Below, piece after piece: positions 1 through 64,000 of a DNA stretch of 64,000 nt. This DNA is from Candidatus Harrisonbacteria bacterium. GTDB lineage: Bacteria; Patescibacteriota; Minisyncoccia; UBA6257; 1-14-0-10-44-23. The position numbers were made by a program, and so were the translations under genes. How positions within the stretch are numbered: position 1 is the stretch's first letter; every line of letters begins with the position of its first letter. Below the pieces are notes generated by a model. The model saw only the letters and a list, made by a program, of their open reading frames with translations, was not told where the DNA came from and did no database searches. Location: NCBI GenBank assembly GCA_023255625.1, contig JAHFLF010000001.1:94255-158254 (forward strand). The letters are read 5' to 3'.

Positions 1-219
1 TTTAACTGCCTTCGCCGCAAGATTCACAACATCTTCTTCTTGCGCCACATCAGTCAAAACTGGTAGCGCGCCCAATTCTTTACAAACTTCTTCAAGCTCA
101 GTTTTTGACCGTGCCGCCAAAACTAACTTTGACTTCCGCGAAGCAAAATCCTGCGCAAGGGCCTTCCCTAATCCTTTACTTGCGCCAGTGATGACAACAA
201 CTTTATTTTGTAGAGTCAT
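1..219 (-). CDS. Short-chain dehydrogenase/reductase (SDR) family oxidoreductase, N-terminal part only (rest lies before window start)
   Basis: Reverse-complement translation from ATG at 219 gives MTLQNKVVVITGASKGLGKALAQDFASRKSKLVLAARS..., the TGxxxGxG Rossmann motif of SDRs. Not in the ORF track because it is truncated by the window edge. Confidence 0.6.
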   Translation of the reverse strand, partial: MTLQNKVVVITGASKGLGKALAQDFASRKSKLVLAARSKTELEEVCKELGALPVLTDVAQEEDVVNLAAKAVK

Positions 220-226
220 AGTTGGA

Positions 227-964
227 TTATTCCCCTAATCCTAGAGTTTCGTAGTGTTCTAAATTTTCACACAATTTGATGGCAAGATCGGTTAACCTAA
301 AATTGTGTTCAGCAACTCCACTTCTGTCACTATGCCGTCTTCCAGAAATCAATTTATATTCCATCAACACTCCCTCATCGTGCTCAACGAGACTAGATAA
401 CTTATGTCCCATTCTATTAGCAATATCGCTGAGCCAACCCCCTGCGGAGGCCGGCCCGCCGCCCGGATGTGCTTTTCGTGCTTCAGAGGCAACCTTCAAA
501 ATTAATAACTGAAAACCGCTTAATTTCTTAACAATCTGCAGCAACTGATAGTTGATTAATTCTTCACCCTCATTAACATCCACCGCATTCACAGCAAAAA
601 ACATTGCTTTCACAGCCAAGAATCTTTCCTCGTCAGGAGATTCGCTATCAATAAACTCCAAAATCTCTTTTAGAGTCTGAAAACCGTATTTTGTCTCAGC
701 ATAGTCCTCCTTGATTTTTCCTTTCTCGACTAAAGTATTAATTTCCCTGCCAAACTGTTTCATCAGATTCCCCTTGATTGCACCTTGGACAATTCTTGCT
801 CCCGCAGTAATTAAACCGTTGACGCCTAGCTCAAGTCCACCCGTTATCGCTTCTGCGATTTTAATCTTTGGTTGTTCTAAAAATTGAGCGAGGCTTTTGG
901 AGTCGCGAAAAGGAACTATCTCTAATTTTTCCGAAGGAATCAGTGATTTCTTAATTTTCTTCAT
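227..964 (-). CDS. hypothetical protein (245 aa)
   Basis: Long clean ORF in the track. No motif I can assign. Confidence 0.45.
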   Translation of the reverse strand: MKKIKKSLIPSEKLEIVPFRDSKSLAQFLEQPKIKIAEAITGGLELGVNGLITAGARIVQGAIKGNLMKQFGREINTLVEKGKIKEDYAETKYGFQTLKEILEFIDSESPDEERFLAVKAMFFAVNAVDVNEGEELINYQLLQIVKKLSGFQLLILKVASEARKAHPGGGPASAGGWLSDIANRMGHKLSSLVEHDEGVLMEYKLISGRRHSDRSGVAEHNFRLTDLAIKLCENLEHYETLGLGE

Positions 965-970
965 AAAAAT

Positions 971-989
971 AGCTGCGCTCTCACGGGGA
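971..989. repeat. 19-nt direct copy of the 3' end (T-arm/acceptor) of the downstream tRNA-Glu gene
   Basis: gcgctctcacggggaatcg at 971-989 is identical to 1146-1164 inside the tRNA gene. The copy diverges after ...aatcg. Confidence 0.6.
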
Positions 990-1146
990 ATCGCCCGCGC
1001 CTCTTGTGCTCGTCAGCCACTCGCACAAGGTCTGGGCACCGCCTCCCTCGTTTTTCTTGCTAGAAAAACTCAGTCCGGCGATTCGATTCCCCTTTGAGAA
1101 AACAATAACACAAAAAGACTAGCAGATGCTAGTTTTTTTGTGTTAG

Positions 1147-1219
1147 CGCTCTCACGGGGAATCGAACCCCGATTTCGCCCGTGAGAGGGGCGCTTCCTAA
1201 GCCATTAGAAGATGAGAGC
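1147..1219 (-). tRNA. tRNA-Glu (anticodon CTC)
   Basis: Minus-strand read GCTCTCA TC TTCT AATGGCTT AGGA A CGCCC CTCTCAC GGGCG AAAT CGGGG TTCGATT CCCCG TGAGAGC G. Perfect 7-bp acceptor, T-loop TTCGATT, anticodon loop CTCTCAC with U33/A37. No encoded CCA. Confidence 0.8.
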
Positions 1220-1302
1220 AGTGGAAATATAATACATAATTTTTCACTCAAAGGCAACTTTTAATTGACAAAGGAATATATTAGGTTACATTCTTTTTCT
1301 GC

Positions 1303-1332
1303 TATGTTACAGCGTACTAGTACGCTGTAACA
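1303..1332. repeat. 30-bp perfect palindrome TGTTACAGCGTAC-TAG-TACGCTGTAACA, copy 1 of 2
   Basis: Perfect inverted repeat. An identical palindrome occurs at 14196-14232. It lies ~140 nt 3' of the murF stop. Confidence 0.7.
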
Positions 1333-1468
1333 ATAGATATATCTCAAGAGAAACGGATAGCGGCAAGCTGCTAGGCGGCCCTCTCGCAGGCCGAGGAGGC
1401 CGAGAGGAGTCGCTGCGCGAGCCGCGCGCAGATAGACGGGGCCGGTCTGCAGTTTACCGCTGTCCGTT

Positions 1469-2791
1469 TCATCGCCGCACCAAATCCTCCGGCCCGGCTC
1501 TGCGCAAAACCGCTACGGCCTTTTCCAAATGAATCCCGTGCGAGGCCTTTACCAGCACTAAATCACCTGGCTTGATGAGGGTGGGAAGCTGGCCAAGAAC
1601 CTCATCAACCGATTGCGCTAAAACAATATGTTTCTTGGCAATCTTTCCTTTTGCAGCCATCTCTCCGTATGCCGCAGCGGCGGGGCCAACGGCAATAACT
1701 ACATCAAAGACCTTTGCGGCAAGCTCCCCTATTTTTTTATGCGCAGCCGGTGAAAAACTGCCAAGCTCAAGCATGTCGCCGATAATAGCAACCTTGCGTT
1801 TTGCCTTTATAGATTGCACCGTTTCAATGGCAAGATTCATAGAAAGTGGCGAGGCATTGTAACTATCATCAATCAAAACTGAATCATTGATGCCGCGTAA
1901 AAATTGCATTCGCTGCGCTAGAGGTTTGTAATATAAAAGGGCTTGCGAGATATCCACGAGGTTCATGCTAAAGGCCAGCCCGACGCAGCCGGCGGCGGCG
2001 GCAGAATATGCCTGTGCGGCTCCGAGTGCGCCGTTAATCCGTACCGGCACAAACGCACCGTCGTAGCCCAGCTTAAAAGTAATGCCGATCGGTCGCAACT
2101 CACCATCACGCTCCTCAATCTTATTTTCAAAATCAATAATCCGAATATCGGCTTTCTCGGAAAACCCGTAGGTAAGAGCGGTAGCCCTGGTCTTGTGTTG
2201 CATTGCCAGCACTCGCTGTTCATCAGCATTTAAAATCACTAAGCCGCTGGCCGCCACGGCTTCAACAAGTTTAGATTTTTCTCTCGCCACCTGCTCCGGT
2301 GAATCATAAAATTGAACATGCACCGGCACATCGCCCACCGCTGTAACTACTGCAATATTTGGCTTAACTATGCCGGTCAAATAGGTCAGATCACCCGGCT
2401 TGTCTGCGCCATACTCCAAAACAAGAACCTCCGGATATAAGCCACGCCAACCGAACAACAAACGGAAAAAACTCACGAAGATAACGCGTGCAAAAAAACG
2501 AGCTTTTTGAAAATTGCTGGGCGGTACTGCCACATCTCTACCGATAACCCGCAGGTCTTTTGCCGTCCAGTCACCCAAAATTGTCAGAGCAACTCCGTAC
2601 TCGGCATTAAAATTTCCGACATTGCAACGAGCCCGCTTACGGGTCGCAACAACCGCAAAAATTTGCTCTTTTGTAGAAGTCTTGCCGACGCTACCGGTAA
2701 CGCCAACAACAACCGGTTTAAATTTCCGAATATGCCTGCTCGCTAGCCAGTTAATAATCCTAACCAGCTTATTGATAAGCCACTTTCGCAT
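1469..2791 (-). CDS. murF: UDP-N-acetylmuramoyl-tripeptide--D-alanyl-D-alanine ligase (Mur ligase family, MurF-like)
   Basis: VVGVTGSVGKTSTKE Mur-ligase P-loop. Sits in the dcw cluster downstream of ftsI. Confidence 0.75.
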   Translation of the reverse strand: MRKWLINKLVRIINWLASRHIRKFKPVVVGVTGSVGKTSTKEQIFAVVATRKRARCNVGNFNAEYGVALTILGDWTAKDLRVIGRDVAVPPSNFQKARFFARVIFVSFFRLLFGWRGLYPEVLVLEYGADKPGDLTYLTGIVKPNIAVVTAVGDVPVHVQFYDSPEQVAREKSKLVEAVAASGLVILNADEQRVLAMQHKTRATALTYGFSEKADIRIIDFENKIEERDGELRPIGITFKLGYDGAFVPVRINGALGAAQAYSAAAAGCVGLAFSMNLVDISQALLYYKPLAQRMQFLRGINDSVLIDDSYNASPLSMNLAIETVQSIKAKRKVAIIGDMLELGSFSPAAHKKIGELAAKVFDVVIAVGPAAAAYGEMAAKGKIAKKHIVLAQSVDEVLGQLPTLIKPGDLVLVKASHGIHLEKAVAVLRRAGPEDLVRR

Positions 2792-2851
2792 ATCTTCATC
2801 TTAAACGATGATGCTCAAAGCGCCAAATGCGTCGCGCCCGGACGCTTCTGG

Positions 2852-4489
2852 CTACCGGCCCGAACGGTCGGGCGCGACGGTATAATAATTTAAAATAAAC
2901 TCCGCCAGTTCGCGGAAGGCCGGCACAACTGTGGTTCCGGCTAGCGGCGCATCCTTTGGTTCGTCGAGCTTTATCAGAGCAATGAAACGCGGTTTTGAGG
3001 CCGGCGCAAATCCTATATAAGTGTTAATCACCTTGTCGGTGTAACCACCTTTTTGAAAATCGGGCTTGAAAGCTGTTCCCGTTTTACCGGCCACCGCGTA
3101 TTGCGGCAAATCGGCTACTTTGGCCTTTTGTACCGCCGAAACCATCATCTGCGTAACCTGCGCGGCTGTTTCAGTGCTAATCACTCTGCGAGATGTTTTC
3201 AGCTGTGCGCCTTCAAGAATATACGGCTCCACAAGCACTCCTCCGTTTGCGATAGCACCTAACGCAGAAATCAAACGAATCGGAGTAACCGCCACGCCCT
3301 GCCCATACGAAGCGGTGGCAAAGTTAATATCCCGCGGATATTTTTCGAGTGGTGTGAGTCGACCGGTAGTTTCGCCCGGTAGCTCGATGCCCGTAAGCTC
3401 CTTGATGCCGAACTTCAATAAATATTCATAAAACTTTTTGTGCCCAATCTTTTTTTCGGCAAAAACTGTACCGGTATTAACCGACTGTTCAATCACATTG
3501 GTCATTGTTAATGTACCGTGCGCTTTTAAATCCCAATTTTTAATCGTCTTACCGTCAGCCGTAAAAAAGCCGGGATCATAATAAGTAGTATCCGGAGTAA
3601 TCGCGCCGGTATCAATCCCGATCGCCATAGTAATCGGCTTAAAAACTGACCCGGGCTCATATAGACCCTGGACAGTCGGGTTGGTGAAAGTCATAAGTGG
3701 ACTTTGGGCATAATTGTTCGGATCAAAGGTCGGCGAATTAGCCATGGCCAAAACCTTGCCAGTAGATGGTTCAAGAACGATGACGCTGCCGCCGATTGCT
3801 CCTTTGCTTAAAACCAGATCGTCTAAAATTTGTTCTGCCCGCTGCTCAATGTTTTGATCAATCGTCAATTTTATTTCCCTGCCCGGCTGGGGTGCAATGA
3901 CTGTCTGATCATCCTGAACTTGGCCAGCGACACCGCCGAGCGCCTCATCCCAATACTGCTCAATACCATACTGACCAACGGCCGGATGTGCTTCGTCTGG
4001 CTGACTGACAAAACCAACTACTTGTGAAGCGAGCCGGCCGAAAGGATATTGCCGAGCCCGCCGGGTCGTCGTATATATCCCCTTCACTGCCTGCTGTTCC
4101 ACGGATGCAACCTGGACATCAGTGGCTTTTGCAATCAGCTCTTCGTACTGATCGCCAGGTTTAGAGAATCTAGTAATCAATTCGTCAACCGGAATATCCA
4201 CCAACTCCGAAATTTGTCCGGCCGCCTCTGCGGCATCTTCAATTTCCTTAGGTACAGCAAAAATAACTTGATGATCTTGGTTTACCGCCAGCGGTATTGA
4301 TCGCCCGTCTTTATCCGAAATCGAGATTGCACCGCGCTCGGCAATGAGGTCAGTCCGCAGCCGCTGCTGTGCATTTGCCCGCGCAGTATAAAGATCCTGC
4401 TGCATTACCTGCATATGATACAGAGTGCCGATCAAAAACAAAAAACAGCAGGCAATGCCAAAAAAAATAACTGCAAACCGAACCTTCAT
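2852..4489 (-). CDS. ftsI: Penicillin-binding protein 2 / FtsI-type peptidoglycan transpeptidase
   Basis: N-terminal TM anchor plus the transpeptidase motifs SVFK (SxxK) and KTGT. Follows ftsL in the dcw cluster. Confidence 0.85.
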   Translation of the reverse strand: MKVRFAVIFFGIACCFLFLIGTLYHMQVMQQDLYTARANAQQRLRTDLIAERGAISISDKDGRSIPLAVNQDHQVIFAVPKEIEDAAEAAGQISELVDIPVDELITRFSKPGDQYEELIAKATDVQVASVEQQAVKGIYTTTRRARQYPFGRLASQVVGFVSQPDEAHPAVGQYGIEQYWDEALGGVAGQVQDDQTVIAPQPGREIKLTIDQNIEQRAEQILDDLVLSKGAIGGSVIVLEPSTGKVLAMANSPTFDPNNYAQSPLMTFTNPTVQGLYEPGSVFKPITMAIGIDTGAITPDTTYYDPGFFTADGKTIKNWDLKAHGTLTMTNVIEQSVNTGTVFAEKKIGHKKFYEYLLKFGIKELTGIELPGETTGRLTPLEKYPRDINFATASYGQGVAVTPIRLISALGAIANGGVLVEPYILEGAQLKTSRRVISTETAAQVTQMMVSAVQKAKVADLPQYAVAGKTGTAFKPDFQKGGYTDKVINTYIGFAPASKPRFIALIKLDEPKDAPLAGTTVVPAFRELAEFILNYYTVAPDRSGR

Positions 4490-4821
4490 GGTTTAAAAAA
4501 AGTTACCCGTTGATCGTCGCGAACCGACCCGTCTGCCAAAAATGTAAGATAGCCGGGATTACTGTCTTTGATGTAACCAAGCCGCTCAACTGCTATGGTC
4601 AAAGAGCGGCTATCAATCAAAGTGTACAAATCATTTTTCAATTTTGTGTTTTCAACTTTCAATGTGTCAACTGATTTTACATACTGACTTGCTCTTTGGC
4701 GCCCGTCGACCATCCGATTGTATAAAAAAATGCTCGCCAGACAAAATACCACCATCGCCCCCAGCAATACCTTGATTGCGCGGGCTGAATATCGTCCTGG
4801 TTTAGAGTGGGAAATGGTCAT
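4486..4821 (-). CDS. ftsL: Cell division protein FtsL-like (small bitopic membrane protein)
   Basis: 111 aa, single TM, coiled-coil region. Positioned between rsmH and ftsI. Overlaps the ftsI start by 4 nt. Confidence 0.5.
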   Translation of the reverse strand: MTISHSKPGRYSARAIKVLLGAMVVFCLASIFLYNRMVDGRQRASQYVKSVDTLKVENTKLKNDLYTLIDSRSLTIAVERLGYIKDSNPGYLTFLADGSVRDDQRVTFFKP

Positions 4822-4861
4822 AGAGCTACGAATAACGAATTTTTACGAAAGTACGAAGAAA

Positions 4862-5854
4862 TCATAGAAATCGGATTGCTCGGAGCTTTGCTGAACGAGA
4901 GCGTGGATTTGCAGCTAACTCTTGCTCGCTCGCTGTTATCGGCTTTTTAGTAATCAATTGCGCCGCTAGTCCCGACGCAACGACGGAGTTCGGTGTCTCC
5001 CCAGAATGGGCTAAACCGCTGTTGCGGTCGCCACGCACCGAACGCCCGTCGTTATTTCGCACTAGCTGCTGAAAATGATGTTTAACGATTCTGTCCTCGA
5101 GCGAATGAAAGCTGATCACGGCGACACGACCGCCTTTCGCCATCATCTCCGGCAGCCGCCCGAGCAGCTCCTCGAGCTGACGCAACTCGCCGTTTGTATA
5201 AATCCGGAGCGCCTGGAAAGTGCGCGTCGCGGGATTAATTCGACCGTTTTCATAATTAGCCGGCACAGCTTTCTTGATCGCAGCTACTAGTTGTCCGGTT
5301 GTTGCAATCCCCTCATGTCTGGCGGCGCTTGCTATGCAATTTGCAATTTGCCCGCTGTATCGCTCCTCGCCATATTCGCGGATGATCGCAGCTAAATCTT
5401 TCTCGGACAACTCGGCCAGAAGTTCGGCAAGCGGCCGGGTATTATCGTCATAAGTCATGAGCAGCGGCTCGTCGGTCATGAAGCTAAACCCTCGGCCGGA
5501 CAAAGTTCCACCGGTAATCTGTTCTGAAGAAAAACCCAGGTCGATCAATAAACCATCTAGTTTATTGATCCCGAACCGTTTCATCAGTTCCGGCAGCTGC
5601 ACATAATTTGCTGGCTCAATCAACAAACGAACGGTGGTCTGCGGCTGCAAAGTTTTTGCAGCTTGCTCTATCGCCCGCCGGTCGCGATCGACTGCCAAAA
5701 GTGTTCCACCGGGCTTGCCCGCCGCGGCGGGCGTTATGCGCACTAGTATTTCTCGGGCGTGCCCTCCGCCGCCAAGCGTACCGTCAGCAAAAATCTCGCC
5801 GGGCTTTGGCTCGAGAACCTCTAACACTTCTTGTAAAAGAACGGGAATGTGCAT
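4862..5854 (-). CDS. rsmH: 16S rRNA (cytosine1402-N4)-methyltransferase RsmH (MraW)
   Basis: MHIPVLLQEVLE... with GTLGGGGHAR SAM-binding motif. Conserved position after mraZ. Confidence 0.9.
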   Translation of the reverse strand: MHIPVLLQEVLEVLEPKPGEIFADGTLGGGGHAREILVRITPAAAGKPGGTLLAVDRDRRAIEQAAKTLQPQTTVRLLIEPANYVQLPELMKRFGINKLDGLLIDLGFSSEQITGGTLSGRGFSFMTDEPLLMTYDDNTRPLAELLAELSEKDLAAIIREYGEERYSGQIANCIASAARHEGIATTGQLVAAIKKAVPANYENGRINPATRTFQALRIYTNGELRQLEELLGRLPEMMAKGGRVAVISFHSLEDRIVKHHFQQLVRNNDGRSVRGDRNSGLAHSGETPNSVVASGLAAQLITKKPITASEQELAANPRSRSAKLRAIRFL

Positions 5855-5860
5855 GCTGGT

Positions 5861-5945
5861 TAGTTAGTTGACTGGTTAGCTGGTTAGTTCGTCGTCTTGG
5901 GTAATCAGTTTTTACTAATTAACCAACTAACGAACTAACTAATTA
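5861..5945. repeat. TTAGTTAG/CTAACTAA-type intergenic inverted-repeat hairpin
   Basis: ctggttagttagttgactggttagctggttagttcg ... ctaattaaccaactaacgaactaactaattaactaa. Arms built from ggttagtt units. Same family recurs at 17981-18068, 27111-27150, 34880-34920, 53068-53165, 53830-53870. Confidence 0.6.
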
Positions 5946-5946
5946 A

Positions 5947-6381
5947 CTAAATCCCTAGTTCCCCCAACCGCTCCGCAATCTCACTCGGCGCAGATTCAAT
6001 CTTTGCTTTGTCTGCGTTCCACGCATCTTCGTCCCAGATCTCTAAGCGGCTATACACGCCGGCAATAACCGCCATTTTTTTGAGGCCTGCGTAGGTACGC
6101 AAAAACTCCGGCACAAGCACGCGACCCTGCGAATCAAGCTCAACCTCGCTTGCACCGGCCAGCATCAAACGCTGAAACGAACGCGCATTAGGATTTGTAA
6201 ACGGCATGGCTTTAATTTTCTGCGCCATTTGCTCCCACTCTGGTTGCGTGAAAACATACAAACACTTATCAAGACCACGCGTGATCACGGCATGCTGGCT
6301 CAAATCAGAACGAAACTTCGCCGGCACCGCCAGCCGTCCTTTGTCGTCTATAGAGTGTTTGTATTCGCCGATGAATGCCAT
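5947..6381 (-). CDS. mraZ: Transcriptional regulator MraZ
   Basis: MAFIGEYKHSIDDKGRLAVPAKFR..., duplicated MraZ fold. First gene of the dcw cluster. Confidence 0.85.
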   Translation of the reverse strand: MAFIGEYKHSIDDKGRLAVPAKFRSDLSQHAVITRGLDKCLYVFTQPEWEQMAQKIKAMPFTNPNARSFQRLMLAGASEVELDSQGRVLVPEFLRTYAGLKKMAVIAGVYSRLEIWDEDAWNADKAKIESAPSEIAERLGELGI

Positions 6382-6427
6382 GCCGATTATTTCTAAATTT
6401 TTGAGCTTTGCGATAAAAATTTTGCTA

Positions 6428-6689
6428 AAGAATCGAGCACCCCGCCCCTACACACCAAGCCTCTTTCGCAGATTGCGCCAACCGCCGCCATACTGCTTCA
6501 AGGTCAGTTCTCGCTCACGCGCTAAATCTTGGGTCGCGTAAGCTTCGTAATACAACAGCTTCCATCCCTTATGCTGGTTACGCCCATGCTCAACGAGGCG
6601 GCGGCGCAAATCTGCTGTATAACCGATGTAGAAATTTTTTGGTGGTGAAGTGAGAATATATAGGTAAAACATATTGGTGTAGGGGCGGG
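6428..6689. repeat. 15-17-bp inverted repeats bracketing the GIY-YIG gene
   Basis: ccccgcccctacacacc at ~6428-6445 and ggtgtaggggcgggg at ~6675-6689 are reverse complements. The 74-aa GIY-YIG ORF lies exactly between them. Confidence 0.6.
6448..6672 (-). CDS. GIY-YIG nuclease family protein (UPF0213/YhbQ-like, 74 aa)
   Basis: FYLYILTSPPKNFYIGYTADLRRRLVEHGRNQHKG...YGGGWRNLRKRL matches the GIY...YIG...R..H core. Confidence 0.7.
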   Translation of the reverse strand: MFYLYILTSPPKNFYIGYTADLRRRLVEHGRNQHKGWKLLYYEAYATQDLARERELTLKQYGGGWRNLRKRLGV

Positions 6690-6863
6690 GTAACTAGTTT
6701 GTGGTTGCTCGGATACTCGCAAACAAACTAAGTTATCCCCTGATTTCGTACTTATCCCCACCTTTCTCCACAGTTCCCCACTCACACTCCGAGTATGCCA
6801 CACTCTCCCACAGCGTCAAACCTAAACTGTGGATAGCTTGTGTACAAAAAATCCCCGCCGAAC

Positions 6864-6903
6864 AGGAAATGTCCGGTGGGGAATTTTTATGACTTATTTA
6901 ACT
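6864..6903. terminator. Bidirectional intrinsic terminator (A-run, GC hairpin, T-run)
   Basis: aaaaaatccccgccgaacaggaaatgtccggtggggaattttt: stem tccccgccg / cggtgggga flanked by A6 and T5. Immediately 3' of the 6913..7161 (-) gene. Confidence 0.55.
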
Positions 6904-6912
6904 AAACTATCT

Positions 6913-7161
6913 TTATTTAAAAAGTTTGTGATACCAGCGAACAAATATTGTCTTTATAAAATTTTCTGCTCCCTTCGAAGCATTCTCATTTTTGACCTCC
7001 TTGCGCATTTGCGTATAATCATTTGGCAAAGCATTGACCTCGTGCCGTGCAAAATCAAAAATCTTTTTTATGCCAGCGATCGTAAATACAAAAACGCCGA
7101 TCCAATACAAAATCCATGCACCGATAATGCCGGCCAGAATCCATAGAATGGTTGAAAGCAT
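6913..7161 (-). CDS. small membrane protein, hypothetical (82 aa)
   Basis: N-terminal hydrophobic helix-rich ORF followed by the terminator. Confidence 0.4.
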   Translation of the reverse strand: MLSTILWILAGIIGAWILYWIGVFVFTIAGIKKIFDFARHEVNALPNDYTQMRKEVKNENASKGAENFIKTIFVRWYHKLFK

Positions 7162-7263
7162 TGAGTAATATTAATACGCCCGTTTCGTTATAGCAATCAA
7201 GGAAAGCTCTTTAACATAACTTCAATCCTGCGCTCGCGCTGGGATTCTTTCAACCCTGAAGAT

Positions 7264-7330
7264 GTGCGCTCCGATTTTTAAGACCATCCCGAAGGGTGAG
7301 CCCGGTCTTAAAAATCGGAGCGCACATCAA
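7264..7330. repeat. 24-bp perfect palindrome with 18-nt loop
   Basis: gatgtgcgctccgatttttaagacc-atcccgaagggtgagccc-ggtcttaaaaatcggagcgcacatc, followed by A6. The track ORF 7262..7609 that covers it is probably not real. Confidence 0.6.
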
Positions 7331-7453
7331 AAAATCAATCCCTGCTCTGGCGCAGGAGGGAGTCGTCAACAATTAGTTGACGGATTGCGATGCCCGGAAG
7401 AATTTCGGGCAAGGTCACGCGATCTCAAAAACACTCTGCCCTGCTCATTGCAT

Positions 7454-7609
7454 ATGAGCAAAGCAATTGGTTTGATGATCGTGATCATCACCTTCGCCAT
7501 CTTTCTGCCGAATGTCTTTCATTCGGTTGAAACTCTGCTCCTGAAGTCGCTCGAGCTTGCCAACGCATCGCTCGACAACCTCGCTTCTATTGGACACCTT
7601 GTTCAGTAG
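7454..7609 (+). CDS. small membrane protein, hypothetical (51 aa)
   Basis: ATG at 7454: MSKAIGLMIVIITFAIFLPNVFHSVE..., one TM helix, ends 2 nt before a canonical terminator. Below the ORF-track size cutoff. Confidence 0.3.
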   Translation: MSKAIGLMIVIITFAIFLPNVFHSVETLLLKSLELANASLDNLASIGHLVQ

Positions 7610-7610
7610 A

Positions 7611-7645
7611 GCTTGAGCACACAACCACCCTTCCGGTGGTTGTGC
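7611..7645 (+). terminator. Rho-independent terminator
   Basis: gagcacacaaccaccc ttcc ggtggttgtgctc gttttt: 13-bp GC-rich stem plus T-run. Confidence 0.65.
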
Positions 7646-7651
7646 TCGTTT

Positions 7652-8194
7652 TTACGAATTCTCAATCCAAAATCGCATTTTGCGCGGCGTACCCTCGCCG
7701 ACGTCAAGAACATTTTCAAGTTTACCACCGCAGGATTCAATAATTTTGCGTGACGGCTCATTTGTTTCGTCGCAGGTAAGCAGCACCCGCGTAATTCCAA
7801 GAGAACGAGCAATCGGAAGCGCCTGCTCTAAAAGTAATTTTCCATATCCTCTCCTGCGTGCCCATGGCACAACATCATAGCCAATGTGCCCGCCCGTGCT
7901 CGCTAATTTTTCACTCAGCACGTGGCGGATGCTTACCCGACCCGCATACTTACCGTCAACAATCAGCCAGCGAGTGGTTGCCGGAACATGCTCACCATCT
8001 TTCGTGCGCCACCCATTATCAAATCGGTCGTGAAGGTGTGTAGCAAAATCCCGCTCCACCTCTTCAAGGTTGACTTCTAGATACCGCCCTTCTTGCTGAA
8101 GCTCCCGAATACCAGCAATATAACTTTCCTTATACTGCTGCGATGGCGGAACCAGCTGAACTCCTTTTTCAAAATTTTCTAATGTTCCTGACAT
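7652..8194 (-). CDS. GNAT family N-acetyltransferase
   Basis: RRRGYGKLLLEQALPIARSLG acetyl-CoA binding motif A. Start placed at MSGTLENF (M22 of the track ORF); the longer N-extension is less likely. Confidence 0.65.
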   Translation of the reverse strand: MSGTLENFEKGVQLVPPSQQYKESYIAGIRELQQEGRYLEVNLEEVERDFATHLHDRFDNGWRTKDGEHVPATTRWLIVDGKYAGRVSIRHVLSEKLASTGGHIGYDVVPWARRRGYGKLLLEQALPIARSLGITRVLLTCDETNEPSRKIIESCGGKLENVLDVGEGTPRKMRFWIENS

Positions 8195-8263
8195 AGTGCG
8201 CGTTGCTGGGATCGGACCAGCGGCCTTTTCAACTTCGCCCCGTACCGTGATGGGCATACTTTG

Positions 8264-8335
8264 TGGGCACTACAGGGATTGAACCTGTGACCTTTCCAAT
8301 GTGAATGGAACGCTCTACCACTGAGCTAAGTGCCC
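8264..8335 (-). tRNA. tRNA-Val (anticodon CAC)
   Basis: Minus read GGGCACT TA GCTC AGTGGTA GAGC G TTCCA TTCACAT TGGAA AGGTC ACAGG TTCAATC CCTGT AGTGCCC A. Canonical cloverleaf, U33 and A37. Confidence 0.8.
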
Positions 8336-8436
8336 ATCTCTGGTACGGGGTGTGAACCCCAGTAGTAGAACCTACTGGTTCACTACGGGGCACGGTGAAA
8401 CGCTCTACCACTGAGCTAAAGACGCCCTTCTTCGCT
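8336..8436 (-). pseudogene. tRNA-like 5' fragment (GGCGTCTTTAGCTCAGTGGTAGAGCGTT...) plus conserved 34-nt hairpin; no matching 3' half
   Basis: The 5' half (acceptor GGCGTCT, D-arm identical to tRNA-Val) is followed by hairpin CCCCGTAGTGAACCAGTAGGTTCTACTACTGGGG (8357-8390). No complementary AGACGCC acceptor strand is present. Fragment gcgaag.agGGCGTCTTTAGC repeats again at 8531-8553. Confidence 0.35.
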
Positions 8437-8622
8437 TGGTTTGGTAACCAAGCTTCGCAAGGGCAAGCAACAATGAATATCACTGCTTGTCCCTCCGGAG
8501 CTTGAGTGCCAACGAGAGCGTAGGGGGAAGCTAAAGACGCCCTACTTCGCTAAACCCTACTGAAGCTTCGCAGGGCAAGCGTAGAACGAGTATAAACAAA
8601 AGAAACCCTTTATTCAAGCAAA

Positions 8623-9663
8623 TCAAACATGCAAACTAAGTGCATTTTCTTCGTGCATTCTTTTTAAATCATCAATTGAAGTCGGCTTATCAATTCCCGG
8701 ATATTCAGCCGTATTATCTGATTCCCACAGGCGAATCGGCAATAACTGAACTCCCTCTTTGATGCTTTCCAGAGAAACTTCTGTTGCGTCCTCACCAAAT
8801 CGAATACCGTGGAGTTGATACATACCACCTTTCAAAATAATAGGCTTGTTATCTTGAACCGCCGATTCTAAAGCAATAAATGACCATTCCTGCCCAACTT
8901 TTTTCAGAGCGCCCAGCAAACGGCCTCCTGCATATAACAACACGCGGTTTTTCTCCTCCCCAGCTGCAATGACATGATAGGCTTCAGCATTTTCACAAGC
9001 GCAAAAATCATATGTGCGAATTCTTTTAGCGCTATCAAGCTCGTATGGCGCCGACAACAATTGAATTCCGGAAACGGGAATGGCATTATCTAAATCGTAG
9101 TGCCTGGCTATCTCAGGATCAATCCCTTTAAGATCAAAGCTGGAGATAATACCCATAGGATAATACTCAAGTAACATTTTTTGAATCTCTTGCCCCTCTT
9201 TTTCAGAAAAAAGATTGCCATACACTCCAAAATTACCGCCAATAAGTCGCCCCATTTCTCTCCGCTCACCATACCCCCGATACAACCCTGACATAATGGG
9301 ACCGGCTAAGCTATTCATAATACGGTTAGCGCTGGGATGATCTCTCCAATAATCAAAAGTGAGGGTTAGTACTGATAGAGCGAGGCCGAGATCTTGCCTA
9401 TCATAAACAAGTCCGAGAATCGCTGATTCAACAGATTCAAGAAATTTAGATACCCCCTCTTTTTCTTCCAACTGGTGCAAAGAAAATTTCTCCCAAGGCC
9501 CTACAAAATGGCTTTTCAAAAGGATTGCATCGAACGTAGCAATATCGGCAATGCCGAGCCGATGTAGCCTATCAACCAATTCCGGAGACTCTTCAACATT
9601 AATAAGTTGCTCCACCGCCTTCTTGCTTTCAACTGGTTTTTCAAAAGGATTATCGTGATCCAT
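8623..9663 (-). CDS. hypothetical protein (346 aa)
   Basis: Long uninterrupted ORF with normal composition. No assignable motif. Confidence 0.55.
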   Translation of the reverse strand: MDHDNPFEKPVESKKAVEQLINVEESPELVDRLHRLGIADIATFDAILLKSHFVGPWEKFSLHQLEEKEGVSKFLESVESAILGLVYDRQDLGLALSVLTLTFDYWRDHPSANRIMNSLAGPIMSGLYRGYGERREMGRLIGGNFGVYGNLFSEKEGQEIQKMLLEYYPMGIISSFDLKGIDPEIARHYDLDNAIPVSGIQLLSAPYELDSAKRIRTYDFCACENAEAYHVIAAGEEKNRVLLYAGGRLLGALKKVGQEWSFIALESAVQDNKPIILKGGMYQLHGIRFGEDATEVSLESIKEGVQLLPIRLWESDNTAEYPGIDKPTSIDDLKRMHEENALSLHV

Positions 9664-9689
9664 ATAATGATACTAGCTGATTACCGCCA

Positions 9690-9720
9690 AAACAAAAAGA
9701 CCGTCAACGACGGTCTTTTT
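9690..9720 (-). terminator. Rho-independent terminator downstream of rplL
   Basis: Minus read gaccgtcgttgacggtc + tttttgtttt. Confidence 0.6.
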
Positions 9721-9730
9721 GTTTGAATTC

Positions 9731-10099
9731 TTATTTCAATTCCACCGTCGCTCCAGCAGCTTCGAGAGACTTCTTAAGAGTCTCGGCATCTGCCTTAGCC
9801 AGGCCAGTCTTAACTGACTTTGGAGCAGCATCAACAATGTCCTTGGCTTCTTTCAAGCCCAAGCCAGTTGCCTCACGGATAACCTTGATGACCTGAATCT
9901 TCTGCTCACCACCCTTGGTAATAACCACATCCCACGCAGTCTTCTCTTCTGCTTCGGCTGGACCAGCACCTGCGGCTGCCGGGCCGGCTGCCATTGCTGC
10001 TGAAACACCAAACTTCTCCTCCATTTTCTTCACGAGCTCTGCGAGCTCGGCAACGGTCAATTTCTCAACCGCGCTCATTATTGCGTCAAAATCTGCCAT
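9731..10099 (-). CDS. rplL: 50S ribosomal protein L7/L12
   Basis: Ala/Gly-rich hinge then ...[39 protein letters not shown]... C-terminal domain. Confidence 0.92.
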
Positions 10100-10208
10100 A
10101 AATAAGTTATAAAGTTATAAAGTTATAAAGTTCATCAAGTAGACACGGACGAACTCACAACTCTCTAACTTTTTAATTAATATTTTTAATTTCTCGACTT
10201 GATAAACT

Positions 10209-10757
10209 TTAAGAACTTGATGAACTTGCGACTAGCTCCGCGCGCTTTTTCCCGATTTCTTTCAGCGCGATGAGCAATTTGCGAATTGGGCCGGCCATCG
10301 TACCAACAACCTGCGCAAGGAGGACCTCACGGCTCGGGAGTTTAGCGATGACATTGAACTCGGCGACAGGAATCGCGCGGTTGCCCTCGCGGTCGTAGGC
10401 GCCAAGAACTTTGTACTCAATCTTGCTCTTTGCAAGCTCCTTTGAGAACTTAAAGATTGCAGCGGCAACAGAGGTCAAATCATCTTTTGCAAACACGGTT
10501 GCAACCTGCGCCTTGCTAGAGAGTGCATCCGGCTCAATGCCATGCTCTTTGAGCGCAATTTTGAGCAGACGCTTTTTAAAGACCTTGTAGGTCGCGCCAG
10601 CTTTTTTGAGCTCATTCTTCAGCCGATTGACATCTTTAGTCGGCGCGCCGGTAAAGTCAGCAAAGACGAGCGACTTGCTTCCCTTCACGAGCTTGCTACT
10701 CTCGGCAACATGCTCTTTCTTTTGTGCTTTTGTTAACATACTAATATGCGATACCAA
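10209..10757 (-). CDS. rplJ: 50S ribosomal protein L10
   Basis: L10 fold signature. Directly upstream of rplL. True start may be MLTKAQ at 10739. Confidence 0.85.
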   Translation of the reverse strand: MVSHISMLTKAQKKEHVAESSKLVKGSKSLVFADFTGAPTKDVNRLKNELKKAGATYKVFKKRLLKIALKEHGIEPDALSSKAQVATVFAKDDLTSVAAAIFKFSKELAKSKIEYKVLGAYDREGNRAIPVAEFNVIAKLPSREVLLAQVVGTMAGPIRKLLIALKEIGKKRAELVASSSSS

Positions 10758-10979
10758 TATACGAATTCATACCAATGCTACGAATGACAACGAATGAATT
10801 TCATACAATGGACCGCGATAAATTTTTCGACCTGACCAATAAAAAATGGCCGCTAGGCCGTAGTGGAATCCCGTCTCATGTTACATGTTACATGTTACAC
10901 GATATACGAAAACTTCCTCGGGCAGAAATTAAGGGTTACCCCACTGCCTGTCTACGGATACAGACAATATACTAGAAAG

Positions 10980-11700
10980 TTTCGTAAAGGTCAACTCGCC
11001 ATCTCCGCAAACTAGGGGCAGGAAAGCGAAGCGGGTCCGGTCAGCAAGTAGCCGACCGGACCAGAACTTCAAGAGAGTTTTAAAATCAGGTATCTCTTGA
11101 TTACCCTTGCCGGAGGTTACCGGCGATGACTGCTCCTCTGTTTGGAGTAGCAGTGCCGAGGAGACCGACGGTAGTAAGGCGTCGTCGGTCTTGTGAGCCG
11201 CGGCAGTGGATGCCGCCGCCTCATCAGAACGACCGCCTAGCCACTGCCGGCCGATGACACTGCTGCGCCATCGGCTTCTTGGTTGTCGCCTTGGGCCGAG
11301 CGACTGCAGGGCTCTGCGCAGCGGCCTTCAGTGCAGCAGCCCGCCGCTGAACCACGATCCGCCTCCTTGCCGCCAGGAAGTGATCGGCGCGACTCACGCG
11401 GACACCGAGGGCAGGACATCCACCCTCCCGATCCTGATCTGGGATGAGTCAGTCCTCATCTTCTCCGGGATGACGCCATCCGGATAGAACTGCTGGACCC
11501 GGTCCTCCATCGCCACCTCCACCGGCGGCGACTCCCGCGGATCCGCCGCTTCCAGAGCGAATCCTGCCGCGAGCGTCAGCTCGGTACGCACCCTCACGGC
11601 AGCCACACTGTCTCTCCCTCTCTTCATCGCGCATCCTCGCTTTCTTTGTATGCGCGGTTGTCCCTGCTCGCCTGCCTCCCGAAAGGCAGATCTAATCCCA
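10980..11700. other. ~700-bp high-GC (~60-65 %), hairpin-dense island with no single clean long ORF
   Basis: Composition shift relative to flanks. Several consecutive perfect hairpins, e.g. gggtccggtc..gaccggacc and gaccgacg..cgtcggtc. Overlapping short ORFs on both strands. Confidence 0.5.
11394..11627 (-). CDS. possible small high-GC ORF (77 aa) inside the GC island
   Basis: AGGA 6 nt before ATG. Codons strongly GC3-biased (GTG, GCC, CTG, GAG), unlike host genes. No motif. Confidence 0.2.
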   Translation of the reverse strand: MKRGRDSVAAVRVRTELTLAAGFALEAADPRESPPVEVAMEDRVQQFYPDGVIPEKMRTDSSQIRIGRVDVLPSVSA

Positions 11701-11858
11701 ACGAGCTTGGACGGATGCTCCGTTCTTCTAATAATTTCAAAAAAACGAAACATCCGTCCAATTAAGGACTTCAATGTGATTCAAAGAACTAAATCAGTTA
11801 TACATCTATTACTAGTTACTGTCAAATAACAGTAATATCAAATAGACGCATAACCTTT

Positions 11859-12572
11859 TTATTGTACTCCTCCATTTTCTTTTCGCCAAGCGTCAATCAA
11901 CTTGTGGTTCCCGCCTAAAAGTACTGGAGGTACTTTTAGAAGTTTGTAGTTTGTAGTTTGTAGTTTGTAGCGGATAGTTTCGGGTTTCGTAAAAACCGGG
12001 TACGAACCCTGATTCTCTTCCAATGATTCCGATTTGCCCAGCACGCCCGGAATTTGGCGCGAAACAGCATCAACAACAATTGCTGCCCCAAGCTCGCCGC
12101 CGGTAATTACATAATCTCCCAAAGAAATCTCCTCGTCAGCAACATACTGCGCCACGCGCTCGTCAACGCCCTCGTACCGGCCGCAAATAAAAATCAACTG
12201 GTCGTATTTTGCCAACCGCCGCGCCGCGGCGGCGTCAAAAACTTTCCCGCGAGTTGAGAACAAAATTACGCGGCTTTTCGTGCCCTTTGCCCTTTGCCCT
12301 TTGCCCTTCTTCGCGGCCGCTACTGCGGCCGCGATCGGCCCAAAACTCATCACCATCCCCGCCCCGCCCCCATAAGGCCGGTCATCTACTTTACGGTGTT
12401 TATCTTTTGAAAAAACCCTAATATCGTATGCCTGAATCTGTATCAATTTCTTTTCCTGCGCGCGCTTTAAAATAGACTCAGAAAAGTACGAATCCAAAAT
12501 CTTTGGAAAAATGGTAAGAATATCGAACCGGATCATGCGGGTCATACTACCCTTTTGCTCGTCTTCCGGCAA
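11859..12572 (-). CDS. trmD: tRNA (guanine37-N1)-methyltransferase TrmD, with low-complexity insert and C-terminal extension
   Basis: IRFDILTIFP...YGGGAGMVM...ICGRYEGVDERV TrmD (SPOUT) motifs. An internal ctttgcc x3 repeat encodes KGKGQRAKG. A gtttgta x4 tandem repeat (11929-11960) encodes the YKLQTTNYKLLK tail. Confidence 0.9.
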   Translation of the reverse strand: MPEDEQKGSMTRMIRFDILTIFPKILDSYFSESILKRAQEKKLIQIQAYDIRVFSKDKHRKVDDRPYGGGAGMVMSFGPIAAAVAAAKKGKGQRAKGTKSRVILFSTRGKVFDAAAARRLAKYDQLIFICGRYEGVDERVAQYVADEEISLGDYVITGGELGAAIVVDAVSRQIPGVLGKSESLEENQGSYPVFTKPETIRYKLQTTNYKLLKVPPVLLGGNHKLIDAWRKENGGVQ

Positions 12573-12771
12573 ATGCGAAAATTAAACCGATAACCCACAG
12601 TAAAGGCAAAACCAAAAATCCTAGAATGATAGTTCCGAAACCGCTACCCCAATCTTTTGGGAAAAATAATACAGCAAATAATAAAAGTATGATCGGAGCA
12701 ATTAAAAAAATCTTCGCAAGAACAGTAAAGGCATCCTTTGCTGGGTTCATCTTCGGACTATCATTCTCCAT
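12547..12771 (-). CDS. small membrane protein, hypothetical (74 aa, 2 TM)
   Basis: Hydrophobic ORF overlapping the trmD start by 26 nt. Confidence 0.35.
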   Translation of the reverse strand: MENDSPKMNPAKDAFTVLAKIFLIAPIILLLFAVLFFPKDWGSGFGTIILGFLVLPLLWVIGLIFAFAGRRAKG

Positions 12772-12801
12772 ATCTTTTTATTTTATCACAAAACCCGTTA
12801 C

Positions 12802-13029
12802 CTATAATAAATCAATAAATTCTTGAACCGTGAGCTCCGCTTGAATAATAATTGACTTGAGTGTCTTGGGCGCGAGCTCACGGTTATGATATGCAATCAC
12901 GACATGAAGATGTGGTTTGTCCAGAAACCGCAAATTGATATGACTACCTGTACGATGATGGATATAAAATCCGTAACGCAATAAGGCCGCTAAAACTTTA
13001 CGCGGAGTGCAATGTGGCAGTTTTGGCAT
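12802..13029 (-). CDS. hicA: HicA-like toxin (YcfA family mRNA interferase)
   Basis: ...PRKVLAALLRYGFYIHHRTGSHINLRF...KPHLHVVIAYHNRELAPKTLKSIIIQAEL... matches the HicA dsRBD-like fold with the conserved GSH. Start taken at M8; M1 at 13050 is also possible. Confidence 0.6.
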   Translation of the reverse strand: MPKLPHCTPRKVLAALLRYGFYIHHRTGSHINLRFLDKPHLHVVIAYHNRELAPKTLKSIIIQAELTVQEFIDLL

Positions 13030-13036
13030 GCGAAAT

Positions 13037-13294
13037 TTATACCGCAACACTAACTCTCATTTGAGCCGATTCATCTTCTTTCGGTACTTGCTCTTTGGCC
13101 TTAATGAGACCGGCGACATAACATTCAATAGCATCTTTAGCCATTATGCGCGCCTCCTCCAGAGTTCTTCCTTCGGTAACCAAGCCAGGCAAAGCAGGAA
13201 CAGTCGCTGTATATCCGTGGAGTTCGTTACGCTCAAAAAAAACGGTATACTCGTAGATATTCCGCTTTATTTTTTGTTTTCGTACAATTGCCAT
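13037..13294 (-). CDS. hicB: HicB-like antitoxin (UPF0150 / RNase H-like fold)
   Basis: YTVFFERNELHGYTATVPALPGLVTEGRTLEEARIMAKDAIECYV is the HicB N-domain signature. Immediately upstream of hicA. Confidence 0.6.
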   Translation of the reverse strand: MAIVRKQKIKRNIYEYTVFFERNELHGYTATVPALPGLVTEGRTLEEARIMAKDAIECYVAGLIKAKEQVPKEDESAQMRVSVAV

Positions 13295-13336
13295 ATTTGC
13301 ATAGTACTACAAAGCACAACGAAAATCCAACACCCG

Positions 13337-13576
13337 CTATTTCAGCAGCTTTTTCTTATGCAATCTATATACACCAAAAAGAATATAGACTACTCCAGCG
13401 CCAAAAGATGCAAGGGAAAAACACATTGCCCCATCACGGGCCCAAGAAAAACTTGTAGATTCCCAACCGAAGTTCGGCCCGTCAAAGATATGCTCTAAGC
13501 TAAAACTAAAAGATGCAGCTGCCAAAAGCCAGAGTATGCCGGCCGTCCAGAATGCAGCTTTAGGACTTTTTGGCAT
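13337..13576 (-). CDS. small membrane protein, hypothetical (79 aa)
   Basis: Two hydrophobic helices. Confidence 0.35.
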   Translation of the reverse strand: MPKSPKAAFWTAGILWLLAAASFSFSLEHIFDGPNFGWESTSFSWARDGAMCFSLASFGAGVVYILFGVYRLHKKKLLK

Positions 13577-13578
13577 AA

Positions 13579-14019
13579 CTAAAATTTCAGCTCATCCGCC
13601 ACCGGCCCATCAAACTTCGGCGTGCTGGGCGTGTACGGAGTGTCGTTTGGGACATACGGTGGCTCGTCTCTTGCCGGCGCGCTAGCCGCCGGTGCGGCGT
13701 ACGATGTAGTCTGCGGCTGGCGAGGCAATACTGGCCGAGCACTTGGCTCTGGGCGAACAAAGGTTGACCCCTCTGGCTCATCAATCTTTAAATTCACGCG
13801 GGCCTGATGCTTGATGCCAACAATGCGCAGCAAACTGCGAATCGCCTTTGCGGTTGCGCCCTGACGACCAACAACCTGACCCATGTCTTCTTTGTGCACC
13901 TTGAGCCGTAAGAGTACGCCCAGGTCATCAACACTCCGCTCAACCACAACTTGCTCCGGGTGATCAACAAGCGACTTTACTAAATACTCCAAAAACTCCT
14001 GATCTAAAAATTTCTCCAT
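13579..14019 (-). CDS. KH-domain RNA-binding protein (KhpA/YlqC-like) with Pro-rich C-terminal extension
   Basis: EFLEYLVKSLVDHPEQVVVE...LLRLKVHKEDMGQVVGRQGATAKAIRSLL is the KH GxxG motif. Canonical position after rpsP. Start placed at MEKFLDQ. Confidence 0.7.
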   Translation of the reverse strand: MEKFLDQEFLEYLVKSLVDHPEQVVVERSVDDLGVLLRLKVHKEDMGQVVGRQGATAKAIRSLLRIVGIKHQARVNLKIDEPEGSTFVRPEPSARPVLPRQPQTTSYAAPAASAPARDEPPYVPNDTPYTPSTPKFDGPVADELKF

Positions 14020-14109
14020 GTGAGTAATCGCCAATATCGCGAATCTAGGCAAAATAACGCGAATGAATGCATTACAGACTAACTCGGATATTCAGCAAAT
14101 CTTTCGTAA

Positions 14110-14190
14110 CGACCTTTTCTGTATAATGAAACTATTCTAGCAAAAATAAAAAAATCTGCAAACTCCATGCACTGATAAAATTATCCTTAG
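14110..14190. other. 17-bp-stem hairpin gcgcatagtttcggcca...tgaccgaaactatgcgc in the rpsP-khpA intergenic region
   Basis: Coordinates are approximate; the hairpin was read at ~14241-14304 (reverse complements with one mismatch, ~30-nt loop), adjacent to palindrome copy 2. Confidence 0.4.
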
Positions 14191-14195
14191 GCCAT

Positions 14196-14232
14196 GTTAC
14201 AGCGTACTAGTACGCTGTAACATGGCAACTAG
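14196..14232. repeat. 30-bp perfect palindrome TGTTACAGCGTAC-TAG-TACGCTGTAACA, copy 2 of 2
   Basis: Identical to 1303-1332. ~80 nt 3' of the rpsP stop. Confidence 0.7.
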
Positions 14233-14306
14233 CAGCGCATAGTTTCGGCCATAGGGAGCACTAAATCTTCTGTGCTCATCTTGACCGAAACTATGCGCTG
14301 TAAATC

Positions 14307-14591
14307 TTATTTCTTTTCTTTAACTTTTTTGATTTCGTGATTCGCTCGGGTCTTCTGCTCAATCATCTTCTCCCGGACCAACAGGTTGTGGACGGTATCT
14401 GACGCCTGCGCGCCAACACCGAGCCAATACTTTACGCGCTCGGCATTAAAATGTGCTTTTTTCTCGCGCGGATTGTACCAGCCAAGATCCTCGGTTGAGT
14501 CTCCTTTTAACTTTGAGCGGCGCTCACCAACAACCAAACGAAACGCTGGCTGATGCTTTTTACCAATTCTTTTTAGTCTGATAGACAACAT
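14307..14591 (-). CDS. rpsP: 30S ribosomal protein S16
   Basis: MLSIRLKRIGKKHQPAFRLVV...GWYNP S16 signature. Confidence 0.9.
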   Translation of the reverse strand: MLSIRLKRIGKKHQPAFRLVVGERRSKLKGDSTEDLGWYNPREKKAHFNAERVKYWLGVGAQASDTVHNLLVREKMIEQKTRANHEIKKVKEKK

Positions 14592-14631
14592 AATAGACAA
14601 GATAATAGCTCATTCATGTCACACTTGTCAA

Positions 14632-15751
14632 TTACCACTTCTCATCATCCGCGTCGTTAAGCTCCAGGGGGACATTGCCCGGAAAATCAATTGCACTCGC
14701 GGCCCTCACAACATTGGATTCAACCCTGGCTATGCTACACCGCTTACTACTTTCTACGCGGCTATTATACCGCTTAACATTGCCGGTCGAATTATGCGCA
14801 GAGCCAATAACATAGAAGGTTTTATTTTCTCTGTGCGCATCCATCCACGCGTTCGTGGAGGCAACGGCTGCGTCTTCGCGGATTCGGGAAAGTTCGACAA
14901 GACGCTTTTGATGTTTTTCTTTGGCTTCGGCTGGAGCGCTTTCCTTAGGCGTATTCCGTATTACCTCCAACATTTCCATAGCTGCTGCGCGGTTATCACC
15001 GGTTTCCAGATTGAACTTACCCTCTCCATCAATCCGAGCCTTCCACGGCCCTCCCAAAGTTATATAAAGATTGTCCCCTTTAATAAGACGCTGCTCTGCG
15101 AGTTCGGCCAATTTTAATTCAAATCCCGGCCTATCTTCTGTAGTTGCGAAAGGCAAAAACTTTCTAAGACGAACTCTTAGGAAGTAGCCAAGAGTTGCCT
15201 TTTGGAATTCATCTAGATCAGGTCTATTCGAATTTTTATCATAGTCTTCGATCAGTGTGGCCAGAAGCTTTTGAACCGCCGCCGTATCGCCATTTCGCAT
15301 CGCAGTATTGAATAGGCCGTCGCATTGATTCAGATATTTATACAAAAAAGCAGCTTCTGTGTCAGCGGCAAGGTCAAGCCCCTCCAAAAAGAATGTATGA
15401 ATCCCATATTCCTCTCCTACATAGTTAATTAATGCTTCAATGTCTTTTTGATTTTGGATAATAAAGGGTGCGGCTCCGCTCTTCTCGTCTCTTGCGAGTT
15501 CGCCGGAACTATGGAGCTGTACCACTTCAAATATGGTACGCGGTCCGCGGATATCTTTTTTCTCCTTAAGTTCGAATCGAGATCTAATATCTCCAAGTTC
15601 AAAATGAAACGATTTTTTTGGTTCAGATTCGCGTCGAGCTATAGGGGGGGGGTTCTGGGCGTTCCGGCTCTTTACTGCAATCGAGAGCGCCAAGGGCAAG
15701 AGCCGCGGGTAAAATGAACTTCTTGAAATTGCTTTGTTCTGGTGAATCCAT
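14632..15751 (-). CDS. hypothetical secreted/lipoprotein-like protein, interrupted by a +1/-1 frameshift at a poly-C9 (forward poly-G9) tract
   Basis: ATG at 15751 encodes signal-peptide-like MDSPEQSNFKKFILPAALALGALDCSKEPERPEPPP, which hits a stop in that frame. The 355-aa body continues in the +1 frame from the G9 run at 15644-15652. Deleting one G would fuse them. Confidence 0.5.
15644..15652. repeat. homopolymeric G9 tract at the frameshift point
   Basis: ataggggggggttctgggc. Confidence 0.8.
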
Positions 15752-15752
15752 A

Positions 15753-17972
15753 TTACGGTTTTTCGATTACTTTTTCAGCATCTTCTAATTTTATTGAAAG
15801 CAACTTACTCGTGCCGTCTGCGGCCATAGTTACACCATAAAGAACATTGGCGGCACTCATCGTCGCGCGGTTGTGAGTAACGATAACGAACTGGGTCTTG
15901 CCACCAAAATTCTCTACTAAATTCGCAAATCGTTTGGTATTATTTTCGTCCAGTGCGGCATCAACCTCATCCAACACTAAAAATGGCGGTGGGCTGACGG
16001 CGATGAGCGCGAACAACACGGCAATAGAAACCAAACTGCGCTCACCGCCAGACAGCAGATCCAATCCTTTAATATTCTTACGCGGGATGGCCAGCTCAAT
16101 ATCCAAACCCGCCTCCTGTGGCTCTTGCTCGCTCTCCCCGAGTAGAACTTCCTCGCTCGGTCCTTCCTTGGCCTCCGTAGCTTTAGCGAAGGATGGCTTC
16201 TCCAAATGCAATTTCGCCTTCCCGCCGTTAAACATCAAGCGGAAGTAATTATTAAATTCCTCGTTGACGAGGTGCAAGGACTTCGTAAATTCTTCATGCA
16301 ACTTCTTTTTTAAATCTGAAATCAACTGCTTTAAATCTTTTGTCGCCTTTTCTAAATCCTCAATCTGCTTTTCCAAAAATGCATATCGCTCCTCCATCTG
16401 CTTGGCTTGCTCAATCATGGCCGGATCAATATCACCTATCGCAGCCAACTCCCCGCGCAGCTTCAGCATCCGATGTTCAACATCTACAATTTGAACATCG
16501 CCCTGCGAAGCCTCTGGCGAAGCATGGGTAGCGTTGAATTCAGAGAGATTGCGACCCGCCTGCCGTGCCTGATGCTCAAGCTCACCGCGGCGCATGGTTA
16601 TCTTCTCCCGCTCAAACTGCAAGCGGCTCTTGTGTGTCTCCAGTGTATTTATTTCATTTTGTTTCTGCTGCACCTTTTCAAATGCGGCTTTAAAAAGTAC
16701 ATTGAACTCGCGCATCTCACCGGCAAGCTTATTTTCCATTGTCCCCAGCTCGCTCAAATGCTTCTCAAGCTGCTCAAGCTCACTAAGTAATTTTTTCTTC
16801 ACCTCGGCAAGATCGTCGTGACGGTTTTTTGCCTCGCGGCTGCCGCCGTCAAGCACGCCCTCTATTTTATCGGACAACATCGAAAGCAATTTCTTAATCG
16901 CAGCAATATCATCAGCGGCAAGCGCCTGCGCAATCGCCTCTTTGGCATCCTTCACAACCGACAGCAGTTCCGCCTCTTTGACGGTTGCCTTCGGTCTGGA
17001 TAGCAAAAACTCAATCTCCGCCTCTAGCCGGCCCAACTCTTTTTGAATCTGACCACGACGGCCAAATAATTCAGTCTGCTTCTTTTTGAAATCAGCATAT
17101 GGATCGGCTGCGGGTTTACCCTCCGTAGCTTCAGCGAAGGAGGGCTGTCGCTTTTCTACTGCCGAAAGCTCCTCTCGCAACTCATGCAAATCTTTTTGTT
17201 TTTCAGCAAGCTGGCCATCAAGTAACTTCACCTGGGGCTCAATTTTTTCTTCATCAACTTTGAGCTCAAAAAGTTTTGCGCCAAAATATTGCTGCTCAAA
17301 ACTCGCCAGCTCTTGCTTCACTTGATCATGCTTTTCAAATCGGCCGGCCTGGCGGCGCAAAATCCGAAGTGATGGCAAGAGCTCCTCAACCAGCGCCCGC
17401 GCCTTATCCAAATTAACTCCGGTTGTCTCCAATTTATTCTCCGCCTCATGCCTCTTAATCTGATACTGACGCAGGCCCAGCACCTCTTCAAGCATCACGC
17501 GCCTCTCAATCGGACTAGCTTTGATAAACAAATCAGCGTTGCCCTGGTTGATGATTGCAAATCCTTTTGTACCCAACCGCGCCTTACTGAAAAAGTCCAC
17601 AATGTCGCGCATGCGCACCTCACCTTCATTAATAAAGTAAGCAGAGGTGCCGTCGCGGGTTACCCGGCGGCGAATCGTAACCTCGGTGTAATCAACCGGA
17701 AAAAAGTGTGTGCTGTTATCAAAGGTAATTTTGACCTCGGCAAACGATGACCGCGGCCGCTGCAAAGTACCCGAGTACAACAAATTCTCGCTCTTTTCAG
17801 CGCGAATATTCTTTGCCTCGCGCTCTCCCAAAATCCAGCGCAGCGCGTCAATCACATTTGATTTGCCTGAACCGTTTGGCCCGACAATAGCCGTGACTCC
17901 CTCGCCAAACTCCAGCGAGGTCTTTGAGGCAAAAGACTTAAAACCTAATAATTCAAGACGCTTGAGATACAT
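15753..17972 (-). CDS. smc: SMC-family chromosome segregation ATPase (shortened, 739 aa)
   Basis: Walker A GPNGSGKSN at the N-terminus, long coiled-coil, C-terminal LSGGERSLVSIAVLFALI signature motif and D-loop LDEVDAALD. Confidence 0.8.
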   Translation of the reverse strand: MYLKRLELLGFKSFASKTSLEFGEGVTAIVGPNGSGKSNVIDALRWILGEREAKNIRAEKSENLLYSGTLQRPRSSFAEVKITFDNSTHFFPVDYTEVTIRRRVTRDGTSAYFINEGEVRMRDIVDFFSKARLGTKGFAIINQGNADLFIKASPIERRVMLEEVLGLRQYQIKRHEAENKLETTGVNLDKARALVEELLPSLRILRRQAGRFEKHDQVKQELASFEQQYFGAKLFELKVDEEKIEPQVKLLDGQLAEKQKDLHELREELSAVEKRQPSFAEATEGKPAADPYADFKKKQTELFGRRGQIQKELGRLEAEIEFLLSRPKATVKEAELLSVVKDAKEAIAQALAADDIAAIKKLLSMLSDKIEGVLDGGSREAKNRHDDLAEVKKKLLSELEQLEKHLSELGTMENKLAGEMREFNVLFKAAFEKVQQKQNEINTLETHKSRLQFEREKITMRRGELEHQARQAGRNLSEFNATHASPEASQGDVQIVDVEHRMLKLRGELAAIGDIDPAMIEQAKQMEERYAFLEKQIEDLEKATKDLKQLISDLKKKLHEEFTKSLHLVNEEFNNYFRLMFNGGKAKLHLEKPSFAKATEAKEGPSEEVLLGESEQEPQEAGLDIELAIPRKNIKGLDLLSGGERSLVSIAVLFALIAVSPPPFLVLDEVDAALDENNTKRFANLVENFGGKTQFVIVTHNRATMSAANVLYGVTMAADGTSKLLSIKLEDAEKVIEKP

Positions 17973-17980
17973 GAATCAGT

Positions 17981-18068
17981 TAGTTTGTTAGTTAGTCCAT
18001 AGTTAGTTAGCAAAAATCGGATACATCTATTGTACTAAGTAACTAACCAACTAACAACCAACTAACCA
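17981..18068. repeat. TTAGTTAG-type inverted-repeat hairpin between smc and Cys-rich gene A
   Basis: cagttagtttgttagttagtcc...ctaaccaactaacaaccaactaaccaa. Confidence 0.55.
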
Positions 18069-18072
18069 AATC

Positions 18073-19803
18073 TCATGCCACCTCTTGCTGGTAACAGGGC
18101 TCACAGTAAACGATCTCGGGCTGTGTTGGCGCGTATGAAGTTTGAATAGGATCCTTGCACTTCTGGCACTCACGATCATAGACCTGGAGCTTGGTGCGCT
18201 GGCTAATGCGGGCAAAGTGGCGGCAGTTTGAGCAAAGCCTCGGGAGCGGCAGATTCATGCTGCGATAAAATGCGAGTTCATCAGGAAGTACGCGGAATGC
18301 AAGCGTACATTGGTCATTGCACGATCCGGCATGCTCGCAGCCAATAATATCTGCAGTAATAGCATCCGGAACGTCCTTAATATTATCCGGTAACTCACTC
18401 GCCGGCTTAGTCACTGTATAGTTGCGCTGTGCCGCATCGCGCCACGTAAAACCACTCGCTTGTGCCTGCTCTTTGGTAAGCGGAAAGTTCTCTTGTGCCA
18501 GCGTCTCGTTGTAGGCAAACGGCGAAAGCTCTGCCGGAAAATACTCGCCATATTTGTAAATCCTCCCCTGTGCATCTAGATATGGCATTGCATCCATCTG
18601 CGCCTTAATCTTTGCAACCAGCGCAACATACTCCTCTTTTGAATACTGCTTGTTTAAAATGCAGTACTCTTTTTTGCGGAGTCCAACGCAGCCAAATAAA
18701 TTTGATGAGGCCTGACACATATACGAATACTCAATGTCATGCACCTGCTCCTGCACGTTGTAGCAAAACTTGATGTTGTTGGTGCCGAGACCGCACGCAG
18801 TGCATTCATAAATCTGCTGGTTACCTGCTCCCCACGCAGTGTAGTCATAACAATCTTTGCTGGCGGGCGTCTCCTGTACATACTGACAGTAACGCAAATT
18901 CTCGCCTTCACGCACTAAAAATGAGTTGCGCACATTGCGAGAGTGGGAAATGTAATTGCCAGAAACATCGGTATTCTGCAGGCCATTAATATACTTATTG
19001 GGGAACTTCAGCCAGAACGCCCTCGCCTGCTCCCGCATAGCCTGCACGGCCGCATACGAACCAAGATTATATTCAGTAATCTTTTTCTCATACTCCTCCT
19101 TCGTATACTGCTCATTCCATATGCAGTAAGACTTTTTACGCAACCCGACGCAACCAAAACAGTTGCTTACGCCGACACAGTCTTTGGAAAATGCAATGTC
19201 GTACGAGCTCTCACATTGCGAAGAAAAAATCGCGTTGCGACACGAAGAAAGCCAAAATCCTTCATAGCATCGCTCAGACTTTTGAAGATGCGAATTATCA
19301 ACGCAATTCTTCACGCCGCCCAGCCCGTTGCCATACATGCAGTCCTCTGCGCCCTGGCCGTTGAAAGTTAAATAACAATTTTTTGGATCAGTAAAATTAT
19401 TCACATAATCACTATTCACGCCATTTACCACATTCAGATTTTTAAGCGGTACGCTGTGGAGCAATTCTTTGAACTGCTCAAAAAATGACTTTGCTTCATC
19501 AAAGTCGCGGCCATAGGTCATCGGGTCCCACAAATCAGAAAGCCAGACATCTTTTTCGTATACCTTCACGGACGAGTCGGGTGCAAAGGCAGAAAAAATA
19601 TCCTTGCCCGAATAATCACTCTTCCGTTTAAATAAAAATCGTTCATTACGAAACGCCATTCTGCGCTGTGCCCGACACAACCAACAAAACGTTGGCGGCG
19701 GCACCGAAACTTTTTTGTAAAATTCCAAATCAGCAGAATCAATAATGAAATCCTGTTTGCAGTTCTGGCAATTTCTAGTTTCCGAGGTTGTCATAGCTAC
19801 CAA
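18073..19803 (-). CDS. Cysteine-rich zinc-ribbon protein, paralog A (576 aa, unknown family)
   Basis: Many cysteines. N-terminal C-x2-C...C-x2-C (CQNCKQ...FCWLCR). Internal duplication FGCVGLRKKSYCIWNEQYTKEEYEKK / FGCVGLRKKEYCILNKQYSKEEYVAL. C-terminal CSNCRH...CQKCKD...YCEPCYQQEVA. Clearly homologous to 22898..24637. Confidence 0.65.
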   Translation of the reverse strand: MVAMTTSETRNCQNCKQDFIIDSADLEFYKKVSVPPPTFCWLCRAQRRMAFRNERFLFKRKSDYSGKDIFSAFAPDSSVKVYEKDVWLSDLWDPMTYGRDFDEAKSFFEQFKELLHSVPLKNLNVVNGVNSDYVNNFTDPKNCYLTFNGQGAEDCMYGNGLGGVKNCVDNSHLQKSERCYEGFWLSSCRNAIFSSQCESSYDIAFSKDCVGVSNCFGCVGLRKKSYCIWNEQYTKEEYEKKITEYNLGSYAAVQAMREQARAFWLKFPNKYINGLQNTDVSGNYISHSRNVRNSFLVREGENLRYCQYVQETPASKDCYDYTAWGAGNQQIYECTACGLGTNNIKFCYNVQEQVHDIEYSYMCQASSNLFGCVGLRKKEYCILNKQYSKEEYVALVAKIKAQMDAMPYLDAQGRIYKYGEYFPAELSPFAYNETLAQENFPLTKEQAQASGFTWRDAAQRNYTVTKPASELPDNIKDVPDAITADIIGCEHAGSCNDQCTLAFRVLPDELAFYRSMNLPLPRLCSNCRHFARISQRTKLQVYDRECQKCKDPIQTSYAPTQPEIVYCEPCYQQEVA

Positions 19804-19822
19804 CCTAATGATACCACCTAAC

Positions 19823-20989
19823 TTAACCTAAAAATTTCTCACTGTGTTTTACCAAATCAGTGTAATAGTTCATATATGAATCAGCCAAGGCTTGATCTTT
19901 TATTTCTATAACCGTCGGGATAGGATCAAAAATCTGCAAAAGTACGGTGCCATCGCTATTGATGTTAATATCAGCCATATTTTGCATGCTCCGCGAAAGT
20001 ATAGATAAATTATTTAAATGCGGACATTCTTTCGCGAGCCGCCTGTCTTCTTCACCATATTCATACATCAACATATCCCACGCAATATTCTTTTTGACAC
20101 GCAGTGCATCGTATTCTTTGTACGCGTTTCCCATCGGCCCGTACCATGTGTTTCCTAATCCCCCGATGATTGTAATCCGACTATTTTCAGGTAACCGATT
20201 GAGCAATGCTAAATGATATGCCTGAAACTCTTCCTTGCCGGAATATATTTTTACATTAGACGCGCCCAAGGAGGCGTTGGCAATGAAATTACTGATTCGT
20301 TTATTTTTTGACTCCAAAAGAAATTCATACGACTTTCCTTTTTTAATAATTTCCCCGTTTTCCATAAAGCAAACCGTATCGGCATTGGAAATGGCAAAAT
20401 TAATGTCATGTGCAACCATGAGAATACCGACGCCTCTTTTTTTAATCGCAACTAAGTGCGACAAAATAATTTCTGACTGCTCAACATCAAGCGAAGAGGT
20501 AATCTCGTCTAATAATAAATACTGCGGTTTGAGGGCAAGCGCGCGTACGAGCGCCACCCGTTGCCGCTGTCCGACCGAAGCCTCATTCGGAAAACGGTCA
20601 AGAAAACCTTTCATCTCAAACATTTCATAGAGCTCCTCAAGATACTCTGTGTTATCTTTTAAAGCGCCCCGCACTTCAAGTGGTAATTCAATATTTTTCC
20701 GAAGCGTCAGGTGCGGCCAAATAAACAATTGCTGAAAAACAACGGAAACCCGCGGCCACGGCGGGACAATGTCTTGAGGGGCCAGAGGGAAAGAGTATCC
20801 AGTAGAATCTATTGTCATTGTCCCTGTTTCGGGCAAATCCAACAAAGAGATTGCCTTGAGCAGTGTCGTCTTGCCGCTTCCGCTTGGGCCGATTATAGAA
20901 GTAATCGTTCCTGGTTTAACCTCTAAGCTAACGTTACGCAAAACAACATGGTCACCGAATTTTTTTGTTATGTTAGTTACTCGCAACAT
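19823..20989 (-). CDS. ABC transporter ATP-binding protein (amino-acid type) with ~140-aa C-terminal extension
   Basis: Walker A GPSGSGKTT, signature LSGGQRQRVALVRAL, Walker B LLLDEITSSLD. Start at MLRVTNITKKF (ATG ~20989), overlapping the permease stop. The extra C-terminal domain is unassigned. Confidence 0.85.
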   Translation of the reverse strand: MLRVTNITKKFGDHVVLRNVSLEVKPGTITSIIGPSGSGKTTLLKAISLLDLPETGTMTIDSTGYSFPLAPQDIVPPWPRVSVVFQQLFIWPHLTLRKNIELPLEVRGALKDNTEYLEELYEMFEMKGFLDRFPNEASVGQRQRVALVRALALKPQYLLLDEITSSLDVEQSEIILSHLVAIKKRGVGILMVAHDINFAISNADTVCFMENGEIIKKGKSYEFLLESKNKRISNFIANASLGASNVKIYSGKEEFQAYHLALLNRLPENSRITIIGGLGNTWYGPMGNAYKEYDALRVKKNIAWDMLMYEYGEEDRRLAKECPHLNNLSILSRSMQNMADININSDGTVLLQIFDPIPTVIEIKDQALADSYMNYYTDLVKHSEKFLG

Positions 20990-20990
20990 A

Positions 20991-21671
20991 TTATTTTTCG
21001 GACAAGTTTCTCGTGTATTTATTTTTGAACCAATATGCGAGTAGATTAAGCGGTAAGCAGATTGCGATGAAGAACACGGCAAGTGCTGTATAGATTTCTA
21101 TGGGCTTGTACACTACCGAGTTAATCTGTTGCGCCACACGAAAAAGCTCTGAGACAGAAATCAGACTGGCGAATAAAGTCAGTTGAAGCATGCTGACTTG
21201 CAGGGTAAGAAATTGCGGAATAGTCTGGCGAAAAATAATCGGCAGCTCTATTTTTGAAAAAATTTCTCTCGCTGTAAGTCCGCACACCTTCCCCGCGATC
21301 ACATACTGATCTGGAAAATCATCCAGCGCATCTCTAACTATTTGAGCAACGCCCACAATATTAATTAAGGAAAGTGCAAATGCTGCGGTTATGAATGGAA
21401 TAATCACGACCCCAAGAAGCGCTTGGAGTGGATAATGCAGCCAGAACAAAAGCACTAAAACTGGCGTACTCGCCAAAAGAAAAGAAAGAATTTTAAGAAA
21501 CCAACCGGTACTTTCTTTTTGCCGATGCGCAAACGCTCCAAAGAGTACGCCGAAAACCAAGCCCGAAAACCAAATAATCAGGCACAATCCAAGAGTTACA
21601 AGAAGGCCTGATAGCAGGCCTTCTTTGTAGGTGTAAATTATATTCCACACTGACATACGGTTACTTGGCAA
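20991..21671 (-). CDS. ABC transporter permease (polar amino-acid family)
   Basis: Multi-TM. EAA-like loop ...ALDDFPDQYVIAGKVCGLTAREIFSKIELP. Confidence 0.8.
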   Translation of the reverse strand: MPSNRMSVWNIIYTYKEGLLSGLLVTLGLCLIIWFSGLVFGVLFGAFAHRQKESTGWFLKILSFLLASTPVLVLLFWLHYPLQALLGVVIIPFITAAFALSLINIVGVAQIVRDALDDFPDQYVIAGKVCGLTAREIFSKIELPIIFRQTIPQFLTLQVSMLQLTLFASLISVSELFRVAQQINSVVYKPIEIYTALAVFFIAICLPLNLLAYWFKNKYTRNLSEK

Positions 21672-22539
21672 CTACATATGGCGGCGCAGCCCGGTAGAAA
21701 CCGCCCGGGTAGTCTTTTTCAAATCCGTTGATTACGCCGTCAACATAGCCGTTATTCAATAATTCAATAAGAGCATTATCAATGGTTGACTTGAATGTAA
21801 ACTCTCCCTTTTTGATCATCATGACATTGCCGTAGATGACGACCGGCTTAACAACGGAAACATTTTTTACTTTCCCGGGGTTATTTTTTATGTACGCATT
21901 GGCAACTGTCGGCTCTAAAAATGCCATATCAACTTTGCCATCAACAACATTGAGAAGCATTTGAGAAACGTCTGTCAGCTGCGGCAATTGGAGAGTCTTA
22001 GCATTTGGGAATTGGCGAGAAGCGATCAGTTGTGATGTTTCTCCGTCAATAGTCGCTAATTTATAATTTGCGTTATTCGCAACCGTTACATCACTGTTAA
22101 ATCTATTATCACTGGCGCGGACATATGCGTTAATAGCGCTATAGTAAACGGGCTCCGAAAACTCCGCACTTTTACCGCGTGTTGAATTACTCCACGACGG
22201 AGAACCGATAATGTCGCATTTGCTGGAATTAAGGGCTTCAATCATATCTCCCCAACCAACTTCGGTATTCCAATCAACTTTCAGGCCCATATTTTCTGCC
22301 GCCTTGTCCAACGTTTGCACGAACACACCTGATAATTTCCCGGTATTGGGGTCTTTAATAGAGGCCGGCGGGTAGACGACATAGCAAGCCCGTATAGTGC
22401 CGGAACTAATTACTCTGTCGTACACGGAACTCCCTGCTAAACTTACCGGCGAAGAACCGGACAATTTTATCGTAATTAAACTCACTACGACAGTCAGAAT
22501 CACAACGCCAAGGATTTTGAACCAATTTCCATTTTTCAT
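21661..22539 (-). CDS. ABC transporter substrate-binding protein (family 3 / PBPb, polar amino-acid type)
   Basis: N-terminal TM anchor/signal, then periplasmic-binding-protein type 2 fold motifs. Operon with permease and ATPase. Confidence 0.75.
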   Translation of the reverse strand: MKNGNWFKILGVVILTVVVSLITIKLSGSSPVSLAGSSVYDRVISSGTIRACYVVYPPASIKDPNTGKLSGVFVQTLDKAAENMGLKVDWNTEVGWGDMIEALNSSKCDIIGSPSWSNSTRGKSAEFSEPVYYSAINAYVRASDNRFNSDVTVANNANYKLATIDGETSQLIASRQFPNAKTLQLPQLTDVSQMLLNVVDGKVDMAFLEPTVANAYIKNNPGKVKNVSVVKPVVIYGNVMMIKKGEFTFKSTIDNALIELLNNGYVDGVINGFEKDYPGGFYRAAPPYVVAK

Positions 22540-22605
22540 AATTAATAAAGATATTTGATAATAATGATACCACGCTCATAGCGGCTCACTTTTGCCCGAC
22601 GAAAA

Positions 22606-22755
22606 CAAAAGAGCGCCCAACTTAGAGCCTTTCTCGGCTCGTGGTCGCTCAAATTCAGATCCGAAGGTGCGATCTCGCTTTCGTCCGCACGCTCAGATCA
22701 AAATTCAATACTACGCATTCAAGATAGCATGAATTCAAAATCCTGTCAATCCCCC
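22606..22755 (-). promoter_or_regulatory. Conserved ~110-nt 5' leader element, copy a (upstream of the ABC operon)
   Basis: Shares the core ...cagatcc.aag.gcgat.t.cg...c.cgctcagatc.aaa.tcaat.c... with 24700-24810 and 25375-25505. Minus-strand RNA ends in a U-rich tail right before the SBP start. Confidence 0.55.
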
Positions 22756-22800
22756 GCTGTTATACTAATTCCACGGCCGTTGAATTAGTATAACAGCGAC
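22756..22800. repeat. 17-bp perfect inverted repeat hairpin
   Basis: cgctgttatactaattc cacggccgt tgaattagtataacagcg, then ctttattttt. Confidence 0.55.
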
Positions 22801-22823
22801 TTTATTTTTACTAACTAACCGAC

Positions 22824-22897
22824 TCACGCCACCTCTTGCTGATAGCACCCCAGTACTAGAACCTGCTGGTTCAGTACGGGGCATGCTCAATACACAA
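22824..22897 (-). other. Insertion with a conserved 34-nt hairpin (22848-22881) plus a displaced original gene end (synonymous duplicate of the last 8 codons of gene B)
   Basis: Minus read: current end TGT TAT CAA CAA GAG GTA GCA TAA, then spacer + hairpin CCCCGTACTGAACCAGCAGGTTCTAGTACTGGGG, then TGC TAT CAG CAA GAG GTG GCG TGA (same CYQQEVA*, every difference at a third position), then the ggttagtt repeat as found after gene A. Confidence 0.6.
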
Positions 22898-24637
22898 TTA
22901 TGCTACCTCTTGTTGATAACATTCTATGCAATATACTTTTTCGGGCCGGTCGGGGGCGTACGAAGTTTCAAATTGATTTTGGCATTGGGTTTCACCGTGC
23001 TGGTGCGTGGCCGCTCCCGGGCACTGACACGAACGCGGCCAGAGTGTAAGAGGATTGCGTTTCGCAATGCGCTCATAATGGCGGCAGTTTGGGCAGAGCC
23101 GCGGCAATGGCAATGATGCAAGTTTATAGAGAGTCAGGTCTTCCGGCAAAATTCTGAATGCGGTCGTACACTGATGCATGCATCCGTTATGAGCACAACT
23201 TATAATTGCCTTGGTCACCTCATCGCCAGCATCTGCGGCAGAATCCGGCAACTCATCTGGCTGCATCGTAATTTTATAGTTACGCTGCGGTTCATCTCGC
23301 CAGCCATAGCCGGCCACAATAGCATCTTCTTTTGAGAGAGGGAAGAAATCGTGCCCCATTGTTTCGTTGTACACAAATGGCGACAAATCACTTGGAAAAA
23401 ATTCGCCGTACTTGTAGACAAGCCCGCGCTTATCAATATATGGCGTCGTGTCCATTTGCATTTTTATCTTTCCGACCATCGTCTCATACTCCTCTTTGGT
23501 GTATTGCTTGTTCAAAATACAGTACTGACTTTTTTTCATACCAACGCAACCAAACAAATCTTTAGATCCGTGGCAGTTCATGACATATTCGCAATCAATG
23601 ACTTGCTCCCAGCACTCATTGGCAAATTTTAAATTGGCTATTTGTCTACCACAGTTTTGAACTTCATACATACGCTCGGCCGTCGCTCCCCAATGGTTAA
23701 AATCCATTGAATCTTTTGCATCAAAAAGCGAAAGCCCGTACCGAACATTCTGAACATTACGACAGGTGAAAGAACGGGAGACATCCTGACAATGGTCAAT
23801 CCAGTTGCCGCTCACTCGCATCCCTTGGCGCACAACAAGAGCCGGGACAATGAACTGTCTTTTAAATTCATCAAATTTTTTGCGAAGCAGCTCAACGGAA
23901 CGAGCCGAATGTATATTGAGTTCAGCAATTTTTTTCTCATACTCCTCTTTAGTGTACTGTTCGTTCCATATACAGTACTGTTTATTTTTCAAATTTACGC
24001 AGCCGAAAGAATTTTGAACATTCATACAGTTCAGCAAAAACCACGAGTCCGAGCAGTTATTTGATTCTTGCGAAAAGGCAACGCTGTAGCACTGCGAACA
24101 ATCAATGCACTCATAACACCGCTCTGATTTTTGTGTGCCAAAACAATCTAAACACTCTTTTGAGGACATAATCCAGGTACTATACCGAGAGTTTTCCGCG
24201 CCGGTCGTTGCAAACACAAGATAACAATTTTTCATATCTGTTACCCGATTTGTATACTCACTATTGATACTCTGACCCTGCTTGATAATGCCCGGGCGAG
24301 GCACGGCAAGCAGCAATTCTTTGAACTGCTCGAAAAATGGCCGGGTAAAATCGTAATCGCGCGCATATGTTTTTGCATCCCACGACTCTGACCACCAGCA
24401 CGGATAGCAAAAAACAGAATGAGGGCTGTCTGGGCTGTACATCAAAATCTTTTCCTGCTTGCAAAGTCCGCATGGACGCTTAAATAGTGTTCGCTCACTA
24501 CGCCAAATAAATCGCCGGAGCAGCCGGCACTGCGGACAAAATGTCGGCTCGGGTACTTTAAGCATGGTTAAAAACTCCGTGTCCTCCGCGGTAATTTCAA
24601 ACTGCTGCTTGCACTGCTGACAATTTTTTGCTGCCAT
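22898..24637 (-). CDS. Cysteine-rich zinc-ribbon protein, paralog B (579 aa)
   Basis: Same architecture as 18073..19803 (~45 % identity by eye). Internal duplicate FGCVNLKNKQYCIWNEQYTKEEYEKK / FGCVGMKKSQYCILNKQYTKEEYETM. Extra N-terminal CGLCKQ...CYPC ribbon. C-terminal ...YCIECYQQEVA. Confidence 0.65.
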   Translation of the reverse strand: MAAKNCQQCKQQFEITAEDTEFLTMLKVPEPTFCPQCRLLRRFIWRSERTLFKRPCGLCKQEKILMYSPDSPHSVFCYPCWWSESWDAKTYARDYDFTRPFFEQFKELLLAVPRPGIIKQGQSINSEYTNRVTDMKNCYLVFATTGAENSRYSTWIMSSKECLDCFGTQKSERCYECIDCSQCYSVAFSQESNNCSDSWFLLNCMNVQNSFGCVNLKNKQYCIWNEQYTKEEYEKKIAELNIHSARSVELLRKKFDEFKRQFIVPALVVRQGMRVSGNWIDHCQDVSRSFTCRNVQNVRYGLSLFDAKDSMDFNHWGATAERMYEVQNCGRQIANLKFANECWEQVIDCEYVMNCHGSKDLFGCVGMKKSQYCILNKQYTKEEYETMVGKIKMQMDTTPYIDKRGLVYKYGEFFPSDLSPFVYNETMGHDFFPLSKEDAIVAGYGWRDEPQRNYKITMQPDELPDSAADAGDEVTKAIISCAHNGCMHQCTTAFRILPEDLTLYKLASLPLPRLCPNCRHYERIAKRNPLTLWPRSCQCPGAATHQHGETQCQNQFETSYAPDRPEKVYCIECYQQEVA

Positions 24638-24699
24638 AAAAAATAACTACTATTATATTAATTAATAGTAGCATTGGCAGCTGCGCGAGGACTGGTCGC

Positions 24700-24810
24700 A
24701 CAACAAAAAGCGGCAAAATATATTGCTCGCTTCAATCCAGATCTAAACGCGCGATTTTCGACTATCCTCACGCTCAGATCCAAACTCAATGCTCTATGAT
24801 TACTTTAGCA
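24700..24810 (-). promoter_or_regulatory. Conserved 5' leader element, copy b (upstream of Cys-rich paralog B)
   Basis: Minus-strand RNA has stems GAUCUGAGCG / CGUUUAGAUC (compensatory pairs relative to the other copies). A terminator-like AAGCGAGCAA..UUGCCGCUU + UUUGUUGU sits ~60 nt before the ATG. Confidence 0.55.
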
Positions 24811-24875
24811 CTGATTGAGCGCCTTGTAAATGTTCGCGGGCCGGCACACCTTGCGGTGGCCGGCCCGGAATTGCT

Positions 24876-25349
24876 TCATGGGTCTCTCCTTGTTGCTTGA
24901 GCTACGAGCGGCGCCAAGACCCTCGTCAAGCTCTTGGCGGCTGCGCCACTGCAGTCGATAGGGGCAACCAAACTACTAAGCGCATCAAGCCACTCCGGGT
25001 CTTGAGGGGTAGTAACCAACATGAATAGCTGGCAAAGCACCTTCCCTCTCGAGCCATCGCTCGGTCGCCCATACTCTAACGCCTCAACGGTATCCTGCAA
25101 GGAACCCCAGAACATGTGAATGCAGGAGTTGCTAGCAGGCCACTCGTGGGCACAACCGTCATGGCTCTCAGCGATTGTCCTCTGAGTCTTGCCATCGTTG
25201 AACTCAAGGCGGGCCCGGCCGTTGCCGTCTTTCAAAAATCCGACAACGAAGTACGGGAAACCGTCACCCATGGGCCCGGTTCGGATCTTCCGCGTCGCCA
25301 CAACCTCCCATCCGTCGAACGCCCGAATGCTCTTATCGATCTTGCTCAT
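24876..25349 (-). CDS. hypothetical protein, high-GC (157 aa from MSKIDKS)
   Basis: GC-rich island 24840-25350. Preceded by leader copy c. Confidence 0.4.
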   Translation of the reverse strand: MSKIDKSIRAFDGWEVVATRKIRTGPMGDGFPYFVVGFLKDGNGRARLEFNDGKTQRTIAESHDGCAHEWPASNSCIHMFWGSLQDTVEALEYGRPSDGSRGKVLCQLFMLVTTPQDPEWLDALSSLVAPIDCSGAAAKSLTRVLAPLVAQATRRDP

Positions 25350-25374
25350 TGTCCACCTCTTTAGTTTTGGAGAA

Positions 25375-25505
25375 AAAACAAAAAGAGCCCTCAACGCGAG
25401 TGCTCAAATACAGATCCTAAAGCGCGATTTTCGACTATCCTCGCCGTAAGACCTACATTCAATGACAAAATAAGATTAGCATATCATAGCCAATCTGTCA
25501 ATCTC
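25375..25505 (-). promoter_or_regulatory. Conserved 5' leader element, copy c
   Basis: 22 nt (agcgcgattttcgactatcctc) identical to copy b. Minus RNA ends GAGCACUC GCGUU GAGGGCUC UUUUUGUUUUUU, a terminator-like hairpin plus U-run just upstream of the ORF. Confidence 0.55.
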
Positions 25506-25634
25506 TATTTACCTATTCGTACGAATGAGGGCATAGAAAAATCCCTCACCGCCTGGTGGCGGTACTCCCTTTAGACGCGGACAACAAATCCCTCACCGCT
25601 ACTGCGGTCCCCTCCCTTTAGGAAAGGGAGAATA

Positions 25635-26339
25635 CTACACCAACGGCCTGCGTTGCTTTTCAATAATTTCAAGTGCTTTTTTGGCTGCGTCTACCTCGCC
25701 GTCTTGTTTGGATGGCCCGCTCCCCTGTGCAACCAGTTTGTCACCAAAATACACGCCAATCGTAAACATTTTTTTGTGGTCAGGCCCTTCTGAAGATAAT
25801 ACTTTGTATACCGGCGTAACTTTAAGCGAGGCCTGCACCTTTTCTTGCAGCAAACTTTTTGCGTCAACATGAAGCGCGTTACGGATAATATCCTCAAGCC
25901 GACTCGTCACAAAGGTGTTAATAAACTTTTTGGCCGCTTTATACTCCCCGTCTAAATAAATGGCGCCAATGAGTGACTCAAATGCATTGGCTAGAATAAC
26001 CTCACGGGCACGCCCGGTGTCTTTCGCCTCACCGCGAGAAAGCAAGACGGCTCCGTCAATCCCGATGCCGCGGGCAACTTCAGCAAGCGTTACATAGTTA
26101 ACGAGCGCAGCACGCACCGAAGTCATCCAGCCCTCTTCTTTGTCTGGGTAGCGATTAAACAGCTCCTCGGTAATCACAAGCTCAAGCACGGCGTCGCCCA
26201 AAAATTCCAGCCGCTCGTTGTTGGCTATCTTCCACTCCGGATGCTCGTTTAAGTAGGAGCGGTGCGTGAGCGCCTCCTGGAGGAGAGCGACACTTGAGAA
26301 CTTATATTTGATTGTTTTCTGGAATTCTTCTTGTTGCAT
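25635..26339 (-). CDS. rnc: Ribonuclease III
   Basis: NERLEFLGDAVLELVITEELF RNase III signature plus C-terminal dsRBD. Confidence 0.92.
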   Translation of the reverse strand: MQQEEFQKTIKYKFSSVALLQEALTHRSYLNEHPEWKIANNERLEFLGDAVLELVITEELFNRYPDKEEGWMTSVRAALVNYVTLAEVARGIGIDGAVLLSRGEAKDTGRAREVILANAFESLIGAIYLDGEYKAAKKFINTFVTSRLEDIIRNALHVDAKSLLQEKVQASLKVTPVYKVLSSEGPDHKKMFTIGVYFGDKLVAQGSGPSKQDGEVDAAKKALEIIEKQRRPLV

Positions 26340-26423
26340 ATATCGTAGGAGCTTGTCAGCTGTTCAGCTTATCAGCTTTGCCAGCTTTTAGAAACCTACC
26401 TGACAAGCTAAAAAGCTAACTAG

Positions 26424-26861
26424 CTAAGAAGATTTCTCTTCTTCTTTCATTTTCTGATACACCGTGCCGAGAACGCCATTAATGAATTTGCCCGAGTTTG
26501 GCCCGCCATAACTTTTTGCCAGCTCAATCGCCTCGTCAATCGCTACTGCTGGCGGCACCTCTTTGCGATCCGCATACTTCAATTCATAAAGTCCGATCCG
26601 AAGCGCATTACGATCAATTACTGCGATTTGTTCAATCGGCCACTCCGGCGCGGCTTCAACAATCAATTTGTCAATTTCAACCAGATGCTCGACAATACCG
26701 TGAGCAATCTTGGCCGTAAATTCTTTTTCTCTCTCAAGCCCAGGCCCAAACTCCATGCTATTGCGCGCGATAATATCGTCAAGATTAATTTTGCGGCCTT
26801 CAAAATCCCACTCGTAGAGGGATTGAAGAACTATTGAGCGGGCGAGTTGTCGTGATGCCAT
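26424..26861 (-). CDS. nusB: Transcription antitermination factor NusB
   Basis: [14 protein letters not shown]...[12 protein letters not shown] NusB helices. Confidence 0.85.
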
Positions 26862-27110
26862 ACAGTATTCGCAAACACGCTAATAAAAACTAATACGCTA
26901 ATCATACACGAAGTCAATCAATTCGTGTATTCGCGATTATTCGCGTGTTAGTGATTGCTGGCCCACTTCTTCGGAATAATCCGATGCGGAAATGTCGGCA
27001 TCTTTGTCGCCTTGTCTGCAACAATGTTCAGCGGCTTGAGCGCTAAATGAGAACGGCGGCGGCGGACTTTTCCGCTTGTCGGATGTTTTGGAGGTAGTGA
27101 ACCCATATAA

Positions 27111-27150
27111 ACTAGTTAATCGGTTAGTCAGTTAGTTGGTTAGTTAGTTT
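27111..27150. repeat. TTAGTTAG-type repeat cluster
   Basis: ctagttaatcggttagtcagttagttggttagttagttt. Confidence 0.5.
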
Positions 27151-27293
27151 AAAACTCGGAAGCAATGCAAAAAAGGATACCAGGAAGATAAAAAAGATGC
27201 AAATTTGGAAATTTATTTTGTCGGGGCGGCGCGCTTCGCGCACCGCCCCGACGACTGCCCGCCTTGGGCGGGCTTACCCCCTGGAGAGCGGAG

Positions 27294-27778
27294 CTACTTC
27301 GGCCGGCTCGGCTCCTCCAGGATGATCGGGAGCCGAACCGCTTCTTCGGACAGAGCCCCGTCCGAGGAATACTCGTACCACTTCGGTCCGCCGCTCCTGA
27401 TACGAATGCCGACGATGCCGCCGTCAGCCGCGATCTCCAGCGGAAACCTGCCGAAGCCCTCATCCTCGTAGACGACCGTCCTGTCTCCGCTTGGCAGCCA
27501 GAGACCCTTCTTCCAGCAGATGACCCATTCGTGGGTCCCGGGCACGGACCAGACATAGAAGGTCGTCGCGGCCTTGTTCGTCTTGGCCATCCGCCGGACC
27601 TCCGAGAGGAAGGTGCAGTGTCCAACGAACTCCGCCGGTAGCTCCTGGACGATCCGCCAGTCCGTCTTCTCCTGTGCCTGCAGCTCGTCGCGCCACTTGC
27701 CCGGCCACACGAAACCGAAGAAGGCCACGACCACTGCAACTCCGAGAATCCTTCCGAACAACGAACTAATGGACATCT
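27294..27778 (-). CDS. hypothetical membrane-anchored protein, high-GC (161 aa)
   Basis: AGGAGG 7 nt before ATG (MSISSLFGRILGVAVVVAFFGF...). Single N-terminal TM. Strongly GC3-biased codons. The overlapping Arg/Ser-rich 228-aa track ORF reads as the wrong frame. Confidence 0.5.
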
Positions 27779-27882
27779 TGAGACCTCCTGCCCCGCGAAA
27801 CCCGCCATGGGCTCGCTTTGGGACAAACTCACCATGCAACTTTTTTAACTTTTTTGCAACCGAGTAGGAAAATACCTTGAAG

Positions 27883-27950
27883 CAGCCAACCGACTCATTC
27901 TCGCGAGAATGTGAGTCCAATTTCTCGCGAAATGAGTCGGTTGGCTGCTA
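27883..27950. promoter_or_regulatory. 68-nt composite perfect palindrome in the divergent region between 27778(-) and dnaE(+)
   Basis: gcagccaaccgactcatt ctcgcgagaa tgtgagtccaat ttctcgcga aatgagtcggttggctgc: 18-bp outer and 9-bp inner inverted repeats. Confidence 0.55.
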
Positions 27951-28160
27951 TACAAAAATTTGCTATACTCTGCATGTTAGTTTCTCGTTTTTTTCTGGAT
28001 TGCCGCGCCCGTCCGCCAGAGGCGGACAAGCTCGCAATGACAGAAAAGAGGAAAAACTAAAATTAAATTATTCTCCTTATGTCCAAGTTCGTACATTTAC
28101 ATACCCCGAACCAGAGCCCGCTGGCACGGTACGGGGCTTCGCTCACTACCTCCTCCCGCT

Positions 28161-31100
28161 ATGAGTAAGTTCGTTCATTTACATACTCATAGTCACTATT
28201 CGTTGCTGGACGGGATGAGTAAAATTCCAGACTTGATTGCTAAAGTCAAAGAGTTAGGAATGACTGCGGTTGCAGTTACTGACCACGGAAATCTTTACGG
28301 TGCCGTTGAATTTTACAAAGAAGCAACTAAAGCCGGCATCAAGCCGATTCTTGGTGTTGAGGCCTATATCGCGCCCGGCGATCACAAAGATAAAAATGCA
28401 GGGGTTGGCGAGGACAAGTATTATCACTTGATTCTTTTGGTTAAAAACGAAACGGGCTGGAAAAATCTACTACAACTGGTGACAGAGTCCTGGCTGCACG
28501 GCTTTTATTATCGCCCGCGCATGGACAAAGCGATGCTACGCGAACGGCACGAAGGACTTATCGCCACTTCAGCGTGTCTGGGCGGCGAACTCTCGCAGCT
28601 TATTTTAAAAAATCAATTAGACGCGGCAGAAAAACTGATTTACGAATATCAAGAAATTTTTGGTAAGGAAAATTTTTATATTGAAATTGGGCGGCATCCA
28701 AAAATTGCTGATATTGAAAAGGTAAATCCGCACCTGATCGCGCTATCAAAGAAAACAGGCGCTCCCCTTGTGGCAACGCAGGACAGCCATTACTTAAATG
28801 CCGATGACAAAGATGTCCATGATATTCTCCTCGCCATCCAAACCGGTAAGAAAGTCAGTGACCCAAAAAAGTTTACGCTGACTGATGACTTTTCGGTAAA
28901 AAGCGGCGAGGAGATGGAAAAAATATTTGCCGATCTACCAGAGGCCATAGAAAACACGACAAAAATCGCCGACCAGTGCACCTTTAAACTTGAGCTCGGC
29001 AAAATTTTGCTACCGAAGTTTGACACGCCCGACGGCAGCGAGTCAAAAGTCTATCTGCGGAAACTTATTGCAGAGCGGACGCAGGAGCGCTATTCGAATC
29101 CGGACGAGATAACCAAACAGCGCATTGAGTACGAACTTGGCATTGTTGAACGCACCGGTTTTGCCGACTACTTTTTAATCGTGCAGGACTTTATTAACTG
29201 GGCCAAGGATCGTGGCGTTGTGGTCGGCCCGGGCCGCGGATCTGCCGCCGGAAGTATCCTCTCCTATATACTCCGTATCACCGACCTTGACCCGATACAC
29301 TACGAACTGCTTTTTGAACGCTTCTTAAACCCGGAACGAATTCAAATGCCGGATATTGACGTGGACATCACCGATGTTCGCCGCGACGAGGTCTTTGGAT
29401 ATCTGAAAGAGCGGTACGGCGAGGACCGAGTTGCCCACATTATTACCTTTGGAACCATGGCTGCGCGTGCCAGTATCCGCGATGTCGGCCGCGCCTTAGA
29501 CATTGAACTCGCCTTCTGCGACCGGCTCGCCAAGCTCATCCCCTTTAATAAAGACCTTGATGAATCACTCGGCGAGGTTAGCGAGCTTGCACAACTGTAT
29601 AAAACTGACGAACGGGCCAAAAAAATTATAGACGCCGCAAAAAAATTAGAGGGTGTTGCCCGCCACGCCTCGGTACACGCCTGCGGCACGGTTATTGCGG
29701 CTGAACCGCTGCCGCTGCGCGTTCCGCTTCAGCATGCGCCACAGGACGAGAATGTAACGCTTACGCAGTTTGAAATGCACTCCATTGAAGACCTAGGTAT
29801 TTTGAAAATTGATATTCTGGGACTTAAAAACCTGACTATAATAGAAGATACGATTCGGCTGGTGCAGGAAAAAACTAGTGAGCTGCTTAATTTGAGCACT
29901 CTGCCGCTTGATGACAAACCAACTTTTGAACTGCTCCAGCGCGCCGACACGGTATCGGTTTTCCAGCTTGAGTCGGGCGGTATGCGGCGGTACTTAAAAG
30001 AATTAAAACCGACCGAGCTAGAAGATATCATCGCAATGGTATCTCTCTACCGACCCGGACCGATGGAACTTATTCCTTCATATATTGCTCGCAAATTTGG
30101 TAAAGAAGCCGTTACTTATCTGCACCCAAAGCTAGAGCCGATCATGAGTAAAACATTTGGCATCGGCATCTACCAGGAGCAGATGATGCGCATCGCCAGC
30201 GACCTGGCCGGCTACACACTTGCAGAGGCCGACACGCTGCGTAAAGCCATTGGTAAAAAAATCAAAAAACTTTTAGACGAGCAGGAGGTTAAACTTGTCC
30301 AGGGCATGATTAAAAATGGTATCCCCGAACGCACCGCGCGCGCTATCTGGGACCTATTTCCGCCATTTGCCCGTTATGGGTTTAACAGAAGTCATAGTGC
30401 ATGTTACGCCATGATCGCCTACCGCACCGCCTACCTCAAGGCACACTACCCAACAGAATTTATGACTGCAGCACTTAACTCCGATAGCAGTGACATTGAT
30501 CGCATCTCATTTTTAATCGGCGAGGCAAAAAAATCTGGCGTGCAAGTGCTCCCGCCGGATATCAACAAGAGCGCGCAAAAATTCGCACCCGAGGGCTCGC
30601 ACATTCGATTTGGCTTAGATGCTGTTAAAAATGTTGGATCCAATATTGTTGCCGCAGTGATTGAGGAGCGAAGCCGTGGTGGTGAGTTTGCAACATTTAA
30701 TGACCTGCTCACCCGCGTGAAACACAAAGATTTAAATAAAAAATCGCTTGAGTCTCTGATTAAATGCGGTGCGCTAGACTCATTTAATATTGAACGCAAC
30801 ACTTTACTCGGCAGCATTGATGAGATTACTAAGTTTGCCCAGACGGCGCGCAAAACAGCAGGCAACGAGACTGGTCAATCAGCCGGACTCTTTGGCGCAA
30901 GCTTTGTCTCAACCGCCGCGCCAAAAGCACTACAACTGAAAGATGCAGCACCGGCCACCAAAAAAGAAAAATTGGCGTGGGAAAAGGAATTGCTCGGCCT
31001 GTATGTTTCAGATCATCCCCTCTCTATGCACGCTGACATGATTGCGACGATGAAACCGTCAAAGATAAAAGATATTTTATTAGAACGATCAAATGTTAAA

Positions 31101-31343
31101 AATTATCGCGTCTGCGGCATGATTAATTCGGTCAAGTCCATCATCACCAAAACCGGTAAGCCGATGTGTTTTGCAAAAGTTGAGGATCATACCGGTTCAG
31201 TCGAAGTTGTGGTATTTTCGGATATATATGTTCAACATCAGCAATGTTTTAAAGAGGGCGCGGTTGTCGTCGTTGTCGGAAAATTAAATTTTAGAAATGG
31301 TGAGGTTTCGCTGGTCGCCGACCAGGTAAAGGAGATACAATAA
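28161..31343 (+). CDS. dnaE: DNA polymerase III alpha subunit
   Basis: PHP domain N-terminus HLHTHSHYSLLDG, polymerase core and OB-fold C-terminus. 1060 aa. Confidence 0.95.
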   Translation: MSKFVHLHTHSHYSLLDGMSKIPDLIAKVKELGMTAVAVTDHGNLYGAVEFYKEATKAGIKPILGVEAYIAPGDHKDKNAGVGEDKYYHLILLVKNETGWKNLLQLVTESWLHGFYYRPRMDKAMLRERHEGLIATSACLGGELSQLILKNQLDAAEKLIYEYQEIFGKENFYIEIGRHPKIADIEKVNPHLIALSKKTGAPLVATQDSHYLNADDKDVHDILLAIQTGKKVSDPKKFTLTDDFSVKSGEEMEKIFADLPEAIENTTKIADQCTFKLELGKILLPKFDTPDGSESKVYLRKLIAERTQERYSNPDEITKQRIEYELGIVERTGFADYFLIVQDFINWAKDRGVVVGPGRGSAAGSILSYILRITDLDPIHYELLFERFLNPERIQMPDIDVDITDVRRDEVFGYLKERYGEDRVAHIITFGTMAARASIRDVGRALDIELAFCDRLAKLIPFNKDLDESLGEVSELAQLYKTDERAKKIIDAAKKLEGVARHASVHACGTVIAAEPLPLRVPLQHAPQDENVTLTQFEMHSIEDLGILKIDILGLKNLTIIEDTIRLVQEKTSELLNLSTLPLDDKPTFELLQRADTVSVFQLESGGMRRYLKELKPTELEDIIAMVSLYRPGPMELIPSYIARKFGKEAVTYLHPKLEPIMSKTFGIGIYQEQMMRIASDLAGYTLAEADTLRKAIGKKIKKLLDEQEVKLVQGMIKNGIPERTARAIWDLFPPFARYGFNRSHSACYAMIAYRTAYLKAHYPTEFMTAALNSDSSDIDRISFLIGEAKKSGVQVLPPDINKSAQKFAPEGSHIRFGLDAVKNVGSNIVAAVIEERSRGGEFATFNDLLTRVKHKDLNKKSLESLIKCGALDSFNIERNTLLGSIDEITKFAQTARKTAGNETGQSAGLFGASFVSTAAPKALQLKDAAPATKKEKLAWEKELLGLYVSDHPLSMHADMIATMKPSKIKDILLERSNVKNYRVCGMINSVKSIITKTGKPMCFAKVEDHTGSVEVVVFSDIYVQHQQCFKEGAVVVVVGKLNFRNGEVSLVADQVKEIQ

Positions 31344-31347
31344 ATTT

Positions 31348-31806
31348 ATGGGAATATTTGATCGACTGGTTAGTCTTGTGGCGAAGAAAAAAATAGAGGA
31401 TCCGGCAGTTGAAACTCCTACCCAGGAGATGGCGGAAATGACTCCGCACGAAGAAATTCCGACTGCAAAAGAAATGCCAGAAGATTTAAGGACCGCCGAA
31501 TATACACCCGCGGAGCGTTTTTATAGCGCGGTATATGAGATTGCCGCCACGCTCGGAGGCCGGGTCGTTGACAAAGCCGGACCCATACTTGTTGGAGTAG
31601 GATTCAAAAACCAGGAGGATGTTGAGGCATATTACGAATTCTTAAAACGAAACACTTTTTTGAGAGAAAAAGGAGTTAAAATAGATTTTGAAAATGACTT
31701 CCGTCAAATAGGTGTTCAGGATGACCTGGCGGTTGGCGAGGTCCGATGGATGCGGGGCGGCGGAGAATTTCCTTGGGTCGTGCGCTTTAAACCAAACTGG
31801 GATTAG
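31348..31806 (+). CDS. hypothetical protein (152 aa)
   Basis: Clean ORF starting 4 nt after the dnaE stop. No assignable motif. Confidence 0.45.
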   Translation: MGIFDRLVSLVAKKKIEDPAVETPTQEMAEMTPHEEIPTAKEMPEDLRTAEYTPAERFYSAVYEIAATLGGRVVDKAGPILVGVGFKNQEDVEAYYEFLKRNTFLREKGVKIDFENDFRQIGVQDDLAVGEVRWMRGGGEFPWVVRFKPNWD

Positions 31807-31832
31807 AGTATAATACATAAACTTTCAACTGT

Positions 31833-33581
31833 ATGGACTCACATCAAAATCTAGACGGAATCAGACATACCCTAGCCCATCTGCTCGCCGCTACCGTGCG
31901 GGATCTTTACCCCGGCGCGCAAAACGCCATCGGCCCGGCAATCGAAAACGGTTTTTACCAGGACTTTGAGCTGCCCGCGCCCATTTCTGACGCGGATCTG
32001 CAAAAAATCGAAAACAAAATGCGCGCCAAGCTCAAGCACTGGACCAGGTCCGAAAAGCGCGAAGTGAGTATCGAAGAGGCGCTCAAAGAGTTCTCGTGGA
32101 ACAAATATAAAACCGAGCTGATTAATGATTTTGCTAAAGAAGGCAAAACCATCACCTTCTACACGCTCGGCGACTTTGTCGATCTCTGCAAAGGCGGCCA
32201 CTCCTCTAACCCGGCAAAAGAAGTCGATCCGACCGCTTTCAAACTAACCAAACTTGCCGGCGCCTACTGGCGCGGCGACGAAAAAAAGGCGCAACTCACC
32301 CGTATCTACGGCGTAGCTTTTTCTAGCAAGACTGAACTCGACGGTTACCTCACCATGATGGCGGAAGCGGAAAAGCGCGACCACAAAAAACTCGGGCCGG
32401 CCCTAGACCTGTTTGTCTTTTCGGACTTAGTTGGTTCCGGGCTACCATTGTGGACGCCAAAGGGAACAATGCTGCGCAATACGCTTGATAATTTTGTTTG
32501 GGCACTACGACATGAAGCTGGATATGAAAAGGTAGAAGTTCCGCACATTACAAAGAAAGAGCTCTACATAACCAGCGGGCATTGGGATAAATACAAGGAC
32601 GATTTATTTAAAATAAATACTCGCGAGGGACATGTGTTTGCGATGAAGCCAATGAACTGCCCGCACCACACGCAAATTTATAATCGTAAGCAGTGGAGCT
32701 ACCGAGAGCTTCCCCAACGATATTGTAATACAACGACCTGTTACCGCGACGAACAAACCGGTGAGCTTTCAGGGCTTTCAAGAGTGCGTGCTTTTGCTCA
32801 AGACGATGCTCATGTTTTTTGCCGTATATCGCAAGCGAAAGAAGAACTGCAAAAAATTTGGAATATTGTACATGTCTTTTATGGCGCCTTCGGGATGCCG
32901 CTGAGACTTCGCCTCTCCCTGCGCGATCCGGCGCATCCGGAAAAATATCTCGGCAATCAGGAACACTGGGACAAGGCTGAAAAAATATTGCGAGAAATCG
33001 CGAAAGAAAATAAAACCGAATACTTTGAAGCTCCGGGCGAGGCAGCCTTTTATGCACCAAAATTAGACTTTTTGGCAAAAGATTCAATTGGGCGCGAGTG
33101 GCAGGTTGCCACAATCCAACTCGATGTTAATATGCCAGAACGCTTTGATCTTACATGCATTGCCGAAGACGGCTCCAAAGAACGAATTGTTATGCTTCAT
33201 GCAGCAATCATGGGCTCTATCGAAAGATTTCTATCAGTGCTTATAGAACACACTGCTGGCCACTTCCCTCTCTGGCTTAGTCCGGTGCAGGCCCGCATTA
33301 TCGCCGTGTCAGAAAAATTCCAAAACTATGGCGAGGAGATTTTAAAACAGCTCAAAGCCGCCGGAATACGCGCAGAGCTCGCCGACTCAAATGAAACTCT
33401 TGGCAAACGGATCCGTGCCGCGCAAGTGGAAAAAATTCCGTATGTCTTAGTTGTTGGCGAGAAAGAGGTTGAGGCAAAGACAGTTTCCGTCAGACATCAT
33501 AAGAGGGGCGACGATGGCGCGCCAACCCTCTCCGAACTCATCCAAAAAATGCAAAAAGAAATTGTCGAAAAATCTCAATAA
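31833..33581 (+). CDS. thrS: Threonyl-tRNA synthetase (short form without N-terminal TGS domain)
   Basis: Class II motifs: DHKKLGPALDLF, FAMKPMNCPHHTQIY, C-terminal anticodon-binding domain. Confidence 0.9.
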   Translation: MDSHQNLDGIRHTLAHLLAATVRDLYPGAQNAIGPAIENGFYQDFELPAPISDADLQKIENKMRAKLKHWTRSEKREVSIEEALKEFSWNKYKTELINDFAKEGKTITFYTLGDFVDLCKGGHSSNPAKEVDPTAFKLTKLAGAYWRGDEKKAQLTRIYGVAFSSKTELDGYLTMMAEAEKRDHKKLGPALDLFVFSDLVGSGLPLWTPKGTMLRNTLDNFVWALRHEAGYEKVEVPHITKKELYITSGHWDKYKDDLFKINTREGHVFAMKPMNCPHHTQIYNRKQWSYRELPQRYCNTTTCYRDEQTGELSGLSRVRAFAQDDAHVFCRISQAKEELQKIWNIVHVFYGAFGMPLRLRLSLRDPAHPEKYLGNQEHWDKAEKILREIAKENKTEYFEAPGEAAFYAPKLDFLAKDSIGREWQVATIQLDVNMPERFDLTCIAEDGSKERIVMLHAAIMGSIERFLSVLIEHTAGHFPLWLSPVQARIIAVSEKFQNYGEEILKQLKAAGIRAELADSNETLGKRIRAAQVEKIPYVLVVGEKEVEAKTVSVRHHKRGDDGAPTLSELIQKMQKEIVEKSQ

Positions 33582-33586
33582 ATGCC

Positions 33587-33620
33587 GAAGGGTCGTCCGT
33601 AGACGACCCTCGGTGCTCGC
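33587..33620. terminator. terminator-like 12-bp hairpin after thrS
   Basis: ccgaagggtcgtc cgta gacgaccctcgg. Confidence 0.45.
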
Positions 33621-33689
33621 CGGATTTTGCCGACGACGCACGGACTAGCCGTACGATTTTCATGACGAATCCAACATCTCTACCTCCTT

Positions 33690-34001
33690 CTAGAAAAGAA
33701 TCTCCTCGACTTGGAAGATCTGGAAGCGCCTTGTGGTGGCGTAGTCCCCCTCTAGCATCAGGAGGCCGTCACCAATCTGCGGATTAAAGTCTCCGCAGTG
33801 AAGAGGTTGCCCCTGCTCAAGGATTCCGAGAGAGGGCTTCAATCGCTGACACACATCGAAGGTATTGTCTTGCACTGCGTGAAGCTCGTGCTCGTGCAGA
33901 CTACCTCGAATGTGCGCCCTCCCAATTGAACCAACCCTGAGGAGCAAATCCCCAAAGAGCGGGCGCAGCTTAGGAGTTACTGCTATGATCCAAAGTCTCA
34001 T
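33690..34001 (-). CDS. hypothetical protein, high-GC (103 aa)
   Basis: AGGAGG tgcc ATG start (MRLWIIAVTPKL). Part of a three-gene GC-rich island. Confidence 0.4.
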   Translation of the reverse strand: MRLWIIAVTPKLRPLFGDLLLRVGSIGRAHIRGSLHEHELHAVQDNTFDVCQRLKPSLGILEQGQPLHCGDFNPQIGDGLLMLEGDYATTRRFQIFQVEEILF

Positions 34002-34329
34002 GGCACCTCCTGGTTTCGTGGAAGAACATCTCCTCGTGTCTGGTATCTAGTTCGACGACCACCAGAACACTGGAGCAAGTGGTTCGTTCCGCGCGTCTTC
34101 CTTCGCGCGATACCATGGGCAGCTTCTCTTTAGACTGCAGCCGAGCGATCACTCGCCAAGCCGCCGCATCTTGTCGTTCGTAGAGCACGACCGCCCTCGT
34201 CCCGACAAGCTGCTTGAGCTCGGCCACCGTGACTGCACCACAGAAACCGACGCCGCACGAGTGTCCTGGTGCAACTCGTCCGCTATCTCCTCGTTGAGTG
34301 ACAAGCCAAAACAACGCCGCCTCTTCCAT
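33970..34329 (-). CDS. hypothetical protein, high-GC (119 aa)
   Basis: GGAGGAG ttc ATG start. Overlaps the downstream gene by 32 nt. Confidence 0.4.
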   Translation of the reverse strand: MEEAALFWLVTQRGDSGRVAPGHSCGVGFCGAVTVAELKQLVGTRAVVLYERQDAAAWRVIARLQSKEKLPMVSREGRRAERTTCSSVLVVVELDTRHEEMFFHETRRCHETLDHSSNS

Positions 34330-34342
34330 GAACTCCTCCCTC

Positions 34343-34727
34343 CTACTTTGTCTTCATGAGACTCTGTGCGAGAAGAGGGGGTGGCCCATCGCCGTACACC
34401 GCCCAGTCCAGCGGAAAGACCTTGCCTGCTCCCTCTGGACTCACCGTGAAGATGACGAGAAGACCGGGTTCTGCCTTGCCGACGATCTGCGCCGCAACTA
34501 CCGCACTGGACCCGCGTGGAACATCCAGCGGATACCCCTTGAACTGCGATATCGAGCCCGTGACGAGCCCGCTATACGGCTGGCTGATCGTCACCTCGCC
34601 CTTCTTGGCCGGCTTTGGCTTCTGCTCATCCAACTGCTTGCGCAGACGAACATTCTCCTCATTGAGAAAGAGCGCTGCGAGAAACGCTCCGACAGCGAAC
34701 ACTCCGACGACCACCATTAGATCGCCT
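34343..34727 (-). CDS. hypothetical membrane-anchored protein, high-GC (~128 aa)
   Basis: AAGGAGG then GTG start (VKDITGDLMVVVGVFAVGAFLAALF...). N-terminal TM then coiled segment. Confidence 0.4.
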
Positions 34728-34919
34728 GTAATGTCTTTCACGATTGCCTCCTTACCGAAACGACAATGCGCCGTTTGGAAAATCAGAATATAATATTTTT
34801 TATATTTAGTCAATTTTCCCAGTTGCACTACGGCTAATTTTTTGCTAAAATATATCTATCGTTTTTAAATTTCTCTTACGCATTAACCGACTAACTGTCG
34901 ACCGACTAACCGACTAACT

Positions 34920-35564
34920 ATGCTGATTAACTGGTACGGCGAAGGATGTTTTAAAATTGTTGAAAATGGCGTGACGATAATGACCGACCCGGTTGAATCA
35001 TACACCGGGCTTTCTGCGCCGCGTTTTAAGACTGACATCATTCTCAAGACAATTATGAACCCGCTTACACCGGAGGACGAAAAACCGGTTTCGGCCAATG
35101 CTGTATCTGGCGAGGAGGCAGCGATGATGATCGCCGGCCCCGGCGAATACGAAGCAAAAGGAATTCAAATCCTGGGCTGGCCGCTGACCAAAAGCGGCGA
35201 TAAAGATGTACTGCGCAGCATTTTCAAAATCAAAACTGACGATCTCTCGGTAGGGCTCCTTGGCCACTTGGCCGATTTTAATGATCCGGAAATTTTAGAG
35301 GAGCTCGGCGAGGTTGATATTTTGATTGTACCGGCCGGCGGCGCACCTTATATAGCGCAAGATGCAGCGGCAAAACTAATCCGGCAAATTGCGCCAAAAT
35401 TAGTTATCCCCTGTTTCTTTAAAGTCCCGGGGCTGAAACGCAAAAGCGATGATGCTACAGAATTTCTCAAACAACTTGGCATGAAAAGCGTCCCGACTGA
35501 AAAAATATCAATTAAAAAGAAAGAGTTGGGAGAAAAAATGCAGGTCGCGGTTCTGACTCTTTAA
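34920..35564 (+). CDS. MBL-fold metal-dependent hydrolase (UPF0173-like)
   Basis: N-terminal ...GEGCFKIVENGVTIMTDP... and overall beta-lactamase-fold pattern with HxHxDH-equivalent region. Confidence 0.6.
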   Translation: MLINWYGEGCFKIVENGVTIMTDPVESYTGLSAPRFKTDIILKTIMNPLTPEDEKPVSANAVSGEEAAMMIAGPGEYEAKGIQILGWPLTKSGDKDVLRSIFKIKTDDLSVGLLGHLADFNDPEILEELGEVDILIVPAGGAPYIAQDAAAKLIRQIAPKLVIPCFFKVPGLKRKSDDATEFLKQLGMKSVPTEKISIKKKELGEKMQVAVLTL

Positions 35565-35568
35565 GCCG

Positions 35569-35883
35569 ATGCGCAAATTCATCAAACATATTCAGGGACA
35601 GGAGTACGAGCAGAGAAAAAGATGGCTCATTCTACTTTGTACGATCGCCGGATTATTGGTTATCGGAATCTGGATCCTTTCAATGCGTGCGCTGAATTCA
35701 GATGTAGTCGGAAAATCTGAAACAGCAACAACAGAAAACGGCCAGGCCAGCACGCTAGAGTCGCTGGGCCAAAAAATAAAAGCCGGTTGGAACAAGGCCA
35801 AGGCAGATATCTCGAGCACAGTGATAGAATTTAAAAAAGCCGCCAGCAGCACTCAATTTGAAGCCGAAGCCCCTAATCCTTAA
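35569..35883 (+). CDS. hypothetical membrane-anchored protein (104 aa)
   Basis: Single TM after MRKFIKHIQGQEYEQRKRW. Confidence 0.4.
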   Translation: MRKFIKHIQGQEYEQRKRWLILLCTIAGLLVIGIWILSMRALNSDVVGKSETATTENGQASTLESLGQKIKAGWNKAKADISSTVIEFKKAASSTQFEAEAPNP

Positions 35884-35901
35884 TTCATAATTTCTACCCA
35901 G

Positions 35902-38400
35902 ATGGACGAAGAACCAAAAGCAAAAAATAACGCGATCGAGCAGCGGGAAATCACCGATGAGCTAAAAGAAAGCTATCTGGACTATGCCATGAGCGTGATT
36001 GTCGCCCGTGCTCTGCCAGATGTGCGCGACGGCTTAAAGCCGGTGCAGCGCCGGATTCTCTGGGGCATGTGGGACTCGGGCGTAACCGCTGATGCCAAAT
36101 TCCGAAAATCAGCCGACATCGTCGGCGAGGTCATGGGTAAATACCACCCGCACGGCGACTCTTCTATTTACCAAACCATTGTCCGGATGGTTCAGGATTT
36201 TAGTTTCCGTTATCCGCTCTGTATCGGCCAGGGTAATTGGGGTTCGGTAGATGGCGACGAGGCCGCGGCTTATCGTTACACTGAAACCAAACTTGCCCGC
36301 GTGGCCGAGGCGCTACTGGCTGATATTGATAAAGACACTGTGGACTGGACGCCAAACTATTCCGGCACCAAGCAGGAACCAAAATTTTTACCAACTAAAA
36401 TCCCGAGTCTTTTGCTAAACGGTACAGCCGGTATCGCCGTCGGCATGGCCACCAACATTCCGCCACACAATCTGGGCGAGGTTGTTGATGCAACTTTACA
36501 CCTGGCCGATAACCCGAAGGCAACGACCGAGGATCTGACTGAATTTATCAAAGGGCCGGACTTCCCGACCGGCGGCGTCATTTATAATAAAAAAGATATT
36601 TTAGAGTGTTACACCACCGGCCGCGGCCCAATCACCATGCGTGGCGTCGCGGAAATCCGCGAGCGAAAAGGCGCTAAGGGCTTTGATATCGAGGTTACAG
36701 AAATCCCCTACCAAGTTAATAAAAGCGAACTGCTGATGCGCATGGCCGAGCTCGTACAGGAGAAAAAAATCGAGGGCGTACGCGACATCCGCGACGAGAG
36801 CGATAAAAACGGCATGAGCATCGTCATCGAGCTTAAAAATGATGCCAATCCGCAAAAAATCCTGAATCAACTTTTTGAATATACTGATTTGCAGAAAAAC
36901 TTTGCCGTGAACATGGTGGCGCTAACCGACGGCGGATTGCAACCGCAAACTATGTCGTTACGCGATATGCTGGCGGCATTTTTAGATCACCGCAAATTAG
37001 TGGTTAAGCGCCGCGGCGAACACGACCTGCGCAAAGCCAAAGAACGCGAACACATTTTGGAGGGACTGGAAAAAGCGCTTTCGGCAATCGACAAAATCAT
37101 CGCCCTGATCCGCAAATCCGACAGCCGCGAAGAGGCGCACGGCAACTTAATGAAGCAGTTCAAATTCAGCGCTTTGCAGGCAAATGCAATTTTGGAAACC
37201 AAACTGGCGACTCTTGCGCACCTGGAAAGATATAAAATAGAAGAGGAATTGAAAGAAAAACGAAAACTGATTGCCGAACTAGAAGCGCTCTTAAAAAGCA
37301 CGGCAAAAATTCTGGCCGTTATTAAAGAAGAACTAAAAGAAGTCCGGGAACGATTTGGCGACGAGCGACGTACGCGCGTTGTAGCCGGCGGCATAAAGGA
37401 CTTCTCCGAAGAAGACCTGATTGCCAACGAGGAGACGATTATCACGCTTAGCCAGAGCGGCTACATCAAGCGCGTTGCGCCAAGCAGCTTTAAAGTGCAA
37501 AACCGCGGCGGCAAGGGGCTCATCGGCTCCGATGTTGCCGACGACGACTTTATTTCTCAAATCAACTTTGCCCACACGCACGACAACCTGCTCTTCTTTA
37601 CCGACCGCGGTCGCGTCTTCCAAACCAAAGTCTGGGAATTGCCGGCGGCCAGCCGCCAGAGCAAGGGCAAGCCGGTGCACAACTTCCTGGAGATGCCGCT
37701 TGAAGAAAAAGTAAATGCGATTATTACATATCCGAGCGACTTAGGACAAAGGACTAAGGACAAAGGACAGGATGCAAAGTCCTCGGTTCTAAGTTCTATG
37801 TTCTTAGTTATGAGTACAGTCCGCGGCATGATTAAGAAAACGCCGCTGGCCGATTTTGGCAATGTTCGCCGCTCTGGCATTATCGCAATCGGGCTACACA
37901 AAGACGACACTCTGCAGTGGGTTAAACTATCAACTGGTACTGATGAAATAATCATTACGACTCACGACGGCCAGTCAATTCGCTTCCCGGAAAAACAGGC
38001 ACGCTCGATGGGCCGCTCCGCCGCGGGCGTTACCGCGATCAAGCTCAAGGGCAAAGATTTTGTCAGTTCGATGAATGTCATCACAAAGGAGCAGGAAAAA
38101 GAATGTAAGTTGCTCGTGGTGATGAGCAACGGTTATGGCAAACAAACTCCGCTTGGCCAATACCGCCTGCAAAGCCGTGGCGGATCAGGCATCAAAACCG
38201 CCGAGGTTACAGCCAAAACCGGCGCCGTTATGGACGCGCGAATAGTTTCAAATGAAAAAGAACTGATCGCACTTTCAGCCAAGGGCCAGGTTATCCGAAC
38301 TGATATTGGCTCAATCCGAACCGCCTCGCGTGCCACGCAGGGTGTCCGAATTATGAATGTGGAAAGTGGCGACCATGTAATTGGAATCATCTGCTTCTAG
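35902..38400 (+). CDS. gyrA: DNA gyrase subunit A
   Basis: [25 protein letters not shown], active-site Tyr region, YHPHGD QRDR-like motif, C-terminal beta-pinwheel repeats. Confidence 0.95.
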
Positions 38401-38417
38401 GGCACAAATATCGCAGA

Positions 38418-38510
38418 TTTGCTTTTTAGAGGGACTCTCGGAGCGCGACGGCGCGAGAGCGAGGGCAATTTTTCAGCAGAAAAATATGCCTGTGCCCTCT
38501 AAAAAGCAAA
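38418..38510. repeat. Hairpin-core element copy 1: conserved ~60-nt core inside a 17-bp palindrome, at the gyrA 3' end
   Basis: ttgctttttagagggac [ctctcggagcgcgacggcgcgagagcgagggcaatttttcagcagaaaaatatgcct] gtgccctctaaaaagcaa. Core shared with copies at 46073-46195, 51268-51370, 61125-61245. Confidence 0.7.
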
Positions 38511-38521
38511 GCTGCGATATT

Positions 38522-38536
38522 TGTGGTATCATAAAT
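38522..38536 (+). promoter_or_regulatory. tgtggtatcataaat motif (variant of a recurring extended -10-like box)
   Basis: Same tgtggtatactaaat motif occurs at 43746 and 53543. Here it is only ~4 nt before the ATG, which would imply a leaderless transcript. Confidence 0.25.
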
Positions 38537-38539
38537 TCT

Positions 38540-39853
38540 ATGAAACTATCCCGCACTCAAACCATCATCGTGGCCATTGTCGGAGTTATCATCCTGGCCG
38601 GTATTCTTATTTTCCTGGGCATTATTCCGGGTCTGCGCCAGGAGGTAGCAAATCAAAACGATAAATTGACCGGCGACTTAGTCGTCTGGGGAGTTTTTGA
38701 TAGCGAAACTGCGGTTAGTAAAACTCTGATCGCCGACTTTAAAGCCCGACACCCGAATGTCAATATCAGCTACCGCTCGCTCGATGCCCGCACTTATGAA
38801 GATGACTTAATCAATGCCCTAGCCGCCGGCAGCGGCCCTGATGTTTTCATGGTCAAAAACACCTGGCTGCCCAAGCATTACAACAAACTTGATCCGCGCG
38901 ACCCGAAAGAATTTACCGTGGTTAATTTCGCGGATTTATACCCGCAGGTTGCGACTAAAGACTTTGTACGCGAAGGCAAAGTGTACGCAATGCCACTATA
39001 TATAGACACGCTCGCCACAATCTACAACAAAGCATTGTTCGACGCCGCCGGCATTGCGCAGCCGCCGCGCAGCTGGGAGGAGTTCGCGCAGATTATCCCG
39101 GAGCTTCGCAAGCTAGATGAAAGTGGCCGAATAACCCAGGCCGCCGCGGCAATCGGCGGTAGTAATAAAAATATTAATGAGGCAAATGATCTGCTTTTTC
39201 AGATGATGCTTCAGTACGGAGTAGAAATGACTAATGACGGTCTCTCCTCCGCTACATTCGCAAACGGTGGCCAGGGTCCTTTGGACTTCTACCTTTCCTT
39301 CGCTAATTCCAGAAGCACAAACTATACCTGGGATCGCGGCTTCCACTACTCTATTGATGGCTTTGCCGAAGAGTCGGTCGCAATGATTTTTAACTACGGC
39401 TATCAGCTCGAGCAACTCAAAGAAAAAAATCCGTTTTTACAAATCGGCGTCGCCCCGATGCTCCAGCCAAAAAATATTGACCGGCCGATAACCTACGCCA
39501 GCTACTTCGGACTGGGCGTCTCGGCCACCAGTCAAAACAAAACCGTCGGTTGGACATTTGTAGATGAATCAACCGCCGGCGATGGCGCGACGAATGCTAA
39601 ATATCTAAACGAAGCACACCGCTCACCGGCCCTGCGCTCTTTGATCGCCGCCTCGACCAACGACTCTCAAGTCGGCGTCTTTGCCAAGCAGGCACTCATG
39701 GCCACCTCCTGGCCACAAGTTGATAGCACTGCTATTAATGTCGCCTTTGCCGGCATGCTGGAATCAATTGTTACCGGCCAACTGACCTCGCAGCGCGGGC
39801 TGCAACAAGCCGAAGATCAGGTTACCCAGATTATGCAAAGATCAGAAAATTAG
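38540..39853 (+). CDS. Membrane-anchored extracellular solute-binding protein (family 1-like)
   Basis: Start at MKLSRTQTIIVAIVGVIILAGILIF (TM anchor), then a periplasmic binding fold. The track ORF N-extension from 38381 runs through the repeat element and is not real. Confidence 0.55.
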   Translation: MKLSRTQTIIVAIVGVIILAGILIFLGIIPGLRQEVANQNDKLTGDLVVWGVFDSETAVSKTLIADFKARHPNVNISYRSLDARTYEDDLINALAAGSGPDVFMVKNTWLPKHYNKLDPRDPKEFTVVNFADLYPQVATKDFVREGKVYAMPLYIDTLATIYNKALFDAAGIAQPPRSWEEFAQIIPELRKLDESGRITQAAAAIGGSNKNINEANDLLFQMMLQYGVEMTNDGLSSATFANGGQGPLDFYLSFANSRSTNYTWDRGFHYSIDGFAEESVAMIFNYGYQLEQLKEKNPFLQIGVAPMLQPKNIDRPITYASYFGLGVSATSQNKTVGWTFVDESTAGDGATNAKYLNEAHRSPALRSLIAASTNDSQVGVFAKQALMATSWPQVDSTAINVAFAGMLESIVTGQLTSQRGLQQAEDQVTQIMQRSEN

Positions 39854-39863
39854 ATTTTTCTAT

Positions 39864-40343
39864 ATGAAAAAAAATCGCGCTATTCTACTGGCCTCGACCC
39901 TCTTAGCCCTAATATTAATCTCTGGTAGCCAAATAGCACTGGCAGTCGGAGACGCCAGTCAGAAACCACTGCCGGGCGCAGATGTTCAAGCCAGCGACCT
40001 CGGTAACGGCATTATTCCGGATTGCGAGCCGAGTAACACCAATATCGGCCCAGGCGAACCCGGTTGCGGCCTGGACGACGCAATTCAGGTAATTTATAAC
40101 ATCATTAGCTACATCAGCTACATTATTATCCCCATCGCCGTCTTGTTGCTCGGTTATGCCGGATTTACTATAATGACTTCAGCGGGTAACAGCGAAAAAG
40201 TTACTCAAGCATGGAAGATGATCCGGGTAACCGCGATTGGTCTGGCGATTATATTTCTTTCGACGCTGATTGTCAGATACATTTTTAAAGCCCTGGATGT
40301 AAATACCCAAAAATTTGGCCCGACCAATATAGAAATCAAATAG
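39864..40343 (+). CDS. TrbC/VirB2-like small pilin-family membrane protein, paralog 1 (159 aa)
   Basis: Signal peptide (…IALA) then variable Cys-containing region, then two hydrophobic helices separated by a small polar loop. Confidence 0.5.
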   Translation: MKKNRAILLASTLLALILISGSQIALAVGDASQKPLPGADVQASDLGNGIIPDCEPSNTNIGPGEPGCGLDDAIQVIYNIISYISYIIIPIAVLLLGYAGFTIMTSAGNSEKVTQAWKMIRVTAIGLAIIFLSTLIVRYIFKALDVNTQKFGPTNIEIK

Positions 40344-40355
40344 AAATACAATAAC

Positions 40356-40700
40356 ATGCGCCGATTTTCATTATTTTTTTTCACTCTGCTTCTGCCCGTC
40401 TTTGCATATGCTATTACCGACCCCAAAAAAGATGGCATTCCCCTGCCCGACCCGCTCAATGTAAATAGCTTGCCGGAATTATTTGACAAGATCTTCCGCT
40501 TTGCTGCTATTCAAGTTGGCCCTTTCATCGTAATTATCTTCGTGCTGGTCGGCGGCTATCAAATGATTTTCTCCGGCGGTGAGGCGGAAAAATTCTCAAA
40601 AGGAAAAAATACGATTGTTTACACAGTTATCGGCTACGCCCTGCTCTTAATGTCTTACGGCATTGTAGACATAATCAAATCAGCATTAACCGTAAAATAA
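40356..40700 (+). CDS. TrbC/VirB2-like small pilin-family membrane protein, paralog 2 (114 aa)
   Basis: Signal peptide (...FAYA) then ...VGGYQMIFSGGEAEKFSKGKNTIVYTVIGYALLLM.... Confidence 0.5.
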   Translation: MRRFSLFFFTLLLPVFAYAITDPKKDGIPLPDPLNVNSLPELFDKIFRFAAIQVGPFIVIIFVLVGGYQMIFSGGEAEKFSKGKNTIVYTVIGYALLLMSYGIVDIIKSALTVK

Positions 40701-40706
40701 ATTGCT

Positions 40707-41066
40707 ATGAGCAAAGCGTTTCGGTCTCTCGGCGTAAAAATTTTCTTCTGTAGCGTCATCCTTTCGCCCGTTTTCGCCCCAGTTTTTACCCTTGCCGAAG
40801 ATGACCCGCTGAAGGGTCTGCCAAAAGATGCCGCAGGCGTTATGCAGGTTTTAGGAAATATCACCAATTGGCTATTCACTGGTATTCTGATAATTTCTGT
40901 GATAATGATTATAGTAGCCGCATATAAGTATCTGTTTAGCGGCGGCAGCGAAGAGGCAACCTCTGCGGCTCGCAAGACGATTGTCTACGCCGTGATTGCT
41001 CTGGCGGTCGCGATGCTGGCCAAAGGCGTGGCTCCACTTGTAAAAACACTATTATCAGTAAAATAA
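40707..41066 (+). CDS. TrbC/VirB2-like small pilin-family membrane protein, paralog 3 (119 aa)
   Basis: ...ITNWLFTGILIISVIMIIVAAYKYLFSGGSEEATSAARKTIVYAVIALAVAMLAKG.... Confidence 0.5.
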   Translation: MSKAFRSLGVKIFFCSVILSPVFAPVFTLAEDDPLKGLPKDAAGVMQVLGNITNWLFTGILIISVIMIIVAAYKYLFSGGSEEATSAARKTIVYAVIALAVAMLAKGVAPLVKTLLSVK

Positions 41067-41072
41067 CAGTAT

Positions 41073-41453
41073 ATGAAAAAAATCATATTTATTCTGCCGC
41101 TCGCTGTAATGTTTTTAGCATTAATCGTACCAATGACTCCTGCCCTTGCGATTGATTGTCCTGGCGGAGGCAGTACTGCCGGCGGTCAGCCCTGCCAATT
41201 ACCAACCAACGCAAATCTTCAGCCAAATGTTTTGCTGGCAACGATAGAGGAAATTACTGACTGGATGTTTACCGGACTCTTGGTACTTGCGGTTGTTATG
41301 TTGATTATCGCCGCCTATCACTATCTTTTCTCCGGAGGCAGCGAGGAGGGAACGCAAAAAGGCAAGAACTATATCATCTACACAGTTATTGCAATTGCAG
41401 TTGCAATGTTAGCCAAAGGAATTACCTTCATCGTCTACCAGATTCTGAAATAG
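41073..41453 (+). CDS. TrbC/VirB2-like small pilin-family membrane protein, paralog 4 (126 aa)
   Basis: ...ITDWMFTGLLVLAVVMLIIAAYHYLFSGGSEEGTQKGKNYIIYTVIAIAVAMLAKG...; N-region has CPGGG...GQPC. Confidence 0.5.
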   Translation: MKKIIFILPLAVMFLALIVPMTPALAIDCPGGGSTAGGQPCQLPTNANLQPNVLLATIEEITDWMFTGLLVLAVVMLIIAAYHYLFSGGSEEGTQKGKNYIIYTVIAIAVAMLAKGITFIVYQILK

Positions 41454-41561
41454 AAAAATTGACTTTAAAATCGAACGGGCCCGACTGGCAACATACTCCC
41501 TTGCGGGAGACGCCAATCGGGCCTCGTTTTGTGCTGCGCGTGGTAGTGGAGCTCTACCGCG

Positions 41562-42044
41562 CTACTTCTTCTTCTCGAGCGCCCTGGCCTCGAACTGCTG
41601 GTCAGGGAGTCCGGCTTCGACATAGAAGACCGGATAGCGAGCCGTCTCGAAGACGGAGTTCTCGCCCAGGATGGCTCCACCATCCTCGAGCATGATGCGG
41701 AACTTCCGCTTGCACACTCGTTTGCCGATCTCCTGCACATCCTCGATCGTGTACGAGAGACCGGCCGCTACCTCTACACGAGCCCACTGCCCGGGTTGCA
41801 GCGGGAAAGCCGCAACGGCTCCCGGGAACGCCAGCGTGTACTCCCCTCCGTCGAGATTCGGAGGTACGCTCTTCACAGCGCTGGGCCGCCAGGAGACCAG
41901 CACTGCAATTCCGGCTCCAAGAAGGAGTAGGGTGATCGCGGCGGCCAGCCCCATGAAAAGCTTCGTCCGCCCGAAACTGGCCACGCTCACGCAATCCTCC
42001 ACATCATCGGGTGCATCTGCGGAGTTGGCAGGATTGCTACTCAT
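41562..42044 (-). CDS. small membrane protein, possible NfeD-like partner of the SPFH protein (160 aa), high-GC
   Basis: N-terminal TM. 4-nt overlap with the upstream SPFH gene (translational coupling). Function is inferred from the pairing only. Confidence 0.35.
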   Translation of the reverse strand: MSSNPANSADAPDDVEDCVSVASFGRTKLFMGLAAAITLLLLGAGIAVLVSWRPSAVKSVPPNLDGGEYTLAFPGAVAAFPLQPGQWARVEVAAGLSYTIEDVQEIGKRVCKRKFRIMLEDGGAILGENSVFETARYPVFYVEAGLPDQQFEARALEKKK

Positions 42045-43294
42045 GTTGTCGAACCTCCAGTCGGCACAGACAGACCGCCGGCCGTCAGACCGGCGGCAAG
42101 CCGCGCCGCCGCCGAGACCGATCCATCGTCAGCTACGACAACTTTCAGATCTGCCACCTTGATGCCTGCCTGCGCAAGCGCGCCGGCATAGGCAAGATTC
42201 GCCGTGACACCAAGCTTGACAGCACTCTCCGTCATCGCCGTGACACCAGGAGCCGTCTGCTCCGCAGCTTTGGCATCCTGTTGCGACTTCAACACCTTCT
42301 GCGCATACTCGATGCTCTTAGGGTCATACACCACCCCGATGAGCTCGCAGTTGTCGAAGGTGCATCCGATGTGCAGCTCGTGGTGTGACAGAGCGGTTTC
42401 AGAAATCCCGCCCTGATTGAACAGCACATTCATCTGATCCAGCGCTGCACGTACTGCAACTGCGTGCTTGCCGTACCAGACAAGCACATTGCCAGGCAGA
42501 ATCTCAACGAGTGACTGTCCGGCGGCAACACCCTCAACTCTTCGCCGGAATGCCGCGTCCTTGTGCAACGGAATGTGCAGTGACAACTCCGACTCGACGA
42601 ACAGCGCAAGCGCATGCCTGTTCTCGTCAAGATCCTTGCGGCTCATCTTCGCAAGCATCGACGTCAGGAGCCCCTTGATGGGACCCCTGATACCGACCTC
42701 CACGTGATGCGCGGCAAAGTTCCTCTGCCTCCTCTTCGCACCCTCGATCACCCAGTTGCCGTAGACGTTCAACCCATCCGAGTCAGCGATACGCGGGTCC
42801 GGGCAGACGGTCACCTGGAAGGTGACTTTGACAACTTCATGAGTCGTGAGCTGCTGTTCCACCTCGATCGTTATCGGCAACGGATTTGTCTCGATCTGAG
42901 CCATCCTGTTACCGATCCCGACCTTGTGCAGGCCAGGCCCGTGTGTCGCAGAGCGGATCTTGCCGCCACTGCTCTGAACCGCATACGATCGTCCACCGAC
43001 TGAACGGACGAACATAGCGAGCCAGAACCAGAGAACGCCAAGATAGGCGGCACCCAGACCCACGATGACCATGCCGAAAATGGCGCAGCTCATCCAGATG
43101 AATCCGCACAAGATCGAGACCAGAGCAATCGCGTAGGCGATACCCAAGCCCTGGAAATGCGGAGTCAACTCTCTCTTGAGGAAAGGCTCAATCTCCTCCC
43201 CCTCAAGAACCGTGCAGGTCACGAAAGCGTGCCCCGCCGGTGCAACTGTTGTCCCGGGCGATACTACCGCCGGGGGCGCAACATGACTAGTCAT
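42041..43294 (-). CDS. SPFH/Band-7 (flotillin/stomatin-like) membrane protein, high-GC
   Basis: GGGAGG 5 nt before ATG (MTSHVAPP...). TM helices, then ...VKVTFQVTVCPDPRIADSDGLNVYGNWVIEG...IRGPIKGLLTSMLAKMSRKDLDENRHALALFVESEL... SPFH-domain pattern, Ala-rich C-terminus. Confidence 0.6.
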   Translation of the reverse strand: MTSHVAPPAVVSPGTTVAPAGHAFVTCTVLEGEEIEPFLKRELTPHFQGLGIAYAIALVSILCGFIWMSCAIFGMVIVGLGAAYLGVLWFWLAMFVRSVGGRSYAVQSSGGKIRSATHGPGLHKVGIGNRMAQIETNPLPITIEVEQQLTTHEVVKVTFQVTVCPDPRIADSDGLNVYGNWVIEGAKRRQRNFAAHHVEVGIRGPIKGLLTSMLAKMSRKDLDENRHALALFVESELSLHIPLHKDAAFRRRVEGVAAGQSLVEILPGNVLVWYGKHAVAVRAALDQMNVLFNQGGISETALSHHELHIGCTFDNCELIGVVYDPKSIEYAQKVLKSQQDAKAAEQTAPGVTAMTESAVKLGVTANLAYAGALAQAGIKVADLKVVVADDGSVSAAARLAAGLTAGGLSVPTGGSTT

Positions 43295-43422
43295 CGCTAC
43301 CTCCCAGCCCGTAGAACGGGCCGTCGTTAGAAACCAACGGCCCAAACCGGGCCAGCCACGCCGTACGCCAGCGTTGGCCCTATTCGACTGTCCCATGCAG
43401 GCCCCACACGAGGCCAACATTG

Positions 43423-43480
43423 CACGAACAGGATTTTTGCGGACCAGATAAAATGCCCCGCAAAAATCCTGTTCGTGCCC
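43423..43480. repeat. 21-bp perfect palindrome
   Basis: gcacgaacaggatttttgcgg accagataaaatgcc ccgcaaaaatcctgttcgtgc. Confidence 0.6.
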
Positions 43481-43745
43481 TTGAACGCTCTTTAGTTTTC
43501 AAAGTACATTCGGAAAATTCCTGTTTTAGACAGAACTCCCCACCAACAGCATATTTAGCATATTTTCATACCATTTGTCAATCTTTTCCATCGCCAGTTC
43601 AACAAACCGGGTTAGCATTTAACCAATGCGAAGTCCGTACCATAGGGAGCAGTAAAAGGTATCCCTGCTCATCTTGGCGGGAACTCTGGGTTTGCGGGTC
43701 TTTATATTTATCCAACAGCTCAACTATACACAGCCCCGCTATACC

Positions 43746-43760
43746 TGTGGTATACTAAAT
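43746..43760 (+). promoter_or_regulatory. promoter-like tgtggtatactaaat (extended -10 TGnTATACT) upstream of pilin paralog 5
   Basis: Identical 15-mer at 53543 upstream of another small gene. ~40 nt before the ATG at 43800. Confidence 0.35.
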
Positions 43761-43799
43761 TAAAGACATTTATTAATGCTTTAATATTAAAATTATTCT

Positions 43800-44144
43800 A
43801 TGAAGAAAGTTGTTACATTCATCTCATTATTAGTCGTTAGCTTTATGCCAATGGCGGCTCTAGCCATCGACATTCCGGCCACTACCCCTCCGCCGGGCAT
43901 CCGCAGCTTTGAAGGAATCCTTGGTGTCATGAACACAATCATCGACTGGCTCTTTACCGCACTCATGGTGTTCGCCGTGATCATGATTATCTACGCCGCA
44001 TTCAGCTATCTAACCGCCGGTGGTGATGAGGAGAAGATCAGCAAGGCCCACAAGACAATTGTTTACGCAGTTGTCGCGATTGCCGTCGCCTTCCTTTCCC
44101 GCGGCATCTCCTTCGTTGTTCAGCAGCTGCTCGGACAGGGATAG
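43800..44144 (+). CDS. TrbC/VirB2-like small pilin-family membrane protein, paralog 5 (114 aa)
   Basis: ...IIDWLFTALMVFAVIMIIYAAFSYLTAGGDEEKISKAHKTIVYAVVAIAVAFLSRG.... Confidence 0.5.
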   Translation: MKKVVTFISLLVVSFMPMAALAIDIPATTPPPGIRSFEGILGVMNTIIDWLFTALMVFAVIMIIYAAFSYLTAGGDEEKISKAHKTIVYAVVAIAVAFLSRGISFVVQQLLGQG

Positions 44145-44241
44145 AAATTTGGAAAAAGTTTCTAGACAAAATCAAAACTGCTCTGAATATTTTTCCGGGC
44201 AGTTTTGATTTTATATCTAAAATACGAGATACTACATCAAT

Positions 44242-44326
44242 GCTCTCGTGGCGGAACTGGCATACGCGCGTGGCTTAGGACCACGTCCCGCAAGGGTTAG
44301 AGGTTCAAATCCTCTCGAGAGCACCA
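44242..44326 (+). tRNA. tRNA-Leu (anticodon TAG), CCA encoded
   Basis: GCTCTCG TG GCG GAACTGGCATA CGC G CGTGG CTTAGGA CCACG + long variable arm CCCGCAAGGGTT + AGAGG TTCAAAT CCTCT CGAGAGC A CCA. Confidence 0.85.
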
Positions 44327-44352
44327 GTCAGGAAATGTCAAATTACACTTCC

Positions 44353-44402
44353 AATTCCCAATACCATAAATCTACCATGGTAGATTTATGGTATTGGGAA
44401 TT
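44353..44402. promoter_or_regulatory. 50-bp perfect palindrome centred on CCATGG (site 1)
   Basis: aattcccaataccataaatctaccatggtagatttatggtattgggaatt. Shares core ataccata..tctaccatggtaga..tatggtat with 45056-45087. Confidence 0.55.
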
Positions 44403-44430
44403 CTGTTATCTTGAGACCACATCCCTTCCG

Positions 44431-45045
44431 CTAAATCTTAACCTGGAGATTCTTGCCTGGAAATCGCAGTGTGCCAGATTTCGTTATTTCAAAAATATCA
44501 ACATACTGAGTTAAATTGGCTTCGGCGAGATCATCAATAAAACTCTCCGGTATCTGTCGTTTACCGATAAAAAGACTTCGCTGCAAAAATCGAAAACCAA
44601 ACTGACCAAGAGCACCCCTCAACCAATCGCGCTGTTGCCGCATCGTATGTGGAATATCATACGCAATAATAGTGACGCGATCGCTGGGCGTAGCAACATA
44701 TTTTTTTGCGCGTACGATATCAGAAAGATCATTTTCATGCTCATGGACCCAAGTTTTCCCTGCCTGCGTCATACTATAATGAGCTTCACGACCAATTCTG
44801 GTACTCTTAATAAGTCCGTCTTGCTTTAATGCTTGAATCAACCGTTGCGCGCGTTTCCATTCAAGTCGTTTTTGATGCTCATCAAAATGCTTCTTGTCAT
44901 ACTGCTGGCGAACCTGTTGCGCCGCCGCAAAACCCGCCCGAATCCCCCTCTGACGACCAAAGCCGCCACCAATCAAAAAGGATGCTATCTCTGCACTGGT
45001 ACGACCGACATCTGACAAAAAATATAAAATCTGTTTTCTCTTCAT
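44431..45045 (-). CDS. winged-HTH + Cas2-like (VapD/PaaX-C-like) domain protein, putative regulator (204 aa)
   Basis: C-terminal ...VTIIAYDIPHTMRQQRDWLRGALGQFGFRFLQRSLFIGK... resembles the Cas2/PaaX_C ferredoxin-like fold pattern (YD....RR..LR..L...G.R.Q.S.F). Assignment is tentative. Confidence 0.4.
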   Translation of the reverse strand: MKRKQILYFLSDVGRTSAEIASFLIGGGFGRQRGIRAGFAAAQQVRQQYDKKHFDEHQKRLEWKRAQRLIQALKQDGLIKSTRIGREAHYSMTQAGKTWVHEHENDLSDIVRAKKYVATPSDRVTIIAYDIPHTMRQQRDWLRGALGQFGFRFLQRSLFIGKRQIPESFIDDLAEANLTQYVDIFEITKSGTLRFPGKNLQVKI

Positions 45046-45055
45046 GCGTACATAA

Positions 45056-45087
45056 TACCATATTTCTACCATGGTAGAAATATGGTA
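45056..45087. promoter_or_regulatory. 32-bp perfect palindrome centred on CCATGG (site 2), ~11 nt upstream of the start of the 44431..45045 gene
   Basis: taccatatttctaccatggtagaaatatggta. The aa..tt versus tt..aa swaps relative to site 1 preserve dyad symmetry. Confidence 0.55.
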
Positions 45088-45127
45088 CGATAAAAAATCG
45101 TATTATTCCAGATGAAAAAAACAAACC

Positions 45128-46048
45128 TTACCTCCTGCGACCATGAAACGCTTTGTGTACTTCGCCAAGCTGCTTGTTAGTCAGGTGCGTATAAATCTGC
45201 GTTGTGGCAATGTTGCTGTGGCCAAGCATTTCCTGAACCGAGCGTAAATCGGCCCCGTTAACCAACAGGTCTGTTGCGAAGAGATGGCGCAGTTTGTGCG
45301 GTGTTATGTGTTCTGCAATACCGGCTTTGCGCGCATAAAAATTGACCAGCTGTTGCACGGAGCGCGGAGAGATCACGCCAAGCACCCTCGGTGGTTTTTT
45401 CGATTTTAAAGATGGCTTACTCAACCCAACAAACAGCCACTCCTGCGCGTCGCCACGCTTGTCTAAATACCGCTTCAAAATCTCGCGACAGCTGTCTGAT
45501 AAAAACACTACGCGTAACTTCTCTCCTTTCCCGCGCACGGTAAACTCACCGCGGCTAAAATCAATATACCGCTTTAATCCGCAAAGTTCGGAGACACGCA
45601 GCCCGGTTGAAAACAAGGTTTCTAAAATGGCGCGATCGCGGAGCGCGCGCAAGCCATCCCCCTCTGGTGCAGCAAGGAGCCGCTCGAAGTCGCGATACTC
45701 CGGTATCTGAATCTGGCGCTGGGCAATTTTTGGCAGCTCAATTTTATCGGCTGCAAGCACATCATAATCGTGTTTGGCCAGATACTTTAAAAAACTGCGA
45801 ATCGCAATAACATAATAGTTCTGCGTGATTTTCTTCAGCATCGCGCCATCCCGTCCGGGCGTACGTGCAAGCGTGATGCGGAATTCACGAACCACCGACT
45901 CGGTAATCTGACTTGGCTTACTAATTTTTTGCTGGCGAAAAAACGAACTCAAATAATGTTCATAATTAACCCTCGTCTTCGGCGAGCGATTCTTTTCAAT
46001 CTCTAAATAATCCAAATACTGCTTGAGAAGGTCATCAATTTGAGCCAT
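45128..46048 (-). CDS. Tyrosine site-specific recombinase, XerC/XerD-like
   Basis: N-terminal SAM-like domain, catalytic R...HKLRH...LGHSNIATTQIYTH. Start at MAQIDDLLKQY. Confidence 0.8.
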   Translation of the reverse strand: MAQIDDLLKQYLDYLEIEKNRSPKTRVNYEHYLSSFFRQQKISKPSQITESVVREFRITLARTPGRDGAMLKKITQNYYVIAIRSFLKYLAKHDYDVLAADKIELPKIAQRQIQIPEYRDFERLLAAPEGDGLRALRDRAILETLFSTGLRVSELCGLKRYIDFSRGEFTVRGKGEKLRVVFLSDSCREILKRYLDKRGDAQEWLFVGLSKPSLKSKKPPRVLGVISPRSVQQLVNFYARKAGIAEHITPHKLRHLFATDLLVNGADLRSVQEMLGHSNIATTQIYTHLTNKQLGEVHKAFHGRRR

Positions 46049-46072
46049 CCTGTAAGTATAAACTAGATGTTT

Positions 46073-46195
46073 CGTAAAACATATTCGGGTCAGCGCTAGC
46101 GGCAATTCTCGGACCGCGACGGCGGGAGAGTATAGACCGATTTTTCACCAGAAAAATACGGACGGTGCCGTCTGCGCTGACCCGAATATGTTTTA
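46073..46195. repeat. Hairpin-core element copy 2 (inside a 20-bp perfect palindrome)
   Basis: gtaaaacatattcgggtcagcgc [tagcggcaattctcggaccgcgacggcgggagagtatagaccgatttttcaccagaaaaatacggacggtgccgtct] gcgctgacccgaatatgttttac. Confidence 0.7.
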
Positions 46196-46936
46196 CCTTA
46201 TTTCAATCACCGCCGGATCCGGATGAAATTCCAACTCCTCGTCTGAATACACAATCAGCGGGGCAAGCTCAACGCGCGCCGACTCTCCTGCCCCAATAAT
46301 CCACATCTCATGAGCCATATTGTGCGAATCATTATGTGCCTGCATCCCCCGCTGTATTCTGTGTCTCTGATATTGCTTAAGCCGTAGCTCACACCAATTC
46401 CCAATTCGCCCGCCAAGAAACGCTTCAAAAAACTTTTTCATTTTCGAATCGCGCGACGGATCATAACGCAGATCAGATTCCAAAATCCTTTTACCGACCC
46501 AATCAGAGTTTGCATCATAAAACTCCTGAATATTTTCGCGCATTCCATACACCGGCACTAATCGCTTGTACAATAACTTCCAGTACGGATTAACCGGTAA
46601 CCGCAGGCGGTATGACGCCTCGGTGACAAAGTGATTAAGGCAAACCTTGTTCGCCGCCGCCGCATTACCGTGCTCTTTCGCCCGTCGCCAGCCAAAAAGT
46701 CCCAGTGCGAGCGCCGCACAAAATCGGGCTGTAAAAATCCGGCCGGTGCGCACGCCAATCAACACATCAAAATCACTTTCTTCATCAACATTACCAACGG
46801 CCAGCGAGCCGCTGCCAAAGACAAATTCTATAAACGGAATATGCCGAAAAATCCAGGTGCGCTTAATAAACAGATGCCATTTTTTATCGTTTAGTAATTG
46901 CTGAACTCGGAACTCTCTGTTCTTTTCCTCTGTCAT
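46193..46936 (-). CDS. Nucleotidyltransferase (Pol-beta superfamily) domain protein
   Basis: FGSGSLAVGNVDEESDFDVLIGV is the GS-x9-13-D.D nucleotidyltransferase motif. Start at MTEEKNREF. Confidence 0.55.
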   Translation of the reverse strand: MTEEKNREFRVQQLLNDKKWHLFIKRTWIFRHIPFIEFVFGSGSLAVGNVDEESDFDVLIGVRTGRIFTARFCAALALGLFGWRRAKEHGNAAAANKVCLNHFVTEASYRLRLPVNPYWKLLYKRLVPVYGMRENIQEFYDANSDWVGKRILESDLRYDPSRDSKMKKFFEAFLGGRIGNWCELRLKQYQRHRIQRGMQAHNDSHNMAHEMWIIGAGESARVELAPLIVYSDEELEFHPDPAVIEIR

Positions 46937-46946
46937 AAATCCGCAA

Positions 46947-48056
46947 TCATTCATCTGAAGCTGGTTTCTCGAGCCGTTTGACATCAAGCTCCATACTTTC
47001 ACCGGTGATGCGGGTAACATCTTTATCAACCTTGCCAAGCTCCTTATAGGCGGCGTTGAAATGGTTAACTGTCGTGCCGAGGGAGTTGTGAACCTTACTC
47101 ATATACTCATCATAGGCCTTTAAGTGCTTGCCCAACTCATCAACCCGCTTGATTATATCCTTGGCGCCCTGCTCAATCTTAAACGCTTTGAATCCATAAA
47201 TTACTGAGGTCAGATATGCATAAAAAGTTGTCGGCGAAACAATAATGACATGCTTTTCGTGCATCGCGTAGTCAATCAAATTGCGAGTATTAACCTTGAC
47301 TGAACCAACCTCATTGACTAACAGGTCATAATAAATACCTTCAGCCGGAATAAACATAAAGGCAAACGGCAAAGTCCCCTCCTCCGGCCGGATATATTTT
47401 GCTGTTTCGTCAATTCTTTTCTTCAAATCATTTTTAAATTCTTTTTCTAACTCCTCGCGCTGATTGTCATCAATGGCATTGGTAACGCGGTTATAGTTAT
47501 CCAATGAAAATTTTGCATCAACGCAGATGATGCCCTCTTTGGTCGAGATGATAGCATCCACGGTTTCGCCATTTTTAAATGCATACTGAAGCGAGTACTG
47601 GCCAGGTGAGAGCATATTCGACAAAATCAGCTCCAAAGAAAGCTCGCCCAAATTTCCGCGCTGTTTCTGATGCTTTAAAGTTTTTTCCAGATTCGCCAGT
47701 TGTTCTGCGATAGTCACAAACTGCTTGGTCTGTTCATTCGTTTTCGTTTGCTCGCGTGTGACATCAACCAAAGACTTATTCATCTGTTCGCTAATCTCGC
47801 GCAAAAGCTGCTGACTTTGGCTAAACTGATGCCGGACACTCTCGGTCATCTCTTTACGGCTCTCGCCAAGTTTAGAGTCCACCGACTGGGTAAGTTGCTG
47901 AAGCTGCTGCTGAAGCAACACCATGCCCTGGCCATCTTCTTTGGGCATGGCCGCGCGACGCAAATACCACCAGATGAAGGTAAAACCCAAGAGCAAAACA
48001 ATCAGCAAAATTACAAAGTAAAGAAGTGTCATATGGCCAGTATAACCAATATTCAA
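46947..48056 (-). CDS. rmuC: DNA recombination protein RmuC
   Basis: N-terminal TM, long coiled-coil, conserved RmuC C-terminal domain (...FMFIPAEGIYYDLL...HVIIVSPTTFYAYL...). Confidence 0.75.
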   Translation of the reverse strand: MNIGYTGHMTLLYFVILLIVLLLGFTFIWWYLRRAAMPKEDGQGMVLLQQQLQQLTQSVDSKLGESRKEMTESVRHQFSQSQQLLREISEQMNKSLVDVTREQTKTNEQTKQFVTIAEQLANLEKTLKHQKQRGNLGELSLELILSNMLSPGQYSLQYAFKNGETVDAIISTKEGIICVDAKFSLDNYNRVTNAIDDNQREELEKEFKNDLKKRIDETAKYIRPEEGTLPFAFMFIPAEGIYYDLLVNEVGSVKVNTRNLIDYAMHEKHVIIVSPTTFYAYLTSVIYGFKAFKIEQGAKDIIKRVDELGKHLKAYDEYMSKVHNSLGTTVNHFNAAYKELGKVDKDVTRITGESMELDVKRLEKPASDE

Positions 48057-48626
48057 TTAATGGGCGAGATAGACAATCGTCGCAATACTGGCCGTGTTGA
48101 AAAAAAATGAGACGAGCATAATGTAGCGGTTTGGCAGATGAGTTAAACCCATTATAGCAATACCCAGTTCATCGGGCAGAGGCGAGGCAACTATTATGCC
48201 GCCGAGTAGTATCGTAACAATGCGCACCAGCCGCCGATGCATAAACTTTGCAAATGCTCCATGAGTCTTTCTGGCAAAATAAGCGAGCGCTTCATCTATA
48301 ATACCAATTCGTAGCGCGGCTAAAAGACCGGTATCACCAATCGCTGCCCCGACCCCGCCGAGCATTGCTACAAGAAATCCGGGCGCGCCGGCTCCGGCTA
48401 GCGAAATAAAAATCGCAACTGCAATTGGTGTCGTCGAAAATGTCGTATAAAGTAACCCGCCCAGAAACGCCAGCCCTAGCCACCATGAACCGCCGCGCAA
48501 AACCCAATTTTCGATAACGCCGGAGCCAACTATCAAATAAGCAATAAAAACCATGCCGGCGAAAATACCGACAAATCCCAGATGGCGAAGCGTAAAAATT
48601 CGAAACTTATAGTCGTGCGGCTTCAT
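48057..48626 (-). CDS. hypothetical polytopic membrane protein (189 aa)
   Basis: Five or more hydrophobic helices. Confidence 0.4.
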   Translation of the reverse strand: MKPHDYKFRIFTLRHLGFVGIFAGMVFIAYLIVGSGVIENWVLRGGSWWLGLAFLGGLLYTTFSTTPIAVAIFISLAGAGAPGFLVAMLGGVGAAIGDTGLLAALRIGIIDEALAYFARKTHGAFAKFMHRRLVRIVTILLGGIIVASPLPDELGIAIMGLTHLPNRYIMLVSFFFNTASIATIVYLAH

Positions 48627-48629
48627 AAC

Positions 48630-50195
48630 CTACTGCAAAAAAGGTAGCAAACTCTGTCCGGTCATCTCTGATGGTTTTAAAATTTTTAGAAGCTCCAGCA
48701 CAGTCGGAGCAACATCCGATAGAATGCCGATTGCGCCCGGAGTCGAGCTGGCCGGCTTCGGCTCTGCCCGCTTAAATTCCGGACCAAGCACATAAACCGG
48801 TACCGGGCTTAAATCGTGTGTCGTCTCCACGCTGCCGGTCATCGCGTCAATCATCACCTCGGCATTACCGTGATCCGCAGTAACCACAAGGTAGCTGCCG
48901 GTTTCTTCGCAGCCCTTTACAATCCGACCAAGTTGCTCGTCGACGGTCTGAACTGCTATAACCGCTGCAGCAAAATTACCAGTATGTGCCACCATGTCTG
49001 CATTGGCAAAATTCAAAATAATTACATCAAATTCCCGCTTCTGCATGGCCTGAACAACTCGGTCGGCAATCGCAAAAGCCATCATTTGCGGCTCCTTATC
49101 ATGACTCTCAACATTGCGGGATGGAATCAGCATTTTTGACTGGCCCGGAAACGGCTCATCGCGATAACCGTTGAAAAAATAAGTAACATGGGCATATTTT
49201 TCGGTCTCCGCGATTAAAAGCTGCGTCAATCCGCTTTCAGAAATCACCTTGCCAAGCGGTTTGGTTATCTCCTCCGGCGGAAAGGCAACCGGAACTTTAA
49301 AATGTTTAGTATACTCGGTCATCGTTGCAATATACAAATTCTGAAATTGCTTAACCGGAAATTTATCAAACTCTTTTTCGATAAAACTGCCGGCCAGCTG
49401 CCGGATGCTGTCCTCACGAAAATCAATAAAAATTAAAGCGTCGTTGTCTCGGACTGGCCGGCCGGCACCGGCCACGCTAATCGGCGGCAAATACTCATCA
49501 CTCTGGTCTGGACTGGCATCATATAGATGGTTAACTAACTCCTCTACTGGGCGCGGTTCGGGTGCGAGCGTGCCGGTGATCGCATCATAGGCGCGCTGCG
49601 TCCGATCAAAGTGACTGTCGCGATCCAAAGCAAAATGCCGGCCGCAAAGACTGGCCAGCGCACCCACTCCGGCCTGTTCTGTAACCTGCCGTAATTTAGT
49701 TAGAAGCTGAAGAACGGAATGAGGACGGCTATCTTTGCCGTCCGCAAATAGATGCAAATTCACTTTTTTCACTCCGTTATCCGCCGCCGCCTGAATCAGC
49801 GCCGCCAGATGATCAAATGCTGCATGGATAGCCCCCTCGGTTAAAAGTCCGGCGATATTTAACGCTGAATCATTTGTTTTAACATGGGTAAATGCGTCTT
49901 GAAAAACCGGATTTTTTGCAAACTCTCCGCGTTCGATAGCCAAAGTGATACGCGGATAGTGCTGATATAAAACTTTGCCCGCACCGATAGTTAAGTGCCC
50001 CACCTCGCTGTTACCCACCTCGTTCCAAGGTAAACCAACTGCAATTCCCGAGGCCTGCAAGGCGCCACCCAGATAATGCTGCGCCAGATACGGAATGGTT
50101 TTCAAATCGGCCTTGGCGATTGGATTTGTAAAATCCGGCCGGCCTATCCCCCAACCGTCCAAAATTGCCAAAACAAGCATTGGTTTTTTGTCCAT
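48630..50195 (-). CDS. gpmI: 2,3-bisphosphoglycerate-independent phosphoglycerate mutase
   Basis: LAILDGWGIG...NSEVGHLTIGAG... and C-terminal ...ADHGNAE... iPGM metal-site motifs. Confidence 0.9.
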   Translation of the reverse strand: MDKKPMLVLAILDGWGIGRPDFTNPIAKADLKTIPYLAQHYLGGALQASGIAVGLPWNEVGNSEVGHLTIGAGKVLYQHYPRITLAIERGEFAKNPVFQDAFTHVKTNDSALNIAGLLTEGAIHAAFDHLAALIQAAADNGVKKVNLHLFADGKDSRPHSVLQLLTKLRQVTEQAGVGALASLCGRHFALDRDSHFDRTQRAYDAITGTLAPEPRPVEELVNHLYDASPDQSDEYLPPISVAGAGRPVRDNDALIFIDFREDSIRQLAGSFIEKEFDKFPVKQFQNLYIATMTEYTKHFKVPVAFPPEEITKPLGKVISESGLTQLLIAETEKYAHVTYFFNGYRDEPFPGQSKMLIPSRNVESHDKEPQMMAFAIADRVVQAMQKREFDVIILNFANADMVAHTGNFAAAVIAVQTVDEQLGRIVKGCEETGSYLVVTADHGNAEVMIDAMTGSVETTHDLSPVPVYVLGPEFKRAEPKPASSTPGAIGILSDVAPTVLELLKILKPSEMTGQSLLPFLQ

Positions 50196-50204
50196 TTTAG
50201 AAGT

Positions 50205-50460
50205 ATAACATGGGGATAGGGATTAGAGGTTGCTAGATGCTGCTAGAGGTTGATAGGTAAACTTAGAGGAAACTAGCTTGGCGCGGCCCGAGTACGGGCC
50301 GCGGCGGTTTCGTTCTAACCCGAACCCCTTGCTAGCATCCTCTAGCAGCATCTAGCACCCTCTAGCAGCCTCTAGCAGCCTCTAGCAGCCTCTAGCAGCC
50401 TCTAGCAGCCTCTAGCAGCCTCTAGCAGCATCTAGCAGCATCTAGCCCCGTTGACTTTAT
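50205..50460. repeat. Tandem array: ~13 direct copies of 10-bp unit CTCTAGCAGC (50338-50455), mirrored by 3-4 inverted copies (50212-50245) across a GC hairpin (50281-50306)
   Basis: ...ctctagcagcatctagcaccctctagcagcctctagcagcctctagcagc...; upstream gctagatgctgctagaggttg; centre gcggcccgagtacgggccgc. In the divergent region between gpmI and the 50525 gene. Confidence 0.8.
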
Positions 50461-50524
50461 AGGCGAAAAAGAATAATTTAACGCTTGAGAGGCGTACTCT
50501 CAAGGGAATGGAAAGGAGCCACCA

Positions 50525-51163
50525 GTGCTGGGATTCATCTGGGTCGTACTCATCGTTATCTGTTTCGCGGCGGCCATTTATCTCGGCGAATGCACCAGGT
50601 ATGACAGGAAACATGGCGTAGGTGACGGGATCATCAACGAGAGACTGTCCTTCTTCTTTGGGATCCTCTGTTTCCTGATGTGCTTCGCACCACTTCTGTT
50701 CGAGTTCGTGCCCTTCTCGGGAAAGGGCAGCTATGTCGTCGCGGTCAGAAACGACGGCAGCTACACCAAGTACCCGTACGGCTGCTGGGAGTGGACGGAT
50801 GGAGAGCTCTACACAGTGTGGAGTCCTCTACCTGAATCCAGAGAGATCCTGCTAAATCCGGACGATCCGGGCACCAAGCTCCCATACTCCGTCACTCTGA
50901 AGATATCGGATCCGGGCATCTACTTCAACCAGAAGGAAATGGATTGGAAGAAGAAGCAAGCGCTTTTCCACTTCTTCCTGGTCCAGCTCGAGCAGCCGGG
51001 TTGGGAACATGACTTCCGGGAGTTCACCGATCCGGCCAACCAGGAGCAGCAGCGCCGCTTCGTGGAACTCGTCCTGCCCTGGCTCAACCAGCGTCTGGCC
51101 AAGTACGGCCTGGGCGCTACGGACGCCTCGTTCGCGGCTCGAACAACGCCGCCAAAGGACTAG
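50525..51163 (+). CDS. hypothetical membrane protein, high-GC (212 aa)
   Basis: GGAAAGGAG then GTG start. Two TM helices. GC3-biased codons. Confidence 0.5.
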   Translation: MLGFIWVVLIVICFAAAIYLGECTRYDRKHGVGDGIINERLSFFFGILCFLMCFAPLLFEFVPFSGKGSYVVAVRNDGSYTKYPYGCWEWTDGELYTVWSPLPESREILLNPDDPGTKLPYSVTLKISDPGIYFNQKEMDWKKKQALFHFFLVQLEQPGWEHDFREFTDPANQEQQRRFVELVLPWLNQRLAKYGLGATDASFAARTTPPKD

Positions 51164-51267
51164 CGATCTAGTCCTTGCTGCCGCGGGTTGGCGAAAGCCA
51201 ACCCGCGGCACATCTTTTTTATACTAAAAATTAACCAGCCGTCACCGCTCAATACAGCTCTATTTAG

Positions 51268-51370
51268 CGGAACAGCCGGGATTTTTATTCCTGGGGACTC
51301 TCACAGGCCGACGGGCCGAGAGCGAGGGTGAATTTTCTCCAGAAAATTACACCTGTGCCCCAGGAATAAA
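51268..51370. repeat. Hairpin-core element copy 3 (inside a ~20-bp palindrome)
   Basis: ccgggatttttattcctggggac [tctcacaggccgacgggccgagagcgagggtgaattttctccagaaaattacacct] gtgccccaggaataaaaatcccgg. Confidence 0.7.
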
Positions 51371-51527
51371 AATCCCGGGCACTCCGTTAACCTATTGACC
51401 TATAACGGCTCTCTACCGTATACTTCTAGTGAGACTTTTCTCACTTTACTATCTAATGTATTTCTGTTCCCTAAAAATTTCATGATCGAGATCGTGGTTG
51501 TGAAGAACATACGGGACATCTACTCAT

Positions 51528-53066
51528 ATGGAATTTCTGACCAACCCCTTTGTCTGGGTATTTTTAGTCTTATTTTTAGTCTTCGGTATCGCGGCCGGTT
51601 ACTACTTCCGCCACTCGCGCGGAGCTAAGAACGCCGGATCAGTCGAGCAGCAAACACAAGCCAAACTCGCCGAAGCGCAAAAGCAGGCCGAGCATTTTGT
51701 CGCTGACGCAAAATTAAAAGCCGCCGAGCAAATCAGCGAGGGGCAAAAACAAGAACGCGAACGGAAACAAAAATTAGACCAGCTTGAAGAGCGACTTTTA
51801 AAACGCGAAGAGTCTTTGCAGGCGCAACTGCTAAATCTGACTACCAGAGAGACGAAGTTCAACGAAGAAATTAAAAAGGTAGAACAGGTCAAAGAGCAGG
51901 CCGAGCTCGCCTACGCTAAGGCAACTGCTCACCTCGAGCAGATTACCGGCATGAAGCAGGAGGATGCCAAGGCCATGATCATTAAGGATGTTACCGAGAA
52001 GTACAAGGGCGATCTGGTTACCAGTATCCAAAAAGTTGAACACGAGCGACGCGACGAGATTGAAAAGAAGGCCTCGGAGATTATTACCACCGCGCTGATG
52101 CGTTATGCACGCAGCCAAGTCGCCGATGTTACTACCAGTGTCTTCCATCTGCCGAGCGAGGACATCAAGGGTAAAATTATCGGCCGTGAAGGGCGCAATA
52201 TTAAAGCACTGGAGCGAGCAACCGGAGTGGAAATTGTCATTGACGAAGCGCCGGAATCAATCATCCTCTCTTCTTTTGATCCGCTGCGCCGTGAAATCGC
52301 CCGCATGACGCTCGAGCGGATGATTAAAGACGGCCGCATCCAGCCGGCGCGCATCGAAGAAACTGTCGAACAATGTAAAACTGAACTCATCCGCCGCATG
52401 CAGGAAATTGGTGAACAGGCCACGCTCGAGGTCGGCATCGCCGGCTTTCCGAAAGAAATTCTGCAGCTGCTCGGCCGGCTACACTTCCGCACTAGCTACG
52501 GACAAAATGTGCTGATGCACTCTTTGGAGATGGCGCACATCGCCGGTATGATTGCCCGCGAACTCGGCTGCAATGTTGATATTGCCAAAAAAGGTGCGCT
52601 CGTCCACGACATCGGCAAGGCCATCAGTCATGAAGTCGAGGGTACGCATGTGGAACTTGGCCGGAAAATTCTGGCGAAATACGGCGTGGAGCAAGCGGTA
52701 ATCACCGCAATGGAAAGCCACCACGAGGACTACCCGTTTACCAGCCCGGAGGCCTACATTGTTACGGCGGCCGATATTCTTTCTGCAGCCCGCCCTGGCG
52801 CTCGCCGAGATACCGTCGAACAGTACATAAAACGGCTGAAAGACCTGGAGGAGATCACCAGCAAGTTTGCGGGCGTGAAACAGGCCTACGCTCTTTCTGC
52901 CGGCCGTGAGGTGCGCGTCTTTGTTGTACCGGAAAAAATTGACGACTTTGCCGCACTGCAAATGGCCCGCGATATTGCCAGCCGTATCCAAACCGAGATG
53001 AAGTATCCGGGTGAGATTAAAGTAAATGTTATCCGCGAGACCCGGGCGGTGGAATACGCGCGATAG
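51528..53066 (+). CDS. rny: Ribonuclease Y
   Basis: N-terminal TM, coiled-coil, KH domain (...KGKIIGREGRNIKALE...), HD domain (...HSLEMAHIAGMIA...HDIGK...). Confidence 0.92.
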   Translation: MEFLTNPFVWVFLVLFLVFGIAAGYYFRHSRGAKNAGSVEQQTQAKLAEAQKQAEHFVADAKLKAAEQISEGQKQERERKQKLDQLEERLLKREESLQAQLLNLTTRETKFNEEIKKVEQVKEQAELAYAKATAHLEQITGMKQEDAKAMIIKDVTEKYKGDLVTSIQKVEHERRDEIEKKASEIITTALMRYARSQVADVTTSVFHLPSEDIKGKIIGREGRNIKALERATGVEIVIDEAPESIILSSFDPLRREIARMTLERMIKDGRIQPARIEETVEQCKTELIRRMQEIGEQATLEVGIAGFPKEILQLLGRLHFRTSYGQNVLMHSLEMAHIAGMIARELGCNVDIAKKGALVHDIGKAISHEVEGTHVELGRKILAKYGVEQAVITAMESHHEDYPFTSPEAYIVTAADILSAARPGARRDTVEQYIKRLKDLEEITSKFAGVKQAYALSAGREVRVFVVPEKIDDFAALQMARDIASRIQTEMKYPGEIKVNVIRETRAVEYAR

Positions 53067-53067
53067 G

Positions 53068-53165
53068 AATTTAGTTAGTTGGTTAATTAGTTAGCTGGTT
53101 AGTTGGTAGAAACGAAATTCCAGTCTCGCTAACTAACAAACTAACTAGCTAACCAACTAACCAAT
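53068..53165. repeat. TTAGTTAG-type inverted-repeat hairpin downstream of rny
   Basis: tagttagttggttaattagttagctggttagttgg ... cgctaactaacaaactaactagctaaccaactaacc. Confidence 0.55.
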
Positions 53166-53261
53166 GGCCCCTGTGGATAACCCGCGCTATTGCTTGTCTA
53201 ACGCAAGCTCGTGTATAATTGCGGCATTAATAAAGTAGTCGAAAAAAATTATATATAAATT

Positions 53262-53537
53262 ATGAAAAAAGATGATCTGGTTGAGGCATTGTACAAAGGC
53301 GCGCAGCTCCCGACCAAGAAACAAGCCGGTGAGATTGTCGAATGGTTCTTTGACACCATTACCGACACCCTGAAAAAAGGCGAAGAGGTCGGCATTACCG
53401 GCTTTGGCACCTTTAAAGTCATGAAGCGAGCCGCTCGGGTCGGCCGAAACCCGAAGACTGGTGAGAAAATACAGATTAAGGCCTCTAACTCGCCTAAATT
53501 CAAAGCCGGCTCGCTCCTCCGGGCTGCGGTAAAATAG
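53262..53537 (+). CDS. hup: DNA-binding protein HU
   Basis: ...ITGFGTFKVMKRAARVGRNPKTGEKIQI... HU/IHF arm. Confidence 0.92.
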   Translation: MKKDDLVEALYKGAQLPTKKQAGEIVEWFFDTITDTLKKGEEVGITGFGTFKVMKRAARVGRNPKTGEKIQIKASNSPKFKAGSLLRAAVK

Positions 53538-53542
53538 TTTTC

Positions 53543-53557
53543 TGTGGTATACTAAAT
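53543..53557 (+). promoter_or_regulatory. promoter-like tgtggtatactaaat motif
   Basis: 15-mer identical to 43746-43760. Confidence 0.3.
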
Positions 53558-53628
53558 ATCAGTCAGGGGCCCGTTCTGTGAGGGAACGGGTTTTTGATTT
53601 CCAGACAGATTTGATATACAATTTCTAT

Positions 53629-53829
53629 ATGGCCATTACAACCGCAACTAAAAAGTTTTTCAAAGTTACTCTGATTGTGATCGTCGTGTTCGGCATGCTC
53701 GCAATCTACCTGGCCCCGCTTTTTAGCGGCGGCGTACAGCAGCGAGTACAGCAGCAGCCGGTCGACTTCACCGGCCCCACCGGTGCGCCCTTCGTAAATG
53801 GCCCGTCGGCTCCCCCGCCGGGAAAATAG
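53629..53829 (+). CDS. small membrane protein, hypothetical (66 aa from MAITTATKKFF)
   Basis: One TM helix, Gln/Pro-rich tail. Confidence 0.35.
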   Translation: MAITTATKKFFKVTLIVIVVFGMLAIYLAPLFSGGVQQRVQQQPVDFTGPTGAPFVNGPSAPPPGK

Positions 53830-53918
53830 TCAGTTAGTTAGTTGACGGTTAGTCGGTTAGTTAGTAAGCACCGGCAAACCTTGCAGTTGAGGATATATCT
53901 GGTAGAATAATCTGCATT

Positions 53919-53989
53919 GCGGAGTTCGTATAGTGGTAATACACCTCGTTGCCAACGAGGAGCGACGGGTTCGATTCCCGTACTTCGCT
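53919..53989 (+). tRNA. tRNA-Gly (anticodon GCC)
   Basis: GCGGAGT TC GTAT AGTGGTA ATAC A CCTCG TTGCCAA CGAGG AGCG ACGGG TTCGATT CCCGT ACTTCGC T. Confidence 0.8.
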
Positions 53990-54082
53990 CACTTCTTCGC
54001 CCTTGGTAGGGCTACGAAGTGCAAGCACTTCAGAAAAATAGTGTTTGTACTTCAAATAATATAACTACAACAGCGAAGAGAA

Positions 54083-54328
54083 GTGTCCTTCGAAGCTTTA
54101 TGCGAAGAAGGACGAATGGTAAACCCTCTTTTGCTTATTGGTTCTACTCCTGATATCAAAACAAGATTAGCGTCACACAACTCCGGAGCCAACAAGCATA
54201 CGAGTAAATTCAGGCCGTGGAAAATTGTATGGGTATGCGGATTTTTGAGCAAAGAAAAAGCATTTTCATTTGAGATGTATCTAAAAACCGCATCGGGAAT
54301 AGCATTCCGTAGAAAACGCCTTCTTTAA
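54083..54328 (+). CDS. GIY-YIG nuclease family protein (UPF0213-like, 81 aa)
   Basis: ...LLLIGSTPDIKTRLASHNSGANKHTSKFRPWKIVWV...FEMYLKTASGIAFRRKRL. Second GIY-YIG in the window, ~90 nt after tRNA-Gly. Confidence 0.55.
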   Translation: MSFEALCEEGRMVNPLLLIGSTPDIKTRLASHNSGANKHTSKFRPWKIVWVCGFLSKEKAFSFEMYLKTASGIAFRRKRLL

Positions 54329-54414
54329 AAAACACAGTCCCCAACACGACCATGTCGCGTCAGGGACTAGGCTGGGGCGGCTGGGGCGCCCCGAGGATCG
54401 AGAGCTGCTAGCTG

Positions 54415-54897
54415 CTAGGGCAAAGTCATCAATGCTTTCCCCAGAATCGCGAGCTTCACGCACTCCGGCAGGACGAAGACATTGTGGTTCTGGCCGATCG
54501 CGTCGACAGTCCCCAGAGTGGCTCTGCGCCAACGCGGGTCCCACTCCTTCAGACCGCGCTTCTTCCGACACAGCTCGGCGGCCCTCCTGGTTCGGAAGAG
54601 CGCCACGATGTCGGTAGTGCGCCCCCGAAGCATGGAACTGTTCATCTGCCAGAACTGACGACCGTACTTCGTCTGCGGGTAGAAGAGAACCAGACCGCCG
54701 ATCTGTCCACCTCCGCCGATCCCGACCATCGAACCACCCACAAATTGGTGGCCGACCTTCATACTGGCCTTGGCCCTTCCGGCAACCTTCTTCACGGTTG
54801 GGTCGCCAAATTCATTGATGGCGTCGGACATCAGGTAGACCGACCCGGAGCATGTCACTGCGAACAGACGCTTTAGCTGCTGCTTTGGGCTCTTCAT
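54415..54897 (-). CDS. hypothetical protein, high-GC (160 aa)
   Basis: GC-rich island with GC3-biased codons. No motif. Confidence 0.4.
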   Translation of the reverse strand: MKSPKQQLKRLFAVTCSGSVYLMSDAINEFGDPTVKKVAGRAKASMKVGHQFVGGSMVGIGGGGQIGGLVLFYPQTKYGRQFWQMNSSMLRGRTTDIVALFRTRRAAELCRKKRGLKEWDPRWRRATLGTVDAIGQNHNVFVLPECVKLAILGKALMTLP

Positions 54898-55007
54898 GGA
54901 GCACCTCCTATAACTACTTATTTACATCAAAAAAATAATCTTGTCAATTTCTGACACTAACGACCAAAGCAAGAATTCTCTTTATATATATTTTTGCTAT
55001 ACTGAAT

Positions 55008-56809
55008 GTATGCGCCACCTCCCTCGTCTACTCCCTAGAACCTACTCCCTACCCGGCCTCGACTCGACTCGGCGAGGCGGGAAACCTTCCCAAGAAGGTT
55101 TCACCCTAATCGAAATGATGGTCACAGTCGGCATTCTTGCGCTACTGGCCGGGATTGTTATTAACGGCGTTAACCCGACGCGCCAAATTGGTACCACCCG
55201 CAACGCACAGCGGCTAAGCGACATCTCCGCTATCTCCGGAGCGGCCAATCATTATGCAATCGAAAAATTTACCGATTACCCGGCCGGAATTGATACGACG
55301 CTAAGAATGCTAGGAACGGCTGCATCGGGATGTACCGTTAGCTGTGGCCCGGACACAATCCCTCCCCCGCCACAGAGCATTACCTCATTCGCAGACAACA
55401 CCCAGCCGGAATTTGACGCCGGCACACATTCCAACACCCAGTGGAATATCAGCACATCTGCAATCGGTCTCACCGGCACAGGCCTGATCAATAAAACCGG
55501 CACTTACCTTTCCAAAATTTTTGACGGCGGCTCGTCAGTAACCTGGAACGCGCTTTCCTGGCTGCCACGCGCGCCCTACGGTAAAGAGCTCCCCTCGCCC
55601 TTTAGCGCGATTGAAACCGGCTACCCGACCGGTAGCGCCACAATGACCGGCAATGTTTTACTGATGCATACCAACGAAACGAGTGGCACGATCGCCGATG
55701 TCTCCGGCAACAGTAATAATGGCGCGAATATGGGTGGCATAACATATGGCGTCGCCGGCAAATTTAATAAGGCGCTTTCGTTTAACGGCACTAGCGGCTA
55801 CGCGCAGGTCAACACCGCGGCTAACCTGAACTTGCCCAACACCAGCGGCACAGTCATGCTCTGGATAAATCCGACCATCACGGCCGGCAGTATTCCGCAA
55901 AATACCGGCATGGGCATCATCCGCAAACCGGATTTTAACGGCAACCTTTTCGCGATGGGCGGGTACAGCATGGAAGTGTATCGTAATCTCGTCACGGGCC
56001 CGGCAAATATAAGAATGTACCTGGGCTGGAACAACGGAGTTACGACCTCCAATCAGTCAATCACCGGCGCAACGAATATTTTAAATAATACCTGGTATCA
56101 TGTAGCTATGACTTGGAACGCGGGGACAATGAATATTTATGTAAATGGGGTTTTAGACGGCACCGCGCCGCGCACCACCGGGCCGCTGAACTGGGCGGGT
56201 GGCACCGAAAAACTTTACATCGGCCACCGAGCCGCATCTCAATCCACTGGTTATGGCTGGTTTAATGGTTCGCTGGACGAGATAGCGCTGTTCAACCGGC
56301 AACTGACTGCGCCGGAAATCACCGCTGCTTATCAACGCGGCGCTTACGATCCAAAACTGCGCGTCCGCAGCTGCAACGATGCAGCATGTGTTGGCGAAAC
56401 CTTTGTTGGGCCAGATGGGACTGCCGGCACTTACTTCAGCGAAGAGACAAACACCGCGCTAACGCCGGCGACGCTCACGCCAAATGTCCCAGCCAACCGT
56501 TATCTACAATATCAACTAATCTTAGACACTGATACCCAAAGTGGCGGGCCGGAAATCGCCAGTGTTGGTGGCGGCAACAACGGCACTGGCGGGGGCAGCG
56601 GTACAGGAACCGCGACGACTGAAAATACTCTCGACAGCTGTCTAAATCTGACATCAGTTCTGGCCCCAAACTATCTGACCTCTATCCCCTTCGACCCGGC
56701 GACCGGAAACGCAGCCAAGACAAATTATGCCGTCAAAAAAATCCCAGGCGGGCTGCTAGTCCGCAGCTGTACGCCAGCGCTTAATAAGTCAATACAATTA
56801 ATTCAATAA
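55008..56809 (+). CDS. Type IV pilin-like protein with C-terminal LamG (concanavalin-A-like) domain
   Basis: Prepilin motif ...KPSQEG|FTLIEMMVTVGILALLAGI with E5. LamG pattern ...TWYHVAMTWNAGTMNIYVNGVLDG...LYIGHRAA...FNGSLDEIALFNRQLTAPEI. The 30-aa leader is unusually long, so the start is uncertain. Confidence 0.7.
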
Positions 56810-56816
56810 TAAATAT

Positions 56817-57668
56817 ATGGAGAACGCCCCAGTTTCCCAAACCGTAATTCCCCGCCCAAATCTGCCCGGCCCGATCGCTCTGCTTAAACAAGCATGGTCT
56901 GTGTTTGGCAAAAATTTCTGGCTATTTCTGACAATTATATCCGCGCCAACCATACTCGCCGCCGTTGTCGCCGTTATGCGCGCTAAAGCACTCCCGCAGC
57001 CACTCACCACAACGCCTGGCGGACTCATCCTGGAAATAGTTAATTTTCTAGTATCGATTTTAGCTGGCGGCGCAATCATTACCGCCGGACTAAAATTAGC
57101 AGCCGGAGAAACTACCTCCGCAGACCAGGCATATCGCCGTGTCTTTAATTTATTTTTCCCGTTCCTGTGGCTGAATATCCTGATGCTCCTTATCATCTGG
57201 GGCGGCACAACTCTGCTGATTATCCCGGGCATCATACTCTCGCTCTGTTTTTTCTTCACTGGCTTTATCTTTTTCAGCGGAACCGCTAAAGGAATAGACG
57301 CCCTGCTACTTAGCAAGGATTACGCCAAAGGTTATACAGCTACAATCTTCGGCCGTTTGTTAGTGGTCGGATTAATACTCATGATTCCGCTTCTCTTAGT
57401 AACTATCCCCTTCGGCGGAACGAACACGGTGGTCGGCACTTTAATCATCACCATAGTTAGCGGCGTAATGCTACAACCGCTGATAGTGCTTTATTCTCTG
57501 GAAATTTTCAAAAAAATCCAGCAGATAAAAGGAGTTCTGCAGCCGCAGTCATCTAAAAAAGCAAAGCGAACTATGTATGCGTTAGCGGTACTTGGCCTGC
57601 TAAGCGGTATTGGGCTGACCATCCTCTTTCTCAAGCTCCTTGCTGCCGTACCAGTTCAGATGCATTAA
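56817..57668 (+). CDS. hypothetical polytopic membrane protein (283 aa)
   Basis: Six or more TM helices. Confidence 0.45.
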   Translation: MENAPVSQTVIPRPNLPGPIALLKQAWSVFGKNFWLFLTIISAPTILAAVVAVMRAKALPQPLTTTPGGLILEIVNFLVSILAGGAIITAGLKLAAGETTSADQAYRRVFNLFFPFLWLNILMLLIIWGGTTLLIIPGIILSLCFFFTGFIFFSGTAKGIDALLLSKDYAKGYTATIFGRLLVVGLILMIPLLLVTIPFGGTNTVVGTLIITIVSGVMLQPLIVLYSLEIFKKIQQIKGVLQPQSSKKAKRTMYALAVLGLLSGIGLTILFLKLLAAVPVQMH

Positions 57669-57718
57669 AATACATAGCCCCCTAACGGCTATTTGGCAGT
57701 AATGTCCATGCTCTAGGC

Positions 57719-58438
57719 ATGCTATCATATCAATATACATATCTCATCGGGGATTTTTTAATATTTTTTCCGGTCTGGTTACTGCTGCTTGTCCATAGAA
57801 AGGATTTGTGGAAAATAATTTTCTTGGCTGGCCTTGTTTTCGGCCTCGTTTCTTTTCTCGCAGAACCTCTTTTTTTGAGAGATTACTGGCATCCCGGCTA
57901 TCTCAAACCGCTTTTTGTTGGAGGATATCAAATCGGATCACTTGAAGATTTTTTGTATGGATTTTTAAAAGGCGGAATAGCGAGCGTCATCTACGAAGAG
58001 ATCTTCGGTAAATTTCTCGCAAAACGAAAAAATAGAAAGCATCACTGGGTTTGGTTTTTGGCACCATTTTATATGGGAGGCGTGGCACTCTTTATCGTGC
58101 CCATCTACCTCTTGAACCTTAACTCGCTATACGCGGCGCTGCTCGCATCACTCTTTTGTTTTAGTTTTTATGTATGGCTCCGCAAAGACCTACTGTTTGA
58201 TTCTCTCATGAGCGGGATTCTAGTCGGCGCCCTATCCATTGTAGGCCTCTGGATACTTACTCTCATATTTCCTGAAATGTTCCACTTGTACTGGAAATTA
58301 CACAATTTAAGCGGCATATTCGTCGCCGGAGTACCCGTTGAGGAGCTATTGGAATCCTTCGCGGTTGGCATGATCGGCGGTCCATTCTATGAATTTTTCA
58401 TGGGGAGACGATTCCTAAAAACACAAAAAAACGGCTAA
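57719..58438 (+). CDS. polytopic membrane protein, possibly lycopene-cyclase-domain family
   Basis: Repeated TM bundles with a PxEE-type motif (VAGVPVEELLESF). Weak assignment. Confidence 0.35.
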   Translation: MLSYQYTYLIGDFLIFFPVWLLLLVHRKDLWKIIFLAGLVFGLVSFLAEPLFLRDYWHPGYLKPLFVGGYQIGSLEDFLYGFLKGGIASVIYEEIFGKFLAKRKNRKHHWVWFLAPFYMGGVALFIVPIYLLNLNSLYAALLASLFCFSFYVWLRKDLLFDSLMSGILVGALSIVGLWILTLIFPEMFHLYWKLHNLSGIFVAGVPVEELLESFAVGMIGGPFYEFFMGRRFLKTQKNG

Positions 58439-58456
58439 GCCGTTTTTTTGTGTTTG

Positions 58457-58529
58457 TGCTCTCGCTAGGAATCGAACCTAGATTTGCCACTTCGCAGGCG
58501 GCTGTCCTATCCATTGAACGACAAGAGCA
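58457..58529 (-). tRNA. tRNA-Arg (anticodon GCG)
   Basis: Minus read GCTCTTG TC GTTC AATGGAT A GGAC A GCCGC CTGCGAA GTGGC AAAT CTAGG TTCGATT CCTAG CGAGAGC A. One G-U in the acceptor stem and one in the anticodon stem. Confidence 0.65.
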
Positions 58530-58597
58530 TACTATTTAATTATCCACTCCGACGCTCGTTACTACGAGGTCGGAGAGCCGGCTTACTGCGTCGGCTT

Positions 58598-58614
58598 TGA
58601 ACGACAAGAGCATT
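58598..58614. repeat. 17-nt direct copy of the tRNA-Arg 5' end
   Basis: ttgaacgacaagagcat at 58598-58614 equals 58514-58530 (minus-strand ATGCTCTTGTCGTTCAA). The copy sits 67 nt upstream of the gene on the tRNA strand. Confidence 0.6.
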
Positions 58615-58748
58615 GCTTTCGGTGCATAGAGCATATCTAAAAATACCAGAAAAGACAACCTGCAAATAATGTATTACTGCCTAGACACCTTAACTCTCTA
58701 ATTTAAACTCGGGAATTTCAGTTGGCCATTTATCACCGTAGGTATATC

Positions 58749-59165
58749 CTATCGTTTAACTTCCGTAAGCTCAAAGGTTTCATGATCTTTTTCAAATTTG
58801 ATGCGAAAATTCTCAAAGAAAACTTCCTGGCCCAATAGAATATTCACATTTTCACTATCAACATACCATGCGGGAACCGTTATTGATTCCTTCAAATCTT
58901 TAATCTTGAAAGTGAATTGACCACAATAGACGGAGACCTTGCCGCTACCGATGCCCATGATTTCTTTTTTCTCTTCAAGTTTAATGCCAAGCGCCTTGGC
59001 GTATTCAATATTGAGTGTTGTTGTGTCAGCGCCAGAATCAATAATCGCAGGAACTTCTCCATAGGTTCCGTCCGCGAACTTAAGCTCCAAGCCGAGAATG
59101 GGCCGTTTGACAATCCTTTTTCTTGAATCAAAAACTCCGATGGCAGGCGAATAACGAAATTTCAT
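58749..59165 (-). CDS. Retropepsin-like aspartic protease (clan AA)
   Basis: ...AIIDSGADTTTLN... catalytic D-S/T-G-A motif in a ~130-aa single-domain protein. Confidence 0.65.
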   Translation of the reverse strand: MKFRYSPAIGVFDSRKRIVKRPILGLELKFADGTYGEVPAIIDSGADTTTLNIEYAKALGIKLEEKKEIMGIGSGKVSVYCGQFTFKIKDLKESITVPAWYVDSENVNILLGQEVFFENFRIKFEKDHETFELTEVKR

Positions 59166-59390
59166 TTAAAAAAATACATTTGGGGCGTAGCCGAGCTGCG
59201 GAAGCACCTTAATAACCACTTTGTTTTCCTTATCAGCCGTTTTCTTAAGCAACTCGGAAAGACTTTCGCCAATGGCAATAATTTTCTGATAATCTGAAGT
59301 AAGCGCAACCCATTTATTAATGTGCACTTTTGTGATAACGGCTGCTGACCATGCTTTTACAATCTTTTCATCCATTTTTATATTATACAC
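59166..59390 (-). CDS. small hypothetical protein (74 aa), adjacent to and coupled with the retropepsin gene
   Basis: Stop abuts the protease start (no gap). No motif. Confidence 0.35.
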   Translation of the reverse strand: MYNIKMDEKIVKAWSAAVITKVHINKWVALTSDYQKIIAIGESLSELLKKTADKENKVVIKVLPQLGYAPNVFF

Positions 59391-59457
59391 TTGTTAAATC
59401 AACAGAGCAAGATTCCGGCCGATTATCTCTACTCCCTACTTCTACTGAATTCTTTTT

Positions 59458-59910
59458 TCAGAGCCCCATCCGACGCATGATTATCTCGCCTAATCCCTCG
59501 TTGTAATCAAAAGGTCTCAAGTAATGAGACAAGAAGGCGTCTGCTTTTGCGGCGAGCGGACGCGGCAACAACAGACGAACAAAGGTAGAAATTTTTTCCC
59601 GCGGCCGCAAAATCAACTCAACATACTCCGCATTAATTTCGATAATTGAATAAGCGTTCAAATTATTAAAAAAATACCGCGGCTGATCGTCTACCTTAAC
59701 GCCCTCTTCGGTAAGTTCATAAGTATAACTAACCGGCTGCGCCCGCCCCATAAATAAAATCAGGAGCTCGCCGATAATCACAAACAGGGCGAATAAAATA
59801 TTTTTTTGAAAAAGCGCAAAAATTACTAAAATGCCGGCAATCGCTATGCTCGCGAGATGCCAGCCGGCGCTGCGTTCACTATGCGCAAATTCAGGAGCGG
59901 TCCATTGCAT
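59458..59910 (-). CDS. hypothetical membrane protein (150 aa)
   Basis: Two N-terminal TM helices then a soluble domain. Confidence 0.4.
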   Translation of the reverse strand: MQWTAPEFAHSERSAGWHLASIAIAGILVIFALFQKNILFALFVIIGELLILFMGRAQPVSYTYELTEEGVKVDDQPRYFFNNLNAYSIIEINAEYVELILRPREKISTFVRLLLPRPLAAKADAFLSHYLRPFDYNEGLGEIIMRRMGL

Positions 59911-59945
59911 CAGTACAGTATACAGCTAGCGGACAGCGCCGACCA

Positions 59946-61122
59946 GATGTATGATATCTCTATGAAATGCTACTACTGCGGCAACAATCCAGTCCCGCAT
60001 CAATTCGTTAAAGCCAACGAGACAATGGCGCTGCTTCTTGAACCGTTGGATAGATTCAGCCAATGGATTGGACTGCATAAACTACTGGATCCGATTTTTT
60101 ACAAAGCCACGCCTTTGGGCGTAAAAATTTTAGAAAACCTGGGCATTGTCCGGTTTACTCAAGATATCTCCCAGGTGCGCACTACCCGCTCTAAAGTCAT
60201 CTGGACGGAGGCGGCGCGGCGCGGAATCACTATGGAGCAGATGCATATTCTTGGTCGGGCGACTGATTTTTTCCGTGCCATCATAAATGGCAAAATAATC
60301 TATTTTGAAAGTTTGCCAATCCCCCGTCATCTGAATCTCGAATCAGAACAATGGCTGGATAACAAAATGCAACTCAAAAAACGATTGCTCGAGGCCGGAC
60401 TGCCCGCGCCGCGTGGTGGCGGCTTTAAAAAATGGCCAGAGATGAAGCGCGCTTTTTCAATGCTCAAAAGGCCGGTGATTATCAAGCCGGCGATTGGTTC
60501 GCGCGGCCGTCATACGACTACCAACATTCATACTGAAAAGCAATTGAAAGAGGCCTATCGAGCGGCTAAACAGATTGCAGAACGGCTGGTTATGGAGGAG
60601 CACCTGATTGGCAGCGTCTACCGAGCCACAATTGTTAATGACAAGCTCGTCGGCGTTTTACGCGGCGACCCGCCACGCGTCACCGGTGATGGCATAAGTA
60701 CGATTACCGAACTTGTTCAGTTAAAAAATAAAAATAAGCACGCGGATGTGCACGAGGTTGAAATCACGCCTTATATTGAAAACTTTCTGTCTAGAAACAA
60801 TTACACGACGGAGACAATTTTACCAAAAGGACAGACAATTGATCTGATGGAAAAAATCGGCGTTGGCTACGGCGGTTACAAGGCCGAGGAAATCGAGATA
60901 ACCCATCCGGAAACAAAACGCATTTTAGAAGAGGTCGGCCGGCTCGTGAATTTCCCGGTCATGGGTTTTGATTTTATTGTTCAAGATATTACTAAAGATC
61001 CGCACACGCAAAACTGGGGAATCATCGAATGCAATTCCCTGCCCTTCATTGACCTACATCACTTCCCGCTGGAGGGCCAGCCCGTCAATGTCGCAGGATA
61101 TGTTTGGGATTTGTGGAAGTAG
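59946..61122 (+). CDS. ATP-grasp domain protein (RimK/cyanophycin-synthetase-like)
   Basis: ...RPVIIKPAIGSRGRHTTT...EEHLIGSVYRATIVNDKLVGVLRG...GFDFIVQD...WGIIECNSLP: ATP-grasp central and C-domains. Start at MYDISMK (the track start overlaps the upstream gene). Confidence 0.55.
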
Positions 61123-61124
61123 AC

Positions 61125-61245
61125 TCGCGTTATTCCGTCCTGCCCAGACGGGGCCGGCATATTTTTCTGCTGAAAAATTGCCTCTGGTCTCGCTCCGCCG
61201 AGCTGCGACACGCCCCGCTTAGGGCAGGACAGAATAACGCTCGCA
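61125..61245. repeat. Hairpin-core element copy 4 (inverted orientation, inside a 19-bp palindrome) between convergent genes
   Basis: gcgttattccgtcctgccc [...ggcatatttttctgctgaaaaattgcctctggtctcgctccgccgagctgcgacacgcc...] gggcaggacagaataacgc. The reverse complement of the core matches copy 1. Confidence 0.7.
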
Positions 61246-61434
61246 AGAGAATCGTGACTCGTGCGTAGCACGAGTCACGAAGAAGTACGCTAAATAAAAA
61301 TCCCGCGTTCAGCTGATAACGCAGGATTTTAAAGAGGATCGTCTCTCGGATACCGAGTTTAATGACCCTTCAAGTGGCCTGTTTTCATATACAGAAAGTA
61401 TAACACAACCGCTGACGCCCTGTGGATAAAAAAT

Positions 61435-63006
61435 TTAAAAATCAATTAGCTCTAGTTTCTTAAGTCGCGAACGAATCGAACCGCTATTCCGGCCAAACAA
61501 CTCGCAAAGTTCTTGAATGGTTGCGCCGGATTTATATTGTAGTCGCAGAGAATCGTCATCTTCATTTTTCCACGGCTCGTAAGCATTTGGAGATTTCTCT
61601 CTCTTTTTGGCCAGCCACTCGCTTTTTTCGGTTTTGGATTTCCGGTTCGCCGTACTCGGCGAACCGGCGGGCTGCTTCTTAATTTTCCCGCCACAAGCAA
61701 CAAGAAAATCCTCCTGTAGCTTGAGTCGCTCATCGCGCGAACTATATTCCAAACCGCTGGCCGCCGCCGCTGACCTTTGATGAAACTCTTCATCGCGCGA
61801 AAGCACCTCCGGATGCACTTGGAGCGCCCGCTCGTTAAATCCTAACAAATGCAGTCCGGACAGCCGCCGCACTCGCGAGAGCGCCACATATCCCTGGCCA
61901 AACTCAAAGCAACTGGACAGGTCAATCACAGCGGCGTCCATGCTCATCCCCTGGCTCTTATGAATTGTCATTGCCCAGGCGAGCCGCAGAGGAATTTGGC
62001 TAATGCTGGCGCGAACCTTACCCTCCTCTTCAATGTCCCACTCCATCGGCGCAACAATAATTTTTTGACCATTTATAGTCGTAATCATCGGCTGACCATT
62101 ATCTGGAGAAAAACCACTGACCACGCCCAGAGTCCCATTCATAAAACCCAGTTCGCTATTATTTTTAGTGCACATCACCGAAGCGCCAATCTTTAAAATC
62201 AGCCGTTCCGGCGACAGACAGCCGCGCTTCAATGCTTCAACAAACTTATCCGGCCCGCTGCTTTGCATTAAAAATTCTCTTTCGCCGCCCGTCAGCTTAC
62301 GTAACTCGCGCGTATTAATTGTATCTACATCAGCATTGTGCGGAAACAAACGCGGCAGCTCGGCGATAACCTGTTCGTGCCGACCAACGCGACCCTGCAA
62401 ATACCGGCGGTGTTCTTCTGTATAATCACCTGATCGAACCGCAGAGAGCATTGATAAGAAATCCTGGTCGTCCTGCCGGTGCTGCTCGGTCAGATAACAA
62501 ACTGTTGGTGCGAGCTCCTGCCAGACATCAGACTCAAAGCAAAATCGGGAGTCACTCTCTTCGCCCCGCGAGACAGGCGGCAGCTGAAAAAAATCACCGA
62601 CTAAGACGACCTGCAATCCGCCAAATGGCCGCGCAATATTCCGCACCTTCCGGCATACCGAATCTACCAAATCTAAAGTCCGGGCTGAAAGCATCGAAAC
62701 CTCGTCAATAATTAAAACGCTTGCTTTTAGAAGCCGCCGATTAATAAACCTGTTGTGCGCCATTTTCTCAAAATCATCTTTCGTCAAAACCTGCTTAATC
62801 CCAATTCCGCTCCAGGAATGAATCGTCATCCCGTGGATATGCGTCGCCGCAATACCGGTTGAGGCGGTAATCGCCGGCTCAATCTGATGATCGCGTAAAT
62901 ACTGCACATACAAATTGACTGTATGTGTTTTACCTGCGCCCGGTTCGCCGGTCAAAAAAACCGACTCCCCTGTTTTTAAAATATCTAGTGCCTGCTCCTG
63001 CGTCAT
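61435..63006 (-). CDS. PIF1/RecD-like superfamily-1 DNA helicase with C-terminal extension
   Basis: Walker A GEPGAGKTH, DEVSM (Walker B), VLVGDFFQLPPV motif, helicase C-terminal domain, then a ~100-aa basic tail. Confidence 0.8.
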   Translation of the reverse strand: MTQEQALDILKTGESVFLTGEPGAGKTHTVNLYVQYLRDHQIEPAITASTGIAATHIHGMTIHSWSGIGIKQVLTKDDFEKMAHNRFINRRLLKASVLIIDEVSMLSARTLDLVDSVCRKVRNIARPFGGLQVVLVGDFFQLPPVSRGEESDSRFCFESDVWQELAPTVCYLTEQHRQDDQDFLSMLSAVRSGDYTEEHRRYLQGRVGRHEQVIAELPRLFPHNADVDTINTRELRKLTGGEREFLMQSSGPDKFVEALKRGCLSPERLILKIGASVMCTKNNSELGFMNGTLGVVSGFSPDNGQPMITTINGQKIIVAPMEWDIEEEGKVRASISQIPLRLAWAMTIHKSQGMSMDAAVIDLSSCFEFGQGYVALSRVRRLSGLHLLGFNERALQVHPEVLSRDEEFHQRSAAAASGLEYSSRDERLKLQEDFLVACGGKIKKQPAGSPSTANRKSKTEKSEWLAKKREKSPNAYEPWKNEDDDSLRLQYKSGATIQELCELFGRNSGSIRSRLKKLELIDF

Positions 63007-63107
63007 GGCTTACAGTATATCCTACCCGATACCCGCTCTACAAAATCTGCCAGAAAATCAAAACACGCCGCAAGCTCGCGGCGTGTTTTGATTTGATACA
63101 TTTCCGA

Positions 63108-63317
63108 CTAAGCAGTTGCGGCTACGCGAGAAACATTGACAGCGGCCGGGCCTTTTTCGCCCTGAACCACTTCAAAAGTTACGGCATCGCCGGCCTTGAG
63201 CTCATCGAAAGTGACTCCGACCAAATCCTTCGAGTGGAAGAAAAGATCCTTTGGATCACCTTCGCGGGAAATAAAACCAAATCCCCGAGGAGTAATAGTC
63301 TTGATTGTTCCGTTCAT
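63108..63317 (-). CDS. cspA: Cold-shock protein (CspA family)
   Basis: MNGTIKTITPRGFGFI...FHSKDL... RNP1/RNP2 motifs. Confidence 0.9.
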   Translation of the reverse strand: MNGTIKTITPRGFGFISREGDPKDLFFHSKDLVGVTFDELKAGDAVTFEVVQGEKGPAAVNVSRVAATA

Positions 63318-63492
63318 ATGATGTTGTGTGTGTTTTACAATGTGAGAAACTCGACGCCTGTTCCTGTGTCTATGTGACTTAAAAATTATAGAGTATCATA
63401 AAACATTTGTCAAATAACTACGCCGCCGGTTCAACAAGTAAGTGCAATATGTTGCCTCCGTGGGCGCTATTCGAACTAGTTCGGCCGCCCCG

Positions 63493-64000
63493 TTATCGTG
63501 TTTCCTTCTGCGTCGTTATCTGCTCAACGCGCGTGCGGGTCGCTGTATCGAAATATCCGCTCACCGGCCGGATACTCGCCGCGGCTTGAAAGCGAGTGAG
63601 GGCCTGCTTGGTTAGTGGGCCGAAGTAGCCGGTAAATAATCCTCGCGGATAGTAGCCTTGTGTACCCAGGAATATTTGCAATGAAAGAACATCGGCTCCT
63701 TCTGAACCAATATTTAAGTTTCGATAGAATGAGGATTTTTGAACAATCTGGCGTGTCTTTGAAATTGCCTGGAGTTTGGTCCTTGTAACCGCATCGGCAC
63801 TGCCGGTTATCGGAAGGCCGTGCTTGACCTGAAAACGAGTGATTGCTTTTTGAGTGAGTCCTCCGAAATAGCCGGTTATGAGTTGCTCCGGATAGACTGC
63901 AGGATTTTGTGCGAGCAGGAGTTGGATATGGCGCACCTCGCGTCCGGTCGTCCCGACTGCACTATCGCTTGCTAACACATAGTGCGGAGCTCGTTGCAGG
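63493..64000 (-). CDS. Peptidoglycan-binding (PG_binding_1) repeat protein, N-terminus beyond window end
   Basis: Two repeats with ...YFGGLTQKAITRFQVKHGLPITG... / ...YFGPLTKQALTRFQAAASI.... No start found before the window edge. Confidence 0.55.
   Translation of the reverse strand, partial: LQRAPHYVLASDSAVGTTGREVRHIQLLLAQNPAVYPEQLITGYFGGLTQKAITRFQVKHGLPITGSADAVTRTKLQAISKTRQIVQKSSFYRNLNIGSEGADVLSLQIFLGTQGYYPRGLFTGYFGPLTKQALTRFQAAASIRPVSGYFDTATRTRVEQITTQKETR

Follow-up and report, generated by a model that had tools for sequence, protein, structure and literature searches.

Conserved hairpin and terminator-like leaders upstream of Cys-rich zinc-finger genes in a narrow clade of Patescibacteria

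Leader units and genes at the locus

The sequence analysed was a 64,000-nt stretch of Candidatus Harrisonbacteria bacterium (GCA_023255625.1, contig JAHFLF010000001.1, positions 94,255-158,254 of the forward strand), referred to here as the window and numbered from its first nucleotide. Three leader-RNA units lie on its minus strand, at 22749-22602 (copy a), 24830-24699 (copy b) and 25501-25373 (copy c). Within each unit the order is the same: a promoter, a hairpin of about 20 pairs (H1), a GC-rich hairpin (H2) with a U-run, and a gene. The individual features are listed below.

22721-22749, minus strand: promoter of copy a, TTGACA and TATCTT separated by 17 nt, a TG preceding the -10 element by one base (10/12 matches)
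22652-22705, minus strand: copy a H1, roughly 20 pairs interrupted by U-U and C-C mismatches, with CGAAAGCGAGA as apical loop
22602-22650, minus strand: copy a H2, a hairpin with arms GAGCG...CGCUC (-18.5 kcal/mol) followed by UUUUGUUUU, intrinsic-terminator-like
19823-22539, minus strand: copy-a operon for a polar-amino-acid-type ABC importer (SBP_bac_3 protein, 21661-22539; permease, 20991-21671; ATPase, 19823-21082)
18073-19803, minus strand: Cys-rich paralog A (576 aa), beginning 19 nt beyond the ABC ATPase gene and sharing 48% identity with paralog B
24802-24830, minus strand: promoter of copy b, TTTACA and TAAAGT separated by 17 nt, TG present
24734-24786, minus strand: copy b H1, with 18 pairs in an unbroken run and further apical GAU/AUC pairs, z = -3.7
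24699-24733, minus strand: H2 of copy b, GAAGCGAGCAA...UUGCCGCUU hairpin followed by UUUGUUGUG
24647-24671, minus strand: hairpin H3 of copy b, CUACUAU...AUAGUAG, followed by a U-rich spacer and the ATG
22898-24637, minus strand: Cys-rich paralog B, 579 aa, downstream of copy b, treble-clef zinc-finger family
25473-25501, minus strand: promoter of copy c, TTGACA, 17 nt, TAATCT, with TG, read from the sequence and aligned with the other copies
25407-25459, minus strand: H1 of copy c, from folding, alignment and covariation analysis
25373-25405, minus strand: H2 of copy c, GAGCACUC-GCGUU-GAGGGCUC followed by UUUUUGUUUUUU
24876-25349, minus strand: 157-aa ORFan downstream of copy c, from protein-database search and GC windows

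An earlier, sequence-only reading of this DNA had placed three leader copies at these sites, and they were recovered both by a core-pattern search and with a covariance model. A 22-nt degenerate core pattern matched the window exactly three times, against 0.07 matches expected, and copies a-c scored 71-87 bits with the model (copy a, matched at 22640-22716, scored 74-82 bits). A covariance-model search of the 64 kb did not reveal a fourth copy, even with filters off.

Each unit opens with a predicted near-consensus sigma-70 promoter with a TG-extended -10 element, a component that the sequence-only reading did not mention. The copy c promoter is absent from the promoter-scan list, its -10 element matching at only 3/6 positions. 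H1 starts about 15 nt downstream of the promoter, a spacing that was constant in all copies with upstream sequence, and lies no more than about 10 nt from the predicted 5' end.

As had also been proposed, copies a-c each end in a hairpin and U-run before the gene. The terminator hairpins span 22650-22611, 24733-24708 and 25405-25385 and are followed by UUUUGUUUU, UUUGUUGUG and UUUUUGUUUUUU, respectively. From the last base of the U-run to the start codon the distance is 62 nt in copy a, 61 nt in copy b and 23 nt in copy c (ATG at 22539, 24637 and 25349). In copy c, AAAGAGG, the Shine-Dalgarno sequence downstream, is complementary to the 3' arm of H2 with its U-run (CUCUUU).

The copy-a operon probably ends with paralog A. 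The family of paralog B is widespread in Patescibacteria, and zf_Tbcl or zf_Tbcl_2 matches occur in its members. This Cys-rich family of ~580-aa proteins has more than 7,900 database relatives at E <= 0.001, frequently encoded in tandem arrays; Pfam matches to treble-clef fingers were obtained for some members only. A search for solved relatives by sequence and for fold matches to a predicted model (pLDDT 67) returned neither. The ORFan downstream of copy c has a GC content of 55-57% in 300-nt windows, compared to about 37-53% in neighbouring genes, and no homologue except itself was found among 5.8 billion proteins.

Conservation and covariation of the leaders

Searches of related genomes with the covariance model identified 11 further copies in 7 related Patescibacteria assemblies, all with an identical architecture, giving 14 distinct copies in 8 assemblies with the window included. 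The motif is thus conserved, with covariation, outside this genome. Ten of the 14 copies precede a ~580-aa Cys-rich treble-clef gene, either directly or with a small zf_Tbcl gene in between. The remaining four precede the ABC operon that ends in a Cys-rich gene, the ORFan, a receiver-domain gene and a pilin-like gene. The genes under the motif belong mainly to one zinc-finger protein family and do not appear to form a coherent metabolic pathway.

H1 is a helix of 20-22 pairs (a hairpin of ~54 nt) interrupted by single mismatches. The sequence-only reading had described two nested stems, P1 and P2; both belong to one continuous hairpin. The pair differences that it quoted between copies were accurate, at alignment A3 columns 22/55 and 23/54: U-G and G-C in copy a, U-A and G-U in copy b, and U-G and U-A in copy c. 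Across the 14 copies, standard pairs occupied 94.6% of H1 pair cells, compensatory double changes affecting both sides were present at 8/20 pairs, and 30 further pair types were seen in the alignment. None of 500 shuffles equalled any of the H1 pairing or covariation measures, and slid control alignments were at most 44% paired. RNAalifold, applied to a MAFFT alignment that had not been fitted to the model, returned the same hairpin with 7 compensatory pairs. RNAfold z-scores for single copies a, b and c were modest (-1.8, -3.7 and -1.8), and the real support for H1 comes from these comparative data.

About 22% of H1 pair cells are G-U, and the structure is therefore possible solely on the transcribed strand. 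Covariance-model scores agreed with this: in the window and related copies, the transcribed strand scored 51-87 bits and the reverse strand 12-15 bits (just 13 bits for the opposite strand of copy a). We conclude that H1 is a genuine conserved RNA structure in these 5' leaders, on the transcribed strand.

Four H1 pairs are invariant and many others nearly so. The conserved nucleotides mostly lie within Watson-Crick or wobble pairs rather than in a junction or pocket, and the apical loop varies in both sequence and length (8-12 nt). A purine-rich internal loop, GCG-R-GGA / (G)AUC-R-CGC, is conserved, as is a purine-purine mismatch at alignment A5 columns 34/51. The 3' flank of H1, AUU(U)GA(G/A)(G/A)C, is likewise conserved and forms the first half of the H2 stem.

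H2 with its U-rich tail abuts H1, with a gap of 1-3 nt, in 14/14 copies, and its sequence is not conserved. A GC-rich hairpin and U-run thus stand between promoter and start codon in all 14, the layout of an intrinsic-terminator attenuator. The tails contain 3-8 U per 9 nt and are weak in three copies (L004 copy 1, L089 copy 1 and L129 copy 1). Two or three terminator-like hairpins follow one another in several leaders, among them copy b of the window and L089 copy 2. The AAUGCUACUAU box of the copy b H3 is common to other group-1 leaders, and a hairpin is kept at the H3 site in related genomes (L089, L124) with different arm sequences and loop lengths. Group-1 Cys-rich leaders also contain a second -10-like element after H2 (TGCTACTAT, or TATAAT in the AAUGCUACUAU box), and the promoter scan lists CTGCCA-17-TATAAT at 24680-24652 in the copy b leader.

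The minimum free energy fold of every full leader contains H1. H1 and H2 have no nucleotides in common, and no antiterminator or alternative pairing involving H1 appeared in the predicted folds of full leaders. Three-frame translation of 12 leaders gave scattered stops, no shared peptide and no conserved leader ORF in any frame; these leaders thus lack the short regulatory ORF of a leader-peptide (ribosome-mediated) attenuator.

An Rfam 15 scan of the whole window returned 4 tRNAs and nothing else, and a scan of 22400-25700 at E <= 10 returned only two chance snoRNA matches, both inside the coding region. The motif matches no Rfam 15 family, in keeping with its having been described as an unrecognised class. 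It is restricted to a narrow clade of Patescibacteria, in which RNase III identity among carrier genomes is 71-86%, and given this narrow clade part of its sequence conservation could reflect recent common descent. Between copies b and c the duplication is close (78% over 63 nt). The copies are nevertheless not simple segmental duplicates: they are kept at syntenic sites in the 8 assemblies while the adjoining intergenic sequence has diverged. The rnc gene is the upstream neighbour or near neighbour of the motif in the window and in L004, L089, L090 and L124.

Known leader RNAs and competing explanations

Leaders of the RAT-LicT/SacY/BglG, PyrR, HutP and TRAP types resemble those described here in having a conserved 5'-leader hairpin adjoining an intrinsic terminator, conserved sequence that extends into the 5' half of the terminator stem, and several operons per genome that bear the same element. 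In contrast to these systems, H1 abuts the terminator without overlapping it; it is also intrinsically stable and much longer than RAT (about 20 pairs and ~54 nt versus 29 nt). Homologues of CAT-PRD (CAT_RBD/PRD), PyrR, HutP and TRAP were absent from the neighbouring proteins scanned. RAT or BglG-SacY antitermination was rejected given the length of H1, its lack of overlap with H2 and the absence of CAT_RBD/PRD among those neighbours. ANTAR leaders consist of two tandem short hexaloop hairpins (A1, G4), the second overlapping the terminator, and are served by an ANTAR-domain regulator. This type of control was also rejected, as H1 is a single long hairpin with a variable loop of 8-12 nt; the receiver-domain proteins adjoining the motif do not contain an ANTAR domain.

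The sequence-only reading had suggested a riboswitch or a protein-mediated antiterminator. A protein-mediated attenuator fits the data better, and nothing points specifically to a metabolite riboswitch. In the riboswitch explanation, which we consider unlikely, a small ligand would be bound by H1 in its internal loop and apical region, altering termination at H2; Zn2+ or a cysteine-related compound would be examples, given the zinc-finger and amino-acid-importer genes. The leader-then-terminator architecture, the covariation across 14 copies in 8 assemblies and the conserved purine-purine mismatch are all consistent with it, and single-hairpin classes with an internal-loop pocket exist, such as the THF-II folE motif (PMC6800512); as there is no Rfam match, the class would be new. 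Like H1, the THF-II/folE and NMT1/xanthine riboswitches are one 5'-leader hairpin with internal mismatches, followed by a terminator in some representatives. Their aptamers, however, contain a block of conserved unpaired pocket nucleotides and a basal helix that competes with the expression platform, whereas H1 has single mismatches only, no terminator or antiterminator that competes with it, and a gene context that does not look metabolic. The paired location of nearly all conserved positions, the variable apical loop and the very narrow distribution also argue against a riboswitch. We are more doubtful still of a specific version in which H1 is the aptamer of a new class confined to this clade: it would sense a metal or thiol signal, such as Zn2+ or a compound derived from cysteine, by way of the conserved purine-rich internal loop and the tandem G-U pairs, and would gate transcription of the zinc-finger family and the amino-acid importer.

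The promoter and terminator present in every copy would also suit stand-alone genes for an abundant sRNA of ~100 nt acting in trans, for instance by sequestering a protein as a sponge, with the downstream genes transcribed from their own promoters. The -10-like element after H2 in group-1 Cys-rich leaders is compatible with this arrangement, which we judge improbable: the copies always directly precede a gene in the same orientation, and AAUGCUACUAU is the 5' arm of a hairpin whose arms and loop vary between genomes, as expected of transcribed RNA. With 23 nt before the ATG in copy c and ~45 nt, mostly H2, between H1 and the ATG in L129 copy 1, these two leaders do not have room for another promoter, and expression of their genes would depend on read-through. 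The terminated leader product could additionally act in trans. Processing by RNase III, or a stability element in which H1 is cleaved or protects the 5' end and so sets half-life or translation, appears unlikely. At ~22 bp, H1 has the length of the substrates of bacterial RNase III, which are double-stranded helices of about 20 bp or more. Its two turns, its position within ~10 nt of the predicted 5' end and the presence of rnc just upstream in most carrier genomes speak for such a role, and the leader hairpins of E. coli rnc, phage T7 R1.1 and lambda N are similarly mismatched helices of about two turns near the mRNA 5' end. RNase III cleavage and 5' protection, however, depend on shape and not on sequence; those sites lack both the strong sequence conservation of H1, with its four invariant pairs beside a wholly diverged H2, and an obligatory adjacent terminator, which this explanation does not account for. 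Simple synteny within a narrow clade may be enough to explain why nusB and rnc lie nearby. Processive antitermination of the HK022 put or Bacillus EAR type, in which H1 would modify RNA polymerase in cis to pass H2 and H3, is very improbable; a promoter-proximal structured RNA is indeed followed by two or three terminator-like hairpins (window copy b, L089 copy 2), but H1 resembles neither put (two stem-loops with specific bulges) nor EAR (larger and pseudoknotted), and Rfam gave no match. Finally, it is extremely unlikely that the motif acts as DNA, either duplicated promoter sequence or a palindromic repressor operator. Although copies b and c are close duplicates and the promoter belongs to the conserved unit, the G-U cells could not pair in DNA or on the opposite strand, compensatory double changes occur at 8 pairs, an interrupted palindrome of 55 nt lying past the -10 element does not have the geometry of an operator, and the copies persist at syntenic sites despite diverged intergenic neighbours.

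Proposed mechanism and significance

As H1 is present in every predicted fold, does not overlap the terminator and is not accompanied by a conserved leader ORF, we read the units as attenuators that depend on a trans-acting factor. We consider it an even call whether each unit is a promoter-proximal transcription attenuator controlled in this way. The transcription start, termination and read-through are predictions from sequence. Transcription would begin a few nucleotides upstream of H1, from the strong sigma-70 promoter with its TG-extended -10 element, and the first ~65 nt would fold into H1, a G-U-rich helix of 20-22 bp with the conserved purine-rich internal loop. The terminator H2 would form 1-3 nt later, so that most transcripts would end as an RNA of ~95-115 nt and only read-through transcripts would carry the downstream gene. 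In the predicted folds H1 never competes with another structure and would therefore not be a switching aptamer; it may instead be a constitutive, sequence-specific docking site. A factor bound at its base would cover the conserved 3' flank and so decide whether H2 forms. We conjecture that binding is coupled physically to termination in this manner, though H1 and H2 do not overlap, and we infer that termination at H2 is regulated.

The trans-acting factor is most likely a protein. Our favoured candidates for the effector are the Cys-rich treble-clef zinc-finger proteins of the downstream genes, which would act by feedback. Feedback is the usual logic of structured leaders that precede genes for nucleic-acid-binding proteins. 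Such leaders are routinely placed among the candidates for autoregulatory protein binding (PMC11109978). The present leaders resemble that category, and ribosomal-protein leaders, in that a structured 5' UTR precedes putative nucleic-acid-binding genes and paralogous genes each have a copy. They differ from both in that nucleic-acid binding by the Cys-rich family is putative, four copies precede unrelated genes, and the expression platform is a terminator and not sequestration of a ribosome-binding site. As these four copies precede other genes, simple autoregulation is not the whole story.

The narrow distribution of the motif limits its general importance. If the version with a metal- or thiol-sensing aptamer were true, no earlier riboswitch would be specific to the Candidate Phyla Radiation, and it might also be the first that responds to zinc. 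Gene regulation in Patescibacteria (Candidate Phyla Radiation) is almost uncharted, and a literature search found no described cis-regulatory RNA specific to this group. The motif provides a clean, testable regulatory RNA candidate with a defined promoter, hairpin and terminator, and it is associated with a very large family of uncharacterised proteins. A factor that binds H1, once found, would give a first regulator-operator pair for Patescibacteria and a functional handle on the Cys-rich family.

Three leader units in the window

Three units of identical layout were found within 25510-22540 (minus-strand reading). In each, a gap of about 15 nt separates the -10 element of a promoter from H1, a wobble-rich hairpin of about 20 pairs; H2, a terminator-like hairpin with a U-run, starts 1-3 nt after H1.

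Leader units a, b and c, all on the minus strand
Unit a: promoter TTGACA-17-TATCTT, 22749-22721; H1, 22705-22652; H2, 22650-22611; U-run UUUUGUUUU; start codon, 22539
Unit b: promoter TTTACA-17-TAAAGT, 24830-24802; H1, 24786-24734; H2, 24733-24708; U-run UUUGUUGUG; start codon, 24637
Unit c: promoter TTGACA-17-TAATCT, 25501-25473; H1, 25459-25407; H2, 25405-25385; U-run UUUUUGUUUUUU; start codon, 25349

Promoters a and b were taken from a promoter scan, and promoter c was located by reading the sequence and aligning it to the other copies; all three carry TG one base 5' of the -10. A degenerate 22-nt core pattern matched three times in the window versus 0.07 expected. A covariance model recovered precisely copies a, b and c, at 71-87 bits, and no fourth copy in the window even with filters off; copy a scored only 13 bits on the reverse strand.

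The sequence-only reading had described two nested stems, P1 and P2. The structure exists, but as one continuous hairpin with single mismatches, and the wobble differences quoted between copies were correct. A known RNA family was rejected: Rfam 15 returned only four tRNAs across the whole window and, over 22400-25700, nothing relevant at gathering or even at E <= 10. Literature searches on riboswitches and structured or non-coding RNA of Patescibacteria/CPR turned up no report of such an element.

Copies in related genomes and leader structure

We searched the contigs of close homologues of paralog B, one of two Cys-rich treble-clef proteins in the window (A, 18073-19803; B, 22898-24637), with the covariance model. 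Together with the window, this gave 14 distinct copies in 8 assemblies.

Copies outside the window, by locus
L004 (GCA_040384425.1): two copies
L088, identical in sequence to L112: one copy
L089: two copies
L090 (GCA_023244975.1): two copies
L124: one copy
L126: one copy
L129: two copies

All 14 copies have H1, an adjoining H2 with a U-rich tail and a same-strand gene, and the promoter stands at constant spacing in every copy with upstream sequence available. The carrier genomes are closely related (RNase III proteins 71-86% identical). The motif was absent from 80 loci of other Patescibacteria species bearing Cys-rich homologues; a degenerate 26-nt pattern run on JGI metagenome contigs matched 30 stretches, of which one was a real copy (L112), and viral contigs held none. 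The motif is thus confined to a narrow clade. A weak look-alike from the metagenome scan, L114 (23.6 bits), was discarded for its many broken pairs.

Pairing in H1 was assessed on a model-fitted alignment of the 14 copies, in which the 20 pairs give 280 pair cells. Standard pairs filled 94.6% of these. Eight pairs were changed on both sides, among them C-G to A-U or U-A at columns 25/60, C-G to G-C or U-A at 32/53 and G-C to A-U at 36/50, with G-U, G-C, A-U and U-A all occurring at 27/58; there were 30 further pair types. None of 500 shuffles reached any of five H1 measures, and pairing fell to 16-44% when the 3' partner was shifted by 1-3 columns. RNAalifold, applied to a plain MAFFT alignment, predicted this hairpin too, with compensatory changes at 7 pairs. 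The covariation outside the source genome that the sequence-only reading had proposed as a check is therefore present, with 8 of 20 pairs compensatory.

Sequence is conserved on both arms of H1 (GGUCUGA / UUGGAUCUG), in GGA and GAUC, one on each side of the apex, and in the flanks (U)AGCAUUG and AUU(U)GA(G/A)(G/A)C. A mismatch near the top (columns 34/51), mostly purine-purine, is likewise conserved. The apical loop is variable, both in sequence and in length (8-12 nt).

In every copy H2 is a GC-rich hairpin whose tail is U-rich; three of the tails are weak. The H2 sequence is unconserved apart from the initial bases, which are part of the conserved 3' flank of H1. In leaders of Cys-rich genes a further hairpin, H3, and a U-rich spacer stand immediately 5' of the ATG; the window shares the H3 sequence CUACUAU...AUAGUAG with L004, L090 and L129, and the H3 arms of L089 and L124 are GC-rich. 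In several leaders the 3' arm of H2 and the U-run can form a candidate pairing with a downstream purine-rich segment, which in window c is the Shine-Dalgarno; a U-run ahead of a purine-rich RBS region is a common arrangement. A long-range helix, P0, is a candidate in group-1 leaders, where the 5' flank AGCAUUG would pair with a CAAUGCU box 3' of H2. It appeared in the MFE folds of window b and L090 copy 1 and was absent from other leader groups; because both strands are invariant, covariation cannot serve as a test. If formed, P0 would enclose a multi-branch loop, in competition with H3.

Downstream genes and their surroundings

Copy a precedes a polar-amino-acid-type ABC importer operon (SBP_bac_3, permease, ATPase) that ends in a Cys-rich gene, paralog A (576 aa), beginning 19 nt past the ATPase gene. 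Copy b precedes paralog B (579 aa). Copy c precedes an ORFan of 157 aa (24876-25349; 55-57% GC) that matched only itself among 5.8 billion proteins. Across the 14 copies, nine lie before Cys-rich genes of about 580 aa; the L088 copy lies before a 58-aa zf_Tbcl gene and then a Cys-rich gene, L089 copy 2 before a receiver-domain gene and L129 copy 1 before an N_methyl pilin-like gene. Both the window and L129 have one leader with its gene directly 5' of a second leader with its Cys-rich gene.

Patescibacteria have a very large Cys-rich family: more than 7,900 relatives reached E <= 0.001, under names that include Liptonbacteria, Jorgensenbacteria and Paceibacterota, and the genes often form tandem arrays of 3-5 paralogs (L001-L003, L006). 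The proteins have internal repeats (repeat families D2 and D6), and the treble-clef models zf_Tbcl and zf_Tbcl_2 match the ends of family members. Paralogs A and B had no Pfam, NCBIfam or PADLOC match and one weak PHROG match, to a family with no assigned function. Sequence search found no PDB relative, and a mediocre AlphaFold model (pLDDT 67) gave no fold match. Two genes lie 3' of the Cys-rich genes in L004 (both within 17627-21089), L090, L124 and L126, the first for an SMC-like ATPase of about 730-750 aa and the second for an unannotated protein of about 370-400 aa; the L004 ATPase, the one scanned, hit two PADLOC models, mad3 (E = 7e-63) and LmuB. The two may form a defence-type module beside the Cys-rich family.

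Several other features were observed around the leaders. A 24-codon ORF (MKQFRAGHRKVCRPANIYKALNQC; 24806-24880, minus strand) lies between the ORFan and copy b, its 3' end overlapping promoter b; it has no Pfam match and may be spurious. A 228-aa ORF (27149-27835, minus strand), also without a Pfam match, has 61-65% GC in 300-nt windows versus about 37-53% in most surrounding sequence; this ORF and the ORFan suggest that DNA around the nusB-rnc cluster is recently acquired or evolving fast. Three consecutive short GC-rich hairpins 3' of the rnc stop (25547-25630, minus strand; ccctttcctaaagggagggg, accgcagtagcggt, taccgccaccaggcggtg + AGGGATTTTT) probably terminate the nusB-rnc unit and insulate the promoters of the leaders, and similar 'cccttNNaagggag' hairpins occur in L004 upstream of the second leader. 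Short tandem repeats of the GGTTAGTT / GTTAGTTA type occupy many intergenic regions of the window (5859-5947, 17976-18055, 22797-22827, 27107-27165, 34888-34918, 53066-53161 and 53822-53867); one of them is in the gap between paralog B and promoter a, and a similar stretch lies upstream of the L088 leader.

An unrelated structured element is also present in three copies.

Second structured element in the window
38402-38530: copy 1, beginning directly past the stop of an 832-aa ORF (35902-38400)
about 46085-46195: a further copy
51278-51382: a further copy

Each copy has a long perfect closing helix that differs in sequence between copies, around a conserved core (GGGACUCUC-hairpin-GAGAGCGAGGG-hairpin-CCUGUGCCC) whose predicted fold is a three-way junction. 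The z-scores from RNAfold were -11.0 and -8.5. There was no Rfam match at gathering and, for copy 1, none at E <= 10.

Mode of action

That the element is a genuine cis-acting leader RNA followed by a terminator we regard as very probable, and we give even chances to its acting as a factor-dependent attenuator. In such an attenuator, the majority of transcripts would end at H2 and gene expression would need read-through; a trans-acting factor would recognise H1 and its conserved 3' flank, which forms the 5' half of the H2 stem, and so pick the outcome.

The attenuator part of the sequence-only reading is supported, while its riboswitch part is unproven and less likely. Every full-length leader had H1 in its MFE fold, H1 and H2 have no nucleotide in common, and full-leader folds revealed no antiterminator or alternative pairing involving H1, so that the switching logic of a classical riboswitch is missing; a new riboswitch is accordingly unlikely. 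A protein effector is more likely than a metabolite, since the conserved positions lie in a regular helix and not a pocket, the leader element does not switch, and the main downstream genes encode zinc-finger proteins. Surveys from the Breaker laboratory class leaders in such a context as 'protein-binding candidates' that are autoregulatory (PMC11109978). A leader-peptide attenuator was rejected because no frame of the leaders holds a conserved ORF. A put-like processive antiterminator is given very little weight. ANTAR and RAT targets differ in shape from the single long H1, and nearby receiver-domain proteins lack an ANTAR domain; an ANTAR target was rejected.

The unit, with its strong promoter and terminator-like hairpin, might also be a stand-alone sRNA, which we consider as improbable as a riboswitch; in at least two cases, window c and L129 copy 1, there is too little space for a separate promoter of the downstream gene. 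Slightly less probable still is an RNase III or stability element; rnc and nusB lie upstream of the leader cluster in the window, and nusB-rnc is just upstream of the leaders in most carriers. A DNA-level feature is the least credible reading. G-U occupies about 63 of the 280 H1 cells, which would be A-C mismatches on the opposite strand; this content and the reverse-strand scores dismiss a DNA palindrome or opposite-strand structure, and wobble pairs with compensatory changes exclude a DNA operator or duplicated promoter DNA. Segmental duplication of coding or promoter DNA, which the sequence-only reading had named as a possible refutation, was rejected because compensatory changes keep the pairing in 8 assemblies while the adjoining H2 is unrelated in sequence.

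The element is best read as a new RNA motif of the 5' leader attenuator type, restricted to one small clade within the Patescibacteria and associated with a large protein family that is uncharacterised.

Follow-up and report, generated by a model that had tools for sequence, protein, structure and literature searches.

Candidate homology-directed mobile cassettes at duplicated gene ends in Patescibacteria/CPR

The last codons of gene B are present twice, on either side of a small hairpin. In the 64-kb stretch of DNA analysed here (the window), the reading frame closes with one version of these codons (X1); 16 nt beyond its TAA stop codon lies the hairpin, which is followed at once by a second version (X2). 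The two versions differ at 5 of 24 nt, and all differences are synonymous. Which of the two ends is native to the gene, and how the other came to be there together with a hairpin, are the questions raised by this locus. They arise in CPR bacteria, whose tiny genomes are considered to contain little mobile DNA. A first-pass annotation of the same DNA had described the hairpin, the synonymous duplicate of the last eight codons and the ggttagtt-type repeat that follows both gene A and the second copy, and these descriptions are borne out (GGTTAGTT, after the gene A end at 18073-18096 and, after X2, at 22810-22820). It had read the arrangement as the ~70-bp footprint of a larger element that brought its own replacement gene end.

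The two ends of gene B

Homologues of gene B number in the thousands in CPR, nearly all with a C-terminal CY..EV(A/V) before the stop codon, and a Pfam/NCBIfam domain search of the protein gave no hit. The features of this site, and of two further sites in the window, are listed in Table 1.

Table 1. Features of the gene B, tRNA-Val and dnaE sites in window coordinates (X1, in-frame copy of the gene terminus; X2, copy abutting the hairpin; CM, covariance model)
Feature	Coordinates	Strand	Description
Gene B	22898-24637	minus	ORF of 579 aa; Cys-rich, from a protein family found CPR-wide; ends CYQQEVA and stop; host of the putatively replaced end
Gene B X1	22898-22921	minus	In-frame last 7 codons and stop: TGT TAT CAA CAA GAG GTA GCA TAA
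Gene B spacer	22886-22897	minus	ttgtgtattgag; 12 nt, without counterpart 3′ of X2 or of gene A
Gene B prefix	22882-22885	minus	CATG; 4 nt, C-Y-T-G class; adjoins the hairpin at its 5′ foot
Gene B type-A hairpin	22848-22881	minus	CCCCGTACTGAACCAGCAGGTTCTAGTACTGGGG; conserved cis element; 3′ foot is the junction to the presumed native DNA
Gene B X2	22824-22847	minus	Last 7 codons and stop, from +1: TGC TAT CAG CAA GAG GTG GCG TGA
Native intergenic motif	22805-22823	minus	GTCGGTTAGTTAGTAAAAA; 3′ of X2, likewise 3′ of gene A and of other genes
Inverted repeat	22755-22798	minus	17 bp; downstream of gene B X2; without T run
Gene A (paralogue) end	18073-18096	minus	Uninterrupted CYQQEVA and stop, followed directly by GGTTAGTT repeats
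Second type-A hairpin and prefix	8357-8394	minus	Hairpin 8357-8390; prefix CGTG 8391-8394
tRNA 5′ half	8396-8427	minus	32 nt of a different tRNA (acceptor GGGCGTC, as against GGGCACT in tRNA-Val); ends at the anticodon stem
tRNA-Val(CAC)	8263-8335	minus	Intact; ARAGORN; Rfam 72.8 bits
Split type-B hairpin	8234-8350	plus	Prefix TTCG; CCCCGTACCGTG (8238-8249) and CTCTGGTACGGGG (8338-8350), around tRNA-Val
Third element, type-B hairpin	28104-28136	minus	CCCCGTACCGTGCCAGCGGGCTCTGGTTCGGGG; dnaE start; prefix GAAG 28137-28140; CM 14.9 bits
dnaE imported leader and X1	28141-28185	plus	Leader 28141-28160; new start ATG AGT AAG TTC GTT CAT TTA CAT A
dnaE X2	28079-28103	plus	Displaced native start ATG TCC AAG TTC GVA... 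(MSKFVHLH); abuts the hairpin

The similarity between the two flanks of the gene B hairpin has a p value of about 0.01 against shuffles. X2 is followed by the GGTTAGTT repeat (22810-22820) that also stands 3′ of the end of the paralogue gene A, and this uninterrupted gene A end is an in-genome picture of the empty site. Identity to the gene A end is 88% for X2 and 80% for X1. The GC content at third codon positions is 5/8 in X2 but 1/8 in X1 and 2/15 over the last 15 codons, compared with 0.48 for the whole gene and 0.52 for the open reading frames of the window. We infer that X2 is the native end of gene B and X1 an imported replacement, together with which the 12-nt spacer came in. For gene B itself, this assignment is drawn from the native flank of X2 and from codon composition, because the source genome has no close relative in the databases, where the nearest gene B is 61% identical. 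The ends of syntenic gene B orthologues are uninterrupted and free of the hairpin, as the first-pass annotation would have them. The inverted repeat downstream of X2, which received no terminator call, is probably the original 3′ structure of the gene. Neither an excised or circular form nor polymorphism within the population was seen, two other assemblies from the same population carrying the identical filled allele. One contig from the source population stops inside the hairpin.

The earlier proposal that the second copy is the original end has been borne out directly in two other genomes. At rpsI, two uninterrupted relatives (L134 and L135) match X2 at 30/33 and 27/33 positions and X1 at 24/33 and 23/33; of the 27 nt on the left-hand side of X1, 26 are identical to L134, and therefore the foreign tract has a sharp boundary. 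At ychF (L032), uninterrupted relatives of only 75-77% identity match X2 at 19/21 and 17/21 positions and X1 at 16/21 and 15/21. In these two cases X2 is the native end, relatives carry the empty site and the left boundary is sharp. At a further locus (L028), X2 and its flank resemble an adjacent paralogue. Among loci with a duplicate, the third-position GC content of X2 follows the GC content of the host (rho 0.75, p 0.013) and that of X1 does not. In nine clean cases the two copies diverge by synonymous changes alone: 44 of the 68 codons differ and zero amino acids do, including switches between serine codon families (AGC/TCA and TCC/AGT); over all cases, 52 of the 68 nucleotide differences are at third positions. 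A donor lineage was found for none of the X1 copies.

The hairpin in the window and across CPR genomes

Hairpins of the gene B kind (type A) are 33-36 nt long, with the form CCCCGTAGTGAACC-loop-GGTTCTACTACTGGGG and two bulged T residues. Both copies in the window share an identical fold of 4 bp, bulged T, 5 bp, bulged T, 5 bp and a tetraloop (dG -11.1 kcal/mol; z -4.5 to -5.1). In the alignment of type-A hairpins, 99.6% of cells are paired and six pairs show compensatory change. Single changes are of the G.T type in seven cells and leave two unpaired, and therefore the CCCCGT strand is the folded one; covariance model scores are 55-57 bits on this strand as against 18-20 on the opposite one (55 on the minus and 18 on the plus strand for the gene B hairpin). 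Type-B hairpins have an internal loop and a freely covarying apical stem. The ends of the type-A stem are CCCC/GGGG, and stem positions 5-8 read GTAG in 36 of 50 copies and GTAC in 12. At the 5′ foot, the same 50 copies give the flank logo C33, T/C, T31, G41. The junction to the target falls invariably at the last G of the hairpin. Inspection by eye for pairing of the 4-nt prefix with the target or with the bases at +1 to +4 showed no relation, beyond the G at -1 with T or C at +1. An intrinsic terminator was rejected as an identity for the hairpin: type-A copies have no T run at +1 to +12 and no terminator calls, and about 40% of them lie antisense at 5′ gene ends.

Within the window there are three to four hairpin copies. 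The second type-A hairpin, which the first-pass annotation had correctly described as near-identical, differs from the gene B hairpin at three positions, a compensatory swap of G-C to C-G (two) and a loop change (one), and zero matches would be expected by chance (100 shuffles). It occupies the former anticodon loop of the tRNA whose 5′ half lies beside it, with TTCACA at +1; the duplicated tRNA 5′ fragments noted earlier are this half and an extra 14-nt copy at 8529-8542. A tandem repeat of ~115 nt is also present at this site. The nearby intact tRNA-Val gene is enclosed by a split type-B hairpin, which also holds a second copy of 9 nt from the tRNA 3′ end (8251-8259) and has its compact counterpart at the start of dnaE. 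The tRNA-Val site is a related but compound event that breaks the simple rule, and its reconstruction as a single event could not be made.

A third cassette, absent from the first-pass annotation, lies at the start of dnaE. Here the event is the same as in gene B, via a variant hairpin that was also found at 71 metagenome loci. The displaced dnaE start now opens a 29-codon uORF (28079-28168), whose stop codon overlaps the region of the new ATG. Among 39 ORFs of the window, Pfam identified housekeeping genes and one Xer-like recombinase, at 45128-46105, which is 17-37 kb from the three cassettes.

The hairpin is not restricted to this locus, as a local footprint would be. Of 50 GTDB loci that matched the type-A pattern, about 45 carry a real hairpin; they are spread over about 45 Patescibacteria/CPR genomes from many classes, including Saccharibacteria, Magasanik-, Doudna-, Gribaldo-, Nealson-, Yanofsky-, Komeili- and Azambacteria, Paceibacterota and Minisyncoccia. 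The hairpin itself is constant across hosts whose GC content spans 32-53%, and there are one to three loci per GTDB genome. The typical order is gene body, in-frame X1, a spacer of 2-57 nt, a CYTG-type prefix, the hairpin and X2, with X2 beginning at +1 to +3 past the hairpin in at least 20 loci; about half of the type-A loci and most type-B loci have no duplicate. Targets include the termini of dnaE, uvrA, clpP, secA, rpsI, ychF, tRNAs and 5S rRNA, and the junction holds a constant position within the ychF, uvrA, 5S and tRNA-Ile families. For genes on either strand, and for 3′ and 5′ ends alike, the functional gene copy is found on one fixed side of the hairpin, which points to a mechanism at the level of DNA rather than RNA. 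Orientation shows no bias relative to GC skew (17 of 45 type-A loci), which counts against a single-stranded DNA mechanism tied to replication, as this would predict such a bias. Cassettes at one target in different classes are no more similar than the host genes are, so that a recent common origin is unsupported.

Several searches for relatives or companions of the hairpin were negative. There was no Rfam hit to it, either in the window at the gathering threshold or in 22780-22960 at E values up to 10, and literature searches by hairpin sequence and keywords found no description, so the family is apparently undescribed so far. Among 2.9 million viral contigs, the type-A pattern had zero matches; a looser pattern gave six hits, mostly unrelated palindromes, with no convincing member. 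All-versus-all BLAST of neighbouring ORFs, at 45 and then about 110 loci, recovered as shared neighbours only the targets themselves and NYN-domain genes, which are probably merely abundant in CPR.

A candidate mechanism and its alternatives

On balance, we consider it probable that the hairpin is the cis-acting end of miniature, non-autonomous, homology-directed mobile cassettes of Patescibacteria/CPR. The minimal unit would be a prefix of 3-4 nt (CYTG, TTTA or GAAG) and a hairpin of 30-36 nt, inserted in a single orientation, without target duplication and usually between a G and a pyrimidine. The gene B cassette would comprise 74 nt, namely the X1 of a foreign orthologue, its 12-nt 3′ flank, CATG and the hairpin. 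It would have entered the gene exactly at the homologous codon, leaving gene B with a foreign synonymous end and the native end displaced, untranslated and abutting the hairpin, with native intergenic DNA still 3′ of it. The hairpin may be recognised as folded single-stranded DNA by a trans-encoded HUH/Y1-like or tyrosine-recombinase-like enzyme, which would join its 3′ foot to the target, and the X1/X2 homology of 20-75 nt would steer the cassette to the same gene end after horizontal transfer. With a replacement end carried along, insertion into an essential gene would be harmless, since the foreign synonymous end supplied would keep the gene working, and divergence between X1 and X2 would guard the insert against deletion by recombination between the copies. 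In gene B, an empty allele would join ...ATAGAA directly to TGCTATCAG; circularisation or tandem joining of the cassette would place ...TACTGGGG next to TGTTATCAA; and the donor arrangement would hold TGTTATCAACAAGAGGTAGCATAATTGTGTATTGAG as the natural end and flank of a gene B orthologue.

The same hairpins could instead be structured elements useful to the host, such as mRNA-end stabilisers, processing sites or leader modules, which spread by transformation and homologous recombination without any transposition chemistry. This we regard as unlikely. On the sense strand, many copies do lie 2-57 nt 3′ of stop codons; in at least six metagenome loci, different genes are preceded by a conserved leader module of two hairpins; and 5′ ends show uORF/reinitiation layouts. 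Yet there is neither a T tract nor a terminator call, orientation relative to genes is mixed, and the joint is always exactly at the last G of the hairpin. Simple insertions of 37 nt, without target duplication, occur in 5S and tRNA pseudo-copies, and minimal units of 4 nt plus hairpin or tandem arrays, direct and not inverted, with copies 3-4 nt apart, were found at L019, L036, L040, L041, L046, L049 and L067. Moreover, two-sided homologous recombination cannot yield the duplication of X or a sharp left boundary (~25% divergence).

The position of X2, right after a conserved and strand-specifically folded hairpin, also recalls a scaffold with its guide. Hairpin and X2, as RNA or single-stranded DNA, could direct a trans-encoded nuclease or recombinase against uninterrupted alleles (L|X2) of the same gene in other cells, and repair after cutting would copy in the cassette. 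Across CPR, this would amount to cleave-and-rescue homing on essential gene termini, with the recoded X1 and the hairpin flank conferring immunity on the carrier. X1 has indeed diverged near synonymous saturation with the protein unchanged, the targets are conserved sites typical of homing elements, and junctions recur at the same position within target families. Guide-directed homing of this kind is nonetheless decidedly unlikely, and so is its cleave-and-rescue form: no nuclease was found, copies at 5′ ends fold antisense to the gene without an evident promoter, many units lack any X2 homology, and a scaffold of 34 nt is below the size of known OMEGA or Cas scaffolds. Ordinary divergence between orthologues accounts for the recoding, and no selection for immunity is needed.

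Very unlikely is a conventional integrative element with a tyrosine or serine integrase, a kilobase island or prophage which would have integrated at the gene B 3′ end through Campbell recombination and later been reduced by deletion to attL, hairpin and attR. The replacement of gene or tRNA ends is classical for such elements, junctions in tRNAs are in the T loop or the anticodon loop, like those of P4-type integrases, and at L017 two hairpins with like flanks lie 1.8 kb apart. However, neither an integrase nor any other recurrent gene was found within 5 kb of about 110 loci, the viral contigs contain no type-A match, and an identical att core is lacking, X1 and X2 often differing in their first 3 nt. 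The compact form of 60-110 nt recurs, complete, in more than 20 genomes, tract ends are sharp, and minimal 37-nt and tandem units occur. Hence, of the first-pass reading, the element with its own replacement end stands, with the same arrangement at 20 or more other CPR loci, and the footprint of something larger is unsupported.

That a local tandem duplication of the gene B end around a pre-existing hairpin, followed by drift, or mere chance produced this arrangement is scarcely credible: short tandem duplications are common and the tRNA-Val site has one of ~115 nt, but a drifting non-coding copy would gain non-synonymous changes (0 of 44 changed codons in nine loci), the hairpin is common to phylum-level lineages, relatives lack it, and zero chance matches are expected.

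Other candidates were rejected. Diversity-generating retroelements are recognised by differences confined to template adenines, a nearby reverse transcriptase, repeats of roughly 100 nt, and a VR/TR pair with a downstream hairpin; here the differences are synonymous and of all types, the window has no reverse transcriptase and the repeat is 24 nt. A CRISPR array or Rfam family is dismissed by the lack of an Rfam hit and by tandem copies just 3-4 nt apart, and translational bypass, a group II intron domain V and a dif-like Xer site on sequence grounds.

If the reading as homology-directed cassettes holds, hairpin elements of 37 nt occur superphylum-wide in CPR and rewrite the first or last codons of dnaE, uvrA, clpP, secA, rpsI and ychF, as well as tRNAs and 5S rRNA. 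A foreign synonymous terminus would then be a third route to harmlessness, beside splicing (introns, inteins) and intergenic insertion, and every cassette would be a dated, directional marker of DNA transfer among distant CPR lineages. A short homology arm, attached to a small hairpin, seems to determine the target; were this confirmed, it would give programmable insertion a new and compact principle and possibly offer genetics an entry point into organisms that so far resist manipulation. Gene callers are also misled by the duplicated gene ends, tRNA fragments and uORFs to which the cassettes give rise.

Comparison with known systems

Like the CPR hairpins, REP/REPIN sequences (RAYT) and PATEs (IS200/IS605, Y1 HUH) are short imperfect palindromes with extrahelical bases, and act as folded single strands, as the CPR hairpins would; they are strand-specific and non-autonomous, lack a target-site duplication and share the GTAG seen in most CPR copies. 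We know of no REP or PATE that carries a recoded copy of its target. REPs and PATEs consist of LE plus RE or of an inverted doublet, whereas the CPR element is a single hairpin. The GTAG (or CGTC) tag of REPs stands at one end of the palindrome, whereas in the CPR hairpin GTAG is internal and a quarter of copies have GTAC instead. REPs are species-specific sequences present in many copies per genome, in contrast to a hairpin of low copy number per genome that is near-identical across classes, and no RAYT/Y1 gene was found within 3-5 kb of the CPR hairpins (about 110 loci) or in the window. REPs have also been found inside repair and replication genes, but the REP features described there do not fit the CPR hairpins (PMC3733652). 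IS200/IS605 elements likewise use strand-specific folded DNA without target duplication; they carry a subterminal hairpin at each end and insert 3′ of a fixed tetra- or pentanucleotide, whereas the CPR element has one hairpin, a variable left end and a target of the form ...G|Y...

Integron cassettes resemble the CPR cassettes in joining variable DNA to a 3′-terminal hairpin; attC is recombined as a folded single strand, as the CPR hairpin would be. In attC sites, too, extrahelical bases set the active strand (compare the two bulged T of type A) and the apical part is variable (compare type B), crossover takes place beside G|T(T), and insertion is orientation-specific, without duplication and in tandem arrays. 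However, attC sites are 57-141 nt long with RYYYAAC/GTTRRRY cores, which the CPR hairpin of 33-36 nt does not have, and their crossover is inside the R box rather than at the foot of the stem. The intI/attI platform is absent from the CPR loci, the Xer-like recombinase of the window being far from any hairpin, and CPR insertion, unlike that of integrons, affects many housekeeping genes and would be guided by homology with the 5′ segment of the cassette.

P4-like islands and ICEs/IMEs (rpsI, rpmG, tRNA-Lys) similarly keep the host gene intact with a carried replacement end and leave the displaced native copy at the far junction; rpsI and the T loops and anticodon loops of tRNAs are shared targets. 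Unlike these elements, the CPR cassette is 60-110 nt long without integrase or kilobase cargo, has only 16-57 nt separating X1 from the hairpin, lacks an identical att core, and also replaces 5′ ends, including start codon and leader.

Finally, homing elements (group I introns, inteins, free-standing homing endonuclease genes and the mobile ORFs of mitochondria that copy the C-terminus of a gene) share with the CPR cassettes the restriction to highly conserved sites in essential genes, a patchy distribution across distant lineages and a design that is neutral to the host. In some of the mitochondrial cases, a displaced C-terminal pseudo-copy is left behind. As an engineering analogy only, synthetic cleave-and-rescue or home-and-rescue drives also place a recoded, functional end of an essential gene beside the original target. 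Unlike homing elements, the CPR cassette neither splices nor encodes an endonuclease, and would be harmless through replacement of the terminus that it interrupts.

The interrupted end of gene B and the type-A hairpin

Gene B, which encodes a Cys-rich protein, has two 3′ ends. On the minus strand its TAA stop codon is followed by 12 nt, the tetranucleotide CATG, a hairpin of the CCCCGT... type (type A) and a second gene end; this displaced copy (X2) differs from the in-gene end (X1) at five positions within the same eight codons, all of them synonymous. X2 keeps the native GGTTAGTT flank and is followed by GTCGGTTAGTTAGT, a motif that also occurs downstream of gene A, a paralogue with 47% identity to gene B whose end (18073-18096) is uninterrupted, and in several other intergenic regions. 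The first-pass annotation, which had described this gene end, both type-A hairpins, the duplicate codons and the shared repeat, was correct in every element.

Gene B has thousands of homologues, and all those with a named source belong to Patescibacteria/CPR or to unclassified bacteria; the closest non-self protein is only 61% identical. Nearly all homologues end in CY..EV(A/V)*, and therefore both end copies encode the native C-terminus. X1 is AT3-rich, with a GC3 of 1/8 (2/15 over the last 15 codons) versus 0.48-0.52. When orthologous loci were inspected, as had been proposed at first pass, syntenic gene B orthologues (RNase III ... gene B, then paralogue) were found to have plain ends and no hairpin. 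The filled allele is identical in two other assemblies of the same population, and a direct empty site is lacking here, as the source genome has no close relative. The surroundings are ordinary chromosome (gyrA, dnaE, rsmH, trmD, RNase III and one Xer-like recombinase). In an independent assembly of this population (L133, Logan SRR14366769), a contig end falls exactly inside the hairpin; such palindromes may fragment de Bruijn-graph assemblies, or the population may be heterogeneous. The Cys-rich family of ~580 aa that includes genes A and B forms tandem arrays of 2-3 paralogues, in places 5 nt apart (L057-L060; 18073-24637 in the window), which in several CPR genomes adjoin RNase III. The family lacks a Pfam domain, and one of its members is annotated in one source as "putative phage protein".

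Coordinates of hairpins, gene ends and repeats in the window
Feature	Position	Strand	Remarks
Gene B	22898..24637	-	579 aa, C-terminus ...CYQQEVA*
Type-A hairpin	22848-22881	-	CCCCGTACTGAACCAGCAGGTTCTAGTACTGGGG, 34 nt
Second gene B end (X2)	22824-22847	-	TGC TAT CAG CAA GAG GTG GCG TGA
Second type-A hairpin	8357-8390	-	prefix CGTG
Truncated tRNA	8396-8427		differs from tRNA-Val; unit in anticodon loop, TTCACA at +1
Split type-B hairpin	8238-8249 ... 8338-8350		CCCCGTACCGTG ... CTCTGGTACGGGG, around intact tRNA-Val
~52-nt direct repeat	8414-8468, 8529-8580		spacing 115 nt; GCTTGCCCT.GCGAAGCTT...AGCGAAG.AGGGCGTCTTTAGCT
Type-B hairpin	28104-28136	-	CCCCGTACCGTGCCAGCGGGCTCTGGTTCGGGG, prefix GAAG; at dnaE start
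Native dnaE start (X2)	28079-28103		ATG TCC AAG TTC GTA CAT TTA CAT A; abuts hairpin
New dnaE start (X1)	28161-28185		ATG AGT AAG TTC GTT CAT TTA CAT A; after 20-nt imported leader
dnaE	28161..31343		Pfam
Octamer GTTAGTTN runs	5859-5950, 17979-18066, 22805-22823, 27107-27156, 34875-34918, 53066-53164, 53827-53870		GGTTAGTT/ACTAACTA
~63-nt element	22640-22700, 24729-24791, 25402-25464; L059 3410-3475		rc ...CATTGAGTTTGGATCTGAGCGTGAGGATAGTCGAAAATCGCGCG...
~70-nt repeat	38403-38525, 51264-51390, 61146-61215		GGGACTCTC..GACGG..GAGAGCGAGGG...CCTGTGCCC
50-nt palindrome	44353-44402		perfect; just after tRNA-Leu
34-nt palindrome	45054-45087		at the far side of ORF 44431-45072; adjoins Xer-like recombinase gene (45128-46105)
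10-nt tandem array	50219-50466		CTAGCAGCCT, ~15 copies; inverted partner block 50219-50277; upstream of ORF 50525-51163
28-nt palindrome	1300-1332, 14195-14227		TGTTACAGCGTACTAGTACGCTGTAACA, perfect; intergenic

The second type-A copy differs from CCCCGTACTGAACCAGCAGGTTCTAGTACTGGGG at three positions, two of which form a compensatory G-C to C-G swap; the chance expectation for such a copy is zero. Their shared fold has stems of 4, 5 and 5 bp, separated by single bulged T residues and capped by a tetraloop (dG -11.1 kcal/mol, z about -5). A pattern of only 21 fixed bases matched 50 loci in 185,579 species-representative genomes, about 45 of them true hairpins. Their hosts are Saccharibacteria, Magasanik-, Doudna-, Gribaldo-, Nealson-, Yanofsky-, Komeili- and Azambacteria, Paceibacterota and Minisyncoccia, and the consensus, CCCCGTAGTGAACC-(3-6 nt)-GGTTCTACTACYGGGG or its GTACT/AGTAC variant, is constant across host GC contents of 32-53%. 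In an alignment of 36 sequences, pairing holds in 99.6% of cells and compensatory change is seen at six pairs; single-sided changes are mostly of G.T type (7 versus 2 unpaired). This structural conservation is strand-specific: G.T-type changes are tolerated on the CCCCGT strand only, and covariance-model scores reach 55-57 bits there versus 18-20 on the opposite strand. Neither Rfam nor a literature search gave a match to the hairpin. Among 2.9 million viral contigs the pattern had no match, and a looser scan yielded no convincing family member. Readings of the hairpin as a terminator, DGR or CRISPR component were rejected.

Cassette architecture and targets

The common architecture of the type-A loci runs from the gene body through X1, a 2-57-nt spacer and a 4-nt prefix to the hairpin and X2. 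With the hairpin read as CCCCGT, X2 begins at +1 to +3 and X1, contiguous with the functional gene, lies 20-90 nt upstream. Most copies carry the prefix C-Y-T-G and the others TTTA or GAAG; T occupies position +1 in 34/50 copies and C in 12/50. The duplication is present in at least 20 of ~45 loci, with essentially none expected from random insertion. X1, spacer, prefix and hairpin form a discrete cassette with sharp ends, inserted into a conserved gene terminus at the homologous position and in register, with an orientation fixed relative to the gene body regardless of gene strand.

Where the gene lies on the hairpin strand, the duplicated segment is its 3′ end, as in a secA-like gene (L015, CHGA*), rpsI (L016, ...ARRAPQFSKR*), ychF (L024 and L032, VVE(I/F)KI*) and a gene B homologue of a Nealsonbacteria genome (L028; 37% identity, E 1e-130). 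The junctions of L028 and gene B are 7 nt apart and therefore represent independent events. Where the gene lies on the opposite strand, the segment is the 5′ end including the start codon, as in uvrA (L014, L038), clpP (L010), lepA (L007) and the gene at L011. RNA genes are also targeted, namely tRNA-Ser (L020), tRNA-Arg (L013), tRNA-Ile (L019, L036, L040) and 5S rRNA (L046, L049), with an intact copy at the left and the hairpin inside the interrupted copy.

The minimal unit, seen without duplication at several loci, is 4 nt plus the hairpin. It occurs as TTAA+hairpin within an already displaced tRNA fragment (L019), as CTTG and CCTG+hairpin in a 5S copy, at one and the same position in both loci (L046, L049), as CTTA and CTTG+hairpin between T stem and T loop of a second tRNA-Ile (L036, L040), and as three units in tandem (L041). 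The right end of the unit, the last hairpin G, is always exact, and the left end reaches a variable distance into donor DNA. The first-pass proposal that a ~70-bp footprint of a larger element remains at gene B is not supported, given these minimal units, the recurrence of the hairpin as a family and the lack of an integrase or cargo.

The tRNA-Val site is compound, and no reduction to a single event was achieved. It includes a type-A unit and a split type-B (variant) hairpin; in addition, 9 nt of the tRNA 3′ end are duplicated, and a tandem repeat of ~115 nt lies upstream. Both copies of a ~52-nt direct repeat terminate with the initial 14 nt of the truncated tRNA, which suggests repeated rounds of insertion.

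The third element, found by a scan for CCCC...GGGG hairpins, is the type-B hairpin at the start of dnaE. Both dnaE starts encode MSKFVHLH, with the Ser codon changed from TCC to AGT. The old start opens a 29-codon uORF through the hairpin, with its stop 3 nt past the new ATG, a layout compatible with termination-reinitiation. In other loci uvrA and clpP have similar uORFs, and at L038 the hairpin is read in frame. A metagenome scan gave 71 type-B loci, with the prefix repertoire of type A, C or T at +1, and tandem arrays at L067 and L071. The apical part is always self-complementary, in unrelated sequences of 4-30 nt, and an X2 duplicate from +1 is present in a minority.

In metagenomic loci (L066, L070, L085-L088, L101, L126) a conserved composite of ~130 nt immediately precedes the start codons of different genes, in the order CAT(start, rc)-aattttatttttta-[type-B hairpin]-ctcaattaatttcYTG-[second hairpin, varying type]-ttcgactttttg. 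This composite could represent a portable leader module with two hairpins. Related hairpins, CCCCGAACCAGAG..CACGGTTCGGGG, GCCCTGAACCAGAG..CACGATTCAGGGC and CAGGGTAGTAGAACC..GGTTCACTACCCTG, often precede type B (L063, L064, L082, L090, L096, L098, L103, L110, L111, L115, L121, L124, L127), and therefore CPR metagenomes hold a wider set of elements inserting side by side.

Other repeats are present in the window. Runs of an octamer, a genome-specific intergenic signature, occur in many intergenic regions on either strand, often right after stop codons, and supply TAG or TAA in several frames. A ~63-nt element upstream of gene B, a 172-aa ORF and an SBP gene, possibly a conserved leader or cis-regulatory RNA, has a similar counterpart ahead of the paralogue in a relative with a 57%-identical gene B protein. 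Three copies of a ~70-nt sequence (79% identical; no Rfam match), two of them framed by 31-33-nt inverted repeats 61 nt apart, are a small structured repeat or MITE-like element. The related 50-nt and 34-nt palindromes may mark either a dif-like region or a small unit that is invertible or mobile, and the 28-nt palindrome may be a shared terminator or protein-binding site.

Origin of the two gene ends

In nine clean protein cases 44/68 codons differ between X1 and X2 with zero amino-acid changes, even across Ser AGC/TCA; over all cases third positions hold 52/68 nucleotide differences, and the 5S rRNA differences are compensatory within a helix. Both copies evolved as functional gene ends, and the synonymous-only divergence and compensatory 5S changes rule out a decaying local duplicate.

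Which copy is native was assessed directly in two other genomes. For rpsI (L016), the two nearest relatives (80-83% protein identity, shared L17-L13-S9 synteny) are uninterrupted; over the last 33 nt they agree with X2 at 30/33 and 27/33 positions and with X1 at 24/33 and 23/33. To the left of X1, 26/27 nt are identical to a relative; therefore the foreign tract starts sharply at the junction AAAAAAG|C. For ychF (L032), uninterrupted relatives match X2 at 19/21 and 17/21 and X1 at 16/21 and 15/21. Across ten cassettes the GC3 of X2 tracks host GC (rho 0.75, p 0.013) and that of X1 does not, and at L028 the upstream paralogue has an end and flank similar to X2 and the sequence beside it. X2 is the native gene end and X1 is foreign, as shown directly in the rpsI and ychF genomes. 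The first-pass view of an inserted element with its own replacement gene end is supported by the rpsI and ychF comparisons and by the recurrence of the architecture. The gene B finding is real, one visible instance of something that extends across the CPR.

Proposed mechanism and relation to known systems

The hairpin would act as folded single-stranded DNA; a role as RNA is unlikely because the folded strand is antisense to the gene in 5′-end cases. After horizontal DNA uptake, the 5′ segment of the cassette may base-pair with the homologous gene end, and a putative trans-encoded enzyme would join the 3′ foot of the hairpin to target DNA, 5′ of a pyrimidine. Such homology-based target finding would explain why homologous sites are enriched, why X1 and X2 have identical left boundaries and why only highly conserved termini are affected. 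Because the cassette brings a replacement terminus, its insertion into essential genes would be neutral, and X1/X2 divergence would guard the insert against deletion. No enzyme for the cassette was identified, no recurrent gene neighbours the hairpin loci, and neither an excised form nor a donor lineage was found; a GC-skew check gave no hairpin orientation bias. A guide-programmed homing system would be categorically new, and we consider it improbable.

The cassettes are related to miniature hairpin elements and gene-end-replacing insertions. They work somewhat like REP/RAYT and IS200/IS605 hairpin elements, but lack the terminal GTAG tag, high copy number and doublets of the former and the two-ended hairpins and fixed target of the latter. 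With integron attC cassettes they share variable DNA with a 3′ hairpin bearing extrahelical bases, a G|T joint, directional insertion and arrays, although attC cores and intI are absent. Integrase-type replacers of tRNA and gene 3′ ends are somewhat alike, whereas the hairpin cassettes have no integrase or cargo. Inteins and homing introns have a similar target spectrum; in contrast to these, the hairpin cassette involves neither splicing nor an endonuclease gene.

Follow-up and report, generated by a model that had tools for sequence, protein, structure and literature searches.

Hairpin elements with a three-way-junction tip at gene ends in Patescibacteria

The window, by which we mean the whole 64-kb stretch of DNA analysed, carries a short repeat embedded in long palindromes, and the question it raises is whether this is a structured RNA or DNA element whose closing stem is free to vary, or a miniature mobile element whose insertion targets are the loops of existing terminator palindromes, the two readings offered by the first-pass annotation. 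The source genome belongs to the Patescibacteria, close to Harrisonbacteria. The window repeats are members of a large family of folded elements of ~60 bases, located at the tips of long hairpins right after genes in the tiny genomes of Patescibacteria (CPR). The family is apparently uncatalogued; Rfam 15, queried with three different variants of the element, yielded no match, including among E-values as high as 10.

A covariance model of the core, run over the 64 kb, detected exactly four copies (67-78 bits, E-values of 1e-14 to 1e-17; next best match, 19.5 bits), and the inverted repeats together with the model recovered all four at the positions previously annotated. Each copy is a three-way junction of 59-61 nt, formed by two hairpins (P2 and P3) and closed by a near-perfect P1 stem of 21-31 bp. 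The spacing from arm to arm is exactly 61 nt in copies 1-3. The short motif TTTTCNNCAGAAAA is enriched (11 matches versus 0.9 expected). A fifth, divergent copy lies outside the range annotated before.

38403..38525, plus strand: copy 1, whole hairpin (78.4 bits, inverted repeat and fold)
38403-38433 / 38495-38525: copy 1, P1 arms (31 nt, 97% complementary)
38434-38494, plus strand: copy 1, core
38437-38459: copy 1, P2 (CUC-GGA-GCGC-GACG-GCGC-GA-GAG)
38464-38490: copy 1, P3 (GGCA-A-UUUUUC-AGCA-GAAAAA-UA-UGCC)
46074..46196, plus strand: copy 2, whole hairpin (67.0 bits)
46074-46104 / 46166-46196: copy 2, P1 arms (31 nt, 90% complementary)
46105-46165, plus strand: copy 2, core
51264..51390, plus strand: copy 3, whole hairpin (71.9 bits)
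51264-51296 / 51358-51390: copy 3, P1 arms (33 nt, 85% complementary)
51297-51357, plus strand: copy 3, core
61127..61240, minus strand: copy 4, whole hairpin in inverted orientation (73.5 bits)
61127-61156 / 61211-61240: copy 4, P1 arms (30 nt, 80% complementary)
61151-61212, minus strand: copy 4, core (covariance-model match)
1348..1473, plus strand: fifth copy (19.5 bits, P1 of ~30 bp)

Copy 1 begins 2 nt past the gyrA stop codon, ends 14 nt short of the start of the next gene and is in sense orientation relative to both neighbours. Copy 2 is antisense to both neighbouring genes, its left arm lying 25 nt from the start of a Xer-type integrase gene (45131-46048, minus strand) and its right arm overlapping the stop codon (46193-46195) of a minus-strand gene (46193-47038). 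Copy 4, the most divergent core of the four (P2, GUC-GCA-GCUC-GGCG-GAGC-GA-GAC), is found between convergent genes and begins 4 nt past the stop codon of the plus-strand gene at 59857-61122. The fifth copy has the P2 module of the others (UCUC-GCA-GGCC-GAGGA-GGCC-GA-GAG), with P3 swapped for a GC-rich hairpin (CUGCGCG-AGCCG-CGCGCAG). Its right arm overlaps the stop codon of a minus-strand gene (1469-2791), and its folding energy is -79.8 kcal/mol in the sense strand versus -69.5 kcal/mol in the antisense strand.

It had been proposed that every copy lies where an intrinsic terminator would be expected. This stands for copies 1, 2 and 4, which abut or overlap stop codons (distances of +2, -4 and +4 nt, respectively), but not for copy 3, which is placed past a canonical terminator (51179-51210 plus T run) and before a promoter-like site (51395-51424) of the RNase Y gene (rny). 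A terminator scan of the window called none of the four copies and no U-tract was found in any, whereas the genuine terminators of the window show an A-tract, a GC stem and a T-tract, unlike the element. Copy 4 is preceded by another terminator-like hairpin; since copies 3 and 4 both lie beside separate hairpins of this type, a terminator role is unneeded there. Among ~20 long-armed copies, the distance from the outer end of P1 to the facing gene's stop codon is -8 to +7 nt. Starting at that stop codon, P1 as a rule takes up the spacer in the outward direction, and between convergent gene pairs the hairpin occupies the entire spacer.

The three-way-junction fold gave z-scores of -9.5 to -10.4 against shuffles in the four window copies. 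The short P2 hairpin combines a G-N-A / G-A internal loop that never varies with an inner stem of 4 bp that is hypervariable; the two sides of this stem, described earlier as variable yet complementary, are so in all four copies, with copy 4 adding GCUC/GAGC. Larger variants of the element carry extra hairpins in the P2 domain. The P3 hairpin, AU-rich and nearly invariant (A-UUUUC-ANCA-GAAAA-U), contains a bulged A as well as a covarying base, and its outer 3-4 bp, absent from the first-pass annotation, covary too (GGCA/UGCC, CCG/CGG, GGUG/CACC). Differences between the cores of copies 1 and 3 are almost only at paired positions or in loops. Covariation, checked against shuffles in 64 distinct cores, was found as compensatory changes on both sides in 16 of the 18 core pairs; 95.4% of cells were paired versus 72.8% in shuffles, none of 500 shuffles matched the observed pairing values, and slid controls collapsed. 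Of 84 copies, 72 were more stable as the sense strand (the energy difference averaged -6 kcal/mol; p = 1.6e-12, Wilcoxon), and the core pairs included 19 G-U versus 3 A-C. Judged from these sequence comparisons, the fold is clearly under selection, and the selected part is the ~60-nt three-way junction of one specific strand.

P1 is free in sequence and strictly kept in pairing. Copies 1-4 lie inside long arms (30-33 nt, 80-97% complementary), with a perfect stretch of 21 bp in copy 3 (51276-51296 / 51358-51378). Each copy had been placed in a different perfect inverted repeat, but not all of these are unrelated: copies 2 and 4 have arms that are homologous over ~25 nt and differ by four compensated double changes and one wobble. 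At orthologous sites of related metagenome contigs the element is kept while P1 and the inner P2 stem vary compensatorily: in the pair L148/L160, with flanks 85-93% identical, 6 of 21 arm positions differ, mostly compensated, and 3-4 of the 4 inner P2 pairs have also changed within an otherwise identical core, while L170/L139 show three compensated changes in the arms. The structured-element reading, in which the closing stem is free to vary, is well supported, because covariation in P2 and P3 is strong, one strand folds better and P1 changes are compensated in paralogues and orthologues alike. Compensated change in DNA palindromes can also arise mechanically, by template switching, without selection on RNA.

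The core is not restricted to the window. The covariance model matched 31+9 further times in genome loci and 89 times in metagenome loci, and at least 86 distinct core copies were counted across genomes and metagenomes; many of the sampled copies are kin or come from the same populations, so these counts do not represent independent events. The P3 and junction sequence is kept across distant lineages, namely Kaiserbacteria, Taylorbacteria, Paceibacterota, Saccharibacteria, Minisyncoccia and MAGs labelled Gammaproteobacteria. Some contigs are multi-copy (three copies within 6 kb in L067, two in L106), identical cores are found at different loci, and other genomes hold whole-hairpin families of ~135-170 nt. 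The 22 kb of synteny in four relatives (81-86% GyrA identity) contained no copy.

Orientation does not follow the neighbouring genes. In 28 copies the best-folding strand runs antisense to the two flanking ORFs, against 10 where it is sense, and of 49 copies on skewed contigs, 45 fold best in the C-rich strand; the tip would thus mostly lie outside host mRNA in its folded sense. Larger variants are found directly downstream of tRNA genes, in the same direction as the tRNA (twice in L038, and in L066, L103, L104 and L124).

Among the alternatives, the one that survives best, although we consider it fairly unlikely, is a miniature non-autonomous mobile element. Its unit would be the core plus an inner stem of ~8 bp, entering the apex of existing gene-end hairpins or perfect palindromes through a single-stranded intermediate and an enzyme encoded elsewhere, with the three-way junction as a cis-acting recognition structure. 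Cores identical at 62 of 62 positions sit in unrelated perfect outer arms of 20-25 bp in L204, L187, L209 and L224 (arm identity 0.43-0.63, background 0.49), and likewise in L163/L183 and L180/L102, although gene conversion between copies could also yield identical cores. The conserved unit is sharply bordered, at (A)TTTTGCCG...CGGCAAAA(T), and every subfamily has a locus-specific palindromic extension outside it. Long hairpins at gene ends that have a different tip or a small loop, and no core, occur in the window and its relatives as well; however, no empty site was found whose palindrome was intact, and in contigs of the GC-rich subfamily perfect stems of at least 20 bp occur almost only with the core, so free targets would be very rare. 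The patchy distribution, with the element missing from the closest relatives' syntenic spacers, is consistent with mobility, and a strand-specific fold indifferent to gene orientation is more what one would expect of a structure acting in cis in transposition than of an mRNA element. Nevertheless, the arms lack the U-tracts of the terminator palindromes proposed as targets, no target-site duplication was seen, and some arms (copies 2/4; L148/L160) are inherited and evolve in place instead of being independently targeted, which indicates long residence and not recent insertion. The earlier remark that no transposase is associated holds for the window: neither there nor beside the multi-copy clusters was a transposase, reverse transcriptase or HUH protein found, and searched viral contigs gave no matches to the element. 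The integrase beside copy 2 is a syntenic housekeeping gene, present too in relatives without the element.

A family of small RNA genes, trans-acting or part of an RNP, is an unlikely explanation, in which RNase III would cut P1 as a processing stalk, the ancestral gene would be co-transcribed with tRNAs, and the short multi-copy forms would be dispersed paralogues, rather like small-RNA-derived SINEs. The long-range conservation of P3 and the junction, the tRNA-linked larger variants and the strand-specific folding are compatible with it, and a conserved body enclosed by long stems of free sequence is reminiscent of processing stalks, such as those used around the RNA body in rRNA and tRNA operon processing. 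However, no promoter-like site was found upstream of the window copies, where P1 starts 2-4 nt after stop codons and leaves no room for a promoter, the majority of copies are antisense to local genes, and copy number and presence differ between close lineages.

We regard as distinctly unlikely a site acting at the DNA level, either a single-stranded hairpin for a recombinase or HUH/Y1 enzyme (like attC, REP/RAYT or IS200/IS605 ends) or a palindrome growing by intrastrand template switching up to the coding sequence. The conserved bulged base and invariant stem of P3 may resemble protein-recognised DNA hairpins, as in IS608 and attC; orientation tracks GC skew, that is, replication direction, rather than a need of transcription; and arm compensation is very fast relative to the flanks, with arms that stop at stop codons, which fits templated arm copying limited by coding selection. 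On the other hand, the better-folding strand, mostly the C-rich one, serves by the usual skew rule as template for the leading strand and not as the exposed lagging-strand template, G-U enrichment is more typical of RNA, and conserved outer R-box-like ends, cassette arrays, the REP GTAG signature and a nearby Y1 or integron integrase gene were all missing. Ordinary intrinsic terminators or chance resemblance are hardly credible, since the stop codons abutted by three of the four copies and the bidirectional-terminator-like ends of the copy 2 arms (GTAAAAC, GTTTTAC) stand against the negative terminator scan, the missing U-tracts and the different look of genuine terminators, and as a sufficient explanation they are refuted by the covariance-model scores, the dozens of homologues elsewhere, metagenome matches included, and the covariation against shuffles.

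Of the known systems, REP-type repeats, which serve their hosts as 3'-end barriers, come closest. Like the RAYT-mobilised REP/BIME/REPIN sequences of Proteobacteria, the element is multi-copy and strictly intergenic, frequently lies at the 3' end of a gene or separates convergent genes, occurs in either orientation, forms stable hairpins, and combines persistence at a locus with multiplication and compensated hairpin evolution. In REP/REPIN, however, the conserved part is a palindrome arm that bears the GTAG signature, and it is the loop that varies freely, whereas the present element keeps its tip across phyla and leaves its arms free, and no GTAG, REP doublets or RAYT gene were seen. MITEs with long RNA hairpins (Correia/NEMIS, ERIC/IRU, RUP, BOX) are of similar size (~100-170 nt), and the whole-hairpin families of other genomes (CAX-type, Minisyncoccia) share their conserved inverted ends; Correia transcripts are cleaved by RNase III. 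MITEs differ in their conserved terminal inverted repeats, target-site duplications and IS-element origin, while here no duplication was seen, the window copies have no termini in common, and conservation of the core reaches well past any single genus. Insertion sequences aimed at hairpin or REP loops (IS1397, ISKpn1; IS110/IS1111-family in REP or attC sites) provide a precedent for the apex insertion that mobility requires, but they are autonomous, kilobase-size and encode a transposase, and the present element is non-coding, of 60-80 nt, with no partner detected. Integron attC sites are also imperfect palindromes at gene 3' ends, varying from gene to gene, with one folded active strand, extrahelical bases and a tip that may be branched; they conserve the outer R''/R' boxes and vary at the tip, the opposite of the element, which has core genes (gyrA, rny) and not cassettes as neighbours and lacks an integron integrase. 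Three-way-junction riboswitch aptamers and small self-cleaving ribozymes share conserved junction and loop nucleotides and a free-sequence P1, but, compared by sequence and fold, the element lacks an Rfam match and a hammerhead core (CUGANGA...GAAA), lies outside 5' leaders and has a P1 far longer than that of any aptamer.

What follows on a role as RNA, on a partner and on how the family spreads is inference. Whichever the direction of transcription, P1 would form a transcript hairpin of 20-30 bp or more right past the stop codon, which may act as a 3'-end barrier or processing site. It would be a plausible substrate of RNase III, the enzyme expected to cut 30-bp RNA stems, whose gene is in the window.

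25635..26339, minus strand: RNase III gene (Ribonuclease_3 plus dsrm domains; annotation of the identical locus L125)

The tip could be a strand-specific recognition module for a putative partner. The family would multiply inside genomes, with the core plus inner stem as the unit, and copies would then persist at their locus while the arms and the inner stem of P2 are renewed by compensated change, perhaps by way of templated arm-to-arm copying and gene conversion between copies. Our best overall account, offered tentatively and with somewhat less than even confidence, is that of a widespread family of extragenic hairpins, mainly in Patescibacteria (CPR), with a strand-specific three-way-junction tip, a P1 of free sequence and a proposed role at gene ends.

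Inspection of the sequence and a repeat finder placed four copies of the element in the window, all of them where the first-pass annotation had reported them. Each carries a core of about 60 nt with two hairpins (P2 and P3) at the tip of a long closing stem, P1, formed by two arms.

Copies of the element in the window, with arms as given by the repeat finder
38403-38525 (+), copy 1, next to gyrA and an SBP gene: arms 38403-38433 and 38495-38525, 31 nt, 97% complementary
46074-46196 (+), copy 2, next to an Xer-type integrase gene: arms 46074-46104 and 46166-46196, 31 nt, 90% complementary
51264-51390 (+), copy 3, next to rny (RNase Y): arms 51264-51296 and 51358-51390, 33 nt, 85% complementary, 21 bp perfect
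61127-61240 (-), copy 4: arms 61127-61156 and 61211-61240, 30 nt, 80% complementary

The distance between the arms is exactly 61 nt in copies 1, 2 and 3. Folding gave the same arrangement in all four copies, a three-way junction closed by P1 and bearing two hairpins, with z-scores of -9.5 to -10.4 against shuffled sequences. P2 has the form CUC-GNA-NNNN-GNCG-N'N'N'N'-GA-GAG, and P3 the form (GGCA)A-UUUUUC-AGCA-GAAAAA-UA(UGCC). Covariation was previously noted for the inner P2 stem; it is seen in the outer P3 pairs as well (GGCA/UGCC, CCG/CGG, GGUG/CACC), and nearly all differences between the cores of copies 1 and 3 fall in paired positions or loops. Copy 1 has an AUG, within the 3' side of its P3, that is in frame with the downstream SBP gene (38486-38542), and the gene call of a public assembly (L126) begins the SBP protein at that AUG, 18 codons too early, which shows that gene callers can be misled by the element.

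A covariance model of the core (R1), trained on 22 cores, matched copies 1-4 in the window with 67-78 bits and nothing else above 19.5 bits. This next best match is a fifth, divergent relative at 1348-1473 (+), which has a P1 of ~30 bp, a P2 module as in copies 1-4 and a GC-rich P3, and whose right arm overlaps the stop codon of the gene at 1469-2791 (-). The retention of P2 with an exchanged P3 suggests that the tip is modular, and the divergence of this copy indicates that the family is wider than R1 detects.

By its GyrA homologues the window belongs to Patescibacteria/Parcubacteria, close to Harrisonbacteria, and loci L125 and L126 represent the window's own genome. A pattern scan of a genome collection with one genome per species returned matches that were mostly due to chance, in AT-rich genomes; true homologues among the matches listed came from Minisyncoccia, Paceibacterota, Kaiserbacteria, Taylorbacteria and Saccharibacteria, as well as from unclassified Patescibacteria and from MAGs labelled Pseudomonadales or Gammaproteobacteria. 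In metagenomes, a pattern of higher specificity yielded 99 loci, with 89 model matches, and the genome and metagenome copies, once pooled and de-duplicated, amount to at least 86 distinct copies. Six pattern matches in viral contigs, with a top score of 27 bits, included no convincing member. At the gathering threshold Rfam 15 recognised only tRNAs in the whole window and 14 further loci, and for three variants searched at E-values up to 5-10 it returned only matches far below threshold, to families with no relation to the element, miRNA precursors among them. Searches of the open-access literature yielded no description of it. The window copies are members of a large and apparently uncatalogued family of structured hairpin-tip elements, and the finding is more than a local curiosity.

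Larger variants, found in Kaiserbacteria, Taylorbacteria, Paceibacterota and others, retain the P3 block and the GAGA sequence and have an enlarged P2 domain. They often lie directly 3' of tRNA genes and in the same direction as the tRNA (L038, twice, L066, L103 and L104). Several variants that follow tRNA genes, among them L038:4100-4560 (-) and L066:4040-4640 (-), have a third copy of the arm in the order A - hairpin - A' - core - A, so that A' can pair upstream or downstream in two mutually exclusive hairpins. Near the window copies this third arm copy is absent, while L124 has one. In the L124 hairpin 3' of tRNA-Leu (L124:20151-20402) the right arm reproduces exactly 20 nt of the 3' end of the tRNA gene (CAAGTCCCACCCTCAGCACA), by which the stem would mimic the tRNA acceptor/T helix, and the tip contains the P3 motif only. 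At L104:847-985 the P3 block directly follows tRNA-Trp and is itself followed by a sequence resembling the 3' half of a different tRNA and ending in CCA (CCGATTCCCTCATCGCCCGCCA).

The fold of the core is under selection, on one strand. In 64 distinct cores, standard pairs occupied 95.4% of the pair cells, compared with 72.8% in shuffled sets; none of 500 shuffles attained the observed values, and the signal collapsed in controls with slid partners. The covariation, a check proposed in the first-pass annotation, is strong in P2 as in P3, with both sides changed in 16 of 18 pairs, with the caveat that compensated change in palindromic DNA can arise for mechanical reasons. Invariant positions comprise the P2 internal loop (G-N-A facing G-A), the AG preceding P3 and the G following it, and the P3 stem UUUUC/GAAAA with its bulged A. 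A GAGA is likewise invariant; it consists of the GA on the 3' side of the P2 internal loop and the bases that open the outer P2 stem. The strand reading GAGA...UUUUCAGCAGAAAA, here called the sense strand, folds more stably than its complement in 72 of 84 copies (mean difference -6 kcal/mol, p = 1.6e-12), and its core pairs include 19 G-U against 3 A-C; the copies are related and these counts are not independent events, with the direction the same in every subfamily. The core shows both compensatory covariation above controls and an excess of G-U over A-C on one strand, as generally expected of a structured RNA under selection.

The sequence of the closing stem varies freely, yet the stem is inherited and its changes are compensated. 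The four palindromes had been described as different from one another, which holds only in part. No 16-mer is common to the outer arms of the window copies at up to 2 mismatches; the arms of copies 2 and 4 are nevertheless homologous, and their alignment over ~25 nt contains one wobble and four pairs in which both bases have changed. The element is also kept at orthologous sites in related metagenome contigs. L148 and L160 have it between flanks that are 85-93% identical; their differences fall at 6 of 21 arm positions, where most are compensated, and in 3-4 of the 4 inner P2 pairs, while the rest of the core is identical. L170 and L139, with a flank identity of ~88%, differ by three compensated arm changes. 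P1 and the inner P2 stem thus turn over faster than the adjacent coding sequence with their pairing kept. Such turnover may reflect selection, or it could equally come from templated copying between the arms, a process that quasi-palindromes of E. coli are known to undergo. Compensated P1 changes at paralogues and orthologous sites, with the covariation of the core, support the earlier reading of a structured element with a freely varying closing stem. A local tandem duplication is indicated at L135:5383-5567, where a core occurs twice in identical form at a distance of 123 nt and the two copies have arm sequence in common; P3 is changed there (AAAUUCUUAGUAAAGAAUU).

Relative to the stop codon of the gene that it faces, the outer end of P1 falls at -8 to +7 nt in ~20 long-armed copies, with offsets of +2, -4 and +4 nt in copies 1, 2 and 4, and in convergent gene pairs (L146, L172 and L179) the hairpin occupies the whole spacer. 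The expectation that every copy sits where a terminator would be found is borne out only in part: copies 1, 2 and 4 are at stop codons, and copy 3 is an exception, located between a canonical terminator and the rny promoter. A scan for intrinsic terminators (GC hairpin with U-tract) called none of the four copies and no T run follows their arms; it detected separate terminators beside copies 3 and 4. The genuine terminators of the window differ from the element in having a GC stem together with an A-tract and a T-tract. Promoter scans of each window copy found no promoter-like sites upstream.

The orientation of the element is mixed, with a tendency, if any, to be reversed. The sense strand runs opposite to both flanking ORFs in 28 copies and in their direction in 10, and among 49 copies on contigs with clear skew 45 have it as the C-rich strand, indicating that the strand selected for folding is mostly not the host mRNA strand. 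The AT-rich families (L130, L158, L169, L147, L181, L190, L136 and others) show extreme GC skew, -0.2 to -0.37 over 5-13 kb; their genes are on the G-rich strand, and the better-folding strand of the element is almost always the C-rich one. By the usual skew rule, the selected strand is not the lagging-strand template either. The element is quite possibly, and we propose it tentatively, a REP-like resident repeat in which the long stem P1 would act as a transcript-end hairpin and the tip would serve as a strand-specific recognition module for a putative partner.

The main rival is a true mobile element that inserts at the apex of palindromes, which we consider unlikely. In the GC-rich subfamily the conserved unit comprises the core and an inner stem of 8-9 bp, (A)TTTTGCCG...CGGCAAAA(T), with a sharp border, and four copies (L204, L187, L209 and L224) have cores identical at 62/62 positions within perfect outer arms of 20-25 bp whose likeness is at background (0.43-0.63 vs 0.49); both observations favour mobility. 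A locus-specific palindromic extension past the conserved unit, which also favours mobility, was present in every subfamily, measuring 6-10 bp in the type labelled Pseudomonadales, 8-14 bp in Minisyncoccia and 20-30 bp in the GC-rich type and the window. Four syntenic relatives (GyrA identity 81-86%) had no copy in 22 kb each, where the window has two; their spacers are unrelated to those of the window and too distant for an empty palindrome, or its absence, to be read.

Several results speak against simple insertion into terminators that were already there. No empty palindrome was found in a search for inner stems without core or in an all-against-all comparison of flanks, which gave only pairs with both sites occupied. 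Perfect stems of at least 20 bp in contigs of the GC-rich subfamily occur almost only with a core, either that of the family or another complex tip, and the arms lack a U-tract. Identical cores in unrelated arms could instead stem from gene conversion between copies, in agreement with inner P2 variants that are common to several loci and differ at one orthologous site. The suggested insertion of a miniature element into terminator loops is possible, although unproven; inherited arms contradict it in the case of some copies. The statement that no transposase is associated with the element stood: no transposase domain was found in the scanned ORFs of the 64-kb window (contig of 601,890 bp), near the copies or otherwise, and none lies next to clusters elsewhere. 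The RmuC, PIF1-like helicase and Xer-type integrase genes near copies are syntenic or ordinary genes, and the integrase gene beside copy 2 is also present in relatives without the element. About 750 nt separate copy 2 from the RmuC-family gene (46950-48056, -). In E. coli, the RmuC protein restricts inversion at short inverted repeats; the closeness of the gene to copy 2 is probably coincidental, the gene being syntenic in element-free relatives.

A specific form of mobility, to which we give a low probability, would make the three-way junction the cis-acting structure of a tiny mobile element that either homes to apices or builds an inverted copy of the target flank on insertion, its arms being kept in register by templated copying. 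It would account for identical cores in unrelated perfect arms, for the palindromic extensions of all subfamilies, for arms ending at stop codons and for the hypervariable yet complementary inner P2 stem. To our knowledge, neither apex homing by an element of 60-80 nt nor inverted target duplication is among the described modes of transposition.

The closest known elements are REP-type extragenic palindromes and hairpin-forming MITEs. Those of their defining features that were tested are lacking in the window, where the layout is reversed, with a conserved tip and free arms. Copies of a MITE within one genome have conserved terminal inverted repeats, while in the window related inner arms, themselves diverged, are confined to copies 2 and 4. 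A MITE also has a related autonomous IS with its transposase in the same genome; the window ORFs that were scanned contain no transposase domain. Other genomes contain repeats of a whole 135-170-nt hairpin with conserved, MITE-like ends, as in the CAX-type family (CAACTTTC...GAAAGTTG). The direct target-site duplication of MITEs is absent from these and from the window copies, and the flanks of the element are inverted complements rather than direct repeats. REP sequences and REPINs are imperfect palindromes of 20-40 nt with a 5' GT[AG]G signature, often in inverted doublets, whereas in our alignments the tip is conserved and no GTAG is present; no RAYT (Y1 transposase) gene was seen in the scanned window ORFs.

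Integron attC sites have R''/R' boxes (RYYYAAC ... GTTRRRY) and occur in cassette arrays with IntI. By eye, no conserved outer boxes appear in the four-copy alignment, the neighbours are gyrA, the SBP gene, rny and similar core genes rather than cassettes, and the sole tyrosine recombinase is the syntenic Xer-type gene, found also where the element is absent; attC was rejected. IS200/IS605-type ends and PATEs are characterised by a pair of subterminal hairpins that resemble each other, by a TnpA(Y1)/TnpB partner and by a fixed target of 4-5 nt on the 5' side of the left end. In the element P2 is unlike P3 and free in sequence, and no conserved flanking tetranucleotide was seen. Candidates rejected by eye, besides attC, were a hammerhead (the window copies lack the CUGANGA/GAAA core), a k-turn in P2 (the bulged strand has only 3 nt, the middle one variable), a GAAA-tetraloop receptor, a tmRNA or tRNA-like 3' end (seen in L104 and L124 only), an AAV-like T-shaped terminal repeat and an internal promoter in P3.

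Long perfect gene-end hairpins with different tips were observed in the window (7261-7328, 43422-43478, 27881-27949 and 14233-14300) and outside it (L209:3558-3699, L172:4977-5061, L121:21135-21380 and L124:21540-21730). Several have a T-tract in the 5' arm and an A-tract in the 3' arm, such as GATTTTTGCGG...CCGCAAAAATC, opposite to the polarity of terminators, and those of L209 and L172 bear other complex cores of 86 and 47 nt. A perfect palindrome of ~30 nt, ATGTTACAGCGTACTAGTACGCTGTAACA, is present twice in the window, 13 kb apart (1303-1333 and 14191-14226). Two related perfect palindromes with the core TCTACCATGGTAGA (44353-44402 and 45056-45087) flank a gene with a PaaX_M domain (44431-45072, -), one of them overlapping its start codon; they look like candidate operators for autoregulation of this gene. 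Intergenic arrays of short tandem units form inverted blocks at 5860-5947, 50224-50384 and 53071-53164, of the TTAGTTAG/GGTTAGC and CTAGCAG/CCTCTAG types.

Patescibacteria (CPR) account for much of bacterial diversity and have very small genomes whose non-coding repertoire is almost unknown. A family covariance model would improve the annotation of their intergenic regions and prevent gene calls that run ORFs into the element, like that of the SBP gene in one assembly. If true, the mobile-element reading would mean a new kind of tiny mobile element with a previously undescribed mode of transposition. The layout of the element is the inverse of that of REPs and MITEs, its tip being conserved and its arms sequence-free, perfectly paired and ending at stop codons, and the unusually fast compensated change of the stem offers a natural system for the creation, maintenance and tolerance of palindromes in streamlined genomes. 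A 60-nt fold kept from Saccharibacteria to Paceibacteria and to MAGs labelled Gammaproteobacteria, present in many copies per genome and not in Rfam, is a candidate for a new RNA or DNA structural class with a putative partner.
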